DNA from: a virus
Taxonomy: Duplodnaviria; Caudoviricetes
Strand: one strand, 5' to 3'
Virus record (IMG/VR): IMGVR_UViG_3300034101_003213
Location: 1 to 59,978 of that record
DNA length: 59,978 nucleotides
Part shown: piece by piece, positions 1-59,978 of the stretch
Position numbering within the stretch: position 1 is the first letter of the stretch
Layout: every line of letters begins with the position of its first letter
Notes under the pieces: generated by a model
Told to the model about the DNA's origin: nothing
Databases searched by the model: none
What the model saw: the letters and a program-made list of their open reading frames with translations, nothing else
Position numbers and translations under genes: made by a program

Positions 1-215
1 AGGACCTTGGGCACCAGTGGCTCCTGTGGCTCCAGTGTTTCCTTGAGGACCTTGGGCACCAGTGGCTCCTGTGGCTCCAGTGTTTCCTTGAGGACCTTGG
101 GCACCAGTGGCTCCTGTGGCTCCAGTGTTTCCTTGAGGACCTTGGGCACCAGTGGCTCCTGTGGCTCCAGTGTTTCCTTGAGGACCTTGGGCACCAGTGG
201 CTCCTGTGGCTCCAG
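1..215. repeat. 45-bp tandem repeat encoding collagen unit [15 protein letters not shown]
   Basis: AGGACCTTGGGCACCAGTGGCTCCTGTGGCTCCAGTGTTTCCTTG starts at 1, 46, 91 and 136 (perfect) and 181 (partial); degenerate copies continue to ~360. Confidence 0.95.
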
Positions 216-1311
216 TGGCTCCAGTGTTTCCTTGGATGCCTTGAGCACCAGTGGCTCCGGTGTTTCCCTGAATGCCTTGGATGCCTTGGGGACCAGTTGC
301 ACCAGTTGCTCCTGTGTTTCCTTGGATTCCTTGGGGACCAGTGGCTCCTGTGTTTCCTTTTTCAGCAGTCAAAGATGTTACAGTAAATTTCAAAAATTCA
401 ACAGTTATACTATTTGTGGCAGTTTTGTTTTGAACAATAAAAAAGACTCTATCGCCATATGCAAGATCTAATATTGTTTGAATTACAGAAGAAACAGGTT
501 GAGCAGATGGATTTGCAGAGTTAGCATAAATTTCACTTTCACTAATTCTATCTGCATTTGGATCAAGGGTGGAACCTGCAACTGAATTTTTTCCAACATA
601 AAATCCACAAACATCTTGGCTTCCACTGTAAAAGTTAAAGTTTGCAATGATGTGGAATCGTCCACCAGACCCATCATATTTCAATGCATTTTTTGAACCA
701 TCTTTGGAAAAATTAAATAGTGTTCCAGTCTGTGCTGTTCCCCCAACTATTGCTCTTCCATTTATAGATGGTATAATTGTTGCTGTGGTATTTCCTTTCA
801 AATACATCACACCCACATCATTATTGCCAGGTGCACCAGATCCAGAAGGGCCTTGGGGGCCAGTTGGTCCGGTGGGCCCAATTGATCCCATCCCACTAGT
901 TGATGTTATAGTTAGTCCTTTTGGTCCTAAAGTTAAATTAATATTATTTCCAGCATACAGAGTAACACCACCAGTAAGACCATTAAGAGTTGCTACATAA
1001 TTTCCAGTAATCCCAGATACACCACCAGATATTGATTTCCAAACAAATCCGGTTCCGGTTTGTTGTCTTATGTAAAGAACATCATTTTCATCAAACCAAA
1101 ATTGATTTTCTTCTGGTTGTAGTGGTGCTTCGGCGTTTTGATATGGCTCAGTTAGTTGGGTTAGTTTCCAACTTTTGGGAGACTGAAAAGGAGAACTTTG
1201 AGTAACTTCAAGACACTCATAAACCTTTCCCTGAAATATCACAACATCACCTATGGCATAGGTATATGGTGTACCAGAGGCGTTTCTAAACTTAAACTTA
1301 CCCTTAAACAT
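1..1311 (-). CDS. Collagen-like (Gly-X-Y) virion fibre protein, 3' end outside window
   Basis: Hand translation gives an open frame from ATG at 1311 to the window edge: [24 protein letters not shown] (CBM5/12-like), [13 protein letters not shown] fibre motif, short GPT collagen, C1q/BclA-like beta domain ([13 protein letters not shown]), then long GNT/GAT/GPQ collagen. TATAAATA lies upstream. Not in the ORF track because there is no stop in the window. Confidence 0.9.
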
Positions 1312-1318
1312 TCACAAA

Positions 1319-1326
1319 TATTTATA
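1319..1326 (-). promoter_or_regulatory. T4-type late promoter TATAAATA
   Basis: Perfect gp55 box 7 nt before the collagen ATG. Confidence 0.75.
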
Positions 1327-3043
1327 CTTGTGACTTGATCCGGGAAAAGTTATTTTTCTTCTCAAATTGTAGTTGTTGATCAAATTTATCAGTCAAAGCA
1401 TCTGCTTTATGGCTAATTATGTAAATTGAACATTTATTCTTCATTTTGTTCAATAACTTCAAGAAAGCCTCAGTACCAGCTCCGTCCAAAGATGAATCCA
1501 ATATCTCATCAAAGATGAGAAGATTGCAGTTCAAACTGTTCTTCATTTTGGCAATCTCTCTCCATGTCAAGAGAATGGCCAAATCGATACGCTGTTTCTC
1601 TCCCTCAGAGAAAGAGGAATATGAGAATGCATCTCTATATCTTGACTTAATTGTTTCCTTGAACTCCTCATCGATGTTGAAGTCAACATAGAGGTTAAGT
1701 TTTCCGAGAAACTTGTTGACGAGTCCATTGATGATGGGAACATAATGTTTGATAATCCGGCTCTTAAGTCCACCATCTTTGAGCATATCATAGACAACAT
1801 CGTAGTGAATTTGGTCATTAATTGATTTTTGTAGATCTGATGCATGTTTATTCTTTTCTGCAACTGCCTCTTCGATCTTAGTATTGATTTCAGATTCACT
1901 TGAAGTTTTCTTTATTTTTGCAATTTTTTGATTTAAGGATAAAACTTCGTTATTGAACCCATTTTTACGGGTTACGGCTTGAGCCTGCATAACCGTTTTT
2001 TCCATTATCTGATTATTTAAATCTTCAACTTGAGTTTTTAAAATTTCAAGTTCTTTCAATTTTTTATCTGCAACTTGTAAAGATTTCTTACAACTTGCTA
2101 ATTTTTCTCTTTTTTCCTCCAAGTGCTTCTGTCGAGAATCTTCCGGTAGTGTTTGACCGCAGCAAGTGCACTTTGGATCTGTCTCCAAGGTCTTTATTTG
2201 CTCTATAAGCGTCTCTTGCAGTTCCAATGCCTTGGAGTGCATTGTTGGAACGCTGGCCAAGGAAGCCATTTTAGAGGCTTCCTGCTTCTTTAAAGATTCA
2301 ATCTCACTAATTTCTTTTACAATTTTTCTAATAAAAGACTCTTCAGAAACAATAGAATCTTTAATTTTTTGTAATTGTTCTTCGTACTCAGCAAGCTCTA
2401 AATTTTTATTATTATCTATTTGAGTTTTGAGTTCATTTAAAGACTTGACTTTTTCATGTCCAATTTTAAGAAAACTTTCTTGCTCTTTAATGTTTCCTTT
2501 AATACGAAGAAGTTCACTCTTGACATGTATATTCATGTCTGCCAAGATATCAAGGTCAAGTAGACCTTCAATAATCTTTCTTCGCTCTGCTGGAGAAAGT
2601 TGCATGAATGGCACAAAGTTTGACTTGCCAAGAATTACAACTTGTTTGAAAGCTTCAAAGTTAAATCCAAGTATTTGTTCTTCAAAGTAATCTTGTGAGT
2701 CTTTGGCTTTGGCGTGCTGATCCAGCATCTCACCATCTTTGTAAATCTCAAAAGTCTTGGGTGCCAAAGTACGACGAACTAGATACTTTGAATTTGATCT
2801 GACAAATTCCACTTCAACAACGCAGTTCTTTCCATTGACTGAATTTACAAGTTGTGGGAGATTAATCGATCTGAATGGCTTACCAAATAAACCGAAGCAC
2901 AATGAATCAAGAAGAGCAAATGATTTACCATGGCCATTGGTGCCGGTTACCAAAGTGGTCTTATTGTTATTGAGTATTATTTCAGAAAAATTATTTCCGA
3001 ATGATCCAAAATTTTTAAATCGAACACGCTGAAACTCAATCAT
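1322..3043 (-). CDS. gp46: Recombination endonuclease subunit (Rad50/SbcC-like)
   Basis: Walker A GTNGHGKS, coiled coil with CxxC hook (CTCC), FSEGEKQRIDLA signature, LIFDE Walker B; adjacent to gp47. Confidence 0.95.
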   Translation of the reverse strand: MIEFQRVRFKNFGSFGNNFSEIILNNNKTTLVTGTNGHGKSFALLDSLCFGLFGKPFRSINLPQLVNSVNGKNCVVEVEFVRSNSKYLVRRTLAPKTFEIYKDGEMLDQHAKAKDSQDYFEEQILGFNFEAFKQVVILGKSNFVPFMQLSPAERRKIIEGLLDLDILADMNIHVKSELLRIKGNIKEQESFLKIGHEKVKSLNELKTQIDNNKNLELAEYEEQLQKIKDSIVSEESFIRKIVKEISEIESLKKQEASKMASLASVPTMHSKALELQETLIEQIKTLETDPKCTCCGQTLPEDSRQKHLEEKREKLASCKKSLQVADKKLKELEILKTQVEDLNNQIMEKTVMQAQAVTRKNGFNNEVLSLNQKIAKIKKTSSESEINTKIEEAVAEKNKHASDLQKSINDQIHYDVVYDMLKDGGLKSRIIKHYVPIINGLVNKFLGKLNLYVDFNIDEEFKETIKSRYRDAFSYSSFSEGEKQRIDLAILLTWREIAKMKNSLNCNLLIFDEILDSSLDGAGTEAFLKLLNKMKNKCSIYIISHKADALTDKFDQQLQFEKKNNFSRIKSQV

Positions 3044-4086
3044 TCTTCTTCCTTAGACAGTGCACTATTATAAGCTGTGTTTATAATGTCTGCAAGTTGC
3101 TTTTTGTCAATGGACTTTTCTGTGATTGTATTAATTTCTTCGTGCAGCAGCTGTAGAGTATCTTTATGAATATCAACAGCAATGGTCTCTGGGTTTGTAG
3201 AAACCTCTTCTGCTACGGCTAATTCAGCAACACCAGCCTCATAAAACTTATCAAGATACTTTTCAAACATTGCTTGTTTGGTTTTCTTTTTAATAAAAAT
3301 TTTTACATAGCAATCTTTGTAAGAAATATAATCTAATATTTCTTTCTTATCTTCGTCATAATCCAAAGTGTAAAATAGTTTTTTAGGATTCTCTACAAAT
3401 TCTAGATTTCTCTCTTGGAAATCAAATACATGAAATCCCTTCTTTTCCCATACATCAGAAAAACTCATTTGGTATTGGGTTCCCAAATAGTGAATGCTAT
3501 CTCTACTGGACTTAATGTGATAATGTCCTGTTAGGACATACTCAAACTTATCAAAATGTTTTGATTCATATCCTTGATCGATAAACACACCACGAATGCT
3601 TTGAAAGCCACATAGTTCTAAGTGACCCAACAAAACCGTGCAAGATGTCTCAGAAAGAAACTTGGCGGCTGCTTCTTCGTTCTCTGGGTTTATCCACGGG
3701 AGTAACGCGACACAACCGCTGGAAAGATGAATCTCGGTGGGCTCTGAATATACTGACCAATTCGGATAATGTCCAGCGAGTTCTTGCAAGGAATTGATGG
3801 CATTGGTATTTCGATAATAGATATCGTGGTTTCCACAGATGATGTGTACTTTAATGCCCATTTCTTGTAGTGGCTCAAAAAACTCTTTTTGAACTCTATG
3901 CAGCGTTTTAAAATTGACATACTTTCTTCGGTCAAACAAATCCCCCAAATGAAAGATTGTTTTGATGTTGTGTTCCTTGAGGTAAGGAAACAATTGCTCT
4001 TTAAAGAAAGATAAAAAATAATCCATGACAATGCATGAATCATTTTTATATCCAAAATGCGTGTCGTTGAGAATTACTGCTTTCAT
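3040..4086 (-). CDS. gp47: Recombination endonuclease subunit (Mre11/SbcD-like)
   Basis: Phosphoesterase motifs DTHFG, GDLFDRRK, GNHD, GHYH. Confidence 0.95.
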   Translation of the reverse strand: MKAVILNDTHFGYKNDSCIVMDYFLSFFKEQLFPYLKEHNIKTIFHLGDLFDRRKYVNFKTLHRVQKEFFEPLQEMGIKVHIICGNHDIYYRNTNAINSLQELAGHYPNWSVYSEPTEIHLSSGCVALLPWINPENEEAAAKFLSETSCTVLLGHLELCGFQSIRGVFIDQGYESKHFDKFEYVLTGHYHIKSSRDSIHYLGTQYQMSFSDVWEKKGFHVFDFQERNLEFVENPKKLFYTLDYDEDKKEILDYISYKDCYVKIFIKKKTKQAMFEKYLDKFYEAGVAELAVAEEVSTNPETIAVDIHKDTLQLLHEEINTITEKSIDKKQLADIINTAYNSALSKEEE

Positions 4087-4649
4087 ACATCAAATGGTGA
4101 TTTAGTCTTGCGCTTCTTTCTTTTCTTTTTCTTTGGGGCGCACATCTCGTCAAATCTTTCCATATCCAAATCTGTAAGACCAAAGAAGTCTCTTCTTCCA
4201 ATGTCAACACCAGCATAAGTTTCATTAAACCAGTTATGGAAGTCTTTATCGTTCTGCTGTTCTGCAAATTTATATTGAATATACTTTTCTTTCTTTTCTT
4301 TGTTTATGATACGCACAAAAGAAAACCAGCATATTTGGGTTAGATAACCAAATGGGCTGGTTGATTTTTTTGGATCAAAGTTATCAATATAAGTTACGCA
4401 GTTTAATACAGCATCCGATACCATTTCTTCCCTATATGGATAGTTGGCAAAGTTTGGTCTATAAGATAATCTGGTTGCTATCTTTAGAATGCATTCACCA
4501 ATATAATCGGGAAGTTTGGGTTGCTTTCTTCCTGAATTTTCTGCGTCCCTGCACTTCTTTCGATATTCAACCAAAGAGTCATACAGTTGCTGATTGTCTA
4601 CATAATCAGCATCTGATGGTTTGAGTTTTTTCTTCTTTGGCTTTTTCAC
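4083..4649 (-). CDS. gp55: Late-transcription sigma factor
   Basis: YVDNQQLY..IGECILKIATRLSYRPNFANYPYREEMVSDA..NFDPKKSTSPFGYLTQI; upstream of 47/46 as in T4. Confidence 0.95.
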   Translation of the reverse strand: MKKPKKKKLKPSDADYVDNQQLYDSLVEYRKKCRDAENSGRKQPKLPDYIGECILKIATRLSYRPNFANYPYREEMVSDAVLNCVTYIDNFDPKKSTSPFGYLTQICWFSFVRIINKEKKEKYIQYKFAEQQNDKDFHNWFNETYAGVDIGRRDFFGLTDLDMERFDEMCAPKKKKRKKRKTKSPFDV

Positions 4650-4655
4650 GGTATT

Positions 4656-4683
4656 ACTATAACTCAGATTTCAACTAAATCAA
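4656..4683 (-). promoter_or_regulatory. Sigma70-like promoter for gp55
   Basis: TTGATT-N16-TATAGT, 6 nt before the GTG start. Confidence 0.55.
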
Positions 4684-5668
4684 CTTTTTTGTTACTAAGT
4701 CTTACACTCCAGTAATCAACCATCTCTTCCATCATTTGATTAAATGATATCTTTGGTTTCCAATTTAACTCTTTTCTTGCCTTAGAAGAATCACCGCGCA
4801 AATAATGTAATTCTTCAGGTCTGTAATACTTTTCATCACTGAAAACATATTTGTTTTGATCTAAGCCTGCATAGTTGAAAACATAGGAAACCATTTCTCT
4901 GACAGACCTGGTTTCACCTGTGGCAATTACATAACTTTGTGGAGTTTGTTGCTGCAACATTAACCACATAGCTTCAACATAGTCCTTAGCGTGGCCCCAA
5001 TCACGATAAGAATCTAAATTGCCCAATGTCAGTCTATCAGCCAACCCCATTTTAATCTTGGCTACCTGCAACGCTACTTTATTTGTTACAAAGTTAATTC
5101 CTCTTCTTGGAGATTCGTGATTAAATAAAATTCCAGAGCAAGCAAAAATACCATATGCTTGACTATAGTTTCTGCATAATGTGTGGGCATACAACTTAGC
5201 ACAGCCATAGGGGCTTACTGGAATCATCGGGGTTGTTTCACGCTGATAACCGTCTGAGTCTTTTGAGTTGCCAAACATCTCGGATGTTGCAGCGTGATAA
5301 ATCTTAGAATGTGGTGAAAATCTTCTTACAGCCTCTAACACTGCTAGAGTCCCACCACCATTTACATCCAAAGTATATTGCGGAAGATCAAATGAAATTT
5401 GAACATGAGACTGTGCAGCAAGATGATAAACTTCATCTGGTTGAAGTTTTTGAATTGTGCTTTCTATGCTCAAAGCATCAGTCAAATCCGCATAGTGGAG
5501 AGTAATTAAATTTTTATCATGTAAATGTTGTATGCGGGTTGTTTGTGATTCTGGTACTGAATTTCTTCTTATTGTACCATGAACTGTGTATTGTTTTTCT
5601 AAAAGAAACTCTGCAAGATATGAAGCATCTTGCCCATTTGCGCCAATTATTAATGCAACTTTATTCAT
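4664..5668 (-). CDS. gmd: GDP-mannose 4,6-dehydratase
   Basis: GANGQDASYL, HLAAQSHV..SF, SPYGCAK, LFNHESPRRG, RDWGHAKDYV. Confidence 0.95.
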   Translation of the reverse strand: MNKVALIIGANGQDASYLAEFLLEKQYTVHGTIRRNSVPESQTTRIQHLHDKNLITLHYADLTDALSIESTIQKLQPDEVYHLAAQSHVQISFDLPQYTLDVNGGGTLAVLEAVRRFSPHSKIYHAATSEMFGNSKDSDGYQRETTPMIPVSPYGCAKLYAHTLCRNYSQAYGIFACSGILFNHESPRRGINFVTNKVALQVAKIKMGLADRLTLGNLDSYRDWGHAKDYVEAMWLMLQQQTPQSYVIATGETRSVREMVSYVFNYAGLDQNKYVFSDEKYYRPEELHYLRGDSSKARKELNWKPKISFNQMMEEMVDYWSVRLSNKKVDLVEI

Positions 5669-5674
5669 AATTTA

Positions 5675-5702
5675 ACTATACACAACAATAAGTATTAATC
5701 AA
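5675..5702 (-). promoter_or_regulatory. Sigma70-like promoter for gmd
   Basis: TTGATT-N16-TATAGT, 6 nt before ATG; same layout as the gp55 promoter. Confidence 0.55.
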
Positions 5703-6325
5703 CTATTTTTTAAATAGAAAGCATCACCCCACGGATGATCTTCCCAAAGTTTTTTTTCTTTTCTAGAAAAATTGTAGTTAGAAAGAAATGAATCTATCTC
5801 GTTTAAAAGTCCGCAATCTTTGTACACTTCCTTCTCATTGATCTCCAAATAAATTGAGTTTACAATTGGTAGATGTTTTACAAATCCCTTTAAAGCCAAA
5901 AGTTCAGCTCCTTGAATATCAATGTTTACAAAATCTATTTCATTTAAAAATTTTGTTTCTTGTAAAAGAGTATCTAAAGTTTTAGTTTTTCTAACTTCTC
6001 TTCTAACATAAAAAATGTCAGGAAATAGAGATCTATGTTCTGCTAAATCTAGAATAGATGATGATTGATCTGAGTTTGCTATGTTAAAAACTACTTCATC
6101 ATCGTCCTTATCTGAAATAACTTCGTTGCTCAAATAATGTTGAGGGCCAGTAAGAATGTTTTTTAAATTTTCAAAAAGATTTACATTTGCTTCAACCCAA
6201 TGAATTTTATTAGCACCACAATCAATGTACGATTGTGATTCTTGGCCTTGATGTGCTCCGATATGGAGTATATTTTCAGTTTTAATATTGTATTTATTTT
6301 TTAGTTCAGATAATTCTATTAACAT
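5699..6325 (-). CDS. FkbM-family SAM methyltransferase
   Basis: HIGAHQGQE, WVEAN, TLD, NIDIQGAELLALKG, WGDAFY; start moved to MLIELS. Confidence 0.88.
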   Translation of the reverse strand: MLIELSELKNKYNIKTENILHIGAHQGQESQSYIDCGANKIHWVEANVNLFENLKNILTGPQHYLSNEVISDKDDDEVVFNIANSDQSSSILDLAEHRSLFPDIFYVRREVRKTKTLDTLLQETKFLNEIDFVNIDIQGAELLALKGFVKHLPIVNSIYLEINEKEVYKDCGLLNEIDSFLSNYNFSRKEKKLWEDHPWGDAFYLKNS

Positions 6326-7002
6326 GATATTCCATTCCAATTGTTATATACAAAAATATCGCCGTGCCAATCTAAATAATTTTTTGGATAAAAAACATTT
6401 GATTTTTGGGATAAAAATCCAATCCACCAACTAAAAGTTCCTCCAGACAAAATAATATTTTCAAAATCTTTTGCAAATAAAATTGTATTCTCTGGTGTGT
6501 TTTCGTACATAGATAAATTATACTTTTGACAAAGATGATATATCATGGGGTGGTGAAGAGTATCTGAAGATACATATCCAAATTTTGGATTTAATTTATT
6601 CAAACACATTTCATAATATGGTATACCAGGATTTTTGGATGCAGCATCATCTAATCTAACATGCACAAAGACACCTTCTTTTTTATTATCATTTAAATTT
6701 AAGAAATGATTTTGTATTTCATTTTTAAAATTAGTTACAAAAAATTTTGTTTGAAAATATGTAGAAGATTCTAATCCGCAGTGCATTTCCTTTTTTTGTA
6801 AAATTTCATCTACATTATCATCTGTAATTGTAATGTAATTATCATTAATTACTCTGCTACCTTGATATAAATTTAATTTGATTTTATCATAATTTTTTTT
6901 ATAATTTTGAACATATAAGTCGTGTTTTTTAGCTAAAATGCTACAACCAATATCTTGAAGTAAATTATTACCTAACCGACCATAGTGATTTATTTTTATC
7001 AT
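6319..7002 (-). CDS. Alpha-1,2-fucosyltransferase-like (GT11)
   Basis: GRLGNNLLQ, YFQ, VHVRLDD, GTFSWWIGFL. Confidence 0.8.
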   Translation of the reverse strand: MIKINHYGRLGNNLLQDIGCSILAKKHDLYVQNYKKNYDKIKLNLYQGSRVINDNYITITDDNVDEILQKKEMHCGLESSTYFQTKFFVTNFKNEIQNHFLNLNDNKKEGVFVHVRLDDAASKNPGIPYYEMCLNKLNPKFGYVSSDTLHHPMIYHLCQKYNLSMYENTPENTILFAKDFENIILSGGTFSWWIGFLSQKSNVFYPKNYLDWHGDIFVYNNWNGISC

Positions 7003-7895
7003 ACAATGTTATTCAAAATGTATTTTGCCATTTGTTCAGTTGTACAAGTGTTTTTACAATAATTTAAAATAGCTTGCAATAGAGTTTTATATTTTTGTTC
7101 ATCAAAAACCATATCATTTATTTCTATAGATGGAATTAAATTCTTAGATAAACTAACACCAGGTAAATTTTTTGCTTCTATTAATAACTCTTTTGGCAAA
7201 AATGTTAATGTATTTTTTGGGCAACTTTCAATATCTGTAAAATACGGCATGCAGTTGTTAAATATAATTTCATAATGCCGCATGCAATCCCATCCACCTT
7301 TTTTATGTGTTATTGCGTAATATGAATTTTGATAATCTTTATAATAATCTTCTTCTTTATTAAAGATATAAGTTTCTTGATATCCGGGAACAACTGTGGC
7401 ATTTGTCTTTGTTTTATTGTAAACTGTACAAATTTTTTCTTTGGGAAAAGAAAATCCTATTGGTTTCATATTTTCATGTTGTCTGTAATCTAATTCTCTT
7501 TTAAAGTAACTGGCTCGCCAAGTAATGTGAGGTGCCATGTGGTGAACTTGGTGCTGGTCTTCTCCGTCTAAGAATATACATTTACTTCCAGAATCAATAG
7601 CAGAATAAAAATATGATAAATTTCTATGAATTGATCCCCATATGATTAAATCAAAATGCCTGTCATTTATTTTTTTAAAAATATAATTTCTATCAACATC
7701 AATATCTTCTAGCGTTCTAAAAATTGTAAAACCTCGGCCCCATGTTTTCATTTCTGATTCTGGAAAAGAATTAGAATACATGTAATCCATTTTGGGACAA
7801 TCTACAACATCAGTTCCATACAATGATCTGAGCCCATGAAATAGAGTGTCTGCCAAATAATCTGGAGATCCAGAATTCACATAAAGTATTTTCAT
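6999..7895 (-). CDS. Putative glycosyltransferase (exostosin/GT-B-like)
   Basis: DGED, FKRE and KKGGWDCMRHYEI motifs; lies inside the glycan island. Confidence 0.55.
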   Translation of the reverse strand: MKILYVNSGSPDYLADTLFHGLRSLYGTDVVDCPKMDYMYSNSFPESEMKTWGRGFTIFRTLEDIDVDRNYIFKKINDRHFDLIIWGSIHRNLSYFYSAIDSGSKCIFLDGEDQHQVHHMAPHITWRASYFKRELDYRQHENMKPIGFSFPKEKICTVYNKTKTNATVVPGYQETYIFNKEEDYYKDYQNSYYAITHKKGGWDCMRHYEIIFNNCMPYFTDIESCPKNTLTFLPKELLIEAKNLPGVSLSKNLIPSIEINDMVFDEQKYKTLLQAILNYCKNTCTTEQMAKYILNNIV

Positions 7896-8479
7896 TGTTT
7901 TTCTAAAATTGTCAAACCACTAGAAAAAGGATATACAAACTTTTTTGTCCATTGTGGATTTTGTTCTAGGAACTCATCGATTGCTGGATTTATTCCTTTT
8001 AGGTTTGTGTTTAAAGCATCGTCTTCAAAATCTTGACCATAGGTTCCAAATAATTCTGTGTCGTGAAAAACTAAGTATTTTTTTACCTTTGATGCGTGTC
8101 TCTCCAACTCACCTTTAACTTGGTTATATTCATGATATGTATCTAGAAACAGCAAATCAGTTTCTTCAATATCACAATCAAGTGTACTGGCTTCAATAAA
8201 TTTATAGTCAATATTGTTTGCTTTAGCCAAATCATATACCTCTTGGATATTTTGATTATGTTTCATTGGATTGACCAAATCAACTGAGACCATTTTTTTA
8301 GGACAGCCATACAAAAAAGCCCACGTGCTCACAATCGTCCTTACACCAAATTCAGTTACCGAATCACATTTTGATGATAAAAATGCTAGAATAGGTAAAT
8401 GCTCAAAAATGTCTGAACGATTATATACTTTATTTAAAAATTTATATTGTAATTCGATTGAAGGTATTCTATCTGTCAT
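7892..8479 (-). CDS. Class I SAM methyltransferase (Methyltransf_24-like)
   Basis: EFGVR..ST, DLLFLDTYHEY, VFHDT; ATGA overlap with the upstream gene. Confidence 0.8.
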   Translation of the reverse strand: MTDRIPSIELQYKFLNKVYNRSDIFEHLPILAFLSSKCDSVTEFGVRTIVSTWAFLYGCPKKMVSVDLVNPMKHNQNIQEVYDLAKANNIDYKFIEASTLDCDIEETDLLFLDTYHEYNQVKGELERHASKVKKYLVFHDTELFGTYGQDFEDDALNTNLKGINPAIDEFLEQNPQWTKKFVYPFSSGLTILEKQ

Positions 8480-9468
8480 TTGTTTGTCTTCCAAAAATTG
8501 TAAATTCCTTTTTCAAGTTCGTAGTTTTCCCACTCTTTTCTTTTTCTGATTGGTTGAGTCTGTGCCCAATTCCACATTGCTTGTAACCCATCTTTTAAAG
8601 ATGTTGGAGCATTGAAGTTTAAAGCTTTCTTTATTTTATCATGTGTGACCCACGCTTGTTTTACTTCATGCCTTTCTTCAAGATGAACGATTGGATAATT
8701 ACCAACTATATCAGTAAGAGTTTTTGCTGCATCATTTATTGTAATATGATCGTCACCACCCATATTAAATATTTCTTTTGAGCAAACTGGATTGACTGCC
8801 GCTTCCCATAAATAGGGCAAACAATCATCAATATAACTGAATGCTCTTTCTTGGTTGCCATCACCATAAATGGTTATGGGAATATCATTCAAAATATTAT
8901 ACATCCATATTCCTAAAACGTTTCTATATTTATCCCAAATATTTTGTTTTATTCCATATACATTGTGTGGTCTGATTATACACCAATCCAAACCATGTTG
9001 TTCTCCTGCGATTTGTAGATCCATTTCACAACCGTATTTTGCTATACCATATGGATCAATGGGGTTTGGAATATAGTCCTCCCTAAATGGTGCTACGGCT
9101 CTACCATAAACCGCCATGGACGATGTAAATACAAATCTTTTGACATCGTGTTTTATTGATTCATTAATCAATCTTGTTGTAGCAATCAAATTATTTTCAT
9201 AATTAAATTGTCTTATGAATGGACTTAAACCCTCTGCTGCATATGCGGCAAAGTGAAACACGTACTCTGGTTTGTGGTGTTCAAATACTTCATTCAATCT
9301 AGGTGCGTGTGCCAAATTTAAATTATAAAATTTTATTTGAGGGTTTACATTTTCTATGTAACCTCCGCTCAAATCATCAATACCAATAATGTAATGTTTA
9401 TTAGAAAGATAATCAGCTAAACGCGAACCAAGTAAACCAGCAACTCCAGTTATTAAAATTTTACTCAT
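8476..9468 (-). CDS. NAD-dependent nucleotide-sugar epimerase/dehydratase (extended SDR)
   Basis: TGVAGLLG, TSSMAVYG, YGIAK (YxxxK), RPHNVYG. Confidence 0.92.
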   Translation of the reverse strand: MSKILITGVAGLLGSRLADYLSNKHYIIGIDDLSGGYIENVNPQIKFYNLNLAHAPRLNEVFEHHKPEYVFHFAAYAAEGLSPFIRQFNYENNLIATTRLINESIKHDVKRFVFTSSMAVYGRAVAPFREDYIPNPIDPYGIAKYGCEMDLQIAGEQHGLDWCIIRPHNVYGIKQNIWDKYRNVLGIWMYNILNDIPITIYGDGNQERAFSYIDDCLPYLWEAAVNPVCSKEIFNMGGDDHITINDAAKTLTDIVGNYPIVHLEERHEVKQAWVTHDKIKKALNFNAPTSLKDGLQAMWNWAQTQPIRKRKEWENYELEKGIYNFWKTNK

Positions 9469-9469
9469 A

Positions 9470-10267
9470 TTAATTCCTCACAAGGTGTATATATTTATCA
9501 ATGTTTTCAAGAAGGTATTTTGGATATGTATCGTCTAAAGATACAACTTTTGCTGTCATTTTTCTAAAGAAGAGATCTTGTGTGTTGCAATCCATATTTT
9601 TATCCAAAGCATTTCTTACTTCATCAGTATTATACTCTTGATGTGCGTATGCATCAAGTTTTTCTAATATTTTTTCTTTACCACCAATAAAACTAAAATG
9701 CCAACCACCATCGGAAACATCGATGGAATATGGAAGCATCTGATCTCTGTTTCTAATAGAATTGACTTTTAAAAACTTAAATATTTCATAAGTACAAAGT
9801 CTTGTTCCATTCCATTTTTTTGTTCCAAAATAATCCTCTTCAATTAGATTGTTTATATAGTAATAATAAAAATTTTGTTTGAACACATATATCTTTTGTG
9901 GGTTCATATCTGACAAAACTTCTTTTACTTTTATTGGATTTGGTATTTCGTCTAAATCACTTATTAGGATCACATCATTATTAGAACAATTTTCTAAAGG
10001 ACGCAATATTGCATTTTTTTGAAATATTTCTCTTGAAGCGGTGTCATAGTCCTCTGGAGAATCCGAAACTATTGAGTAAATAATTTTGTCTTTAAATTTA
10101 CTAAATCTATCAATGTGTTTTTGAAAATGCAGTTCTTTGGGTTTGCCCGTAAATGTGTGAGTGCACTCTGATATTACGAAGTAATCAACAACATCGTTAA
10201 GTGTATTAAGTCTTATTTCTAATAAATCTAATTCATTAAAAAATGGAAAACAATCATATACCTTCAT
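9470..10267 (-). CDS. GT17-family GlcNAc-transferase-like
   Basis: YDCFPFFNELDLLEIRL, SDLDEIP, GGWHFSF, AHQE. Confidence 0.88.
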   Translation of the reverse strand: MKVYDCFPFFNELDLLEIRLNTLNDVVDYFVISECTHTFTGKPKELHFQKHIDRFSKFKDKIIYSIVSDSPEDYDTASREIFQKNAILRPLENCSNNDVILISDLDEIPNPIKVKEVLSDMNPQKIYVFKQNFYYYYINNLIEEDYFGTKKWNGTRLCTYEIFKFLKVNSIRNRDQMLPYSIDVSDGGWHFSFIGGKEKILEKLDAYAHQEYNTDEVRNALDKNMDCNTQDLFFRKMTAKVVSLDDTYPKYLLENIDKYIHLVRN

Positions 10268-10901
10268 TAGAGTCTCCAAAATTTTTATTAAAAATTTTCA
10301 TTGCATTTTCTAAATGATTACCACCATGAAACCCAAAATATTGATTTAAATCGTTTGATTGGTTTTCCATATCTCTTTCTAAACCCCACTTTAATGCTAC
10401 TTCTAAAGGAGCATATTTGCAACCATTCTCTAATAAAAAATCTCTTGCCAAATCACAAATAACAGCATCTTCGTTTCTTTCAATATACGGGACTTTGGTT
10501 AAAAGATACAAAAGTTTTTTTGACCTAAATGAAAACCCACCATTACCTACATGGTGTTTAAACCAAGGCCAAGGAGATCCAATGTAATCATAATTGTAAA
10601 AATTATCATCCCACAAATGCGGATTTAAAATAAATCCATCTGTTTGCATCCAAATAGAATAATCAGTTATTAAAAATGGATATACATTTTTTAAACAAAA
10701 ATTGTTAAATTCCCCGTAAGTCATAGGGTTTATTTTAAATGGAGTTACATAATCCAAAGTTGTTATTGGATTAACAGAAAAATGAAAAATGTTATCAAAT
10801 TTAATTTTTAAATTTGTTTTTGTAATAATATTACAAATTTTTTCTGTATCTTTACCAACACCATCAATAAAAATTGCTGTTATGTTTTTTAACTCAAGCA
10901 T
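10254..10901 (-). CDS. DUF5672-like putative glycosyltransferase
   Basis: QTDGFI..YDYIGSPW..VGNGGFSFRSKKL..NED..FGFH. Confidence 0.8.
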   Translation of the reverse strand: MLELKNITAIFIDGVGKDTEKICNIITKTNLKIKFDNIFHFSVNPITTLDYVTPFKINPMTYGEFNNFCLKNVYPFLITDYSIWMQTDGFILNPHLWDDNFYNYDYIGSPWPWFKHHVGNGGFSFRSKKLLYLLTKVPYIERNEDAVICDLARDFLLENGCKYAPLEVALKWGLERDMENQSNDLNQYFGFHGGNHLENAMKIFNKNFGDSNEGI

Positions 10902-11448
10902 CTGGTTTTTCCATGTACCACACGTCACAAAAGGGAATAACTTTTGCATTAGGAATTATTTCATCTACTGCTTTTTTAACACTCTCAGCAGCTATATCGT
11001 GACCACCTATTATACCACCCTTTTTTAATTTTGGTAGCCAATGTATGATGTCTTCTTTGACATCTTTATATTCGTGGCTTGCATCTATAAAAATGAAATC
11101 CAACGATTCATCATCATATGTTTTTGATGCATTTTTTGATGAAAGTCTAATTGGATTAATTATATGCTTCACTGGTTCAATATTTTTAATAAACTCGTCA
11201 TAAAGTTTATCTTCAACTATAAATGGATCATTAATGTGTTCTACTGATCCTTTCCAAGTATCAACGCAATCAAATTTAATTAATTTTTTAGAATTAATTA
11301 TTTCTACCGCCATATGTACCGAACTTCTTCCTTTCCAAGAACCAATTTCTACAAAATGCGAACCCGAATCAAATACTTCCACCATTTTTTTATAAAATGG
11401 TGCATATGTAAACCAATCTTCTCCAATACTTTGATAAAAATGTTCCAT
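10894..11448 (-). CDS. Class I SAM methyltransferase (Methyltransf_24-like)
   Basis: VEIGSWKGRS, VDTW, DFIFIDASHEY, GGIIGGHD. Confidence 0.9.
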   Translation of the reverse strand: MEHFYQSIGEDWFTYAPFYKKMVEVFDSGSHFVEIGSWKGRSSVHMAVEIINSKKLIKFDCVDTWKGSVEHINDPFIVEDKLYDEFIKNIEPVKHIINPIRLSSKNASKTYDDESLDFIFIDASHEYKDVKEDIIHWLPKLKKGGIIGGHDIAAESVKKAVDEIIPNAKVIPFCDVWYMEKPDA

Positions 11449-12212
11449 TATTCTAAGATCTCCACTTTTTCTTTTGATGATAATTCGATACCATTTAAAA
11501 TATATTGATGGATAAAATTTCCACTATGTGTAAACGAATACTTTGAATCTGAATCTAAACAAACATAATCATTTATGTTTGTTGGACATACTGATACCAA
11601 CCCATCAACATGACAAACCAAGTTGTCTATAGGGCCATCGTACCCATTTGTTTCAACATAATCAATTAATTTTTTGGCTCCTTGTTTTGATAAACAATAT
11701 CCTGCAAATCCTTCAAACATTAATCCTTTTTGTTTATCAATAACCTTTAACCGATTGTCCCAAATTGCAGTTGGATAGGTTTCAACTATGTGATTTTTAT
11801 TTTGATAGTGTGCTGTTTCTGCCTGTAAATATAAAAGATCATAATGATTTGGATCAAAAGATTTTAAAGAATCGAATGTAAATTTATCTGAAAATCTGCA
11901 ATCGTCTTCGCATATTAAATATGCTGAGTCGCTTTCATCATTTAACAATTCTTCCCATATGCTCTTATGGGCCATTAGCGCTGCTACTTCGCCAAAACGA
12001 ATCCAAAGTCTATTTGTATATTTTAATAAATTTTGCGTATTTATTAAATAGTTCTTATCTTTAAAAATGAATCCAGGTTGTTTAGTAAATTTTAAATTTT
12101 TATTATCTACACCTAATCTATATTGAAATTCGATATTTTTTGATTTAAATAACTCATCTATTTTTTTCTGTCTATCAAATGCTTCTGGCAAAGTTATTAC
12201 TCTGGTTTTCAT
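11448..12212 (-). CDS. GT25-family glycosyltransferase
   Basis: VITL..DR, GEVAALMAH..W, LICEDD, GYCLS..GAKKL, PID. Confidence 0.85.
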   Translation of the reverse strand: MKTRVITLPEAFDRQKKIDELFKSKNIEFQYRLGVDNKNLKFTKQPGFIFKDKNYLINTQNLLKYTNRLWIRFGEVAALMAHKSIWEELLNDESDSAYLICEDDCRFSDKFTFDSLKSFDPNHYDLLYLQAETAHYQNKNHIVETYPTAIWDNRLKVIDKQKGLMFEGFAGYCLSKQGAKKLIDYVETNGYDGPIDNLVCHVDGLVSVCPTNINDYVCLDSDSKYSFTHSGNFIHQYILNGIELSSKEKVEILE

Positions 12213-13075
12213 AGTTGAATAGTTCTTTTAATTTTTTGTTTTATTGAATCTAATGATTGTGATATATCATATTTGAAGATAGGAGCATTTTTCATTCTTT
12301 GGTAAACATCCTCATTAGAATCAACATATTTTATATATTCTAAACACTCTTCATATGTTTTAAAATTGTTTACATAGATAAAACAATCTGGATTAAAATC
12401 ACTTAACACATAAGAATCACCCCAATATATGGGTATGCATCCTGCTGTCTTTGCTTGTAAAAATTTTTCTGTAACATAACCTGTTTTATATGTGTTCTCA
12501 AATGCCATAGCAAATCTAAAAGAACAAATGGCATCATATTTTCTTAATTGATTTCTATCATTATCACCATTACCAAATGGTAATCCAAACCCATAAGTTG
12601 TTTTATAGGTGTTTAAAATATTAAAAAAGTCTACTCTATTTTTGTGAATAGCAGAAAACGGAGCTACACAAAATTTATCTTTTGCAGTATTGAACCATTT
12701 GTTGTTGTTTAACTCATATTGGTTCATTGCTGGAATTGGATTTTTTTGATTTTGAAGATTATAAAAATTAATATAAATGTACCATAAAGGTAATCTTATA
12801 TTTTTTAAATCTTCTCTATCTGGGTCAAAAGATAAATGATAATCACCATCTTTATATTGAACTGGCTTTGGTTCGGCCATAAAGGTTAATATTTTTGTCT
12901 TTGACCTATCTATTTCAGATGGAACATAATTTTCTGCAACCAAGCACAAATTACAATCATTTACATTGTTAGTTACAATTAAATCCTCACCGTATATATC
13001 TTTTAAGGTTGAGATGAAAAAACTTTCATCGTAGTTAAAATCCGGCCAAAAATTATGAATACTTAATCGAATCAT
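12209..13075 (-). CDS. Alpha-1,3/4-fucosyltransferase-like (GT10)
   Basis: FRFAMAFENTYKTGYVTEKF..AGCIPIYWG. Confidence 0.92.
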   Translation of the reverse strand: MIRLSIHNFWPDFNYDESFFISTLKDIYGEDLIVTNNVNDCNLCLVAENYVPSEIDRSKTKILTFMAEPKPVQYKDGDYHLSFDPDREDLKNIRLPLWYIYINFYNLQNQKNPIPAMNQYELNNNKWFNTAKDKFCVAPFSAIHKNRVDFFNILNTYKTTYGFGLPFGNGDNDRNQLRKYDAICSFRFAMAFENTYKTGYVTEKFLQAKTAGCIPIYWGDSYVLSDFNPDCFIYVNNFKTYEECLEYIKYVDSNEDVYQRMKNAPIFKYDISQSLDSIKQKIKRTIQL

Positions 13076-13889
13076 TAGTCACACTTTCATATAAACAATC
13101 ATCAGATGTTTTTAAGTTCATAACCTTTTCAAAGTTATGTTTAATAGCAGGCATCATATTTATATACCTTTCTTCTGTCAAGTCTTCAAATGATTTTAAA
13201 TCATCTAAAAAAATTATACCATTTGAATCAAAATCCTCACCAATTGAACGATCACCATAATAAATTGGGATTGTTCCTGTTGCAAAACAATCTAAAATTT
13301 TTTCTGTGTAATACTTTGGATAAACTGTGTTCTCCATTGCTATTGAAAATCGATAATCTTTAAGGCCATCTAGTTTATCTTTTAATGGGTTGCAATCTCT
13401 CCCATAAATATGTCCTTTAAACATTGGATTGTTTTCTAGATCTCTATATAACATGACTCTCTTTATATGACCCGAAGTAAAAGACTTAAAACTTGTTATA
13501 AAAGAACACGTTAAAGATTTGTCATATATTTTACAATCTTTAATCCAAGTCATATTAGATGCTGGTGGATTATATTCAAAAAAATCAGGATGCCTTTCTA
13601 TTAATCTTCTATCGTTAGTGTATATTTTTTTATATACTTTTTTGAAAGATTCTATGTTTCTTTCTATTGCTGCAATTAAATGGTGTATAACTTCGCTTGA
13701 TTCACCGAGCCACCCATATTTTGGCCCAGTATATCCATCATCAATATAATTAAATATGAAATCATCAAAATAAACTACTGGTTCATTATTTTCTGGTCGT
13801 TTGTTAAAAATCCATTTAAAATTTTTTGGTGGTTTGTTCAAACATGAATGATCTGTAAATGCGTTTGTAAAAATGTTCATTGTATTCAT
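13053..13889 (-). CDS. Alpha-1,3/4-fucosyltransferase-like (GT10)
   Basis: YRFSIAMEN..YYTEKILDCFATGTIPIYYG; ATGA overlap. Confidence 0.88.
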   Translation of the reverse strand: MNTMNIFTNAFTDHSCLNKPPKNFKWIFNKRPENNEPVVYFDDFIFNYIDDGYTGPKYGWLGESSEVIHHLIAAIERNIESFKKVYKKIYTNDRRLIERHPDFFEYNPPASNMTWIKDCKIYDKSLTCSFITSFKSFTSGHIKRVMLYRDLENNPMFKGHIYGRDCNPLKDKLDGLKDYRFSIAMENTVYPKYYTEKILDCFATGTIPIYYGDRSIGEDFDSNGIIFLDDLKSFEDLTEERYINMMPAIKHNFEKVMNLKTSDDCLYESVTNDSIKYS

Positions 13890-14674
13890 ATAATAATCCA
13901 ATCTTTGCAATAAATGTCACTCCAGTTTTTTGGCATTTCTGGATTTTCACCAAACCAATTGTGTGGAGCAATTACTTTTTTACTCTCGCTCAACCACGCA
14001 CCCCACCAACTATAACTACTATTGGCGATTACATGATAATCACATAAAGTCATTGCACACATGTCTGTATATTGATCTTCTGGCTCTGTTATGAAATAAC
14101 TTCTGTTTAATGAATCAAAAATTTTTGATGCCTCATTTGGTTCATCACTGAATCCTATTATCAACAGATCTTTCGGAAGCAAGTCTAGGGCTTCTTTATA
14201 ATATTTTTCATCCATAATTGGATGTTTGCCAACTAAGTTTTTATAATCACCAATTCGTAGATGGACAGAAATAACAGGATCTTTTGTAATACTTCTTACT
14301 GTGGATGCTTTTTCTAAAATTGATTTTTTAAAAGTAAATTCTTTTTGTAAATCGTTTCTATAGTTTTGAAAATATTTTTCACTTTGAAAATATCCACAAA
14401 TATCTGTATTATCAGGTATTCCAAAAATGCCCGCATTGTATGTAAATACATTTTCTTGTGCTCTATGTATTGGAATAAAAGTTGAACTATCTTCGGCTGA
14501 TAATTTTTCAAATGCCTCGTCCAAACAAAAATTTAAATAAGCATTGTCTGATTTTATTTTATAAGGAACTCCAAATTTATACTTTTTAGTTTTTGCTATC
14601 GAATAAAGCGTAGCATATTGAAACATCTGATTGCCAAATCGACCATATCTTCCCATCATATTAAATGAAATCAT
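13886..14674 (-). CDS. Alpha-1,2-fucosyltransferase-like (GT11)
   Basis: GRFGNQMFQYA, GYFQSEKYF, VHLRIGDY, IANSSYSWWGAWL. Confidence 0.93.
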   Translation of the reverse strand: MISFNMMGRYGRFGNQMFQYATLYSIAKTKKYKFGVPYKIKSDNAYLNFCLDEAFEKLSAEDSSTFIPIHRAQENVFTYNAGIFGIPDNTDICGYFQSEKYFQNYRNDLQKEFTFKKSILEKASTVRSITKDPVISVHLRIGDYKNLVGKHPIMDEKYYKEALDLLPKDLLIIGFSDEPNEASKIFDSLNRSYFITEPEDQYTDMCAMTLCDYHVIANSSYSWWGAWLSESKKVIAPHNWFGENPEMPKNWSDIYCKDWIII

Positions 14675-15306
14675 CAGAATTCACTATTCCTATCTGATAG
14701 TGGGCTGTCAGTTAAAGACTGCCATTTATTGGCATTTTCTCTAGCATTAGATTGATAAATCATCGGAATATTTGGAGTCAATATTAAATAATCATTTTGT
14801 AGAGCCGCTGTTCCAAGATCCCATGGTCTTTTTAATTCATCTAAACAATAATTTCCTACATCACACATTCTTTGTCTATATTCTGGATTTAAATATAAAA
14901 TTGCATGTGCAGCAAGAACACCACCTATTCTCATATAATTTTCATTGTATTTTTTTGTTTTATAAAAAACATTACCATGAGAAATTCCAAGATATATTCC
15001 ATCAGCTTCATCTGGTATTTCAATCACGGGGTTAAATGGTTCAACAAACTCAATATCATCTTCTAAAATAAGAAGTGGTGTAGTATACCTGCTGTCAGCT
15101 AAAATGTCTGTATGTGATTTGCCACAACCCATAAAGTGGGCTATAGATTGTTCTGTCCCTTCTGGTGGTGGGATAATTAAACCAGACTTTCTATGAGTAT
15201 TTTTAAACTCATATTTTTTAAATCTTTCTTCCATTATTTCCGCATTTGTTTTTGCGGAGTTTAAATTTATCCAAACAACTGGAATTTCACGCAAATCAAT
15301 AATCAT
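14674..15306 (-). CDS. GT25-like glycosyltransferase
   Basis: WINL, GCGKSH, LILEDD, AHAILY; GAGGA RBS before MIIDL. Confidence 0.75.
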   Translation of the reverse strand: MIIDLREIPVVWINLNSAKTNAEIMEERFKKYEFKNTHRKSGLIIPPPEGTEQSIAHFMGCGKSHTDILADSRYTTPLLILEDDIEFVEPFNPVIEIPDEADGIYLGISHGNVFYKTKKYNENYMRIGGVLAAHAILYLNPEYRQRMCDVGNYCLDELKRPWDLGTAALQNDYLILTPNIPMIYQSNARENANKWQSLTDSPLSDRNSEF

Positions 15307-15322
15307 TATAGTCCTCACATTT

Positions 15323-15388
15323 AATATAGAGTATTATTAATAAATGTCAAATATATTTATTTGACTTTATCTAGAGTTACTTTATAGT
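15323..15388. promoter_or_regulatory. Divergent sigma70-like promoters (glycan island and uvsY)
   Basis: Minus strand TTGACA..TATATT; plus strand TTGACT..TATAGT. Confidence 0.5.
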
Positions 15389-15409
15389 TCTCTATAAAAA
15401 GAACTTAAG

Positions 15410-15847
15410 ATGAATCTAGAGAACCTTAAAGAACATATTACTAAAGACTCTATAGTAGACTCTACAGAACTAGGTACAGAGGCTATTAAGATACCACAAA
15501 TACACGGTAAGTACATTAATTTACTTACAGACATGAAATTGCTTTTGACGAAGCAACAGCAAGAGTATGCCATTCTTCGTCTTCGTAAGTGGAAAATTTA
15601 TACAGGTAAAGCATCCAAAGAAGAACTAGAAATTTGGAAAGAAGATCCATTTGAATTGGATATTCTTAAAACTGATGTAGATAAATTTATGGATGCAGAT
15701 CCACAACTTACAGATTTAAAACTCAAAATTGCTTTGTCAGAAACAAAAGTAAAGATGGTTGAAGAATTTTTAAAATCACTCAACAACAGAAACTTTGTGA
15801 TCCGATCTGCCATCGATTGGCAAAAAATGATGAACGGTATAGTCTAA
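15410..15847 (+). CDS. uvsY: Recombination mediator UvsY
   Basis: IPQIHGKY..LKTDVDKFMDAD..NRNFVIRSAIDW; precedes uvsW. Confidence 0.92.
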   Translation: MNLENLKEHITKDSIVDSTELGTEAIKIPQIHGKYINLLTDMKLLLTKQQQEYAILRLRKWKIYTGKASKEELEIWKEDPFELDILKTDVDKFMDADPQLTDLKLKIALSETKVKMVEEFLKSLNNRNFVIRSAIDWQKMMNGIV

Positions 15848-15854
15848 ATATTAT

Positions 15855-17363
15855 GTGGATATTGAAGTTGAATCTATTGATGAAGTTCGTTACTACATCA
15901 AAACAGAAAAAGCACTAAAACAAGAACTTAGGGACTATTTTTCTTTTATGGTTCCAGGTGCACAATATATGCCCATGTTCAAAAAAAGAATATGGGATGG
16001 TAAAATTCGACTGTTCGATATACTGTCTTGTACTCTCCCAAGAGGGTTAAAAACATATCTACAGAAGTTTTGCGAAGACCGGGGATACTCCATAAATATA
16101 AAGGAGACCAAAAATCCTCTATGCATAACGGAGGAGAAACTTACACAGTTCTACGATTCATTGCAGGTTTCCGTGAAGGGACAAGCAGTGAAGATGCACG
16201 ATCATCAGCAAAAGGCTATACTACATGCTTTGAATCATCACAGATGCGTGCTGATTTCTCCTACTGGTTCGGGCAAAAGTTTGATAATATACGCCTTGGT
16301 TCGGTTTCTTCAATCCGTATTAAAATCAGATCGCAAAATTTTAATTCTGGTGCCAACGGTGGGTCTTGTGACCCAAATGGAATCTGACTTTTTTGATTAT
16401 TCAAAGTTAGATAAGTCTTGGTCTTCAAGTAAAAATATACATAAAATTTCAGCAGGGGCAGATAAAGAAACAAAGAAACAAATTATTGTTTCCACTTGGC
16501 AGTCTATTTACAAACTTCCCAAAATTTGGTTCGATCAATTTGATGTTGTATTTTTTGATGAATGTCACCAAGCCAAAGCAGAGTCAATTAACTTCATAGG
16601 ACAGAAGCTCTCAAAGACTTGGTTTCGCATCGGGACCACCGGAACCCTAGATCAGGCACAAGCACACAGACTGAGCATAGAAGGCATCCTAGGGCCTGCT
16701 GTGCAGTTTATACAGACTAAGGGGCTAATGAACAAAGGATTGTTGGCTAAACTCGGTATAGATTGTATAATACTTAAATATAATGACGAAGAGCGTCAAT
16801 TCATCAAAAAACAAAAATACATAGATGAATTGAAATGGATCGTAACGAATGAGCAACGAAACGAATTCATCAAACAACTTGCACTCCGCACCAAAGGGAA
16901 TACCCTTATCCTCTTTAATTACGTCGAAGACCACGGGAAACCACTCGCAGCTCTCTTGGAAGCAGCGGGAACGGATCGCAAAATATATCTCATACACGGA
17001 AAAACAGAAGCAGAGTCAAGAGAGTATATCCGCAAAGTCATTGATAGAGAAACAAATGCCATTTTGGTTGCCAGTTTTGGCACGACTAGCACCGGCATCA
17101 ATATTGTCAATCTTGATAATATTATTTTTGCTTCACCTACTAAATCGATTATAAGGCTATTGCAGAGTATTGGCCGTGGACTCAGAGTATCTGCAAAAAA
17201 GAAAAATCTTAAAGTATATGACATCGTTGACGATCTTTGTTGGAAGTCACACAAGAATCACATCTTCCGTCACTTTGAAGAGCGTGTAAAGATTTACAAA
17301 AAAGAAAAATTTGATCATACAATACACGCAATGACCTTTAAAAATATCTCTGAAGATAAATAA
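15855..17363 (+). CDS. uvsW: SF2 DNA helicase UvsW
   Basis: WDGKIRLF, SPTGSGKS, DECH, GTTGTL, QSIGRGLR. Confidence 0.96.
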   Translation: MDIEVESIDEVRYYIKTEKALKQELRDYFSFMVPGAQYMPMFKKRIWDGKIRLFDILSCTLPRGLKTYLQKFCEDRGYSINIKETKNPLCITEEKLTQFYDSLQVSVKGQAVKMHDHQQKAILHALNHHRCVLISPTGSGKSLIIYALVRFLQSVLKSDRKILILVPTVGLVTQMESDFFDYSKLDKSWSSSKNIHKISAGADKETKKQIIVSTWQSIYKLPKIWFDQFDVVFFDECHQAKAESINFIGQKLSKTWFRIGTTGTLDQAQAHRLSIEGILGPAVQFIQTKGLMNKGLLAKLGIDCIILKYNDEERQFIKKQKYIDELKWIVTNEQRNEFIKQLALRTKGNTLILFNYVEDHGKPLAALLEAAGTDRKIYLIHGKTEAESREYIRKVIDRETNAILVASFGTTSTGINIVNLDNIIFASPTKSIIRLLQSIGRGLRVSAKKKNLKVYDIVDDLCWKSHKNHIFRHFEERVKIYKKEKFDHTIHAMTFKNISEDK

Positions 17364-17381
17364 TCTAAAGGAGGACATTAA

Positions 17382-18014
17382 ATGTCCGACGAACCCGACA
17401 ATGTTTCTTCAGAGGATATTAAGGTTATTAAATTGGTAACGGGTGAAGAAATTGTGGGAATATTAACTAGCACAGAGAATGGAGTTTACAACGTATCTTT
17501 TCCAGCAAGAGTAGATGTTCAATATGGAAAAGGTCCCGGTGGAATGACTGAATTTGTTAAATTAAGTAATTATGCTGCTTCGGTAAATGATTACAAGGTA
17601 TCTTTACCTGTCACTGCTACAATTTTTATAGGTAAACCAAATGACGAACTTCGTATTATGTATTTGACATATTGTGAGTATATGAGAAAAGATCCAAAAA
17701 TGATAATAAGTTCGGCAGGAGAAGATTCTTCTTCTATTCAAGAAAACCAAGGTCTTGAATTATTAAATGAACTATTTACAAATGCAGACTTTGTGGAATT
17801 TGTAAATGATTTAATTGAAAATTATGAAGGCAATATAATTGAAGAAGAAGAGGAAGAAGGAGAAAAATTTATAATAGAAGAACCAGAAGAAAAAGAAATA
17901 AAGCCGAAGAAAAAGAAGAAAGTTAGACCAGAATCAAAAAAGTTACCTTATGACCCAGATGCAAATCCAAATACCGCAGAAGGGTGGTCAGATAATCCAA
18001 ATGATTATATTTGA
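17382..18014 (+). CDS. Conserved T4-like protein, Sm-like N-terminus and acidic tail
   Basis: IKVIKLVTGEEIVG; position after uvsW; GATAAATA and GGAGG upstream. Confidence 0.7.
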   Translation: MSDEPDNVSSEDIKVIKLVTGEEIVGILTSTENGVYNVSFPARVDVQYGKGPGGMTEFVKLSNYAASVNDYKVSLPVTATIFIGKPNDELRIMYLTYCEYMRKDPKMIISSAGEDSSSIQENQGLELLNELFTNADFVEFVNDLIENYEGNIIEEEEEEGEKFIIEEPEEKEIKPKKKKKVRPESKKLPYDPDANPNTAEGWSDNPNDYI

Positions 18015-18556
18015 CGCTGTAAATTTGATGGAGCATCTGGTTCCATATTATAATAAGAATACTTGAAACTACATGATGCTTTTAGGTGTGGAGAATCATT
18101 TGAATCTGATTGAAACATTAAACCACTTAATTTTATTGGTATGAGATTTAAAAAATTAATTGTTAAAACAGGATCAACACAAGTTTCATATTTATTTAAA
18201 GGTGATATCAATTGAAGTTGGGCTGAATCATTATGCCAATTAGCATATGGTATATTATGAGAAGTAGAATCAGATATATTTGTAATATTTCTCATCCAAG
18301 AATAAATACTTTTCCAATTTGTTAAATCAGAATCTACTATAAACTCTACCGACAATGGTTCATATTGAATTGCCATTGTGGGTATTGGAATTGTTGTACC
18401 AAAAATGGTAGGTTGATTCTGATCTGGTATACTTACACCAGGTAAATTTGTTTTTGTTACCATTAACTCTAAAGGATCCGTGGTTCGATTGATAAACAAG
18501 CGGAAATAATTTCCATATAAAAAATTTATGTTATCTTTGCAAGGAGTTGAGGTCAT
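18005..18556 (-). CDS. gp3: Tail completion/tube terminator
   Basis: NLPGVS..YEPLSVEFIVDSDLTNWKSIYSWM..PIKLSGL.F..FKYSYY; follows gp23. Confidence 0.88.
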   Translation of the reverse strand: MTSTPCKDNINFLYGNYFRLFINRTTDPLELMVTKTNLPGVSIPDQNQPTIFGTTIPIPTMAIQYEPLSVEFIVDSDLTNWKSIYSWMRNITNISDSTSHNIPYANWHNDSAQLQLISPLNKYETCVDPVLTINFLNLIPIKLSGLMFQSDSNDSPHLKASCSFKYSYYNMEPDAPSNLQRQI

Positions 18557-18561
18557 ACAAA

Positions 18562-18569
18562 TATTTATG
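18562..18569 (-). promoter_or_regulatory. Late promoter CATAAATA
   Basis: 5 nt before the gp3 ATG, no SD. Confidence 0.7.
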
Positions 18570-18571
18570 GT

Positions 18572-18606
18572 AAAAAGAAAACCCTCCCGATTTCTCGGGA
18601 GGGTTT
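18572..18606 (-). terminator. Rho-independent terminator after gp23
   Basis: AAACCCTCCCGA-GAAA-TCGGGAGGGTTT followed by a U tract. Confidence 0.9.
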
Positions 18607-18629
18607 CGTGGTTTACACGCAGTTAGTTA

Positions 18630-20078
18630 TTAGGCTACTGGAATGTATTGGCAGTTACCGTGTAGATTCTTAACTTGTGTCAAACGGTAGTATTGGTTTA
18701 GACCCTTTGTGAGGTTTTCACCGTCTGGTACTGGACCGTTTGCAGCAGTTACGTTAAGAACATATGGGTTTGCTACAACACCGTAGCGAGTCTTGAATCC
18801 AATACGTGGTTGGAACGTATTTGGATCTACTGCACGGACCATTTGTAGCGGTACGTATGGGCAGTAGAAGAGACCAGCATCGTATGGTGATTCTCCCTTA
18901 TATCCAACACAGAAGAAGTTAACTCCTGATGGTGAATATGGATCAATGTATACACGAATCTTGCCATTTAGGATACCTGCAAAGGTTGATTGTGTATCAT
19001 CAGCATTGATTTGAGGAGCGATTCCTGGGCTTAGGCTCATAAATCCAGACATTGCTAGAGCAGCAGCGGTATCGCTATCGCAGATGATAAAGTTACCCTT
19101 ACCACGACGAGTTTCCTTAGCGATTGCATTGCATTCTCTTTCAATTTGGAAAGTAAGACCACGGAAACGTTCAGCAGACCAACGACCATCTGAATCTGTG
19201 TTTAGATCATAAACACCCTTAGCGTCAAGGTCTCCTTGTTGTGAACCATCACGTGAAACATAGTAAACTGTCTTTACTAGTTCGCGGTTGATTTCAGCAA
19301 GAATTTCTGTGCTGAGGAGGTTAGCAAGTTCAGCTTCAGCGTCTAGACCGTGAACAGCCTTGAGGTCTTGAGCCAATTCAATTGTGTAGTTGCTAGATAG
19401 AGCGCGTGTACGAGCTTGTACGGCAACACGGTCAATTGAGAAGGCCATTTGGTTAAATGCACTGTAAGGATTACCAACACCAGCACCACCAAGGTTTTCA
19501 CCGCTGCTGGTCAACATTCCACGGAATTGTGAGAATTGAGCAGCGCTGAGTTGGCTCTTGATGAGGATTGGATTAGAGTTAGTATATCCAAAGGCGCAAA
19601 GACCATAACCAGCGGTAAAGCCCTTGAAGTCTGCTCCTAGTGTGTAACCAGAGCCACCGTATGCGGCTTGTGGTTCTTGGAACATGGCTTCGGCATAACT
19701 ACCTGTGGATGTATAGTTTTGACCAGCGTAATTTGCACGCATGGCAAAAATCAATCCTGTTGGGGCTGTCATTGGTTGAACGCCGCAGATATCGTATGCC
19801 ATTAGGTTTGGCATTGCACGACGAACAAGGCTGATTAGAACTGGATCATAACCTGCGACCCCACCGTTGTTGGAGAAGCTGGTTGGCATTCCGAGGTTGT
19901 TTGAGGTCATATCCTCTGTGAGGTGTTGTGCTCTAAGTGCTTGTTCTTGGTTTTCTAGAAGAACGGCTGTTACCTTTTTACGATAGTCGTCTTCGATTGA
20001 TGGAAGAGCATCATGGCTGAGAACTGGATTCCACTTCTCAGTTAAGATGTCATATGGTGTGTTTTCTTGAAAGTTCAT
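18630..20078 (-). CDS. gp23: Major capsid protein
   Basis: TAVLLENQE, DPVLISLVRRAMPNL, GVQPMTAPTGLIFAMR, QDLKAVHGLDAEAEL, FQPRIGFKTRYG. Confidence 0.98.
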   Translation of the reverse strand: MNFQENTPYDILTEKWNPVLSHDALPSIEDDYRKKVTAVLLENQEQALRAQHLTEDMTSNNLGMPTSFSNNGGVAGYDPVLISLVRRAMPNLMAYDICGVQPMTAPTGLIFAMRANYAGQNYTSTGSYAEAMFQEPQAAYGGSGYTLGADFKGFTAGYGLCAFGYTNSNPILIKSQLSAAQFSQFRGMLTSSGENLGGAGVGNPYSAFNQMAFSIDRVAVQARTRALSSNYTIELAQDLKAVHGLDAEAELANLLSTEILAEINRELVKTVYYVSRDGSQQGDLDAKGVYDLNTDSDGRWSAERFRGLTFQIERECNAIAKETRRGKGNFIICDSDTAAALAMSGFMSLSPGIAPQINADDTQSTFAGILNGKIRVYIDPYSPSGVNFFCVGYKGESPYDAGLFYCPYVPLQMVRAVDPNTFQPRIGFKTRYGVVANPYVLNVTAANGPVPDGENLTKGLNQYYRLTQVKNLHGNCQYIPVA

Positions 20079-20106
20079 TTTTTTAGTTTCTCCTGTGAGT
20101 TAAAAT

Positions 20107-20114
20107 TATTTAGG
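20107..20114 (-). promoter_or_regulatory. Late promoter CCTAAATA (gp23)
   Basis: Followed by a leader with an AGGAG SD. Confidence 0.7.
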
Positions 20115-20125
20115 ATATTTTCCTT

Positions 20126-21181
20126 TTATAGTTTCTTGTTAAGTTTTCCGATAACATTTACGTAAGACTCAACAGTGTTGTTTTCGGGTTTTGCCACTGG
20201 TGAGAATGTCATTTCTTCATTAATTTGTTGAGGTACTGAACGAGCAGCACGAACAACAGATTGTGAAGAATTTAGATAATTTTCTTTAATGGTTACTAGT
20301 TTTTCTCTATATTCTTTTGGAGTTGTAAAAGCAACATTTTCCATTAGAGATTGGAGTTTAGCAACTTGAGTATCTGCTAAATCTTTGGTTTCAGCAACAA
20401 AGATACCAGCACACTCTGTCAAAGACATTTCTTTACGAAGATTAATATTTTCATTCAATGCTTTGTTGAGTGTATCGGTAAGTTCAACGTTGTGTGAATA
20501 CAATTCATCCAAAGCGTTGTACTTCTCGGCTGGAACATCAATGTAGTGATTTTCAAAAAGATTCTTGAGACCTGTGATGAAGTTTTCAGCAATTTGTGTT
20601 TTGATGCCTTGTTCAACTGCAACAGCATTTTCTTGCATCCATTCTTCAACAACATAGTCTAGATAATCATCAACTTTTTCTACCAAATTGCCTGTTACAT
20701 TTTCAAGATAGTTTTTAACACCTTCATCCAAAGAAACAATAGTCTTTGAAATTTCAGAGTTAACTTTTTCTTGTACTGCAGCTTCAAAAATGGCTTCAAG
20801 TTGAGTTACAAGAGTTGAATCGGCAACCTCTTCACCAAGAAGTTCGATCAAAGCGTTAGTAAACTTTGTTGTTGCTTCACTAGTTTCGACGGGCCCCTCT
20901 TCTTCTTCCTCTTCTTCTTCCTCTTCTACTGGTTCCTCTGGCTCATTTTGTGTTGGAGCAGGAGCAGACATTGGAGCACCACCCATTGGACCACCCATAC
21001 CACCAGCCATAGCAGCCATTGTAGTTGGGACTTGTGCCTTTGCGTAGTTGTTAGCAGTTACAATAGGCATTGGAGTCATATTACCACGACCATCTGGAGT
21101 GAAAGCAACTCCATTGGCAGGCATAGCCATTCCCATACCTTGTTCCATTTGTTCGTTTATTGTGTTTTTTGTTCTTTTCAT
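20126..21181 (-). CDS. gp22: Prohead core scaffold
   Basis: IFEAAV, VDDYLDYVVEEW..EN..A.E.GIK..IAE.F..GLK.LF..HYIDVP; between gp21 and gp23. Confidence 0.93.
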   Translation of the reverse strand: MKRTKNTINEQMEQGMGMAMPANGVAFTPDGRGNMTPMPIVTANNYAKAQVPTTMAAMAGGMGGPMGGAPMSAPAPTQNEPEEPVEEEEEEEEEEGPVETSEATTKFTNALIELLGEEVADSTLVTQLEAIFEAAVQEKVNSEISKTIVSLDEGVKNYLENVTGNLVEKVDDYLDYVVEEWMQENAVAVEQGIKTQIAENFITGLKNLFENHYIDVPAEKYNALDELYSHNVELTDTLNKALNENINLRKEMSLTECAGIFVAETKDLADTQVAKLQSLMENVAFTTPKEYREKLVTIKENYLNSSQSVVRAARSVPQQINEEMTFSPVAKPENNTVESYVNVIGKLNKKL

Positions 21182-21203
21182 ATCAATAGATCCTTGATCT
21201 TTA

Positions 21204-21995
21204 TTATTTATAAATTCCTAATTGCTTACCTTTTTGTAAAAATCCACCTGCGGTTTCTGCATATGGAGCAGTGTCTGTATAAGATCTTCTTATCGTATCC
21301 GCAGCATTTTCTGCGCCAAATGATTTTAATGAAAGTGTCAGTGGGTTTTCACCAGCCATAGCCAAACGACTTAATCGTGTTGCTTGATATTTTCCTATTG
21401 GTCCCATTCTACCAGATGCAAATAAATTTGGTTCAAAGCCTAAATTAGCAGGATCGAGAACTTTACCAGCCATATTTTTTAATTCATTATAATAATTTTT
21501 TACAGCATCTGGAACTTCTATGTTATATGATGCTAATTCTTTTTCAAACATACCACCTATTCCTGCTATAGGGTCTACATCTGCGCCCAAATATGCTTTT
21601 GCTAGAGTAGTACGTAGTGCTTGTTTTACTGCGTATTCTACTGGTTTTCCAGCAACATCTACGACTTTTGCCACACCGCTTCCAGCTTTTTCCAATCCTT
21701 GTCCTGCAGCGGCTAACAATCCTTGACCACCACCTATGGTTTGTAAACCTCTATTAAGAAAAGAAGATCCACCCCTTAAAGCATCAGAAACCAATCCAGC
21801 AGTCATACCTTCTAACATTTTTTCAACAGTTTGGGCATAGTTCCACCAAGTTAATTGTTGATATGGATCTGCTCCTACAGGAATGTTTGATTGACTTGCT
21901 TTTTTATCAACCTTCATACCCATACCAGAACCTTTGCCCTCAGACAAAAATCCTTTAATTATATTTTGAGTATAGGGATCAAAAGTTTGCATCAA
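21204..21995 (-). CDS. Hypothetical Gly/Ala-rich protein between gp21 and gp22
   Basis: 263-aa ORF coupled to gp21 by an ATGA overlap; FLSE near the N-terminus. Confidence 0.75.
   Translation of the reverse strand: MMQTFDPYTQNIIKGFLSEGKGSGMGMKVDKKASQSNIPVGADPYQQLTWWNYAQTVEKMLEGMTAGLVSDALRGGSSFLNRGLQTIGGGQGLLAAAGQGLEKAGSGVAKVVDVAGKPVEYAVKQALRTTLAKAYLGADVDPIAGIGGMFEKELASYNIEVPDAVKNYYNELKNMAGKVLDPANLGFEPNLFASGRMGPIGKYQATRLSRLAMAGENPLTLSLKSFGAENAADTIRRSYTDTAPYAETAGGFLQKGKQLGIYK
21205..21212 (-). promoter_or_regulatory. Late promoter TATAAATA (gp22)
   Basis: Perfect box; leader contains AAGGA. Confidence 0.75.
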
Positions 21996-22636
21996 ATATC
22001 CTTAAAGTATTTCTCAAAAACCTTGACAATGTTTTTTTGTAAGTTTCTTTTTGAAGATGTTTGAATTACTTTTTTGGCTCTTGACAATTCTCTTTCTTGC
22101 CAGATACCACTTTCATAAATCCATTCTCTTCCTTCCATAATTCCATTTACAAATGCATTTGGTGCCGAAGGATCTGCAACAATATCAATTGCAGCAAGCA
22201 TGAAGTCTTCTTGTACTTCTTGATAACCATTTTTGGCTTTTAAAGAGCCCATTCCACGGGTTGAAACTCCAAGTTGAGCACCCTCTTCAATAAGATTTTT
22301 TACAATCCTTCCCATTGGGGTGTCCATTACTTTGGCTTTACCATAAACATTTTTTCCATCTTCATATAGTTCTTTAACGATATGTGAAACACGATCAAGA
22401 TTAACAGTTGGACCCGTTGGATGGTTTAATTCGCCTAAAGCACGACCTTTATTTACATACTCGTTAATGTATCTATTGGCTTCTTTAGCAAGAATATTTT
22501 TTGGATAAATTCTTCCGTTTTTATTTTTTACGTCGGATTGCATAAAAACGCCTTCAATGAAGTAGTTCTTATCTCCATTGCCAACGTTTTCTTTTACGTA
22601 TTTGATATCTTCTGTTAGTTCTGTGATTAGTTTCAT
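21992..22636 (-). CDS. gp21: Prohead protease
   Basis: MKLITE start with AAGGA RBS; GELNHP, GVSTRGMGSL, DIVADPSAPNAFV. Confidence 0.96.
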   Translation of the reverse strand: MKLITELTEDIKYVKENVGNGDKNYFIEGVFMQSDVKNKNGRIYPKNILAKEANRYINEYVNKGRALGELNHPTGPTVNLDRVSHIVKELYEDGKNVYGKAKVMDTPMGRIVKNLIEEGAQLGVSTRGMGSLKAKNGYQEVQEDFMLAAIDIVADPSAPNAFVNGIMEGREWIYESGIWQERELSRAKKVIQTSSKRNLQKNIVKVFEKYFKDI

Positions 22637-22647
22637 TGATTGTTTCC

Positions 22648-23238
22648 TTAAACGGGTTGTTCTAACCATCTTTTTGGAAGTGGTTGACCATTATCTTCTC
22701 TTTGTCTGAATTCTTTCCACGATGGGAATCTAGTTGGGGAACTTCTTTCATCTTGTCTTCCACGTCTTTCGCGCCAACGTCTTTCACGATCCCACTGCTG
22801 CATCATCTCAATAAATTGCCTATAATACTCTTCCAACCATTTTGACCATTCTTCTCGACTATCAAAATCTTCCTTTTTTTTATGATATTTTTTAACAAAT
22901 TCTTCAAGAGTCATTCCTTGTTCACCATTGGGCCCAGTTGGAATTGGAGGAGCACCTTCACCTTGGTTTGCATTTGGTGACATTGGGGGTAATCCAAGTC
23001 CACCATCGGCTTGCATAGCATTTTCAGCCCCAACAACAGCAGTTGTATCACCCATTGCTATCGCTGGAGCTGATTCTTTTAAACCATTATCTCCAAATAA
23101 TCCTTTTGCAGTAGTTTTATATGCATCTTTTAATTTACTAGAAATTTTTTCATATAAAGCGTTTTGGGTGGATTGCTTAAAACCAATAGCATTCTCCTCC
23201 ACTACACTTTTTATCATTAGTTTAATATTATTATTCAT
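22648..23238 (-). CDS. Putative prohead core protein (gp68 position)
   Basis: Lies between gp20 and gp21; helical N-terminus and highly charged C-terminus. Confidence 0.55.
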   Translation of the reverse strand: MNNNIKLMIKSVVEENAIGFKQSTQNALYEKISSKLKDAYKTTAKGLFGDNGLKESAPAIAMGDTTAVVGAENAMQADGGLGLPPMSPNANQGEGAPPIPTGPNGEQGMTLEEFVKKYHKKKEDFDSREEWSKWLEEYYRQFIEMMQQWDRERRWRERRGRQDERSSPTRFPSWKEFRQREDNGQPLPKRWLEQPV

Positions 23239-23660
23239 TATATTAGTCCTTTTACATTTTCATAAAAATTTAAAGTGTTTTTAAATTTTGCTGAATTTTC
23301 TAACAATTCTTTTGCCATTATTTTTCTATTTTCTGAATTAAAAGAATTAAATAGTTTTTTGAGTTTACTTAAATCCTGTTCTGAAATATTTATGTTTACA
23401 TTATTTTTTAATTTTAAAGAATAATTAGTTTTTGGATTATAATTTTCAAAAAACTCTATTAATGTTTTAACATCTTCGGATATTTCGGTCTTTTCGTCTT
23501 TAAATAAAATATTAGAAGATAGTGATTTGTTTACTTCTTTGAGTGCTTCATTAAGTTTAAATGATAAAGTGTTTATTAAACTTCTTTTGAATGCATCATC
23601 ATTTTCATAAATTAAAGACTGCAAACCACTCTTTAAAATTATTTCTGATATGTTAGTCAT
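23238..23660 (-). CDS. Putative prohead core protein (gp67 position)
   Basis: Directly after gp20; N-terminus similar to the next gene (EN...FK.S....L..K....LK). Confidence 0.55.
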   Translation of the reverse strand: MTNISEIILKSGLQSLIYENDDAFKRSLINTLSFKLNEALKEVNKSLSSNILFKDEKTEISEDVKTLIEFFENYNPKTNYSLKLKNNVNINISEQDLSKLKKLFNSFNSENRKIMAKELLENSAKFKNTLNFYENVKGLI

Positions 23661-25228
23661 TGTTGTCCTTCTGGCGCTGCTTGCTGTTGTGCCATGGCTT
23701 GTTGTTGTGCCATCAACATCATCTGTTCTTGACGCATTCTTTCTCTATCAACTTCCATTTGCTTATCAAGTTCTTTTATTTCATTTTCAGTTTGTCGTAA
23801 AATTTTAGATTTTATGTAATCAGTTGAGAAATATTTCCCAACATAAGGTTCAACAATAGAAAGCATTTTAATTCTTTCAGACAATATTTCAGCCTCTTTA
23901 AGATCCCAGAAATAGTTATCCGTATTGTATACAAATTTAATATCTTTCTTTAAAACATTCCAATCTTCTTCAGTTATAACACCCTTGAGCAACAATTGCA
24001 CACGTAAAAAGTCTACAAACAACTTAGCAAAATGGTGTCTCAATCTATCAATAAATTTATAAAACTTAACTTCTTCTCTAGTAATTTCCAAAGATCGGCC
24101 CATGTTAAATCCAGTTTGCTCTGCAACCAAACGACTCAATGGGACATTTAAAGAGTTATATAATTTCTTTTTAAAGTAATCAACGTCCTCAATTTGAGAC
24201 ATAGCGTTGCCACCAGGCAAAACAGAAATCTGTGTTCCCTGAGATCCCTCTCGTCTTGGGAGCCAATAATCTTCAAGAACTGAAAGGTGATTTCTTTCGT
24301 CTCTTATCTCTCCAGTAGATTGATTGTAGATGATTCGATTGCGGAATCGACTCATCATATCTCTTAAATATTGTTCTGCTTTTTGTTTTGGTAGTTGACC
24401 AACATCGACATAAAACACTCTTCTCTCGGGTGCACGTGCTACACGGTAAACTAGAAGAGCATCTTCTAGTTGTCTAAGCATGTTTAAAGGTCGAATGGCC
24501 TTATGCAGATACCCCAAAACCCGCTTTGTGTTCATGTCAATCAATCCCGATGGAACATAAACAACGCTATCTAATGAAAGTTGAAGACCTGCAGGACCCG
24601 TCATTAAAAATGATTCTTTATCAGAATCAGTGTACATATAATATTCTTCAATTTCTTTTATTAAACTGACAGAACCACTTTTTGTTCTTTCTTGTTCTTT
24701 TTTAACTTTACGAACCTTTTTAATTTTTAATGGATCAATTGGTATAATTTCTTTAATACCATCGATAGGATTATCTTTATCAATTACAATATTATAAAAA
24801 AGACGCGAATCGATATACCATCTTCTAAAAATTTCATAGCCCTTGTGGTTAAAATCTAAAAGATGCAAGATGTTATCAAATTCTCTATAAATTTTTACTT
24901 TAATTGAATCTGGTATTGATAAATTTTTAAGATCCAATTTTATTGGGTTTACATCAGATCCCTTTACAATTGCAGCATTTATAATTTCTTCAATTGCATT
25001 GTCTACTTCAGGGTAGACAGACATGTTTCTGTATTGTATTACAGCACTGCTCTCGTCCTTTAGTGTTCCTGTATAATCTATAGCAGAACTAAAATAGCCA
25101 CCAGCCTCGACAGTAACGGTTCCGTCAAATGTCTCGGGTGCGGCTATTTTTTTCAATGCGATATCTTGAACTTCTTGTTTAGTTTTTTCTTTCTTTCCAA
25201 ATTCGAATCCAAATACTTCTATTTCCAT
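23657..25228 (-). CDS. gp20: Portal protein
   Basis: FRRWYIDSR, YRVARAPERRVFYVDVG.LPK.KAEQY, EDYWLPRREG, ITREE.KF.KF. Confidence 0.97.
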   Translation of the reverse strand: MEIEVFGFEFGKKEKTKQEVQDIALKKIAAPETFDGTVTVEAGGYFSSAIDYTGTLKDESSAVIQYRNMSVYPEVDNAIEEIINAAIVKGSDVNPIKLDLKNLSIPDSIKVKIYREFDNILHLLDFNHKGYEIFRRWYIDSRLFYNIVIDKDNPIDGIKEIIPIDPLKIKKVRKVKKEQERTKSGSVSLIKEIEEYYMYTDSDKESFLMTGPAGLQLSLDSVVYVPSGLIDMNTKRVLGYLHKAIRPLNMLRQLEDALLVYRVARAPERRVFYVDVGQLPKQKAEQYLRDMMSRFRNRIIYNQSTGEIRDERNHLSVLEDYWLPRREGSQGTQISVLPGGNAMSQIEDVDYFKKKLYNSLNVPLSRLVAEQTGFNMGRSLEITREEVKFYKFIDRLRHHFAKLFVDFLRVQLLLKGVITEEDWNVLKKDIKFVYNTDNYFWDLKEAEILSERIKMLSIVEPYVGKYFSTDYIKSKILRQTENEIKELDKQMEVDRERMRQEQMMLMAQQQAMAQQQAAPEGQQ

Positions 25229-25257
25229 GGTTAATCTCTATAATAGTTATATCAACA

Positions 25258-25806
25258 TTAATCAGTAATTCCCGGTATCTCAAAATAGTCACAAACAAAA
25301 ACTACAGAAAATCTTACAATACTATTTGGTGTTTCCATATTAAAAGATATTGGTTCAATTGTTTTTGGCCAACAGCCCTTAAGCATAAATTTTTTATGAT
25401 CATTTTGGCTGGATTCACCATTTAGTGTTAAATGTCTAATAGTAAAATCTGTTTTATAAGTATTGCTTCCAGCTATTACATAACTTTTATTAGTAACGTG
25501 ATCGTTAATCCAGTTATGCCACTTAGAAAATATTTGCCACATATCTTTTCCTTGTCCAATATCGTCTAAAACAATAACAGACCAAGGACCATATTGTTTT
25601 TCTCCCGGATAATACGCTTTTCTTCCAAAATATTCATATTGGATTCGTTGAGAACTTACACTAGGTATTGTAGTAGTTTGAATGTGAAATTTACTAAATT
25701 CTGCAGTACCGCTTGGCTGTGGTATATTCCCTTCTACTAGAAATCTATTAGATCTTGTACCACCATTAAATGCATCTTTAAAACTTGAAATAGTTATTTC
25801 AGCCAT
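25258..25806 (-). CDS. gp19: Tail tube protein (copy 2)
   Basis: GGTRSNRF, YFGRK.Y.PGE, W..W, GCWP. Confidence 0.85.
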   Translation of the reverse strand: MAEITISSFKDAFNGGTRSNRFLVEGNIPQPSGTAEFSKFHIQTTTIPSVSSQRIQYEYFGRKAYYPGEKQYGPWSVIVLDDIGQGKDMWQIFSKWHNWINDHVTNKSYVIAGSNTYKTDFTIRHLTLNGESSQNDHKKFMLKGCWPKTIEPISFNMETPNSIVRFSVVFVCDYFEIPGITD

Positions 25807-25807
25807 A

Positions 25808-26386
25808 TTATGCACCTAATCCTTTTGTTATTTCATAGTAGTCGTACACCATATTTACTGTAAATTTCACAAAACCAGCAGAAGACATATCTAAATTTAT
25901 TTGTGTAATTAATTCTGGCCAACAATTTTTTAATACAAATGTTCTTATTGGTGTATCTCCGTTCAAAGGTAATTGATGTACCGTCCAATCTTTTTGTAAT
26001 CCTTTAAAATCAAATATATCAATCGCGGTTGATCCACCAACTTGGTGAGTTCTATGTCCATCTAATCTTTCTTTCCAATGCTGAAAACTTCGCCACAAGT
26101 TATCAGAATTGTTGTCATCGTATATTCCTATTGTCCAAGTAGAGTAATTTCTATCACCGGCTATGTTTAAAATTCTGCCCCTATAAGGTACTTGAATAGT
26201 TCCTAATTCTGCAGAGGGCAAACTAGCCGCGTATATTTTAAAACTCTCACTATCGTTTGGCTTATCAACAGCAAAGGTGCCACTAGGAAATGCGTTTAGC
26301 AACGAAACCGCAAATCTGTTTGCGCGGGTTCCACCATTAAACCCATTCTTAAAGGCTTCTATGGAATTCGATGATGGTGTGGTCAT
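25808..26386 (-). CDS. gp19: Tail tube protein (copy 1)
   Basis: GGTRANRF, ASLP..GTIQVPYRGR...AGDR, NCWP, FTV...YDYYE. Confidence 0.92.
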   Translation of the reverse strand: MTTPSSNSIEAFKNGFNGGTRANRFAVSLLNAFPSGTFAVDKPNDSESFKIYAASLPSAELGTIQVPYRGRILNIAGDRNYSTWTIGIYDDNNSDNLWRSFQHWKERLDGHRTHQVGGSTAIDIFDFKGLQKDWTVHQLPLNGDTPIRTFVLKNCWPELITQINLDMSSAGFVKFTVNMVYDYYEITKGLGA

Positions 26387-26390
26387 GTGT

Positions 26391-27671
26391 TTATGATATT
26401 GTTGATACGTTTATAACAAATTCATCAGATGCTATTAGTGGCTTAAATACAACTTGTGCATTGATTGTAGAACTAAAATCGGTGTTGTTGCTCTCATCAC
26501 AGAAAATTTGAGTATAAGTTGTATCCAAATATTGACTTAAATTATTCATATAAGTAGAAATTTGCGAAGATATTGCAGCTCTTGTATTTCTATCGTTTGT
26601 TTTGAATACATATAAAAGCAAAATATTTCTTACAGCAGTTTCGATGTCTTGCTTTATTTTAGAAGGACCGACTCTATCATTTGCAGAATATGTGTTTCCA
26701 ACAGCTGCAGTAGCCCCTACAAGATCTAAACCTAAAAAGTCTAAACCATTGGATGTTGTGTAAAAATTAACTCTATTTTGTTTATATATTTCTTTTTTAG
26801 TTTTTTCTGTCCATAGAATTGGTGTGGTTACCGCTCCATTCAATACATATGAATTAGAATTTCCAGCAATACTAAAATACAAAGTATTACTATTTTTAGC
26901 ACGCACAAATGCTCCTGCTGCATCACTAACCATAGATGTTACAACTTTATACATACTGTTTTCTTTTAATGTGCTTGTCACAAGATCTCTTGTGTTTGTT
27001 CCCGACACATTAAATATTCTTTGATAATATGTTGACCCAGAAACAAATGATGGATTTGTAAACAAAGAATCAAAATTAATAGCTGTAAATCCTTCACCGC
27101 CATTTATAGATGCAAAAATTCCTATAACTTGTGGTGTGGACTCAATATAATTCAATTCTCTAACACTACCGTTTTGGCCAATCAAAACATCTATTGGGTT
27201 GTTTGTATTCAATTCATATGAAACTAAACCTGCTGTAGATCCGGAAATTACTAAAGTTCCACCGTATGCCAAATATGTTATTGCATACATAAAGTCCATA
27301 CCATTTGTCAACCCAACTATGTTATTTCCATTGTATGTAAAAAATCCAAATGTTCCACCAGCATTGGGGGTCAACAAACAATAAGTAGTTCCTGCCAAAT
27401 TGTTTAAATCATTTACTAGATCAAAGGGATTGTCGTATACGATATAAGGATCGTATGTATTACCTTTAGTTGGTGTGGCTAAAGATGTTCTAGAATATAT
27501 CAACCAACCAAATAAGCCACCCGGATTTGTGCTAGCAGAACCAGAAACCCCCGCAAAAGTTGGACTCCTAAACGTAGACCCCGCCAACATTGCCGCATAC
27601 AGAGGGGCTACCGCTCTTTCTCTATTATAGTAGTTTGGTGAAATGAATGAATTTAATGATGGATTTGCCAT
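26391..27671 (-). CDS. gp18: Tail sheath protein (short, divergent)
   Basis: Between gp17 and gp19; C-terminal ND..TRA..CDESNN..VVFKP..EF sheath motif. Confidence 0.82.
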   Translation of the reverse strand: MANPSLNSFISPNYYNRERAVAPLYAAMLAGSTFRSPTFAGVSGSASTNPGGLFGWLIYSRTSLATPTKGNTYDPYIVYDNPFDLVNDLNNLAGTTYCLLTPNAGGTFGFFTYNGNNIVGLTNGMDFMYAITYLAYGGTLVISGSTAGLVSYELNTNNPIDVLIGQNGSVRELNYIESTPQVIGIFASINGGEGFTAINFDSLFTNPSFVSGSTYYQRIFNVSGTNTRDLVTSTLKENSMYKVVTSMVSDAAGAFVRAKNSNTLYFSIAGNSNSYVLNGAVTTPILWTEKTKKEIYKQNRVNFYTTSNGLDFLGLDLVGATAAVGNTYSANDRVGPSKIKQDIETAVRNILLLYVFKTNDRNTRAAISSQISTYMNNLSQYLDTTYTQIFCDESNNTDFSSTINAQVVFKPLIASDEFVINVSTIS

Positions 27672-27687
27672 TTTTCCGCCTTCAAAT

Positions 27688-27695
27688 TATTTATA
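27688..27695 (-). promoter_or_regulatory. Late promoter TATAAATA (gp18)
   Basis: Perfect box, short leader. Confidence 0.75.
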
Positions 27696-27700
27696 ATTTT

Positions 27701-29347
27701 TTATGCAGGATACCAAACAACCCCGTTTGAGGTAAATTGGTCATCATCATTATCATTAGAATTTAACATGAATAAATTTGCGTCTTCTTCTGGGTTTTTG
27801 GCCTCTTCGTAGTTCAGACTGGCAGTTTCTATTAGATCTGAATAATATTCTTGCCTACACAACCAAGCAAAGAATACTAAAGTCATAACTAAATCATCGT
27901 TATGACCATCTTCTGCTTTAAATGTATTTGATTTGGAGACAAACGCCATCAACTCATGTATAATTCTATCATCATTAATTAAAATTTTATCGTGTTCGAC
28001 TAAATTTTTTAATATTGCACATCCTAATTTTTTTGTTTGGGTTGTGGTTCTGATACCCATTTCACTTTTTCCATTAGCAAAACCCTGAGAAAGTATTTGA
28101 CCTTTTCTCCCCATTATTTTTGTCATTAAAAGGTTTTCATAGTTTAAATCGTTATAAAGTATATTCGAAATTTGTCCACCAATGTCATTAGTTTCTACTA
28201 AAACATATGCATTGTTATAAAGTTCCCCAACTTTTTTAATTATATTTGGGAAGGCAAATGGGCTTATTGTATTGTTTCTAAAGGTAGCAACAATTTTATA
28301 TGGCGTTTCATTACCACTTATTACCGTGAATGCAGAATAATCAGACCCCTGTCCTCTAGCAACATCTGCCATTAAAAAATAAATTTTATCTTTATTTGGA
28401 TTTTCATAAATTCTCAATCCTTCAGAATCTTCTGATAAAAATTCCTCAGATGCAAGAACATTTAATTTTGTACTTGATATGAGTGTATTTGCAGAACCAA
28501 GAAAATTACATCCATATTCTTGTTCAAATTGTTCTGCACTTGTATTTGCTATTTGTTCTTGAGCCCATTTTTCATCCCGTAACTCTGGTCTACCCGGGCT
28601 AATTGGCGTTTCTTTCCAACCAACTTCAACCGGCACAAATTTGTTTTTTAATTTATGATCTTTTGACCTATTTGCATCAACCCAAAGTTTATGAAAGTGA
28701 TTAAGGCCGTTTGGTGTAGATACAATTATTAATTTTGTTGTTGTACCCGCAGAAATTGTTGGATATGTTGCTGTGTAAAATTCTTCTGCTACGTGACTAG
28801 GCAAGAATGCATATTCATCAAGTAGCAGCAGGTTATAGGAGCCACCACGAATGGCTGTAGACGATGTTGCATCGCACATGACCCTGGACCCGTTTTCTAG
28901 TTTAAAACTCGTCTTATTCCATTCTACGACCCCCTGTTGAAGAAAATGAGGTAGGTTCTCATAGGCTAGTTGCAATTTAGAAAAAAGTTCTTCTTTGGCC
29001 GTCTTTAATCTGTTTGCCAAAATAGCAACGTTAACACTTTGGTTAAATGTCACATAATGACAAATGTAACTAGTAACGCAGGTTGATTTACCACATTGTC
29101 TGGGCCATTTTGAAATTACAAAACGGTTTTTGTGAATTTCATTTATAAACTTTTTTTGATAATCATACAATTTAAAAGGTACAACACCCTTATCCAATGT
29201 TTTTACTTTTATGTATTTTTCACAAAAATAAACAGGGTCATTGGCGCATTTGACATATTCTTCTAACTCTTCTTTGGTATATTGAAGTTCTACACCGGGA
29301 AGTTTTAAATTAGGATTGTTTCGATATCCTTGTTGATTGTTGTTCAT
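27701..29347 (-). CDS. gp17: Terminase large subunit
   Basis: PRQCGKST, LLLLDEYAF, VSTPNG, QEYGC.F, DVARG, HNDDLVM. Confidence 0.97.
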   Translation of the reverse strand: MNNNQQGYRNNPNLKLPGVELQYTKEELEEYVKCANDPVYFCEKYIKVKTLDKGVVPFKLYDYQKKFINEIHKNRFVISKWPRQCGKSTCVTSYICHYVTFNQSVNVAILANRLKTAKEELFSKLQLAYENLPHFLQQGVVEWNKTSFKLENGSRVMCDATSSTAIRGGSYNLLLLDEYAFLPSHVAEEFYTATYPTISAGTTTKLIIVSTPNGLNHFHKLWVDANRSKDHKLKNKFVPVEVGWKETPISPGRPELRDEKWAQEQIANTSAEQFEQEYGCNFLGSANTLISSTKLNVLASEEFLSEDSEGLRIYENPNKDKIYFLMADVARGQGSDYSAFTVISGNETPYKIVATFRNNTISPFAFPNIIKKVGELYNNAYVLVETNDIGGQISNILYNDLNYENLLMTKIMGRKGQILSQGFANGKSEMGIRTTTQTKKLGCAILKNLVEHDKILINDDRIIHELMAFVSKSNTFKAEDGHNDDLVMTLVFFAWLCRQEYYSDLIETASLNYEEAKNPEEDANLFMLNSNDNDDDQFTSNGVVWYPA

Positions 29348-29771
29348 TATTCACTACCTCCACATCCACAACACCCTTTTCAGTGCTTCTTTCTTTATTT
29401 AATAAATTTTGTAGATCTTTAGTTGATCCAACAAACACAGAATTATTTGTTTGTTTGACTTCAATTTTAGAATTTGTTGTATCTTTTGCTTTTTTATGAA
29501 CATCCAATACATTGTTATTCAGATCGGCCATTGTTTTTAACAATATAGCGACCACCTCAAAAGCACGTGGGCTATCAGATTCTGTTGCTACCTTTAAAGC
29601 ACTCTCTAAAGCCAAATTGCCTGTTCCTAATAAATTTTTAAAATTGCCTTGTACTAATTCATAATCTTTTTGAAAATTTTGAGAATCAAAAGTTCCACCC
29701 GAAATAGGTTTACTACTTTGGATTTCGTTTGGTACATTAAAAAAGGATGATAAATTTTTATTGATATTCAT
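29310..29771 (-). CDS. gp16: Terminase small subunit
   Basis: DYE, ESDSPRAFEV, NNSVFVGSTKDLQ. Confidence 0.92.
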   Translation of the reverse strand: MNINKNLSSFFNVPNEIQSSKPISGGTFDSQNFQKDYELVQGNFKNLLGTGNLALESALKVATESDSPRAFEVVAILLKTMADLNNNVLDVHKKAKDTTNSKIEVKQTNNSVFVGSTKDLQNLLNKERSTEKGVVDVEVVNNEQQSTRISKQS

Positions 29772-30433
29772 GTCTCTTCAATATCTACGTCACCAACTCC
29801 AGTAATTCTGGTAACACTTCTTACTGGACCATAAATGTATGATTTTGCTAAAAAACTAAAAGAAGAAATGTTTATTCTTCTTGTGGTCAAATCACCATCA
29901 TATTTTTCAGTAATATTGTTATCCAACATCACAATTGGAATTCTTATACTTTGTTGAGCCGCATTTAAATCCATTTCAATTATGTGATCTGGATTAAAAT
30001 ATGGAATAATTTGCTCGGCAATCTGCAGAGTATCATCAATGTGTCTTGTATATATAAACAAAGAAAAAGAAATGTTTACAGGAACTTGTTCAAAAATTTG
30101 ATTTGCTGTTCCTGAACATTCATCTTGAACTAATGTTGATGAAGACAGCGGTAACGTTTTGTTTCTTCGTCTTGATGCATCTGGTTTTATGGTTGTCATT
30201 ATATAACTCAATTTAGGCAATTGAGTTTCGATTCTGGTACCGTTTGCAATAGAAGATGGTTCCAATAATCTTCTAATAAATTTTTCTTGGGGTGCATAGG
30301 TTATGGGCACTCTTATTTTTACAGGTTGATTTATATTATCTGGATTTGCATGTTCAACATATATTGAATTAAAAAGTGTACCAAATCCAACTACCAGTTT
30401 TCTGAGACTTTCATTATAAAAATAATTAAACAT
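29768..30433 (-). CDS. gp15: Tail sheath stabiliser/terminator
   Basis: YFYNESLRK..FGTLFN, VPITYAP.EKF, QIAEQIIPYFNP. Confidence 0.93.
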   Translation of the reverse strand: MFNYFYNESLRKLVVGFGTLFNSIYVEHANPDNINQPVKIRVPITYAPQEKFIRRLLEPSSIANGTRIETQLPKLSYIMTTIKPDASRRRNKTLPLSSSTLVQDECSGTANQIFEQVPVNISFSLFIYTRHIDDTLQIAEQIIPYFNPDHIIEMDLNAAQQSIRIPIVMLDNNITEKYDGDLTTRRINISSFSFLAKSYIYGPVRSVTRITGVGDVDIEET

Positions 30434-30435
30434 TT

Positions 30436-31263
30436 TTATCCTATAAGAGGATCTGGTGGCAATTCTTGCGTTTTAACCAGACTTTGTTCTATTTGATTCA
30501 ATTCATTTACCGCATCCGCCATTATTGCACCAGCGTTCAATTGGGCACCACCTGGTAGCGGTACACCAGCGAATTTCATTAAATTTTGAGCCCATTGTTT
30601 TTTAAGTAGCGCTGTATAATACTTTTTAAAGATACGATCATTCCAAACTCTTGAATATTGGCTTGGGTCTATTTGAACATACGCTTCAACTAACATGTAT
30701 TGGCCGGGGATCATTTTTGAACTTTCTAGTTCTAAAAATAATCTTTGTGTTGTTCTGGAGAAAGTATATGAACAAGGATAGTTAAAAACATCATTTACCA
30801 ATTTGAGATAACTCATAGACTCCATATATTGGGCCATAGGTCCAGTTGAGAGTCCACCTTGATTAAAGTACAATCCAAAGAAATCAAACAAAGTTAATTG
30901 ATATCTAAGATCAAACATATAGTCACCAGAAATATCTGATGGTCTGTAAACTTTGGTAATTGTTCTGATATCAGATGCAACAGGCCACATGCCTGTATTT
31001 CCATTTGCAAAGGTAAATCCTTTTGCGCCAACCGCATCACCAAATGTCGAGGTATCAAAATAACCACGTGCTTTATCAGTTTCAGTTACTGGATACAAAA
31101 ACCAAGCTCTTTGATTAAAATCAAAGTGTCTTTCATACATATATTCCAATGCTTCATTTAATCTATCTTCTGCTTGCTCCGGATCAATGTTTACTTGAAT
31201 TACGGGGGCACCCAATGATCTAAAGCAATAGTCTATGAATTCCTGTTTAGTGGTCGGCTGCAT
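30436..31263 (-). CDS. gp13: Neck protein
   Basis: YC.R.LGAPVIQVN, K.Y.TAL.KKQW..NL.KF.G..LPGG..LN; start moved to MQPTTK. Confidence 0.93.
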   Translation of the reverse strand: MQPTTKQEFIDYCFRSLGAPVIQVNIDPEQAEDRLNEALEYMYERHFDFNQRAWFLYPVTETDKARGYFDTSTFGDAVGAKGFTFANGNTGMWPVASDIRTITKVYRPSDISGDYMFDLRYQLTLFDFFGLYFNQGGLSTGPMAQYMESMSYLKLVNDVFNYPCSYTFSRTTQRLFLELESSKMIPGQYMLVEAYVQIDPSQYSRVWNDRIFKKYYTALLKKQWAQNLMKFAGVPLPGGAQLNAGAIMADAVNELNQIEQSLVKTQELPPDPLIG

Positions 31264-31268
31264 AAAAA

Positions 31269-31276
31269 TATTTATC
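31269..31276 (-). promoter_or_regulatory. Late promoter GATAAATA (gp13)
   Basis: 5 nt before ATG, no SD. Confidence 0.7.
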
Positions 31277-31715
31277 AATTTTTTATTATATTGTTTACTC
31301 GTTCAAATATTTCTTCTTTTTCTTTATCAACCGAGACTGTAAGTGTTATCAATTTTAAATTATCAAAATTCATACTTTCAATTTGTTTTTTTCTTTCATT
31401 TTCTTCTAATGGAGAATTAGGATCATAGTTTGTAAATCCTGGCATTTTTAAAGGGCAATTAAGTTGTGGATAATCTAGCTTTGAGTAAATTCCATCTTCT
31501 CTTTCAAGCCAAGTGTGTGGGTGATCTCCACAATTGCATGCTTTACAATAAAAATGGTTTGATTTATCGCTTTTTGTTAGATATTTGCAAGGCGATATAT
31601 CATTTAAACCATAACAAGAAACATGTCTTAATTTTTTAGTTTCAACATCAATTTTATTGTTTTTTAATCCTCTAGATGCAATAGCCATCGCAAAGGACAT
31701 TATTTTGCTGAACAT
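31275..31715 (-). CDS. Small Cys-rich hypothetical protein
   Basis: R..SC..PC..YCKACNCGD..L.CP; resembles 46369..47028. Confidence 0.75.
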   Translation of the reverse strand: MFSKIMSFAMAIASRGLKNNKIDVETKKLRHVSCYGLNDISPCKYLTKSDKSNHFYCKACNCGDHPHTWLEREDGIYSKLDYPQLNCPLKMPGFTNYDPNSPLEENERKKQIESMNFDNLKLITLTVSVDKEKEEIFERVNNIIKN

Positions 31716-31717
31716 TT

Positions 31718-32338
31718 TTATACACTCTCATAAATAATTTTCATCCCGGCTGGATAAACAGATTTATTTAAAAAATCCTTATATTGATCAGGAACATTTG
31801 CTCTTACAATTATAAAACCTGGGCTACCTGTTACAACTTCACATAAATCGTAAGGCAGACCAAGTAAAGTAATTAAAAGATATTGTATTGCGTCTGGTGT
31901 TCCCTTTTTTCTAAAATAGTTTTCTTCAACTTTTAAGGAAAATACTTTTAAATTTGGTAACAATGGTTTTAAATTATCAGAAGAAAAATCTTGTTCTGGA
32001 AAATATAAGTCTGCCAAACCTAAAAGCATTTTATCCGAAAGTTTGTGTGGAACATGAATAGTTTCCCAAGGAACTGCAGCACCATAACCTCTTTCAACAT
32101 CAAATAGCCATCGCTGATAACTTTTTATAATTTGAACAATTAAAACACTATTTGGATCATCATTTGATTTTTTAATAATCCATTTTGGAAACAATGAATT
32201 TGTTGTTAGTTTGTCTCCAAACCATCTTGATCCTTGAACATTAAAAAATTCAGATCCTAAAATAGATTTAACTTTAGAGATCATCAACTCTATTTTTTTA
32301 TTTAATTTAACAGGTATTTTATTAAATAGTAAAATCAT
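31718..32338 (-). CDS. Baseplate wedge protein, gp7-like (short)
   Basis: After gp6; FPKW, Y..WL, YFRKKGT..AI..L, YPAGM motifs. Confidence 0.65.
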   Translation of the reverse strand: MILLFNKIPVKLNKKIELMISKVKSILGSEFFNVQGSRWFGDKLTTNSLFPKWIIKKSNDDPNSVLIVQIIKSYQRWLFDVERGYGAAVPWETIHVPHKLSDKMLLGLADLYFPEQDFSSDNLKPLLPNLKVFSLKVEENYFRKKGTPDAIQYLLITLLGLPYDLCEVVTGSPGFIIVRANVPDQYKDFLNKSVYPAGMKIIYESV

Positions 32339-33405
32339 TGTGAATATATTAAATTGATACCAGCAACTGCTTTTGTTCCGAGATAAATCATTAATTCATT
32401 TTTTCTATTTTCTGGCAAGTCTTGGACAAAAATTTTAATTCGACTTGGAACTGTATCATTTGCTACTGTAATTTTAGATATATCATCTGTTCCTGAAATT
32501 CCAGATTGTAAAATTGCATTTTCATAGTCTGCCAATGTTACACACCGATTTTCAGCAGAAATAGAGAATTGAACTTTAGATCTTGCTAATTCTACACTTA
32601 GTGAATCGTATCCACCAGTTGGTGTATTAAAAGTTTCAAATTTTAAATTTGAAGGAAGTTTTAAAGATGCATTGTTTCCGAGAACTCCATTACTTGTAAT
32701 TGCTCGGACATATACAGTTTGATCTGCAGCAATGTCTGCAGATTCTGGCAATTTAGCAGTTACTAAGTAACCATTTACTGTGTTCAAGACAGTAAAGTAA
32801 TTACCAATGTCTCTATTAAAATCGGTTTTGTCTACTCTCTCCCATACAGTTTCTTCTCCAATAACGTTGGTAGTGTATAGAGAAATTGTCGATGGATCAA
32901 CTGTTAGAGGAACTGTAAGAGATTGAGTATTAAAATCCCAGTCTGTATATTGAACTAGATTTAATCCAGAATATAAAGTTAATGATGTAGTTGTATTTGG
33001 GGATACTTCTTTTAAATTAAAAAAGTAAATTGTAGAATTATCTGGTGTTATTGCTTGTATTGGAGTATATGGTGCCAGTGTGCTTCCGGTAACTGTAACC
33101 GTATTGGTTACACTAGCAGATTTTTTAGCCTCTAGCAATACTGAACTATTTGAAGCCAATCCAAATATTGATTCTAATAAATTTGCAGTGCTTAAAAAGG
33201 ATTCATGATATCCAAATTGTGCATACACACCGTTATATGCTGCTCCTGTTGCAAGAATATTGCAAATCATGCTTATAGCGCTGCTGTCATTATCAAAATC
33301 TAAAGATTTTAAATTTGGTTCAGATCGTAAAAAGTTTTTTAGAGATCGTATGATGTCATTATAGTTAAGAGACACCACATTTAATTTTTTAAAGTCCAAA
33401 GTCAT
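32335..33405 (-). CDS. gp6: Baseplate wedge protein (short)
   Basis: L.Y.DI...LK.FL, DFD.D.S, ESFLSTA, TSNG..GN, GG.D, NRCVTLADY. Confidence 0.85.
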   Translation of the reverse strand: MTLDFKKLNVVSLNYNDIIRSLKNFLRSEPNLKSLDFDNDSSAISMICNILATGAAYNGVYAQFGYHESFLSTANLLESIFGLASNSSVLLEAKKSASVTNTVTVTGSTLAPYTPIQAITPDNSTIYFFNLKEVSPNTTTSLTLYSGLNLVQYTDWDFNTQSLTVPLTVDPSTISLYTTNVIGEETVWERVDKTDFNRDIGNYFTVLNTVNGYLVTAKLPESADIAADQTVYVRAITSNGVLGNNASLKLPSNLKFETFNTPTGGYDSLSVELARSKVQFSISAENRCVTLADYENAILQSGISGTDDISKITVANDTVPSRIKIFVQDLPENRKNELMIYLGTKAVAGINLIYSQ

Positions 33406-33782
33406 ACTAGTTCTACCTCGATTTTACATGTTGTTGTTGTTTGTTGCATTTTGTTTCCAGCTGTAAATGTAACATTTAAAATTATTATATTATCATCATA
33501 ATATGCAATTTGTGTTCTAGCTTTGCTAATATCTTTTATGCCCGCTTTAATTGCAACAGATATGCTGTTTTCGATTGAAGCCTTAAATGATATAGGATCA
33601 AAAATAAATGAGTAATAGTCAACACCCAGATCCGGAGCAGATGGTATTTCGCCACGTTGTAAACGACAAATGTTTTCTATTTTTTGAACATAAGAATTGA
33701 TATCTGTAACAAAAGAAACGTCTTTTTTATTATTAGACGAATCTATTAGCAATCCTAGGATATTAAAATCTTTGTTATACAT
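33402..33782 (-). CDS. gp25: Baseplate wedge/sheath initiator
   Basis: I.NI....GEIP..PDLG....FIFDP; precedes gp6. Confidence 0.8.
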   Translation of the reverse strand: MYNKDFNILGLLIDSSNNKKDVSFVTDINSYVQKIENICRLQRGEIPSAPDLGVDYYSFIFDPISFKASIENSISVAIKAGIKDISKARTQIAYYDDNIIILNVTFTAGNKMQQTTTTCKIEVELV

Positions 33783-33788
33783 TCTTAA

Positions 33789-33796
33789 TATTTATA
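33789..33796 (-). promoter_or_regulatory. Late promoter TATAAATA (gp25)
   Basis: 6 nt before ATG. Confidence 0.75.
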
Positions 33797-33815
33797 AGAG
33801 TTTTGTCTTATTTTA

Positions 33816-34595
33816 TTATGCTTCGGCGTTTTTTCTAATATTACAGATTTCCAAAGTTGTTGTATGAGATCCGGAATTTAATATGTTATGTTTTACAGAT
33901 AAAACGTAATAATCTCTAGTTAACACAGATTGTCCTGGTTGGGATGTAGAAGGACCTGACATTGATGCCATGTTATCTACTTTAAGACGAACAATATCTC
34001 CTGGTGTTATAGATAAATCACCAGCAATAGAAATTGTAACACGCTCACCATATTGGACTGAATCTAAAAATTCTTGTCTTTGTGCTGGTACTTCTATTGG
34101 TGTTTTCCAAAATGTCGCAACATTCAATCTTAATTTTAAATAATCTGCAAATCTCTCTCCTATATCGGGACATGTGCAACTGAAAGAAGCCATAGGAGAA
34201 CCCCAAAGACATCCTAGCCATGCAGTTCCCAACATGACCTCACCATCTTTATCGCTATAAAATGGTGGAAATGTGCCACCTGTAATTTCATTACATTCGT
34301 CTGATGTTATTCCAGTAAGCAAGTCGTAAAATGGACTTATAGCCGCACAAAATCCTTCTACATTTGGTCCATACCAATAGTTACCACCACACACACCCAT
34401 TGCATCGGCTATAACTTTTATATTTGGAAATTTATCAAGACATTCTGTTATAGATATAGGAGGATTTGTAAAACCTCTTGTTATTTGTGCATTAGCACAT
34501 GTATAAGAATGCTTCGATGAAAGAGTGGTGTTTGCAATTTGAACTTCACTTGCACCAACAGTTACAATTTGATTTGGTTTATTATTTAATCGCAT
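33816..34595 (-). CDS. Baseplate hub-like C-terminal part (gp27/late control D type), Cys-rich N-half
   Basis: C-terminal ISIAGDLSITPGDIVRL..YYVLSVKHNI..HTTTLEI. Confidence 0.6.
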   Translation of the reverse strand: MRLNNKPNQIVTVGASEVQIANTTLSSKHSYTCANAQITRGFTNPPISITECLDKFPNIKVIADAMGVCGGNYWYGPNVEGFCAAISPFYDLLTGITSDECNEITGGTFPPFYSDKDGEVMLGTAWLGCLWGSPMASFSCTCPDIGERFADYLKLRLNVATFWKTPIEVPAQRQEFLDSVQYGERVTISIAGDLSITPGDIVRLKVDNMASMSGPSTSQPGQSVLTRDYYVLSVKHNILNSGSHTTTLEICNIRKNAEA

Positions 34596-36988
34596 GGCCC
34601 ATCCATTATATTTTGTGCATCAAACCAATAAATAAATTTTCCATCATAGAACCGTAGTAAGGCTTGATCTGTTATATTTGAATCTCTCAAAAGTTTTATA
34701 ACTGGAATTTTATACATTTTAACGATGTGTAATTTTTTAAATTCATAAAAGGCACAAGATCCAGTGGGATACACAGGTAATTGTTTTTCATCAGCCGCAT
34801 CTTGACTATAAAGTGGAGGAAATGTTATTCCTTTAGGTTCTACTCCAATAGTGCCTGCTGTTAAATCTATTATTGGATGACCGATTGGGCGATATTTTAT
34901 TTTTTGGAATCCCTCATCTATTACACTTTGTGCATGCCAACCTGGAGAATAATACCCACCTTCATCTCCTGTAGTTCCTTGACCTAAGAATGGGAATAAA
35001 GGAAATCCACTATAAGTTAATCCTGTTGCAGAATACCAATTAGTTCTTTCACTTATATTAATAGCAAAATTGAATCTTAAATCTTGGAAAGGCCATCCAG
35101 ACCATTCTCCGTTGGGTTTTCTAGTAACCGGATCATAAAGCGGATCACCCACATCTAAAACCCATAATCTATTTTCTGGTGTTGAAAATATTTCATATTC
35201 ATTTCCATACATCCAATCTGGCTCTGTTTGTTTTAAGTTTAACTTGATTGCTGTTGGATCATCTATTAATTTTAATTTTGCCCAAGCATATCTGTATTTT
35301 AATGGTTCCCCGTTTACACCTTTTTGTTTAAAATATGGATCCCAACCAGATTGGTCTCTACCTAACAGAGCAGCAAAAAAAGTTTCTTCCTTGGCTTCTT
35401 TGATACAACATAAAACATAAGAAATAAAATTTTGTCTTTCTATTTTTCTAATATGTTCTAGTTGTTTTGAAACACCTTTTAATTTATCAAAAGTATTATA
35501 ACGTATTAAAGCAATTCGATTTAAATAATTTAATTCAGGCCCACCTGAAACTGCACCAGCATCATAATTTATTTTTTCTCCCAAATTGGGATCTACAGGA
35601 GTTAAATCAAATTGATTTTTCCACATTTCCGCACAGTCAACATAAGGCATATATCCAGTATCACCCATAAAATTGGTATCATAATAAGCACCACCATAAC
35701 CAAAATCTCTACCTATATGAGTAGTGTTACTGACATTATCCAATGGATTCATAGAATCATAAAAACCCCAAAAATTTTTATAAATTAATTCATTTGCTCC
35801 TTGAGGTACTTTATTTACAACTCCCTCCGAAGAAACAATTTGATAATCATATTTTTGACCTTCATCTTGGAATTGAAATGATAATTTAGCAAATGTGTTA
35901 CCGTCAAATGTAGTGTTACCACTTACATCATTTAAAAATTTAGGAGTTTTTCTTACATAAAAATATTTCTTTGACATGAATTGATCTGCGGGACTAGTAG
36001 CCAAAGAATATATTTTTTTAAACTTTGCTTCTTCTCCATCAACTTCTATTTGAATGTATGTATTATCTGAATCATACACAGCATAATTAAATTCTTTTAC
36101 TTTTCTTTTAGCTTGAGCTATTTTATCTTTTTTCAAATCTTGATAAAAATATTTGAATATTATGGTTTCAAACCAACCTGTCCAAAATAAAAATCTTGGA
36201 AAATTTGAATCATAAATTATTTCTCCAACAAAAATGTTGTTTTGAGTAAAAAAACCTAAGTCTCTTGCTTCTATTGGTTCATCTGGATTGTATGCTTTTG
36301 GTATAGAATATGAACTCAAATACGAAAGATATTGAATTGTATTGTCTATTGGATAGTGTGTTCTATCTTCAACTCCATTCAACCCAACATAAAAAGATAA
36401 ATTTTCTGTTTTATCCGCGAAGTACGGAAAAAAGTCTTCTTTTCTATTTGGTGAATTTAAGTCTAAAGAAAAATTTCTAAATGGAGAATCTACACTGGTT
36501 GTAACGCTTTCATATATAGCACTAACAAGTCTAAAATTTTTATGTATTGGTCTTGAATAAGGAACAGGACCTTCAATTTGAGAAAAGGAAGATTGTTCTG
36601 CCAGTTTATAGATATAATTTGTAAAATTAATTGAAACAAATGTTTGTTCTGTTTCTGCAGCAGCATTGTTTATGTAACTTGTGCTGGTTATATAAAAACA
36701 CCAACGATTACCATTTACGTCAAACATTATTATAGTATCTATCTCATTACTTTTGATATATGATACTATATCTTGAATATCTCTAAGTATTAAACTCCCT
36801 TTAGGATATGGTTCAAAAACACTTTCAATCAATTCTATTTTTTCAAATTGACAATAAACATTTTTATTTCTATCAAATAATCTAATTCCTTTTGTCAATT
36901 CATCTCCAGCCTCAGAAATGAGACCATCAACTTTATCATTTACTAAAAGAATATCACTGATTTGCGAGGTTAAAGGATTGGTTGCCAT
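34586..36988 (-). CDS. Large baseplate protein with hub (gp27-like) N-terminus
   Basis: IELIESVFEPYPKGSLILRD N-terminal hub-like motif; follows gp53. Confidence 0.55.
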   Translation of the reverse strand: MATNPLTSQISDILLVNDKVDGLISEAGDELTKGIRLFDRNKNVYCQFEKIELIESVFEPYPKGSLILRDIQDIVSYIKSNEIDTIIMFDVNGNRWCFYITSTSYINNAAAETEQTFVSINFTNYIYKLAEQSSFSQIEGPVPYSRPIHKNFRLVSAIYESVTTSVDSPFRNFSLDLNSPNRKEDFFPYFADKTENLSFYVGLNGVEDRTHYPIDNTIQYLSYLSSYSIPKAYNPDEPIEARDLGFFTQNNIFVGEIIYDSNFPRFLFWTGWFETIIFKYFYQDLKKDKIAQAKRKVKEFNYAVYDSDNTYIQIEVDGEEAKFKKIYSLATSPADQFMSKKYFYVRKTPKFLNDVSGNTTFDGNTFAKLSFQFQDEGQKYDYQIVSSEGVVNKVPQGANELIYKNFWGFYDSMNPLDNVSNTTHIGRDFGYGGAYYDTNFMGDTGYMPYVDCAEMWKNQFDLTPVDPNLGEKINYDAGAVSGGPELNYLNRIALIRYNTFDKLKGVSKQLEHIRKIERQNFISYVLCCIKEAKEETFFAALLGRDQSGWDPYFKQKGVNGEPLKYRYAWAKLKLIDDPTAIKLNLKQTEPDWMYGNEYEIFSTPENRLWVLDVGDPLYDPVTRKPNGEWSGWPFQDLRFNFAINISERTNWYSATGLTYSGFPLFPFLGQGTTGDEGGYYSPGWHAQSVIDEGFQKIKYRPIGHPIIDLTAGTIGVEPKGITFPPLYSQDAADEKQLPVYPTGSCAFYEFKKLHIVKMYKIPVIKLLRDSNITDQALLRFYDGKFIYWFDAQNIMDGPCD

Positions 36989-36993
36989 GTATA

Positions 36994-37830
36994 TTAAACT
37001 CTATAATTTTGGGTTATTTTTTTGAAGAAAGAATCTTTTAGAGATCCGTTCAAATACATTTGTATTTTGGGAATAGTATTTTTAATAGTCTCTGAATTAC
37101 TTATAACAACCCCACCTGTGCCTACTGGTTCATATGGTGATTGACCACTTCCCTTTTTCAAAAGGGGATATTCAGAATTAACCTTTATTAGGTCTTTAAC
37201 TTCATTAAAGGAATATTCGATTTTACTGGCCACACCAAGTTCTTGGGTTATTCCATAAATTCCTGCTTGTTTGTCGTACCAAGTATATCCTGTTGAAGAA
37301 CCTACAATGCCTTTTAATGGACCCATATCATTAGCATTTGCAAAGGTAAAGCCTTCTAGATATTTTATTACTGCTCGCTTTGAAAATGGATTGTAAGACT
37401 CAATCAAAGCAAAACCACCATTTAAATCAAATTCTCCTGTACTACCATACTCCCAGTTAGCACCAGTATTTTCTGTGCGAGGAAATATCAATGATCCATT
37501 AGTAAAAATTGCATCTTCAGCGCTGTTATAAACTAAAAGTTGTAATCCAGTAAATCCAGCTACAGTATTTTCTTGTACAGAGTTGTTAGGTTCTAATAAA
37601 TCAAACGGATTTATTTTTTTATTTGCAAATAAAAATAGCCAAAAAGAATCAATGTTATCATAAATTTTTTTAGATGTTTCTATAAGTGTGTCATTACTAT
37701 CGATTACCAATTCTGTCAACACAAATTTAGAATCGTTTACTGTATAATAGGATGTCATGTCAACAATATTAAAATTGCCTATTGTTGTTGTATAAGATCT
37801 TGTTGGTAAACTATTAAAATAATTAATCAT
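36994..37830 (-). CDS. gp53: Baseplate wedge protein
   Basis: YFNSLP..Y, E..S.KIY....FWLFLFAN.KINPF (LysM-like gp53 motif); start MINYF. Confidence 0.8.
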   Translation of the reverse strand: MINYFNSLPTRSYTTTIGNFNIVDMTSYYTVNDSKFVLTELVIDSNDTLIETSKKIYDNIDSFWLFLFANKKINPFDLLEPNNSVQENTVAGFTGLQLLVYNSAEDAIFTNGSLIFPRTENTGANWEYGSTGEFDLNGGFALIESYNPFSKRAVIKYLEGFTFANANDMGPLKGIVGSSTGYTWYDKQAGIYGITQELGVASKIEYSFNEVKDLIKVNSEYPLLKKGSGQSPYEPVGTGGVVISNSETIKNTIPKIQMYLNGSLKDSFFKKITQNYRV

Positions 37831-38653
37831 TGGGGAATTCTTTTGCAGAAAGTTCAGACTTTGATAAAATAGATTGTGTTTCGGGATCCCATGTTCCGGT
37901 TTCAAATTCCTCAAAAGCCACAGAAAGAAGAGTTATATTTGAATGCCCTGTAGGTAATAAACGAACTACGGGGTCTGCTTTATCGTTCTTTTTAACTGTA
38001 ACAGATGTTAATACACATACTAGTGGGTCCCCCAACCAATCTGATGTATAATCTACGTTAGTAGCCACTAAACCTGTATTTGGAATAATTTCCATTGACC
38101 ATAAATTTTGAGGGAATGTTCTTTCTGGTAACCCAGCAACTGCGGTTGGATATGATGTCTTTTTAAATGTTCCACAAATTTGTTCAACAGTCACCGCTTC
38201 TCTTTGATTTTTTGGAGCAAATATGTATTTGAATTCATATCTCTTTCTAGCCTCGGATACCATTGTTAATTCGGTTACGTTGGAAAACTTTTTAAATGTT
38301 GAACTTTGAAGGTTTTGTAACTCTTGTATGAAAGATACTGAACTGTATTCTCTTCCCGCGTCATAGTTGCTAGTATCAATCTCTCCATTTTTCATCTTTC
38401 CACCATTATTTAATATGTTTGGTGTAAACCCAGTAATTGGTGCTATAGGAGTCCAGCCTTGGCCGAATTCATGTGCTGCAGCATAACCGACATCGCTTGG
38501 TAGAGGCAATGTAATGGTATATGCTGCACGATTTTGTACTGAATTTCTTGTTCTTTCTGTATTCTTTACGGAGTAAGTTGAAACAAAAAACTTTAAAAAT
38601 AGTGGTTGATCTTGAACATATGGCCACAAAGGATATGCGTAGTTTACTGGCAT
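37823..38653 (-). CDS. gp48: Baseplate tail-tube cap
   Basis: ITLPLP, R.YEFKY.FAPKN..EA...I...FK, CVLTSV.V, L..AF.E.E. Confidence 0.8.
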   Translation of the reverse strand: MPVNYAYPLWPYVQDQPLFLKFFVSTYSVKNTERTRNSVQNRAAYTITLPLPSDVGYAAAHEFGQGWTPIAPITGFTPNILNNGGKMKNGEIDTSNYDAGREYSSVSFIQELQNLQSSTFKKFSNVTELTMVSEARKRYEFKYIFAPKNQREAVTVEQICGTFKKTSYPTAVAGLPERTFPQNLWSMEIIPNTGLVATNVDYTSDWLGDPLVCVLTSVTVKKNDKADPVVRLLPTGHSNITLLSVAFEEFETGTWDPETQSILSKSELSAKEFPND

Positions 38654-38658
38654 AAAAA

Positions 38659-38673
38659 TATTTATCATAAATA
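38659..38673. promoter_or_regulatory. Back-to-back late promoters (gp48 and gp4)
   Basis: GATAAATA on minus (38659-66) and CATAAATA on plus (38666-73), 5 and 6 nt before their ATGs. Confidence 0.72.
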
Positions 38674-38679
38674 TTTTAT

Positions 38680-39105
38680 ATGGCCTACAAAACAAAATTT
38701 AATCCCAAAAATACGTCGAAGTATATTGGTGATGTATCAAAAATAAACTGTAGATCATTATGGGAGCGAAATATATGTAAATTTTGTGATGAAAATCCAA
38801 ATATAAAAAAATGGACATTTGAGGAAATAGTCATTCCTTATATGAGTCCTCTTGATAAAAAAATTCACAATTACTTTCCAGATTTTTTAATAGAATTTGA
38901 TCAAAAGGGAAAAACTACTACTTGGATGATTGAAGTTAAGCCATCAAAACAAACTTATTTAAAAGAAAACGCATCTAAAAAAGAAAAATTAACTTGGATT
39001 ATCAATCAAGCTAAATGGCAAGCCGCAGAAAACTATTGTAAAAAACACAATATGGAATTTAAAATAATTACAGAAAAAGAAATATTTAAAAATGGCAGAG
39101 AATAA
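38680..39105 (+). CDS. gp4: Head completion protein (TnsA-like fold)
   Basis: F.PKN..KY.GD, RSLWER, IPY.SP.D...H.YFPDF, IEVKP..Q, NQAKW.AA. Confidence 0.93.
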   Translation: MAYKTKFNPKNTSKYIGDVSKINCRSLWERNICKFCDENPNIKKWTFEEIVIPYMSPLDKKIHNYFPDFLIEFDQKGKTTTWMIEVKPSKQTYLKENASKKEKLTWIINQAKWQAAENYCKKHNMEFKIITEKEIFKNGRE

Positions 39106-39679
39106 TAACTCAATAGAAACAATAAAAACATACTTTGCAAACCACAATGGTTTGCAATTAAGTAATAGATTTAGTGTTGCATTTCGCAATCTGCCTTTTC
39201 AATTTAGAGACCAAAATGGAAGATCCCCGGTAGTTCAAGCACAAGAAGTAGTATTCCCTCCTAGATCGCTAGAAACTGTTGTTGATGGATTGCAAGGATA
39301 TGGACCGGGTAGATATGTTCCAAGATATCAAAAAATATTAACCAGTGGTATTATTATCACATTTCCTATCACAAATGATTCATTTATACTAGACTTAATG
39401 GATCAGTGGTTTAATTACTTTTATTCAAGTAACTTTGCTAATAATAGAGTCAACCAATCAAGAAATTACATTTTGCCATTTTATGATGATGCTGTTCTTC
39501 CTGTTTTTATGGATATATCAATTTTAGATCCTAATGGAAATCCAAATTTAACAATTACTCTAAGTGAAGTATTTCCGGTAGAAACACAACCATTTCTACT
39601 GTCCATGAAAACTGAAAACACCTATTTAACATATCCAGTGGTATTTGGTTATAGAGATTATCAATATAATATTGCTTAA
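39092..39679 (+). CDS. Tail-tube-like baseplate protein (gp54-like)
   Basis: GL.LSNRF.V, W...., L.EVFP, V.FGYR; lies between gp4 and gp26. Confidence 0.7.
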   Translation: MAENNNSIETIKTYFANHNGLQLSNRFSVAFRNLPFQFRDQNGRSPVVQAQEVVFPPRSLETVVDGLQGYGPGRYVPRYQKILTSGIIITFPITNDSFILDLMDQWFNYFYSSNFANNRVNQSRNYILPFYDDAVLPVFMDISILDPNGNPNLTITLSEVFPVETQPFLLSMKTENTYLTYPVVFGYRDYQYNIA

Positions 39680-39694
39680 AGGTGGATATAATAT

Positions 39695-40354
39695 ATGAAA
39701 GAGTTATTAAAACAAATACAAGAGTCGTTGCCAACATATGACGCAGTGCTTCCATTTTCAAAACAGGAAGTATCCTTTACACCATTCAGAGTAAAAGATT
39801 CAAAAAATATATCGATCATTCTTCAAGAAGACAATAAAAAACTTGCATTAAAAGCAATGGTAGATCTTCTAAAGAATTGCTGTGTAAAGGTTAATCCTTT
39901 AGATCTTTGCTTGGCTGATGCTGAATATCTATTTTTGCTTATAAGATCTAAGAGCGTTGAGGAAAACATAAATTTAGTTGTAAACAATAATCACGTTAAA
40001 ATTAATATCTTTAATATAGAAACCAAAAATAATTTTATAGATACAGAAATAAAGGTATCTCCAAAATTGATTTTAAAAATTGAAACACCAAAAGTGAAAA
40101 ACATTTTACAATTAAATGATCTTTCAAGAAAGAACATGCTGCTGGCATCAATTAAAGAAATTGTGGTAAACAAAGAAATTTACAATGTAGAAAAGTTTGT
40201 TCCAAATGAAATATCTGAATTTTTAGAAAATTTGCCTTTAAATATTTTAAATGAGTTAGAAAAAATAAAACATCCTGAACTTCATTTTTCAGTAAAAGTA
40301 GATAATGAAGAAAGTGAGGTAACAGGTTTTCTAAGTTTTTTTACCTTTCAATGA
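39695..40354 (+). CDS. gp26: Baseplate hub assembly protein
   Basis: LPTY...LP, FTPF.VK, D.EYLFL.IRSKSV.E, G..SFF. Confidence 0.88.
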   Translation: MKELLKQIQESLPTYDAVLPFSKQEVSFTPFRVKDSKNISIILQEDNKKLALKAMVDLLKNCCVKVNPLDLCLADAEYLFLLIRSKSVEENINLVVNNNHVKINIFNIETKNNFIDTEIKVSPKLILKIETPKVKNILQLNDLSRKNMLLASIKEIVVNKEIYNVEKFVPNEISEFLENLPLNILNELEKIKHPELHFSVKVDNEESEVTGFLSFFTFQ

Positions 40355-40542
40355 AATTTTTTGATTTAAAAAATTATTACGTTACTAATTTTAATTTGTT
40401 GAATGTTGGAAACATGAATTTAGGTGATATTGAAAATATGTTATTTTGGGAAAGAGACATATATACAAATCTTCTCATTCAACACAATAAAAAAATAAAA
40501 AATAGTTTTTCAGAAAACCCATTAAATAACATATATGAATGA
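40351..40542 (+). CDS. gp51: Baseplate hub assembly chaperone
   Basis: L.NYY.TNF.L, IENML.WERDIY..LL. Confidence 0.85.
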   Translation: MKFFDLKNYYVTNFNLLNVGNMNLGDIENMLFWERDIYTNLLIQHNKKIKNSFSENPLNNIYE

Positions 40543-41143
40543 TTTACCAGAAAATAATAAAAACAGATTTGATCAAGTTGCAAGATACGATGATATATCT
40601 GCGCCACAACCGAATTTAGGTAGAACAACAAAAATTGATTCTTCTGCTGAAGCAGATGTTTTGGGTATTAAATCTGGTGAAGGTTTAATAAAAGATGAAA
40701 TGTCCAAAACCGTTTTTAAAGATGGTAGAGATATAAATTTAATGGATGTTTTATCTGGTAAGGCTAATATAACCAGATTGTCCATGGAAGACCCTAGATC
40801 TACAACAACTAGTGGGACTGGTGGTGTTATGCCTACTGTGGCAACTGGAACACCAACACCATCTACATCTGGTCCGGATTTAACTAAAGAAATAGGTTTG
40901 ATGGATGCAGAGATTGAAACTCTTGTGGATGAAATAAAAAAGTTAAAAGAAGAATTAAAAGTTCATCAAAAAATAAATGATAAACAGAAGTCAGATATAG
41001 ATGCTGTTCAAGAGGTAATAAATAACATGTTAATTCAAGACTCAAAAATTTTTGATGAAGAAGCAGTTAAAACCGTAAATAGTCAAAAATTTTTCTTTGA
41101 TCTAAGAAACAAAGAAGCATCAATGCCCCCTGAGTGGGCTTAA
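40535..41143 (+). CDS. Hypothetical protein, C-terminal coiled coil
   Basis: 202-aa ORF after gp26/gp51. Confidence 0.7.
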   Translation: MNDLPENNKNRFDQVARYDDISAPQPNLGRTTKIDSSAEADVLGIKSGEGLIKDEMSKTVFKDGRDINLMDVLSGKANITRLSMEDPRSTTTSGTGGVMPTVATGTPTPSTSGPDLTKEIGLMDAEIETLVDEIKKLKEELKVHQKINDKQKSDIDAVQEVINNMLIQDSKIFDEEAVKTVNSQKFFFDLRNKEASMPPEWA

Positions 41144-41145
41144 AT

Positions 41146-41171
41146 AAAAAAGCCCCCTTTCGGGGGCTTTC
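41146..41171. terminator. Bidirectional terminator
   Basis: AAAGCCCCC-TTTC-GGGGGCTTT between convergent genes. Confidence 0.88.
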
Positions 41172-42029
41172 TCAATCCTGATCCATTTCTGAGAAATACT
41201 TCAGTGGATCTTTCTCCTCCACATCATCCGTTACTGTAGTCTCCTCTACATCGTCCTCAATGCTCTTGGACTCTGTATACTGAGCACGGATGTCATCACC
41301 AACAGCCTTCTTGAATCTTGCATTCAGTTCTTCAAAACTCTTAAACTGACTCTTATCAACGAAAGGCTTGAGAGGATACTGCTTCTTCCAGATCTCTTCC
41401 AGCTTCTTGTCTTCTCCACCGAGAAGAGGCGCTGGAGCAGCAAACTCGCTTCTGTCGTAGTTTACATAACCACCGACATTGCGAATTTTAATCTTGAAGT
41501 CTGCACCCGTCCAAAAATTGAACGGATCAACTGCAACTTCATCTTGGAACTCAGGGTGAGCAAGGCCCTGAATCTTCTGAAAGATCTTAGTTCCATACTG
41601 ATAAAGGAAAACCTTTCCCTTATTCTCTGGGTTGGCAGGATCCTCAAGAACAAGAATATTTGAAATGTAAGTCAACTTACGCTTACGGTTTCTTGCAATA
41701 TTCTTATCATCCTCAATACCACTGTTCCACAGTTCACTATTGGCAGCACAGATTGGGCACTTCTCACCAATGGTGGTTGGGCAGTTCTCATACAACCAGC
41801 CTCCCTTGCCCTTAAAGGTGTGGCTATAAACCGCTACAAACGGAGTGTCCTCACCTTCAATCTCAGGGAGGAACCGAATTACTGCATATCCATTGCCAGC
41901 CTTATCGATTCCCGGCTTCCAAATACGGTCATCCTTATAACCGTCCTTCGCAGACAACTTTTCAAGTTTCTCCGAAAGTGATGCGATTGAATTCTTACTC
42001 TTCTTTTTAAAATCTGAAAAATTACCCAT
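41172..42029 (-). CDS. gp32: Single-stranded DNA-binding protein
   Basis: DDRIWKP..DKAGNGYAVIRFLP, Zn ligands H..C..C..C, NYD.SEF, acidic tail. Confidence 0.97.
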   Translation of the reverse strand: MGNFSDFKKKSKNSIASLSEKLEKLSAKDGYKDDRIWKPGIDKAGNGYAVIRFLPEIEGEDTPFVAVYSHTFKGKGGWLYENCPTTIGEKCPICAANSELWNSGIEDDKNIARNRKRKLTYISNILVLEDPANPENKGKVFLYQYGTKIFQKIQGLAHPEFQDEVAVDPFNFWTGADFKIKIRNVGGYVNYDRSEFAAPAPLLGGEDKKLEEIWKKQYPLKPFVDKSQFKSFEELNARFKKAVGDDIRAQYTESKSIEDDVEETTVTDDVEEKDPLKYFSEMDQD

Positions 42030-42069
42030 AATATTCCCGAGGGTCTACCTCGGCCTTTCTTGTTAGATC

Positions 42070-42097
42070 ATTATACGATGACTATTAGTTTAGTCAA
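42070..42097 (-). promoter_or_regulatory. Sigma70-like promoter for gp32
   Basis: TTGACT-N16-TATAAT. Confidence 0.7.
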
Positions 42098-42323
42098 CAG
42101 GAAGTTTTTTGGTTTTTCTTTTTTTTATAAAATTAAGATCTTTAGCTTCCATCTCAATTTTTTCTATTAAAGGTTTTGTTAATAGTTTGCCGGATGCAGA
42201 TGGGTCTAATCCCATTTCATCACTAAGTTCCAAAACACACTCCATGAACGATAAATTTGTAGATTTAACTCGTTCAATTACTTTTGATGAAAATTTTTCT
42301 TTTGCTGAATCGTCCATGTACAT
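42090..42323 (-). CDS. gp33: Late transcription co-activator
   Basis: FS..IE, KLLTKPL.EKIE.EA.DLNF...KLP. Confidence 0.85.
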   Translation of the reverse strand: MYMDDSAKEKFSSKVIERVKSTNLSFMECVLELSDEMGLDPSASGKLLTKPLIEKIEMEAKDLNFIKKRKTKKLPVD

Positions 42324-42401
42324 GACTAATATATCTCACTCTCTGATAAAATCAATATTATTTCCTTCTAAATATTCTAGAACTATTTATAGGAACAAAT
42401 A

Positions 42402-43385
42402 ATGGCCTCTGACACAGACAACAACATTATTATAGAAACTTCCGGCTTAACTGCAGCAATTGCAACAGATGTTGTCCAATTTAGTGGATCTACATCACAT
42501 TTTCAATTTTTTAAACTTGCATATGGAATATGCGGTACTGCAAGCATAGTTTCAAACTCTAATCCTCTTCCTGTTGCTTTTACTGCAGGAGTAACAGCAA
42601 CTGTGGGTGGTCTAATCACTGTTCAGGGTACTGCAGGAGGCTATCCTGTTCCAGTAAGCGGAACAATCATAGCAACAGGCATAACAGGCTCACCTGTTTA
42701 TGTTAAAACATTCACGGGTTCACAAATTGAAGTTACAGGTGGAAGACTATATACCACAGCCGATTCTATTTCAGTATATGGCCCAAGTGGTGCTACATTT
42801 CTACCTGTAAGATTGGTTGGCACTACTGGTTGGGGAATCGGTACAATAGGTGATGCAATTAAAGTTGCAATTACAGGAGCCACCTTTGAGGCAACAATCG
42901 GCACAAGCATGGCCGTATTTGGTATTTCGGGTGCAACAGCTATTTCTGTTAGAACCAATGGAAATACATTGGCCATCAATGACACAAACATTACAAATGG
43001 ATTGACAGCAATCTATGTTAATATTAATAATGTTAGAACAGACTTGGCTGGAATTTCATCTGCTCTTGGAACGCTTAATACCAATTTAGGAACTCTTGGA
43101 ATTTCTGTTCCATCCTTGCTAAAGACAGGTAGAGTTACAGCTGTTTCTGCCAGCGTTACACAAATGGATCCTGCAGGATTTAGTTGTCAAAATGGTATAC
43201 AATTAAAAGCATTATCATCAAACACAAATATAGTTTATTTTGGTAACACATCTGGTTTAGTTGGAGCCTCTTTTGGATATTCAATCGATCCTGGAGAGTC
43301 TTTATTCTTAAAATTAAATAATACAAATTTGATTTACCTAATATCATCAAGTGGTAGTCAAGTAGTAACATATGTTGCATCTTAA
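42402..43385 (+). CDS. Putative virion structural protein (Thr/Gly/Ser-rich)
   Basis: CTAAATA upstream; many GxT motifs; C-terminal beta domain (GIQLKA..N...VYFG..PGESLFL). Confidence 0.65.
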   Translation: MASDTDNNIIIETSGLTAAIATDVVQFSGSTSHFQFFKLAYGICGTASIVSNSNPLPVAFTAGVTATVGGLITVQGTAGGYPVPVSGTIIATGITGSPVYVKTFTGSQIEVTGGRLYTTADSISVYGPSGATFLPVRLVGTTGWGIGTIGDAIKVAITGATFEATIGTSMAVFGISGATAISVRTNGNTLAINDTNITNGLTAIYVNINNVRTDLAGISSALGTLNTNLGTLGISVPSLLKTGRVTAVSASVTQMDPAGFSCQNGIQLKALSSNTNIVYFGNTSGLVGASFGYSIDPGESLFLKLNNTNLIYLISSSGSQVVTYVAS

Positions 43386-43390
43386 TAATC

Positions 43391-44668
43391 ATGTTTACTT
43401 CAAAATTTACATTAAACAATCTAAGAACTCTTAGAAATTATGGATTATATGTAACTGGGAATACACTAGATCCTATTTTTTCAAAAGGTTGGATCAAAAC
43501 TAAACCAAATATTTTAATAAAAAATAACAAATGTTATTTTGATTATTCACATGCTTTTAATACGTCTGATTTGATTTATTTAAATCAAACGTTTAGCAAA
43601 ATTGGTGTAGGTGCCACATTTTATATGGAGTCTTCATCTTATTATGATGAAGAAAAAGACATTTTAAAAAATTTAGGCGGTACATTTTGTGTAACTGCGT
43701 TATTAAATGAAGATAGAGTAATAGTAGCAGATATATCAAGTGGTATGTGTGGTTCATCTAACTATGATTATTTTGAAAAAAATAATTTTACAAGTACCCC
43801 TCAATTTAAATTTGAAAATTATGCGTCTTTTACTGGCTACTATCTAGTAAATTCTTTATCACAAACATCACCAACTACTTTTGAAAGTATGGGAATTTTA
43901 GGTGAAGCATTTGGTTACGAAGAATACATTGATCTAACAGCAGGAATATGTGAAAACTCTGAAAGAATAAAAGTTTTAGGATCTACCGTATTAAAAGACT
44001 CTCAAGAAATTTTATATTTTTCAAGTGGTGGTACTTTTCAAGATATGGGAAATACACTATGTTCTGTAAATTTATATATTCGTGGAGATCCAGATTTATT
44101 ACAATCACCAAAAAATACAAGTGTCACTGGAATTTATACGGTATCAAATGATATATCAAATGCTATTCTCTATTGTTTTGAAAATCAAACATTAAACCAA
44201 TCAATATTAAGAAGAGCAAGCCTAGATACTCCATTTACAGGATCATTTTTAAATTGTAAAAATTGCGCAGAATTAATTTATGGTTTAGCCAATACGATGA
44301 CTTTTGATAGCGTTGGATATGCTTTTGATAATCTTATATTTTTATACGTTATAAATGGATCTTCGGTTAACGCATCTTCTGCTTTAACTGGTTCTTTTGT
44401 TACAAATAGTACAGGAACCGTAAGAGTTACAAGTTCAATTAACAAAATTATAAAAATTGATATAAGTCATCCAACTCTAATTGATTATGATTTGACAATA
44501 TATTCTGATGCAAATAGAACAACATTAGTTGCAGAAAATACTTTTATGAAATATGGAACTCTTGGTTATAACAATTCTTTTGCTATTATAAAAAATTATC
44601 AATCAAATTCACAATTATATTGTACGCTACAAGGTCCTTCTACAATTTATTTTACAATACAAGTATAA
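43391..44668 (+). CDS. Hypothetical protein, probably structural
   Basis: 425-aa beta-rich ORF co-oriented with the upstream late gene. Confidence 0.65.
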   Translation: MFTSKFTLNNLRTLRNYGLYVTGNTLDPIFSKGWIKTKPNILIKNNKCYFDYSHAFNTSDLIYLNQTFSKIGVGATFYMESSSYYDEEKDILKNLGGTFCVTALLNEDRVIVADISSGMCGSSNYDYFEKNNFTSTPQFKFENYASFTGYYLVNSLSQTSPTTFESMGILGEAFGYEEYIDLTAGICENSERIKVLGSTVLKDSQEILYFSSGGTFQDMGNTLCSVNLYIRGDPDLLQSPKNTSVTGIYTVSNDISNAILYCFENQTLNQSILRRASLDTPFTGSFLNCKNCAELIYGLANTMTFDSVGYAFDNLIFLYVINGSSVNASSALTGSFVTNSTGTVRVTSSINKIIKIDISHPTLIDYDLTIYSDANRTTLVAENTFMKYGTLGYNNSFAIIKNYQSNSQLYCTLQGPSTIYFTIQV

Positions 44669-44700
44669 AAAAATCACTGCCTATTTTCATAGGCAGTGAT
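44666..44700 (-). terminator. Rho-independent terminator
   Basis: ATCACTGCCTAT-GAAA-ATAGGCAGTGAT plus a U tract on minus. Confidence 0.85.
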
Positions 44701-44727
44701 CATGACCCTAAACAAAAATTATAGAAC

Positions 44728-44964
44728 TTAACGAGTTCTATTCTTCACAAGTCTGTAGTAAGATCGTCCATTACGTGAACTACGAACTACGTTGTAGTTC
44801 ATGTCGAAGCGATCAAACGCCTCTCGGAGGTCGTGCATCGTGGCGCGCATGTTCTGAACGCGGAAGCGCTTACGGGCCTCTCCGGCAGTCAGTGGCGAAC
44901 CTGAACGCATAAAATCGAACACTCTCTGAATCTTTGTAGGACGATCAACTGTAGTAATTTCCAT
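44728..44964 (-). CDS. Small winged-helix DNA-binding protein
   Basis: KIQRVFDFMRSGSPLTAGEARKRF.V.N.RA...DLR; AAAGGA RBS; TTGACA-type promoter near 44990-45020. Confidence 0.75.
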   Translation of the reverse strand: MEITTVDRPTKIQRVFDFMRSGSPLTAGEARKRFRVQNMRATMHDLREAFDRFDMNYNVVRSSRNGRSYYRLVKNRTR

Positions 44965-45056
44965 AACATTTCCTTTCTTAAGAAGTTTTATTATAATAGC
45001 ATGTTATTCTTGACTGTCAAGTAATATGATAAATAATTCTGACTGAGGATTTCCCT

Positions 45057-45656
45057 ATGGGCACTAGGAACCATCAGTTTGTCAGTCATGTGAAAAATCA
45101 TCTGGCACAATATGGAATGCGTCTAGTAATAGGCCGTGGAAAATTATTAAATTGTGGTGGTTATAGATGTGAAGGTTATTTTTCTGATAAAGAAAAAGTT
45201 ATAAAAATTGCAAGATTTGGAACCAATTTTATGGAAACTTTGGTTCATGAATACTCACATTTTTTACAATATATCAATAATTCTAAAATTTACAATAAAT
45301 CAGATAAAGCAATTTTAATGGTAGATGCTTGGTTTAACGGTACAAATTTTGATCAACAAAAATTGCGTAGATCTTTTTTTATTATTCGTGCTATGGAAAG
45401 AGACTGTGAAAAAAGAGCTATAAAAGTAATTAAACAATTTAATTTGCAAATAGACACCAAACTATATGCAAAAAGAGCAAACTGCTATATCTACAGTCAC
45501 TTCCTTATGGAAAAGACTCGTAAGTTCTATGCCTATAAGAAGAGTCCTTACAGAAGTCCCGTTGTGCTAAAAATTATGCCATCTTCTATGGCAGTGCTTA
45601 GTCATAAATCCATACCACCAAAGATTTATTCTATGTTGGAATCATTTACAATTTGA
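45057..45656 (+). CDS. HExxH zincin-like protein
   Basis: TLVHEYSHFLQ..ERDCE; GATAAATA at 45028-35 and GAGGA RBS. Confidence 0.65.
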   Translation: MGTRNHQFVSHVKNHLAQYGMRLVIGRGKLLNCGGYRCEGYFSDKEKVIKIARFGTNFMETLVHEYSHFLQYINNSKIYNKSDKAILMVDAWFNGTNFDQQKLRRSFFIIRAMERDCEKRAIKVIKQFNLQIDTKLYAKRANCYIYSHFLMEKTRKFYAYKKSPYRSPVVLKIMPSSMAVLSHKSIPPKIYSMLESFTI

Positions 45657-45991
45657 GATTTTAAATACTTTGAAACAAATTTTGTAAATGGTTGATCTCC
45701 GTAAGGCCAACGGTCTTCTTCAGATAAAAAATCATAATGCACCAAAGCATCAAGATGCTCTTCAAGCATCTTTAACGTAACATCATCAACATTCCATTTG
45801 ATTTCATCATCAGTATTGACTGCCGGTGATTCTGCTGCATTGTGTTCTGCAACAGCAAGATCCGCAATCTTTGCAACATTTCCCAAAATCTCTAATGACT
45901 TGGCGCATTGATAAAAAAGATCCTTTTTGACAGGATCTTCTTCTTTGCGAGCCAAGTTTCGTACTTCATAAACTAACTCAGGGATTTTCAT
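45626..45991 (-). CDS. Hypothetical protein
   Basis: AAGGAG RBS before MKIPEL. Confidence 0.75.
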   Translation of the reverse strand: MKIPELVYEVRNLARKEEDPVKKDLFYQCAKSLEILGNVAKIADLAVAEHNAAESPAVNTDDEIKWNVDDVTLKMLEEHLDALVHYDFLSEEDRWPYGDQPFTKFVSKYLKSQIVNDSNIE

Positions 45992-46001
45992 GATTGTCTC
46001 C

Positions 46002-46364
46002 TTACGACAGTGTGAGGAGATACTTGGTCTTCTGAACAAGGGCCAGCATCTCATCTCTAATATTTAACAATGCTGTTTGATCAGAACCAATTTCTTTTTC
46101 TATTTCATTTTGTAAGTAATCTTCAAAAGATTCGATTACCGTATTTACATTAATTTTAAAACTTCCATTCAATTGAAGATTTTCTATTCCCTTCAATTCA
46201 CCTCTTCCCTTAACACCCATATATGTTTCTGTAAACGCATCTAAAAGCGGGTCAAGCCCCTCGTATAAAGCACCTAAAGCTTTATGGGCAGAGTAAGATT
46301 GAGTACCCCAATGATGTAGTCTCACTTCGTTTTGAAAATTTAATATTTTGTGTATGCAGTTCAT
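46002..46364 (-). CDS. Ferritin/Dps-like four-helix protein (DUF5856-like)
   Basis: HHW.T.SYSAHKALG.LYE..D.F.E.Y.G, LLNIRDEML....TKYLLTL; GATAAATA 5 nt upstream. Confidence 0.8.
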   Translation of the reverse strand: MNCIHKILNFQNEVRLHHWGTQSYSAHKALGALYEGLDPLLDAFTETYMGVKGRGELKGIENLQLNGSFKINVNTVIESFEDYLQNEIEKEIGSDQTALLNIRDEMLALVQKTKYLLTLS

Positions 46365-46368
46365 AAAG

Positions 46369-47028
46369 TTATTTATCTTTCTCAAAAAGATTCTTTACAG
46401 AAGTAATTATTCCTTTTACAGAATCTTTAGCATCATTTATATTAAAACCCTCTCCCTTTTCTGGTCCAAATTTTTTCTTTGGGCAAGAGAGAGTAGGCAT
46501 ATAAAGTTTTTGAGATAGTGCTGCTCTTGGGTTTCCAACAGTGCACCCACAACCACCTTTACACCAACCAATTTCATCTTTAATTTTTTTTGCTTCAGGA
46601 ACTCTAAATTCACAGCTCATGCATATTTTTTTTCTTTTTTCAAAAACTTCATTACTAACCTTCCCTTGAAGTATTTGAGAAGTTTCTGCAGCCCCATAAG
46701 ACATTGCTTTTTCTGTAAATGATTTTTCTTCTTCAGAATTTTGTTTTTCTTCATTTACAACTTTATAAGCATTATGCTGGGGTAATTTTTCTCTCATTTG
46801 TTTTACAAATGGATGTGTATTATCATTTTTATTTTGAAATGGATCTACGATAGGATCTCTTTCTTGGCATCCCCTACATGTTGGAAAATTTACATTTGTA
46901 TTTTTTAATTTACAAAATGGTTTACAAGACTCATTTTCTAAATTCCAATGTTTGCAGTTTATTTGAATGTGAGATACGCTATCGTTTGTTTCACAAATTT
47001 TAAATTGATTTAAAGTTACAACTCTCAT
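46369..47028 (-). CDS. Cys-rich hypothetical protein
   Basis: N-terminal C..C..C..CxxC; C-terminal R.KICMSC..WCKGGCGC..SCPKKKF. Confidence 0.8.
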   Translation of the reverse strand: MRVVTLNQFKICETNDSVSHIQINCKHWNLENESCKPFCKLKNTNVNFPTCRGCQERDPIVDPFQNKNDNTHPFVKQMREKLPQHNAYKVVNEEKQNSEEEKSFTEKAMSYGAAETSQILQGKVSNEVFEKRKKICMSCEFRVPEAKKIKDEIGWCKGGCGCTVGNPRAALSQKLYMPTLSCPKKKFGPEKGEGFNINDAKDSVKGIITSVKNLFEKDK

Positions 47029-50000
47029 TAGTCTAAACCTTTTGCTGTAATAACAATATGTGATCTATTTTTTGAACTTGGCAAAGAAATTCTTCCCGGA
47101 TTTGGTTCATATTTTGTATTCCAAGGCAACCAACCATCTGCATCTCTACCACTTGTTGGTACATCATATTTTGAAAACTCTACTTTTATGGAAACATCTC
47201 TATCTCTTGATTCAAAAGTATCACATAAAAATGTTGAAAAGGGAATTATAGGTTCTTGGAATCCAGCGTTTGTGAACCAAAGATGATCGCATGCATCAGA
47301 TACGTCTGGATTTGGTGGTGCTCCAGTGGTGGGAGAAACACAAGAACTTTTATTTACAGTACATTCAAATTTTATTTTTTCAATTTCTTTTACATCTGGT
47401 AATGTATTTTCTTTTGTTCTCTTCTGACACAGATATTTTCTCCAATTGAAGAACATATCTCCCAAACCAGTTCCAAGATTTTGAGCAGTTCCCTCACAAT
47501 AATCACATTTTGTTGTTGATGAATTGCAGTTTGGTGGTTCACAATATTCAAAAAAACAATTTGAATTTATAACAGGATCAAAACATGAGCATGCTTTTTT
47601 GCAATCTTTGTTTCCTAAGAAACCTCTTGCGATTGCACCACCCTCCGTTCTGAAATAAATTCTTTCAGAATCCATTCCTAACCAATGTTCAACTTCTGGA
47701 TTTCCAAAAAATATTGGCACAATATTTCCATCTTGCCATCTTGGAAAACATGTCCAATAAGGATCTTCCTGACCTCTTCCTTCTATTCTTGATGCATTAG
47801 CACCACAGTTCCAATTTGCATTTCTGTATGGCCCATATCTAGCAGGATCTATACCAGTTGGTAGAGTACAAGGAAAATCTGGATTTGGTTCTTGACATTC
47901 GCAGCGACACTCTGGAGGTGGTGGCTCAAAACCACAAATTTGCACTAAAGGTGGAAATGTATTTGGTTGTGTTTCACAACAACCTATTAAAAATGGATCA
48001 AGTTCAGGACAATTTAATGGATCATTATTAAATTGAGGATCTTGTAAATCACAACATGGACAAGGGAATGGAGGACAATCTGGACCACCGGGTGGATCAT
48101 TTCCGTTACAATCTGCACACCGCCTATCTGTTTTTATTTTACAATCACAATCTATTACACAATTTCCTATAGGTGCTTTTGTTGGGAAATCTTCAGCTTT
48201 TACATTAAAAGATGCCCAAGTATAAATTTCAAATGGATCATATGTATCTGGTCTATTGCAATAACCATCTGCAGTCCAAGTACAATAAGAATCACCATAC
48301 AGATGCGGATAGTAGCCAAATGGAACTACTCTATCTCTTTCAAATTGACTTGAAGATTCTGCTTGCTGTATTGCAGTATAGTTATTTCTATATCTTTTAC
48401 CACCAACAGGCGAACCAACAGATCCGGCTGGGAATGGCAAATCTGCAAGAGCACCACAATATCTTGGTGCATGTATTCTATACATGGAATAAACTTCACC
48501 CGGTGGAATTATTGCTGAACCACTTCCATCAAGATAAATTGTTGGAAAAGATCCGTCTATAACACCATTTTGACAGACACAATTTGGTGTTGAACTTTCA
48601 GAATTCCATGGTCCTAAATCAGCATAAATCAAAGAATTCAATGGTCTCACTACAGTTTCATATGGTAGATTATTCGCATATATTCCAGAATTAATTACAA
48701 ACTTAGCCCCCTCGTATTCTGGTCCATTTCCTGTTTGTTTACTAGAACCACCTACAGTTTCTTGGCAACCTATTTCAGGAGAAAGAGAATTTCCACAAAC
48801 CAAACAACCAATTCCAGATGTTTCTACATCCATTTTTAATACAATAGGTCCTCTTTCTGCAAAAGAAATTTTGGTGCCATTTAAATTATTCATGCAGTGC
48901 AAATGGTTTGTAGCAGTGAGTCCACCACATGATCTTTGATCGCCTTCACCCTCATATCCTGGAATTGAGTCATCACAAGAAGAAGGTAGTATTCTTTCAA
49001 GTTCATTATCTTCATTTACTCTGTATCCAGATGGGCAATCACATCCCAAACTTGAAAGATGTTTTTCTTCAACTACTTGTTTAATTGTTATTCTAAATTT
49101 AGTTTCTTCTGGAGTGTCTTTATTAAATGTTTTTACATATTGATTTACAGAAACATTCCAATCTTTAAAAACTCTCCAAACTTTACCTTGATTTAAATCC
49201 GCGTGATCTAATGTAAACAAAACTCGCAAAGCATCTGTCGGTGTTTTATGAATCCAAATTCCATCATCTTCTCTTCCATTGGACCAAGGAAATCCTGCAC
49301 TTTCTAAAGCAGAAATTTCCCCAGATTTTGATTCATAATCCATTCCAAATGACCATTCTCCAAAAGATCTTCCAGCAGATGGATCATAATCACAAAAACC
49401 AAACGTTGGATTTTTAAATTGAGTTGGGACTAAAACATGCAAACTCATTTTTTTGAATTCACCAGATTCAATATCTTCAACATCCCATTCTGGGGTGGTA
49501 TATCTATTTGCTTGCTCAAGCCAACCAAAGAATTTTAATTTTTGACTTTCAGCATCTGATCCATGATTTGAATAATTAAAACAAACAGAAGGACAATCTT
49601 CCCAACCAAAAGGGGTTCCCTCTTCATCTAATTGATCGCAAAGTTCTTTTGAGCTTAAATATTCTTTATTACAGCATCCCTCTTGTGCGTTTGTACATTC
49701 ACTTTCCACAACATCACACTGAAGTATATTTTCACGGGGAGTTCCTATTACAGATGAAGGGTTTGCTTTGGCTGCTTTTACTTCATCAACCGTATATGCT
49801 GCACCCGTTTCTGGATTATAGCAATGCTCTATATCTCCTCTATTGACATCAAAATATCTTTTGAATCTATAAGGCCACGGTCCTCTTGGCATTCGGGCAA
49901 AATCTTGAATACATGGATTTTTATTTCCATTTGCATCTGTTCCATTTTCTAAGAACACACCACAACCAGATTGGAATTCCCACATAAGGTGATCAACAGC

Positions 50001-50567
50001 AACATTGTAAGATCTTATTGTATCCGGATGTGGTCTAATATTTCTTGCTGGACCATTTATTTTTTTATCTATAATAGTTTGATAATTACTTCCAATTAAT
50101 TTTTCTATTTTTAATTCAAAAGTTAAATTAAAAAATATATCATCATCATTTTCAATATTTGTCATATTGATGCCGTTAAACCAGCATGGGGTTACATCAC
50201 CATAATAAGGATCTTGACCCCACTTATATGATGTAGAATTTAATCCAGCAGAGGGTGTTCTAAATGAATTTTTTAAAACTGGAATTGGATTAGTTGGTGT
50301 CTGTTCTTGATATCTTCCTGCTTCTGGATTTGGAATTCTTTGAGAGCAAGAAAAATTTTGACACAAATAATTGGTCATTGGATGACCTACACTTGGTAAT
50401 TCTGTTGTTAAAGTTCCAAGTGTTCTCCAATTTGGTTGTTTACACTGCCTTAATTGACCTTCATCATAGGATGGATTATTGGGATCATACCAATCAATAA
50501 AATAATGATCATGATCACACCAAAATCCAAGAAGATCTTCTTTGCAACAACACTTTTTGCTCGTCAT
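47028..50567 (-). CDS. Large Cys/Pro-rich protein, probably virion-associated
   Basis: 1179 aa, starts MTSKKCCC, about 64 Cys by hand count; TCTAAATA late-type box at 50592-99. Confidence 0.85.
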   Translation of the reverse strand: MTSKKCCCKEDLLGFWCDHDHYFIDWYDPNNPSYDEGQLRQCKQPNWRTLGTLTTELPSVGHPMTNYLCQNFSCSQRIPNPEAGRYQEQTPTNPIPVLKNSFRTPSAGLNSTSYKWGQDPYYGDVTPCWFNGINMTNIENDDDIFFNLTFELKIEKLIGSNYQTIIDKKINGPARNIRPHPDTIRSYNVAVDHLMWEFQSGCGVFLENGTDANGNKNPCIQDFARMPRGPWPYRFKRYFDVNRGDIEHCYNPETGAAYTVDEVKAAKANPSSVIGTPRENILQCDVVESECTNAQEGCCNKEYLSSKELCDQLDEEGTPFGWEDCPSVCFNYSNHGSDAESQKLKFFGWLEQANRYTTPEWDVEDIESGEFKKMSLHVLVPTQFKNPTFGFCDYDPSAGRSFGEWSFGMDYESKSGEISALESAGFPWSNGREDDGIWIHKTPTDALRVLFTLDHADLNQGKVWRVFKDWNVSVNQYVKTFNKDTPEETKFRITIKQVVEEKHLSSLGCDCPSGYRVNEDNELERILPSSCDDSIPGYEGEGDQRSCGGLTATNHLHCMNNLNGTKISFAERGPIVLKMDVETSGIGCLVCGNSLSPEIGCQETVGGSSKQTGNGPEYEGAKFVINSGIYANNLPYETVVRPLNSLIYADLGPWNSESSTPNCVCQNGVIDGSFPTIYLDGSGSAIIPPGEVYSMYRIHAPRYCGALADLPFPAGSVGSPVGGKRYRNNYTAIQQAESSSQFERDRVVPFGYYPHLYGDSYCTWTADGYCNRPDTYDPFEIYTWASFNVKAEDFPTKAPIGNCVIDCDCKIKTDRRCADCNGNDPPGGPDCPPFPCPCCDLQDPQFNNDPLNCPELDPFLIGCCETQPNTFPPLVQICGFEPPPPECRCECQEPNPDFPCTLPTGIDPARYGPYRNANWNCGANASRIEGRGQEDPYWTCFPRWQDGNIVPIFFGNPEVEHWLGMDSERIYFRTEGGAIARGFLGNKDCKKACSCFDPVINSNCFFEYCEPPNCNSSTTKCDYCEGTAQNLGTGLGDMFFNWRKYLCQKRTKENTLPDVKEIEKIKFECTVNKSSCVSPTTGAPPNPDVSDACDHLWFTNAGFQEPIIPFSTFLCDTFESRDRDVSIKVEFSKYDVPTSGRDADGWLPWNTKYEPNPGRISLPSSKNRSHIVITAKGLD

Positions 50568-50594
50568 GAAATAACCTAGTAATTACTAGATTAT

Positions 50595-50969
50595 TTAGAG
50601 ACGAATTATTCCGTCATCTGTGGTATAATAAATCTTGTGAAATATTTCACTGCACCACTTTTCACATATACAGCAGGGCTTTGAATTTCTAAAACTACCA
50701 AATCTGTTGAATCTAAAATTCAACAATATAAGTTTTTCACCACGCAGAGACTTTGGAATTTTTCTATATGCATCAAGTTCTGCATGCATTTCAGCAAACT
50801 TATATCCCAAACGAACAGCATCTGGGTGGGTCTTAAAAACATTTTGACCCACCGAGATGATCTTTCGCTTATGAATAATGAGAGAGATGTGCTTCTTCTG
50901 TCGCTCCATTGCCATAGACAGAGGCTTGGCAATAGGCATGTAATTTTCAATAACAGTTTCTATATTCAT
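50595..50969 (-). CDS. CMP/dCMP deaminase-family protein
   Basis: HAE and PCxxC (SKPCCIC) zinc motifs. Confidence 0.85.
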   Translation of the reverse strand: MNIETVIENYMPIAKPLSMAMERQKKHISLIIHKRKIISVGQNVFKTHPDAVRLGYKFAEMHAELDAYRKIPKSLRGEKLILLNFRFNRFGSFRNSKPCCICEKWCSEIFHKIYYTTDDGIIRL

Positions 50970-50972
50970 TCA

Positions 50973-51281
50973 TTACGTCGTCAACTTCAATCCCGGCTTA
51001 TTGCTCACAGCCTTGGTTGAAGTGACGAGTCCCTTATTCAAACTCGCATCATACTGCGACTTGAGTTCATCAAGAGGTTCAATAGTAAAAGCAATAAAAG
51101 ACTTAGAAATTTCAACACCCTTCGAAGCCTTAGTATACATCATCCAAGGCATCAAACCAATTTGACCTTGACCAACTGGAACCAGAATTGCTGGATCCTT
51201 TAGAAGCCAAGTGGTTTCTTTTTCTTCAAATCTTGCTAAAATTTCTTCGCCTGAGTTTAGTCTAAATACTTTTACGTTCAT
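50973..51281 (-). CDS. Sm-like conserved phage protein
   Basis: MNVKVFRLNSGEEILA..L.PW; AAAGGA RBS; TTGTAT..TATAAT promoter upstream. Confidence 0.75.
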   Translation of the reverse strand: MNVKVFRLNSGEEILARFEEKETTWLLKDPAILVPVGQGQIGLMPWMMYTKASKGVEISKSFIAFTIEPLDELKSQYDASLNKGLVTSTKAVSNKPGLKLTT

Positions 51282-51336
51282 GTTGAATCCTTTATGTTCT
51301 GTGATTATAACCCTTCTTTTAGGATATACAAATAAT

Positions 51337-52125
51337 ATGCCTCTAAAATCTTTTAAAACATTTTTAATCGAACAGCAAGAAACAATTAAGTGTGATGTCA
51401 ACAACATTTGCACTGTTATCCGAGGGTATGAATCTTCTGGAAAAGTTTCAGAAAAAATTCAAAGTCCATATAAAGATAGCAAAGGACTTCTTACAATTGG
51501 TCATGGTCATTTAATTACACCAGAATCTGAATCAATATTTTCTGAAGTATTTCCAGAAGAGCAAAAGAGAAATCCAGATTTTGCTAAACAAATTTTATCT
51601 GGTCAAACAAAAATGACACCAGAACAAGTTGAAAGATTATTTGAAAGAGATGTTAAAGTTCGTTTACCAAAAGTAAAACAAATTGCCCCGGAATTTGAAA
51701 CTTATTCACCAGAACTACAAGCTGAACTTACTTCAGAGTATTTTAGAGGGATGGTTGGCAAATCACCAACTGCGATGAAACTTTTAAGAGCAGGTGACTT
51801 TGAAGGTGCTGCAACAGAGTTTTTAAATGCCGAAGATTATAGAAAATCAGTACAAGAAAAAACTGGAATCTCTGGTAGGATGAGAAATCTTGCCGATGCA
51901 ATGCGTAGAGAAGGTCAACTTAGAAAAGCACCGGAAGAAACTAAACCAGTTGAAGAACCTGAAACCACACAAACATCAACTGAAAAAGAATATGAAGTAA
52001 AACCCGGTGATACCGTTTGGAAAATAGGCGGTGGAGCATCTGGTGTTGAAAAAATTAAACAACTAAATCCTGGCTTAGACCCAAATAAGATAAAGCCCGG
52101 TCAAAAAATTAAAGTTCCAAATTAA
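51337..52125 (+). CDS. T4-lysozyme-family muramidase with C-terminal LysM
   Basis: E..PYKDSKGLLTIGHGHLI catalytic pattern; YEVKPGDTVWKI..LNP...NKIKPGQKIKVP LysM; start MPLKSF. Confidence 0.88.
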   Translation: MPLKSFKTFLIEQQETIKCDVNNICTVIRGYESSGKVSEKIQSPYKDSKGLLTIGHGHLITPESESIFSEVFPEEQKRNPDFAKQILSGQTKMTPEQVERLFERDVKVRLPKVKQIAPEFETYSPELQAELTSEYFRGMVGKSPTAMKLLRAGDFEGAATEFLNAEDYRKSVQEKTGISGRMRNLADAMRREGQLRKAPEETKPVEEPETTQTSTEKEYEVKPGDTVWKIGGGASGVEKIKQLNPGLDPNKIKPGQKIKVPN

Positions 52126-52162
52126 AAAGGAACTAACTTATATTATCTTAAATAAAAATAAT

Positions 52163-52750
52163 TTAAACTTTTAGTTCAAATTTATAAGATGGCATACCAT
52201 CGATTTCATAATCTGATATTGTATAAAATTGTAAAATTTTTGGTTTTAATGTGTTTTCGAAGAAATAAGGTCCAGTTGGTATTTCTGTTGTAGAATCATA
52301 ATCATGGGGCCAGATTTCACAATTTATTTCTTCAATTTTATATTTTAAAAAATCAATTGAATTTATTAGAGAATAATCATACCCCTCACAGTCAATTGAT
52401 AATTTTTTTATATTATTAATGTTATATTTACTACATAACTCATCAAAAGTTATAGTATCAATATTTTTAATATTATTTGATTTTATAAAATGATTTCTGT
52501 TAATAAATGAGTTATTAACAGAACTTGGATAAATTATAAATTTTTTTATTTTTTTATCATGAACTATACCCAAATTTAAAAAATGTATATCATGAATATT
52601 TTTTAATTCTTTATAGCATTCAATTAACTCTTTGAACGCATCTTCATCTGGCTCAATTAAAATAATTTTACTCTTTTTTTCAAGAGCACACATTTCTTTA
52701 AAAAAACAATCATTTCCTACATTTGAACCAAATTGAATGTAAACATCCAT
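52163..52750 (-). CDS. FkbM-family methyltransferase
   Basis: QFGSNVGND, LIEP, IDCEGYD; CATAAATA 5 nt upstream. Confidence 0.8.
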   Translation of the reverse strand: MDVYIQFGSNVGNDCFFKEMCALEKKSKIILIEPDEDAFKELIECYKELKNIHDIHFLNLGIVHDKKIKKFIIYPSSVNNSFINRNHFIKSNNIKNIDTITFDELCSKYNINNIKKLSIDCEGYDYSLINSIDFLKYKIEEINCEIWPHDYDSTTEIPTGPYFFENTLKPKILQFYTISDYEIDGMPSYKFELKV

Positions 52751-52764
52751 TCAAATATTTATGC

Positions 52765-53331
52765 TTAAAACGGAACAGGTTCGTAAAGCATGTTGTATGG
52801 GTCTTTAGCAGTGAACCATTCTGGTTCTTCACTATACTGCCATTTAGCGAATCTAGTCTTCTCGCCCAGATAATACTTTCTATAAGCAACAACTGCATCA
52901 CCATCTTTGTATTCATCGGGCATGGCTTGTGCAAATGGTGTAAGAGTATTAGTTTTGTTGATATTTTTTGGTGGATTATAAAGACCATCCATCAACATCT
53001 TTTCCATTACATGAACTTTACCATAACGCCGAGTATATTCTTTGCACAAAGCATGAGCATGCTTCCACAGCCAAAGATAATTTTTACGACTGGCCCGAGT
53101 CCAAATAGTACAAGGATGATTGATCATAGTGCAACGGCAGATGTTTGTATTGCCATTACTGTAAGTCTTGTATTCTTTCTTCTTACCTTTGGTCATAACT
53201 ACATCACCGTCAAGAACATGGTGAGTAGTTGAGAGCAACTGGCAAGATTCAAGAATCATTTTAACCACATGCTTGTCACACATCATGCGAGCAGCGGTAG
53301 CAGCATCATTATCCAAAACAAAAATATTCAT
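52765..53331 (-). CDS. Pyrimidine-dimer DNA glycosylase (DenV)-like protein
   Basis: MNIFVLD..CDKHVVKMILES.QLL, NHPCTIW.R, EYT.RYGK.H, QAMP, AYR.YY. Confidence 0.85.
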   Translation of the reverse strand: MNIFVLDNDAATAARMMCDKHVVKMILESCQLLSTTHHVLDGDVVMTKGKKKEYKTYSNGNTNICRCTMINHPCTIWTRASRKNYLWLWKHAHALCKEYTRRYGKVHVMEKMLMDGLYNPPKNINKTNTLTPFAQAMPDEYKDGDAVVAYRKYYLGEKTRFAKWQYSEEPEWFTAKDPYNMLYEPVPF

Positions 53332-54362
53332 ATTTCGTTGTTTTCAAAAATATTGTTGATTGTGCGATTAACTTGTATCAACATACCACGCGAATAAAGG
53401 TCAGGCAAATTAAAAGCGCCAACATAAGAGCAAGCTGACCTAATACCACCAAAAATTTCTTGTATCGTATTTCGTACAGATCCACGGTAAGGCACCTCCA
53501 CAGTACGTCCCTCTGAAGCACGATAATCTGAAAGTCCACCGTTGTATTTTTCATTTGCAGTTCTGCTGCTCATTCCATAATGCAACATTGTAAGCTCTCC
53601 GTGCTCTTTGTGTCTAATTTCTCCACCACACTCATCATGGCCCGTTAACATTCCACCCGCCATAACAAATGCAGCACCAGCAACATATGCTTTTGCAAAG
53701 TCACCGGGATAGGTTATTCCACCATCAGCAACGATCCCAATACCGCATGCTTCGGCTGTTGCTACACACTCTATAACCGCCGATAGTTGTGGATAACCCA
53801 CGCCTGCCACTCGCCGGGTCAGACACATCGACCCCGATCCTATTCCCACCTTTACCAAATCTACTCCAGCATTTGACAATGCCTCTACCCCCGTTGGGGT
53901 CACGATATTCCCTGCAATCAATATTGACTTCGGCCATTTTTCTCTTACCTTTCTTGTAAAATTGTGAAACTCTGTCATGTAACCATTTGCCACATCAAGA
54001 CAAATGAAAGTCGGGTCATGAATCTCGGAGGTATCAACGAACAGTTTGCTGTCGGAATCCAATCCAAGTGTCAGAGAAACATATTGTTCTTTGTCTGGGT
54101 GCATATTCACAAAAGCAGAATAATAATTTCCACCCTTTCGAAGGCATGTTACGACTCCATATTCCGAAAGAACCTCTGCCATCTTGTGAGTCCCAACCGT
54201 TGACATGTTTGCTGCCATGATTGGAATGCCCTTCCATTTCGATCCACATTTAAATGTGGTCTCCACTTCAAGACTTACATCTTTGCGAGACTTAACATCC
54301 GAGAGGGTCGGCATGATAAGCACATCGGAATAATCCAATTTGGGTTCAGTGTTCAAAATCAT
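53328..54362 (-). CDS. guaC: GMP reductase
   Basis: LDYSDVLI.P..SR..V.L, AANM, CLDVANGY, KVGIGSGSMCLTR, GVGYPQLSA, YGMSS, YRASEG; no CBS domains. Confidence 0.93.
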   Translation of the reverse strand: MILNTEPKLDYSDVLIMPTLSDVKSRKDVSLEVETTFKCGSKWKGIPIMAANMSTVGTHKMAEVLSEYGVVTCLRKGGNYYSAFVNMHPDKEQYVSLTLGLDSDSKLFVDTSEIHDPTFICLDVANGYMTEFHNFTRKVREKWPKSILIAGNIVTPTGVEALSNAGVDLVKVGIGSGSMCLTRRVAGVGYPQLSAVIECVATAEACGIGIVADGGITYPGDFAKAYVAGAAFVMAGGMLTGHDECGGEIRHKEHGELTMLHYGMSSRTANEKYNGGLSDYRASEGRTVEVPYRGSVRNTIQEIFGGIRSACSYVGAFNLPDLYSRGMLIQVNRTINNIFENNEI

Positions 54363-54400
54363 TTTAAAAAGAATATCATACAAACATTGTTAGTCAACAA

Positions 54401-54574
54401 TCACTTTGAGTTTTCAATTCTTTGAATTGCATCACGAAGATTTAACATCTTTTTTGCAAGATCTTTAGAGGTCATCTTTCCTCGCAAATAATCTTCATAA
54501 TTAGAAATAATTATCTTGGCTTCTCTAAAGAGAACCGCATACATGTGAGGAACATCGTCTTTTTCTTCTTCCAT
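54401..54574 (-). CDS. Small hypothetical protein (57 aa)
   Basis: Hand translation MEEEKDDVPHMYAVLFREAK..IENSK; fills the gap; AATAAATA 6 nt upstream. Confidence 0.7.
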   Translation of the reverse strand: MEEEKDDVPHMYAVLFREAKIIISNYEDYLRGKMTSKDLAKKMLNLRDAIQRIENSK

Positions 54575-54583
54575 CCATGATAT

Positions 54584-55159
54584 TTATTGCAATTCTGTTG
54601 TGTCATCTCTAATAAATCTTTTTATATTTGGAATATAAACTGAAGACCAGTCTTGTTTTGTAACATCCCACAATAAAATTCTTTTTCCACCAAAAAAACC
54701 AAACGCCTTTTGTCTGGTTTCATATTGACTAGAGGGGATTACTGATTTTTTTAAAGTTCCAAACATCTGTGCAGCGTTTCCATCTACTTTAAAATATTGT
54801 ATCGTAGATACACCATCTATGACCTCCATAAACAATTCTGGACTTGAAATGAAGTTAGTTTTCAAATATTCTTCTTTAGTTACAATTTCTACTTCCATAT
54901 CATAATCATTCAATGGGTCATAAATTCTTTCTTCCTCTAACTGAGGATTAAATTTATAAAAATTTTCTAAGGACCCATATTTCAATTTAATATATTCTTC
55001 AAAATTATCATCTTCACTTGCAAGTTTTTTATACTTTTCTTTTTTAAATTCAGAAGTCATGTAATCTTTTGGTAGCCCAAGATATGACCTATAATTTAAA
55101 TCTGTATTCAAAAATACATTTAACAAATCCATCTGGAATTGTTCTTCAGGGTTTTCCAT
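54584..55159 (-). CDS. Hypothetical protein with C-terminal SH3/WYL-like (DUF2693-type) domain
   Basis: IQYFKVDG....MFGTL..LWDV.KQDW.S. Confidence 0.65.
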   Translation of the reverse strand: MENPEEQFQMDLLNVFLNTDLNYRSYLGLPKDYMTSEFKKEKYKKLASEDDNFEEYIKLKYGSLENFYKFNPQLEEERIYDPLNDYDMEVEIVTKEEYLKTNFISSPELFMEVIDGVSTIQYFKVDGNAAQMFGTLKKSVIPSSQYETRQKAFGFFGGKRILLWDVTKQDWSSVYIPNIKRFIRDDTTELQ

Positions 55160-55401
55160 TAAAAGGATATACGGAAAATATCATTTTTGATTTCCGCTTC
55201 TTTGTAATTTTCTTTTTTTGATCTGAGCATTTCCCAAAATTTTACATAATACCTTGAAGGCATTTGTAAAATTATTTCATGAAATGGAAGTTTTTTATAT
55301 TCTTTAATTTTGATGAATAAATTTTCTATAGAATCTTTTAAAAAATCTTCTTCTTTATCCAATAGAATAACAACATTTTTTAAAGTTTCTTTAATTTGCA
55401 T
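55159..55401 (-). CDS. Hypothetical protein
   Basis: Stop/start coupled at both ends. Confidence 0.7.
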   Translation of the reverse strand: MQIKETLKNVVILLDKEEDFLKDSIENLFIKIKEYKKLPFHEIILQMPSRYYVKFWEMLRSKKENYKEAEIKNDIFRISF

Positions 55402-55592
55402 TAGAAAGATCTCGGTGTTGGTCTAAACCCACTTATAAGTTGATTTCTTGGATCTTGTCTTGGTGTTACTTGTGGTGGAGTTACAGCAATATTTTCTCTA
55501 AATTTTAATGCAGCATCGGAAAGTGGAGATGGAACATTCTTATATTTTTGTTGCAAAAGTTTAATTGTGTCTTCTAAAGATTTTTTCTGCAT
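55401..55592 (-). CDS. Hypothetical protein
   Basis: Start MQKKS lies 5 nt after TATAAATA. Confidence 0.65.
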   Translation of the reverse strand: MQKKSLEDTIKLLQQKYKNVPSPLSDAALKFRENIAVTPPQVTPRQDPRNQLISGFRPTPRSF

Positions 55593-55597
55593 GCAAA

Positions 55598-55609
55598 TAT
55601 TTATAAATA
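55598..55609. promoter_or_regulatory. Palindromic overlapping bidirectional late promoter
   Basis: TATTTATAAATA contains TATAAATA on both strands, each 5 nt before an ATG. Confidence 0.8.
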
Positions 55610-55614
55610 ATTTC

Positions 55615-56580
55615 ATGGATTACCTAACAAACTATTACAAGAATCTTTGCGAGCAACTTCAAGAAAAAATTAATCTTTTAGAGGCAAAAGCCAAAAAGAA
55701 GAAGAAGGCTAAGAAAGATTATGATGGAGATGGTAAAGTTGAATCATCCACCGATGAATGGAAAGGTTCAAGAGACCGAGCCATTAAGCAAGCAATGAGT
55801 GAAGCCAAGATCAACAGACCAACTCACACTATTATCGGTGACGTTTTTCGATCAGACGAACAACAAGACAGACGCATTAGAAACAGAACACAAGTAATGT
55901 CAGATCTTCATGCTCTTAGATCTTTTGAGGGTGCCAGTGATGAAGAACGGACTGCAGCAGAAAAAGTTTTAAAAGACATGGAAACAACTGACACCAACAC
56001 AGGAGCAATTGGAACTGATGCAACCACTCAAGATGTTTTTGCTGCACGCAGAGCCCTAAAAGGATACCAAGGATCGGATGCTTTTAAAGGACATGCAGCA
56101 AAAACTCTTTCCGGATTTGAGGATACCGGAATGTACAATTATACTGTAGGTAGCAACGACATGGATTTTAAAAGAGTTTATAAAAGAACTACCGATGTTG
56201 GTACAGGTTTAGAGGCTTTGGCAAAAGGAATTGACAATACTTGGTATTGGGCAAGATATATGGGAAATCCAGCTGTAAATGATATGACAAGACAAATAGC
56301 AATTGAGATGAATCCCAGTGGTAAATCGTTTCAACAAATAGGAATGCATCCTTCTGGAAAAGCTTTTAGAGGCACAAAGGTTACGCCATTTACATCATCA
56401 ACTGATGAATTCAGAGCCAGACTTGAAAATCCTGCAGTTCAAAAAGAAATTGGCGTTCAAACACCAAGAAGAAGCGAAGCAGGGCAGGCTGAAACAGCAG
56501 CAGAAATAACCAAAAACTTCCCAGCAGATTTTGAATCAACAATTCTTGGTAAATACGTAAAGCCAAGAAAATTAACATAA
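55615..56580 (+). CDS. Putative capsid-internal protein
   Basis: MDYLTNYYKNLCEQLQEKINLLE leader; DYDGDGKVES EF-hand-like motif; late promoter. Confidence 0.75.
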   Translation: MDYLTNYYKNLCEQLQEKINLLEAKAKKKKKAKKDYDGDGKVESSTDEWKGSRDRAIKQAMSEAKINRPTHTIIGDVFRSDEQQDRRIRNRTQVMSDLHALRSFEGASDEERTAAEKVLKDMETTDTNTGAIGTDATTQDVFAARRALKGYQGSDAFKGHAAKTLSGFEDTGMYNYTVGSNDMDFKRVYKRTTDVGTGLEALAKGIDNTWYWARYMGNPAVNDMTRQIAIEMNPSGKSFQQIGMHPSGKAFRGTKVTPFTSSTDEFRARLENPAVQKEIGVQTPRRSEAGQAETAAEITKNFPADFESTILGKYVKPRKLT

Positions 56581-56596
56581 AAATTTAATACAAGAC

Positions 56597-56640
56597 AAAA
56601 GAAAAACCCAGACCTCAAAAGTCTGGGTTTTTTCGTTTTT
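56597..56640. terminator. Bidirectional terminator
   Basis: GAAAAACCCAGAC-loop-GTCTGGGTTTTTC with flanking A and T tracts. Confidence 0.85.
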
Positions 56641-56652
56641 GTACGGAGCCTT

Positions 56653-56823
56653 TTATTTGGCTTCTACGGCCTTGGGAGCCTCATGCTCACCACGGGGTCC
56701 CTTGTGTCCGGGACGCTTTCCATGAGCGCTAAAAGCGACTACAAGGGCTGCTACTGCGACACCAAAGAGAACCCATTCAATAATTGTGACTTTAGATAAC
56801 AAATTTTTAATTTTTGTGAGCAT
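56653..56823 (-). CDS. Small single-TM membrane protein (56 aa)
   Basis: Hand translation MLTKIKNLLSKVTIIEWVLFGVAVAALVVAFSAHGKRPGHKGPRGEHEAPKAVEAK; AAAGGA RBS; CTAAATA upstream. Confidence 0.75.
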   Translation of the reverse strand: MLTKIKNLLSKVTIIEWVLFGVAVAALVVAFSAHGKRPGHKGPRGEHEAPKAVEAK

Positions 56824-56860
56824 AAGTTTCCTTTTTAATATTTAGATAAATAGTAATACC

Positions 56861-57154
56861 ATGAAGAAATTTATTGAATTTTTAAAAGAACAAGAAAATA
56901 AAGTTTCTACTTCAGAAATTAAAGAAGTGGATGTTGTTCCAACAGCACAAGAATCAGAACAAAAAAATGAAAAGAATTGGAATAAGGTAGTAAAAGAATT
57001 CAAAAAGAATGTGAAAGAACCATCATACTCGGCCACTAAAAAATTTATTCAAGGTGATAAAAAATCTTCAGAAGGTGCAATAGAATTGGATCTCACACCA
57101 AAGCCAAAGATTGAGGCACCATTGCCTCAACCTGAGACACCATCTACAACTTAA
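56861..57154 (+). CDS. Putative capsid-internal protein
   Basis: MKKFIEFLKE resembles the T4 capsid-targeting sequence; GATAAATA at 56845-52. Confidence 0.7.
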   Translation: MKKFIEFLKEQENKVSTSEIKEVDVVPTAQESEQKNEKNWNKVVKEFKKNVKEPSYSATKKFIQGDKKSSEGAIELDLTPKPKIEAPLPQPETPSTT

Positions 57155-57156
57155 TT

Positions 57157-58290
57157 TTACTTAAGTTTTCCGCGCTTCATCAATTCGGCTTTGGCAGCAC
57201 GATATTCGACTGATTGTTTCTCATCAGGAATAGCGGGACCAAACATATTGCTTCTCTTGTTACGGAACATCATTTCTTCTAATTCTTTATCAGTGTGCAA
57301 TCTGGCTTGACCGTGGCCCTTTTTCTTCCAGAATTCAGAGAAGTCTTCACCTGCTGGAACTGGTGCTTTGGCTGGGGCTGGGGCTGGTGGCTTTCTGAAT
57401 GAAGGATTTACAACACTGGATCTTGGATTTACAACATCTGCAACAGGTGGTCTGAGTGTATCTTTGGCAACAGGCATAACTTGATTCATAACTTTATTTC
57501 TGTTTGGATCGATGCTTATGTCTGAAGAAGCTACTGGAGCACCAATATCTGGGTTGGAAGTTGCAAGTGAGGTATTTGTTGGTGTATATTGGCCACTTGG
57601 TGGTGTTGCAAACAGTGAAGTTGGAATCCATGCTGGTGGTGGAACTTGTGATGTTGCTGGAGCACCTGTTTGAATTCTAACTGGAGAAGGGGCCATTGGT
57701 GAAGCTGCTGGAGCAGATGCTTGTGCTGATGGAGCATATTTTCCCATTCCCATGGCTCTTTGTTCCAAATCTTTACGGGCTTCGGGGGTATTTGCACTTG
57801 GTCTGACTGCACTCAAAGAAGGAGCATTTCCACCCAAAGTTCCGGGACTAAATGTTTGACGAGCAACGCTTCCGGGCATGCTCATTGTTCTGGAAATCAT
57901 GTCTTGGTCAGCACTCGTTCTTGGTTGGGCTCTTGCTGGTGCTTCTGAATAGTTTGGTTCATAGACGCTTTGAACATACCCACCTTGACCTTTTTTATAA
58001 TTTCCACCTGCTTCTGCGGCTCTAGCGGCAAATTCTACAGGATCCATTGCTGGTTTAAAGTTAACATTCCCTGTTTTCATAGTATAATCAGGTTCATAAA
58101 CACTTTGTAAATAACCGCTACCTGAATCTTTCTTATACTCACCACCTGCTTCGGCAGCATATGCAGAAAATTCCAAAGGATCCATTCGTTTTGCTCGCTC
58201 AATCAAATAATTTAACTTCTGTTCTAAAATGAATGCTTTTTCAGAAAGTTCTTCGGATTTTTGTTTATAGAATTTGGTGATGTAGTCCAT
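57157..58290 (-). CDS. Putative capsid-internal protein, Pro/Ala-rich with internal repeat
   Basis: MDYITKFYK..LEQKLNYLIE leader; TATAAATA at 58296-303, 5 nt upstream. Confidence 0.75.
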   Translation of the reverse strand: MDYITKFYKQKSEELSEKAFILEQKLNYLIERAKRMDPLEFSAYAAEAGGEYKKDSGSGYLQSVYEPDYTMKTGNVNFKPAMDPVEFAARAAEAGGNYKKGQGGYVQSVYEPNYSEAPARAQPRTSADQDMISRTMSMPGSVARQTFSPGTLGGNAPSLSAVRPSANTPEARKDLEQRAMGMGKYAPSAQASAPAASPMAPSPVRIQTGAPATSQVPPPAWIPTSLFATPPSGQYTPTNTSLATSNPDIGAPVASSDISIDPNRNKVMNQVMPVAKDTLRPPVADVVNPRSSVVNPSFRKPPAPAPAKAPVPAGEDFSEFWKKKGHGQARLHTDKELEEMMFRNKRSNMFGPAIPDEKQSVEYRAAKAELMKRGKLK

Positions 58291-58342
58291 GTAGTTATTT
58301 ATATTGAGATTTTTTTGAAATTTTTTGTTGATAAATATTTTT

Positions 58343-59101
58343 ATGAACTATTTGACCCAATACTACAAAGACCTCTGTGAGCAACTTGAAAAGAAAATAA
58401 ATTTTTTGGAGGCTCTTGATCCAAAATTGCAAGCACAACTTGCCGAACTTGATCGCAGAAAAAAAGAACGAGAAAACAATCCAAAATTGAAAGCACAGTT
58501 GGATGCGGCCTTTGCTGAGAAGAACAGAAAAGAAGAGGCACCCTATAACATTCCCAACATGCCAAACTTGTCAGCCAACATAGAATTTTCAAGTCAGAGC
58601 CGTGCAAGGTCTGGATCTGGCATTCCAACCCCAACAAGTGAACTTGATGCCTTCACCACATTGGGCGCAGATAAGCAAGGAAGAATTGCTTCAGGTCTTT
58701 CTACCTCCACACTCAAGGGAATGCAACAAGCCCAATATGACAGATCAAAAGGAATTCTCGGTGGAAGATCAATTTCTCCTGTAAACCCTGCATTGAATAG
58801 AAATAGCGTAGCAACACAAAATTTAATATCAAAAACTTTGGATGACAGAAAAGGACCTCTCGGTGGAAGAGCAGGGGCACAATCATATGTGGATACATTA
58901 AACCGAACAGGTGATACCAAATCTCTCTATGGAAAAAGTTATGATGAACTAAAAGCAATGAGAGATGAATTGGATCAACAAATCCGTGCTGGATTCAAAT
59001 CAGGAAATAAAACAATAGATCCTACAAAAAGAAGAACTCTAATGGATTTGAATACTGCAATAGATACATCTTTAAAATCAAAAATTAAAAGAAATTTTTA
59101 A
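58343..59101 (+). CDS. Putative capsid-internal protein
   Basis: MNYLTQYYKDLCEQLEKKINFLE leader; GATAAATA at 58330-37, 5 nt upstream. Confidence 0.75.
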   Translation: MNYLTQYYKDLCEQLEKKINFLEALDPKLQAQLAELDRRKKERENNPKLKAQLDAAFAEKNRKEEAPYNIPNMPNLSANIEFSSQSRARSGSGIPTPTSELDAFTTLGADKQGRIASGLSTSTLKGMQQAQYDRSKGILGGRSISPVNPALNRNSVATQNLISKTLDDRKGPLGGRAGAQSYVDTLNRTGDTKSLYGKSYDELKAMRDELDQQIRAGFKSGNKTIDPTKRRTLMDLNTAIDTSLKSKIKRNF

Positions 59102-59130
59102 AGAATAATATAAAAATTTTATAGTGAACC

Positions 59131-59163
59131 TTTTCCGGCTCTTTTGGGGCCGGAAATTTTTTT
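59131..59163 (+). terminator. Rho-independent terminator
   Basis: TTTCCGGCTC-TTTT-GGGGCCGGAAA followed by a T run. Confidence 0.75.
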
Positions 59164-59395
59164 GACCATCCCATGTAATTTGAAAAAGGGGGTCATGGGG
59201 GGTGGGGGTATTTTTGAAGAAAATTTAAAATTATTAGAGGGGTCGGTGGGCTAGCCGCTCCGATAACCCCCCGGAGTATGGGACCCAAATCACTGTTTGG
59301 ACCGCTGTACCCTTAGCTAAATTAATATTTGAAATTAATAATAAAGCCCCCTGTTCGGGGGCCCAACCTGCCGGTTGTAGTTTGTTATTAGCTCT

Positions 59396-59620
59396 TCACA
59401 TTTCCCCCCATCCCGCCGAAGCGAGCCAATCGTTATCGGCATCCCAATCCTCGCGGGTCATCTGCCCGCAGGCATCCGCGAAGGAATCGTTATTCGCATC
59501 GCGTTCATCGATAACGGCGTTCATTTCCTCGGTGCAACTGACGCACATTTCGGTAGCGTCAATCGGGGCCACACGGCCACACGCGCAGCACTCGCCTTCG
59601 TGATGGTTGGGGTTGCTCAT
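59396..59620 (-). CDS. Small acidic early protein with CxxC..CxxC
   Basis: MSNPNHHEGECCACGR..CVSC..DWDADNDWLASAGWGEM; ATG 6 nt after a sigma70-like -10. Confidence 0.75.
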   Translation of the reverse strand: MSNPNHHEGECCACGRVAPIDATEMCVSCTEEMNAVIDERDANNDSFADACGQMTREDWDADNDWLASAGWGEM

Positions 59621-59626
59621 GCGTCC

Positions 59627-59721
59627 ATTGTAGCACACGACTACCCTGGAATGCAAGCGCCTAGCAAACTTTATAATATTCTACGATACGCTTGCATTCC
59701 TGCCGGTGGCCGTGGTATCAT
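59627..59721. promoter_or_regulatory. Divergent early sigma70-like promoters
   Basis: Minus TTGCAT(TCC)-N18-TACAAT; plus TTGCAT(TCC)-N18-TATCAT; both have an extended TG and lie 6 nt before ATG. Confidence 0.75.
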
Positions 59722-59727
59722 TGGGGC

Positions 59728-59978
59728 ATGACCCCCACCGCCAATCGTTACGAATCCATCCGCGCCACGGCCATCGAAGCCTTCATCGGCCACCTTGCAT
59801 CGGCTACCCTCTTCGACCTGCGCGCTGCCGAGACTTGGTACGCCGAGGCCCGGGAGTTTGCGGAGTCGCTGCGCGGCCATCGGCCCGATTGGTCGCTGGA
59901 AGTTTCGGCCTCTGTCGTGTCGGCCTTCTCGCCCCGTGTGACGTGGGGCCATAATAAGGCTAAGGCCCTACAGTACGC
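59728..59978 (+). CDS. GC-rich early phage protein, runs off window
   Basis: Hand translation MTPTANRYESIRATAIEAF..AAETWYAEAREFA..SVVSAFSPRVTWGHN; the WY..A and SP...W..N pattern resembles a widespread uncharacterised phage family; not in the ORF track. Confidence 0.75.
   Translation, partial: MTPTANRYESIRATAIEAFIGHLASATLFDLRAAETWYAEAREFAESLRGHRPDWSLEVSASVVSAFSPRVTWGHNKAKALQY

Follow-up and report, generated by a model that had tools for sequence, protein, structure and literature searches.

The DNA analysed here (the window; 59,978 nt) is a fragment of the genome of an uncultured T4-like myovirus, a water phage. Its MCP and UvsW are at most 54% and 46% identical, respectively, to those of any phage in the genome collection. 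At the left end, the minus strand carries 437 codons from the 5′ end of a late gene for a collagen-like fibre (1..1311); the window edge cuts this gene, and its C-terminus is missing. Further along the same strand are the genes for a gp46-like recombination nuclease subunit (1322..3043; Pfam SMC_N), a gp47-like nuclease subunit (3040..4086; Pfam Metallophos) and a gp55-like late sigma factor (4083..4649; phrog_234, E 4e-53), which has 415 relatives in IMG/VR. UvsY (15410..15847; Pfam) and the UvsW helicase (15855..17363; Pfam and phage genome collection) are encoded on the plus strand. Between gp55 and UvsY, ORF calling gave 14 ORFs on the minus strand (4664-15318), which form an unbroken run of glycan genes. 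The likely first start codon of this island is the ATG at 15306, which is preceded by GAGGA. Neighbouring genes are separated by at most 30 nt, and coupling (-4/-1/+1) is seen at 6 of the 13 internal junctions; the uninterrupted run described in the initial annotation was thus borne out.

Family calls in the island were made with Pfam at the curated cut-off, and weaker assignments are given separately. The Pfam calls are Gmd (GDP-mannose 4,6-dehydratase; 4664..5668; TIGR01472 400.7 bits against a cut-off of 415), an FkbM-family methyltransferase (5699..6340), a GalE-like SDR epimerase (8476..9468), a GT17-family glycosyltransferase (9470..10279; E 1.9e-28), a DUF5672 protein (10254..10949), a Methyltransf_24 SAM methyltransferase (10894..11448), a GT25-family glycosyltransferase (11448..12212), a GT10-family (fucosyltransferase-type) glycosyltransferase (12209..13075), a second GT10-family glycosyltransferase (13053..13910) and a GT11-family glycosyltransferase (13886..14674). 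A CmcI/rhamnosyl-O-methyltransferase-like methyltransferase (RMNT_CmcI; 7892..8494) is borderline (23.4 bits against 23.2). Three assignments are weaker. The product of the first gene (14674..15306, ORF to 15318) is weakly GT25-like (phrog_24091; Pfam E 0.12), with an Atlas feature lead (0.97) to a cluster that has PF01755 in 41% of its members. That of 6319..7002 is weakly GT11-like (phrog_2644, E 5.5e-7; Pfam GT11, E 0.022). The 298-aa product of 6999..7895 gave no match in family searches (Pfam, PHROG and others); it is a candidate GT-B/exostosin-like protein from an Atlas structural lead to Glyco_trans_1_2/RXYLT1/Exostosin clusters (TM 0.68-0.79). Therefore, the enzyme list proposed earlier holds for Gmd, the SDR, both GT10, GT11, GT25, GT17, DUF5672 and the three methyltransferases, and is weaker for the second GT11, the second GT25 and the exostosin-like protein.

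Hydropathy supports the prediction that the enzymes of the island are soluble: the Kyte-Doolittle 19-residue mean, a crude method, peaks below 1.3 in each of the 14 proteins, in agreement with the absence of obvious transmembrane segments noted before. Among 222 island ORFs from 24 relatives, only one is hydrophobic and it looks like a start-codon artefact, so that membrane proteins were found neither in the window island nor in those of the 24 relatives. Like gtrABC and Wzx/Wzy O-antigen conversion of temperate phages, the island would be a set of phage genes that alter a glycan. However, those types of conversion depend on membrane proteins, and the WecA, WbaP and Wzx families were also absent from all five long relatives (contigs that are 51-76% complete). 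The initial annotation was right to set the island apart from gtrABC-type systems. Its use of the missing transmembrane segments as an argument for a protein target does not hold: because O-unit and LOS transferases are likewise soluble, this absence cannot separate protein from lipid-linked targets. As for the sugar, the SDR is probably a UDP-sugar 4-epimerase; its best solved relative is the UDP-glucose 4-epimerase 4zrm (E 3.7e-49). As a GDP-fucose synthase, the same protein scored only 66 bits against a 500-bit cut-off. No Fcl gene was seen across the 60 kb of the window, and the GDP-fucose route is incomplete. Despite the missing Fcl, the methylated 6-deoxyhexose glycan suggested originally is a reasonable product of the island.

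The gp55-like gene and UvsY are the conserved right-hand and left-hand anchors, respectively, of a hypervariable slot. In every relative examined, this slot is filled by a glycan cassette; the content differs widely and the sugars show O-antigen-like diversity. A conserved early promoter of sigma70-like type lies ahead of the cassettes. In the window, the predicted promoter (TTGACA-16-TATATT; 15323..15350, minus strand) stands back to back with the UvsY promoter; it matches the sigma70-like pattern at 11 of 12 positions and is joint best with one other site in 17.5 kb. It is kept in 21/21 distinct relatives' sequences, in 20 by pattern and in L030 (TTGACA-16-TATACT) by eye.

The fibre gene is preceded by a T4-type late-promoter-like box, TATAAATA (1319..1326, minus strand). 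Because this box lies 7 nt ahead of the start codon, the earlier assignment of the gene as late is supported. The box is in the same place in 31/31 distinct relatives' sequences (15 exact TATAAATA, the others CTAAATA variants by eye), and the same kind of box is found ahead of the scaffold, sheath and gp25-like genes. Residues 1-92 correspond to a domain that most relatives encode as a separate small gene after gp46; a full-length homologue of the fused gene (1148 aa) is present in contig L008. Residues 144-162 are a short GPT collagen, and residues 317-437 are repeats that continue past the window edge. Of the Y positions in the 44 G-X-Y triplets that can be seen, 25 are Thr, 17 are Gln and 2 are other residues, and GPT, GNT and GAT all occur; a Thr-rich collagen 3.3 kb from the island is thus confirmed. 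For residues 163-316 (window 364-825), AF2 predicts an all-beta domain (pLDDT 94.3), whose top Foldseek hits in the PDB are ExsFA/BxpB, TNF-family ligands and cyanophage fibre head domains (E 3e-7 to 1e-5; TMq 0.52-0.68). The modelled domain is a TNF/C1q-like jelly roll. The C1q part of the C1q/BclA-like domain seen earlier therefore stands; BclA is not among the matches listed. The short distance between island and collagen is found only in the window and L008. It is a derived, lineage-specific rearrangement, and the argument from proximity falls away.

Relatives of the phage possess a conserved GT-A+TPR enzyme, here named GT413, which lies outside the window. It was found in 48/48 relatives' loci sequenced past regA (61-94% identity), each time directly upstream of the late collagen-fibre operon: 3′ of GT413 come a conserved CTAAATA-type box, a hairpin, a 136-aa ORF and then the collagen genes. 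The L008 contig, which shares the fused fibre gene, also has GT413; by synteny, the window's own copy would sit just past the left end. GT413 is composed of Pfam Glycos_transf_2 and TPR domains, and its DTGSTD and DADD motifs are invariant. Its profile matched only GmaR (2e-13), SunS (4.8e-10), a 7msk chain (ThuS) and a designed TPR among PDB sequences at E<=0.001. Full-length Foldseek searches were topped by SunS/ThuS (E 4e-13 to 1.5e-12), followed by RmlT (6e-8), and the SunS family was the sole NCBIfam match. The solved relatives are only the protein/peptide glycosyltransferases GmaR, SunS and ThuS. This evidence favours protein glycosylation.

We propose that the phage may coat its own virion with sugars. 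The best reading, which we hold tentatively, at somewhat less than an even chance, is an O-glycosylation of virion fibres that is first primed and then elaborated by the cassette. The island would be one half, the one that varies between strains, of a two-tier system for cytoplasmic protein O-glycosylation, whose targets would be late virion proteins, above all collagen-like fibres. Early in infection, the host-sigma70-type promoter would express the 14 soluble enzymes, and Gmd and the GalE-like epimerase would divert GDP-mannose and UDP-hexose pools. GT413 would place the first sugar on Ser/Thr of fibre proteins, as in SgtA/BclA3 and GmaR/flagellin. The GT25, GT11, GT10, GT17 and unassigned transferases would lengthen and branch this sugar (one possible order being GlcNAc, Gal and finally Fuc or another 6-deoxyhexose), and the three methyltransferases would cap the chain. 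Frequent swapping of the cassette would give related phages different coats. In C. difficile, sgtA is described immediately upstream of bclA3, and SgtA (GT-A+TPR) adds the initiating beta-O-GlcNAc onto Thr of GPT repeats (PMC7157674). Listeria flagellin is reported to be GlcNAcylated by the GT domain of GmaR (PMC9638930). Thr triplets are described as over-frequent in viral collagens, and (Gly-Pro-Thr)10 formed a triple helix only with galactosylated Thr (PMC11923368).

GT413 resembles SgtA and GmaR in having a GT-A domain followed by TPR, with sequence similarity to GmaR confined to the GT domain (E 2e-13) and SgtA likened by description only. Its gene, like sgtA, lies shortly ahead of a gene for a GxT collagen-like surface protein, although the 136-aa ORF intervenes here. 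BclA-type proteins carry a TNF/C1q-like head, and so does the putative fibre substrate. Unlike these systems, GT413 is phage-encoded, is known from relatives outside the window, and would be served by a large variable extension cassette elsewhere in the phage genome.

Another protein or peptide might be the target, the candidates being a host surface protein (flagellin, pilin or S-layer), whose modification would block receptors of rival phages, or a phage-made glycopeptide. Among the solved relatives of GT413, GmaR acts on flagellin, and SunS and ThuS act on secreted glycocin peptides; GT413 and the island are both within early or middle transcription units. However, no precursor-peptide or export genes were noticed adjoining GT413, and a fibre substrate better explains why GT413 is fixed before the late fibre operon. 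We consider this explanation improbable. GT413 and the island also both lie in the replication/recombination module, and T4 alpha-gt adjoins gene 55. The transferases might add sugars to modified phage DNA bases and block restriction, as in T-even phages and metavirome 5hmC pathways; glycosylation of 5hmC has been reported for GT clusters of phages that include epimerases and secondary GTs and adjoin gp45/clamp genes (bioRxiv 10.1101/2023.12.21.572611). Against this, the thymidylate-synthase/hydroxymethylase, C5 DNA methylase and Tet_JBP families (the last searched without a positive control) were each found in 0/5 long relatives. Moreover, the 5hmC glycans described are mono- to trisaccharides, which eight transferases and three O-methyltransferases exceed, and the fold relatives of GT413 are peptide GTs, not the JGT/TarP-like DNA GT-A class (bioRxiv 10.1101/2023.12.21.572611). 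DNA hypermodification is thus very improbable.

Several observations are counted against fibre O-glycosylation, including the position of GT413 outside the window and the missing Fcl. The Thr content of the collagens does not track cassette type (Spearman rho 0.29, p 0.22; n=19, with rows that are not independent of one another). One and the same island occurs in L037 and L038, but Thr is found in 0/49 and 110/123 triplets, respectively, of their first collagens. The L060 contig (76% complete) has Gln-type collagens (Thr in 11/661 triplets) and keeps both island and GT413. The initial annotation had expected island and GxT collagens to occur together, and had itself named independent variation across relatives as part of what would speak against its proposal; independent variation is what was found. 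Its placing of the glycan on virion proteins has lost the proximity and co-variation arguments and gained independent support from GT413 upstream of the fibre operon. At distant GT413 homologue loci, a collagen gene was within 9 kb in one of the five examined. The nearest homologue in the phage genome collection (34.7%), that of Tunturi_5, is surrounded by DNA-metabolism genes; in favour of fibre glycosylation, a collagen-like tail fibre with Thr at 58/95 Y positions lies 3.7 kb away from it. GT10, GT11 and GT25 are familiar mainly from LPS/LOS synthesis, which is counted against fibre glycosylation too.

T4-like cyanophages and pelagimyophages are already known to carry 'LPS-like' clusters, which the authors of earlier studies ascribed, as a proposal, to host-surface change (PMC1079782, PMC2984593, PMC7029224, PMC9602691). 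The window shares the T4-like core genome with P-SSM2, S-SM2, S-SCSM1 and the phages with pelagimyophage host-recognition clusters, and its island, like their clusters, is a long one-strand block of nucleotide-sugar enzymes and many soluble GTs in a plastic region. The P-SSM2 cluster contains Gmd, three nucleotide-sugar epimerases, two GT2, GT1, GT11, GT6 and GT25; in S-SM2 two GT11 adjoin GT25; Gmd, Fcl and fucosyltransferases are described for S-SCSM1 (PMC9602691). Homologues of the window GT11 (13886-14674), 37-40% identical, are present in 103 phage records, each of which is a cyanomyovirus or an uncultured/marine virus record. The window nevertheless belongs to a different clade, as its MCP and UvsW identities indicate, and psbA was found in 0/5 long relatives. 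Unlike in the cyanophages, the slot has a constant position between gp55 and UvsY, with its conserved early promoter, the island has three O-methyltransferases without Fcl, and the clade has GT413. GT413 has no homologue in P-SSM2 or S-SM2, so clusters of this kind can function in its absence, and this too is counted against fibre glycosylation.

Host-envelope remodelling is a possible explanation of the island, which we consider less probable than fibre glycosylation and rather doubtful. Soluble transferases would act at the inner membrane face on host lipid-linked acceptors (lipid A-core or Und-PP-linked units), and the host's own flippase and ligase would export the altered glycan, so that competing phages, grazers or re-adsorbing progeny would meet changed receptors. 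In this case, GT413 would add a single sugar and have no link to the island. Soluble GTs are enough as long as export goes through host MsbA or a Wzx-like route. The homologous Gmd...GT11...GT25 clusters of P-SSM2 and S-SM2 sit among host-metabolism genes, the O-antigen-like diversity among relatives fits genes drawn from cell-envelope loci, and the early promoter and the independence of cassette and collagen agree with this explanation. To our knowledge, however, experimentally shown phage O-antigen converters all use membrane proteins (Gtr, Wzy, acetyltransferases), which are absent from the relatives' islands, as are priming or flipping genes from the five long relatives. A lytic phage would have a single latent period for replacing surface LPS, and no report of an experimental test was found in the literature searched. 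Furthermore, envelope remodelling leaves the conserved protein-type GT beside the fibre operon unexplained.

For fibre glycosylation, a viral parallel in gene content is PBCV-1, whose methylated, fucose/rhamnose-containing capsid glycan is described as built by soluble early GTs, GMD/GMER, methyltransferases and an exostosin-annotated GT (PMC9614988). Chloroviruses, however, are eukaryotic viruses, and their glycan is attached to the capsid protein by N-linkage. The literature searched contained no report of a virion glycan in any T4-like phage. Mycobacteriophage GTs are located in the late structural operon. In those phages, the C-termini of capsid and tail-tube proteins are glycosylated (Freeman 2023, as cited in PMC12619734).

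The window, a complete IMG/VR virus record, encodes the T4-like core proteins gp46, gp47, gp55, UvsY and UvsW, together with the gp23 major capsid protein, scaffold, protease, portal, terminase, sheath, tube paralogues, baseplate proteins and gp32. Therefore, it is a fragment of a T4-like myovirus, and its completeness is about 33% (CheckV). Because megablast with window positions 1-17400 matched no genome of the phage collection, relatives were sought by protein. With gp55, 415 related IMG/VR stretches were obtained and 80 loci were kept; the 24 loci in which gp55 and UvsY are both visible were used for comparison of the gp55-UvsY slot. In the phage genome collection, the best identities of UvsW are at most 46% (Prochlorococcus phage P-TIM40 and Methylophilales phages) and those of the capsid protein are at most 54%, to cyanomyoviruses. 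We considered a cyanophage identity, and psbA was absent from all five long relatives. Thus, the clade is probably not cyanophage. A host or donor could not be read from Gmd, since even the closest homologues from cells do not exceed 56% identity and are scattered across many phyla.

Between gp55 and UvsY, fourteen ORFs lie on the minus strand at 4664-15318, with all gaps 30 nt or shorter. The initial annotation described these as a 14-gene glycan island, and this description held: eleven of the fourteen proteins reach Pfam thresholds, namely Gmd, an FkbM methyltransferase, an SDR, GT17, DUF5672, Methyltransf_24, GT25, two GT10, GT11 and, at a borderline score, a CmcI-like methyltransferase. 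The other three assignments are weaker. Five glycosyltransferases (two GT10, GT11, GT17 and GT25) pass the Pfam gathering threshold. Two GT11 and two GT25 had been proposed; one of each is above the threshold, and the second GT11-like protein and the GT25-like product of the first gene fall below it. The third weaker case, a 298-aa protein, has an Atlas structural lead alone, to Glyco_trans_1_2/RXYLT1/exostosin clusters. The SDR scores 66 bits against the 500-bit cut-off of Fcl and is GalE-like, not a GDP-fucose synthase. The scanned ORFs of the window, which covers about 33% of the genome, include no other SDR that could serve as Fcl/GMER or otherwise. Thus, Gmd is present, Fcl was not found and the predicted GDP-L-fucose pathway is incomplete. 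The G+C content is 25-34% in 13 of the 14 genes and 37% in Gmd, as compared with 35-43% in neighbouring core genes; values of about 30% are also reached elsewhere in the window. A further FkbM-family methyltransferase gene, at 52163-52750 (-) and far from the island, adjoins a GMP-reductase/IMPDH-like gene (53328-54383).

Clusters of this kind have been described in marine phages. Homologues of GT11 with 37-40% identity were found in 103 phage records, all of which are cyanomyoviruses or uncultured/marine virus records. The block of P-SSM2 contains Gmd, three nucleotide-sugar epimerases, two GT2, GT1, GT11, GT6 and GT25, and in S-SM2 two GT11 genes adjoin GT25. Like the P-SSM2 cluster, the window's island is flanked by T4-like core genes and comprises contiguous nucleotide-sugar enzymes and several glycosyltransferases; it also has homologues in common with the described clusters. 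Thus, the island belongs to an already described kind of cluster, and the idea that it decorates the virion differs from the customary explanation. Such genes were named 'LPS genes' by Sullivan et al. (2005), who proposed that they change the host surface during stalled infection (PMC1079782). This idea was repeated for cyanophages (PMC2984593; PMC9602691) and extended to pelagimyophages, in which glycosyltransferases lie among the tail fibres (PMC7029224). The relevant parts of PMC1079782, PMC2984593, PMC7029224 and PMC9602691 report no test of the proposal.

To compare the slot, we analyzed the gp55-UvsY interval of the 24 loci. It is 6.4-9.9 kb long, wholly coding on a single strand and contains 8-13 ORFs. 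Annotation covered 144 of the 222 distinct slot ORFs, corresponding to 13 of the 24 islands, and all 13 annotated islands contain a glycan cassette of very different make-up. Sugar enzymes include Gmd with a DegT aminotransferase, UDP-galactopyranose mutase and UDP-GlcNAc 2-epimerase. There are also sugar C-methyltransferases, a carbamoyltransferase, a GNAT acetyltransferase, and FkbM and other methyltransferases, and the transferases belong to GT1, GT2, GT10, GT11, GT25, Gly_transf_sug (DXD-region) and exostosin/GT47-like families. A hydrophobic segment was found in a single ORF out of 222, and that ORF looks like a start-codon artefact. Given the cassettes in all annotated islands and the near-absence of hydrophobic ORFs, the slot is always filled, always soluble and hypervariable. 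The same holds for membrane segments in the window: no 19-mer in the 14 island proteins exceeds a Kyte-Doolittle mean of 1.3 (test level, 1.6), in agreement with the earlier statement that no TM segment is obvious. Accordingly, a gtrABC-type set (the flippase GtrA, the bactoprenol glycosyltransferase GtrB, and GtrC) was not found among these 14 proteins, as had been anticipated. Of a Wzx/Wzy locus, the initiating and flippase families PF00953, PF02397 and PF01943 (WecA-type, WbaP-type and Wzx) were likewise not detected in five relatives of 51-76% completeness, in which positive controls were found, nor in the window's island.

We then considered the timing of expression. The 91-nt gap ahead of the island's first gene contains TTGACA-16-TATATT (sigma70-like, 11/12), which ties for the best match in 17.5 kb. 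This promoter is kept in all 21 distinct sequences of relatives, 20 by pattern and one (L030, TTGACA-16-TATACT) by eye, and no late box was found in the gap before the island in the relatives' sequences. The fibre gene (1-1311, minus strand, cut by the window start) has a late-type box, TATAAATA, 7 nt ahead of its start codon. Boxes of this kind also stand ahead of the scaffold, sheath and gp25-like genes, and the fibre-gene box is kept in 31 of 31 distinct relatives' sequences (15 exact, the others CTAAATA variants by eye). Since TATAAATA is not enriched in the whole window (9 found, 8 expected), its positions alone are informative. The window's island holds one such box, 82 nt before GT10a, and the relatives' islands (189 kb) hold 24 in the sense direction, six of them within 40 nt of a start; thus no clear signal of late promoters was obtained within the islands of the window and relatives. 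These elements suggest that the island is an early unit continuing into gp55-gp47-gp46 and that the fibre gene is late. Early timing alone leaves the target undecided because the capsid-glycan transferases of PBCV-1 are also expressed early (PMC9614988). In the region 15319-15409, and in the same region of 21 relatives, two sigma70-like promoters stand back to back and diverge; one serves UvsY/UvsW and the other the island, and they are kept while the island genes swap. The -35 boxes of the two promoters make a near-palindrome, GTCAAATAAATATATTTGAC.

The fibre protein matches PF01391 (E 6.9e-19), with 44 G-X-Y triplets visible in the window and 210 in the homologue of L008, the nearest relative with the same fused fibre (13306-16749 in that locus). 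At the Y positions of these 44 triplets of the window, Thr occurs 25 times and Gln 17 times. Residues 163-316 are modelled as a TNF/C1q-like jelly roll (AF2 pLDDT 94.3), whose nearest folds are Bacillus exosporium ExsFA/BxpB, TNF ligands and cyanophage fibre heads (Foldseek, TMq 0.52-0.68). A sequence search of this domain against the PDB gave no match, and the fold search alone succeeded. The domain has 140 relatives, often C-terminal, among 1.84 billion representative proteins. Thus, a late Thr-rich collagen gene with a C1q-like domain, as initially annotated, is borne out, and with uninterrupted G-X-Y repeats and a TNF/C1q fold the protein is, as modelled, of the BclA-like class. Among the loci, only L025 (98%) and L008 (77%) carry the TNF-like domain. 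The fibre gene of the window is apparently a fusion: residues 1-92 match a stand-alone 94-122-aa gene located after gp46 in about 45 relatives (at about 13306-13600). One relative, L085, encodes a collagen-like ORF of 2471 aa (G004:C1:7859-15271) with 459 G-X-Y triplets and Gln at 333 Y positions.

The proposal that soluble island enzymes glycosylate virion proteins such as this collagen was examined on three points. The first is the distance of about 3.3 kb between the two. In most relatives, gp46 is followed by the separate 94-122-aa gene, gp45, gp44, gp62 and regA, and the fibres come only after these, about 4.6 kb farther along. The window and L008 differ: there, the fibre gene stands before gp45, not after regA, and has been joined to the small gene. 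Proximity is therefore a derived arrangement of these two. The second is solubility, which does not discriminate, because O-unit and LOS transferases acting at the cytoplasmic face are also soluble. The third is co-occurrence of cassette and collagen: cassette type and Thr content vary independently, with a weak and non-significant rank correlation (Spearman rho 0.29, p 0.22; 19 loci). No relative without an island was available for comparison. Because the rows are related and many fibre genes are cut by locus ends, the power of this test is low in both directions. L020, with the island most similar to the window's, has Thr at 212 of 235 Y positions, and in L061 the collagens are Thr-rich as well, although its cassette is very unlike that one. 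The same cassette is found in L037 and L038, and Thr occupies 0 of 49 and 110 of 123 positions in their first collagens. In the L060 contig (76% complete), the collagens are of the Gln type (Thr in 11 of 661 triplets) and the cassette is still there. These three results weaken the link as it had been argued.

Further evidence in favour of protein glycosylation was found in the relatives. In all 48 relatives that reach so far, a glycosyltransferase of about 410 aa, hereafter GT413, is encoded between regA and the fibre genes (for example, L080:16248-17489 and G010:C1:15135-16331). It consists of Glycos_transf_2 followed by TPR repeats, and its DTGSTD and DADD motifs are invariant; it thus has the architecture of SgtA and GmaR, an N-terminal GT-A domain with DxD and then TPR. 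Against all PDB sequences, the GT413 profile matched only GmaR (2e-13), SunS (4.8e-10), the 7msk chain and a designed TPR at E<=0.001. The AF2 model (pLDDT 83) matched SunS and ThuS over the full length (E 4e-13 to 1.5e-12), and the next fold, a wall-teichoic-acid transferase, was about five orders of magnitude weaker. We also examined GT413 as a SunS-family peptide S-glycosyltransferase. The SunS family (TIGR04195) is its sole NCBIfam match, at 32-39 bits in four of four homologues, far below the equivalog cut-off of 350; GT413 is thus a distant relative and not a member. The gene is translationally coupled to regA and is duplicated in tandem in two relatives (L016 and L020). On its 3' side follow a CTAAATA-type box with a hairpin, both conserved, then a 136-aa ORF and the collagen genes. 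The element between GT413 and the 136-aa ORF (L080:17490-17555 and 31 other relatives; 50-70 nt) consists of the box, a GC-rich hairpin with a T run and a ribosome site, an unusual promoter-then-terminator-like order. L085, with its Gln-type giant fibre, still has GT413 and a glycan cassette.

No GT413 match was found in the 59,978-base window, which stops within the fibre gene and so short of the syntenic position. The order in L008 is island, gp55, gp47, gp46, fused fibre, gp45, gp44, gp62, regA, GT413, 136-aa ORF and collagens. By synteny, the genome of the window should hold GT413 just beyond position 1. No homologue was found in cyanophage isolates. Within the phage genome collection, Tunturiibacter phage Tunturi_5 has the nearest one (34.7%), and 3.7 kb from it is a collagen-like tail fibre in which Thr fills 58 of 95 Y positions; at four of five loci of distant homologues examined, there was no collagen gene within 9 kb.

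The closest functional parallel to GT413 is SgtA of Clostridioides difficile. This GT-A+TPR enzyme, whose gene directly precedes bclA3, begins glycosylation of the GPT collagen repeats by placing beta-O-GlcNAc on their Thr (and Ser) residues (PMC7157674). The GT domain of GmaR transfers GlcNAc onto flagellin, and its TPR domain has been proposed to recognize the substrate (PMC9638930). The most coherent reading, which we hold tentatively at somewhat below even chances, is a two-tier protein O-glycosylation, with a conserved primer enzyme beside the fibre operon and a variable cassette in the gp55-UvsY slot. GT413 would prime Ser/Thr of the fibre, and the cassette would extend and cap the primed sugar. 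In Lewis-antigen synthesis of Helicobacter, GlcNAc is the expected acceptor, followed by GT25-type galactosylation and GT10/GT11-type 6-deoxyhexose branching. The chemistry of the two tiers fits, because GlcNAc is the acceptor expected for these enzyme types. We do not rate the reading higher because GT413 lies outside the window, everything is inferred from sequence and a tie between the cassette and the product of GT413 is absent.

Remodelling of the host envelope, the usual explanation, is in our estimate rather unlikely, and a glycan on another protein or peptide is improbable. DNA modification has a precedent, since phage glycosyltransferase clusters can glycosylate 5hmC (10.1101/2023.12.21.572611). 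However, the thymidylate-synthase/hydroxymethylase and C5-methylase families are absent from the five long relatives, and Tet_JBP gave no match there in a search without positive control; DNA modification is therefore very improbable.

A broader form of the two-tier reading is held with slightly less confidence: a clade-wide, strain-specific 'phage O-antigen', in which SgtA/GmaR-like priming and an exchangeable soluble cassette would give each lineage its own branched, methylated deoxyhexose glycan. Such a glycan would lend stability to Thr-rich triple helices and determine how hosts, grazers and particles see the virion; by extension, the 'LPS genes' of marine T4-like phages would be reread as virion-coat genes. 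Glycosylated fibres would place T4-like phages beside chloroviruses, mimiviruses and mycobacteriophages as makers of their own coat glycans, offer a folding rationale for Thr-rich phage collagens (one for Thr-rich collagens is given in PMC11923368), and add glycan variation to fibre sequence as a second axis along which phage surfaces diversify. Were the host envelope the target, the diversity of the cassettes would chart that of host glycans. The proposal combines known things, namely phage 'LPS-like' clusters, virus-made virion glycans and SgtA-type collagen glycosylation. The clade offers a sharper, testable alternative to the host-surface proposal, with a fixed early slot, an always different all-soluble cassette and a protein-type glycosyltransferase placed as C. 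difficile places its GxT-collagen glycosylating enzyme. Thus, an old annotation without a test becomes directly testable by experiment.

Other features of the window were observed. The phrog_45 tail-tube family has four paralogues, at 18005-18556, 25258-25815 and 25808-26386 (-) and at 39092-39679 (+). Two large ORFs, 47028-50567 (-) of 1179 aa and 34586-36988 (-) of 800 aa, have no PHROG or Pfam match. The ORF at 51211-52125 (+) joins a lysozyme domain to LysM at the C-terminus.
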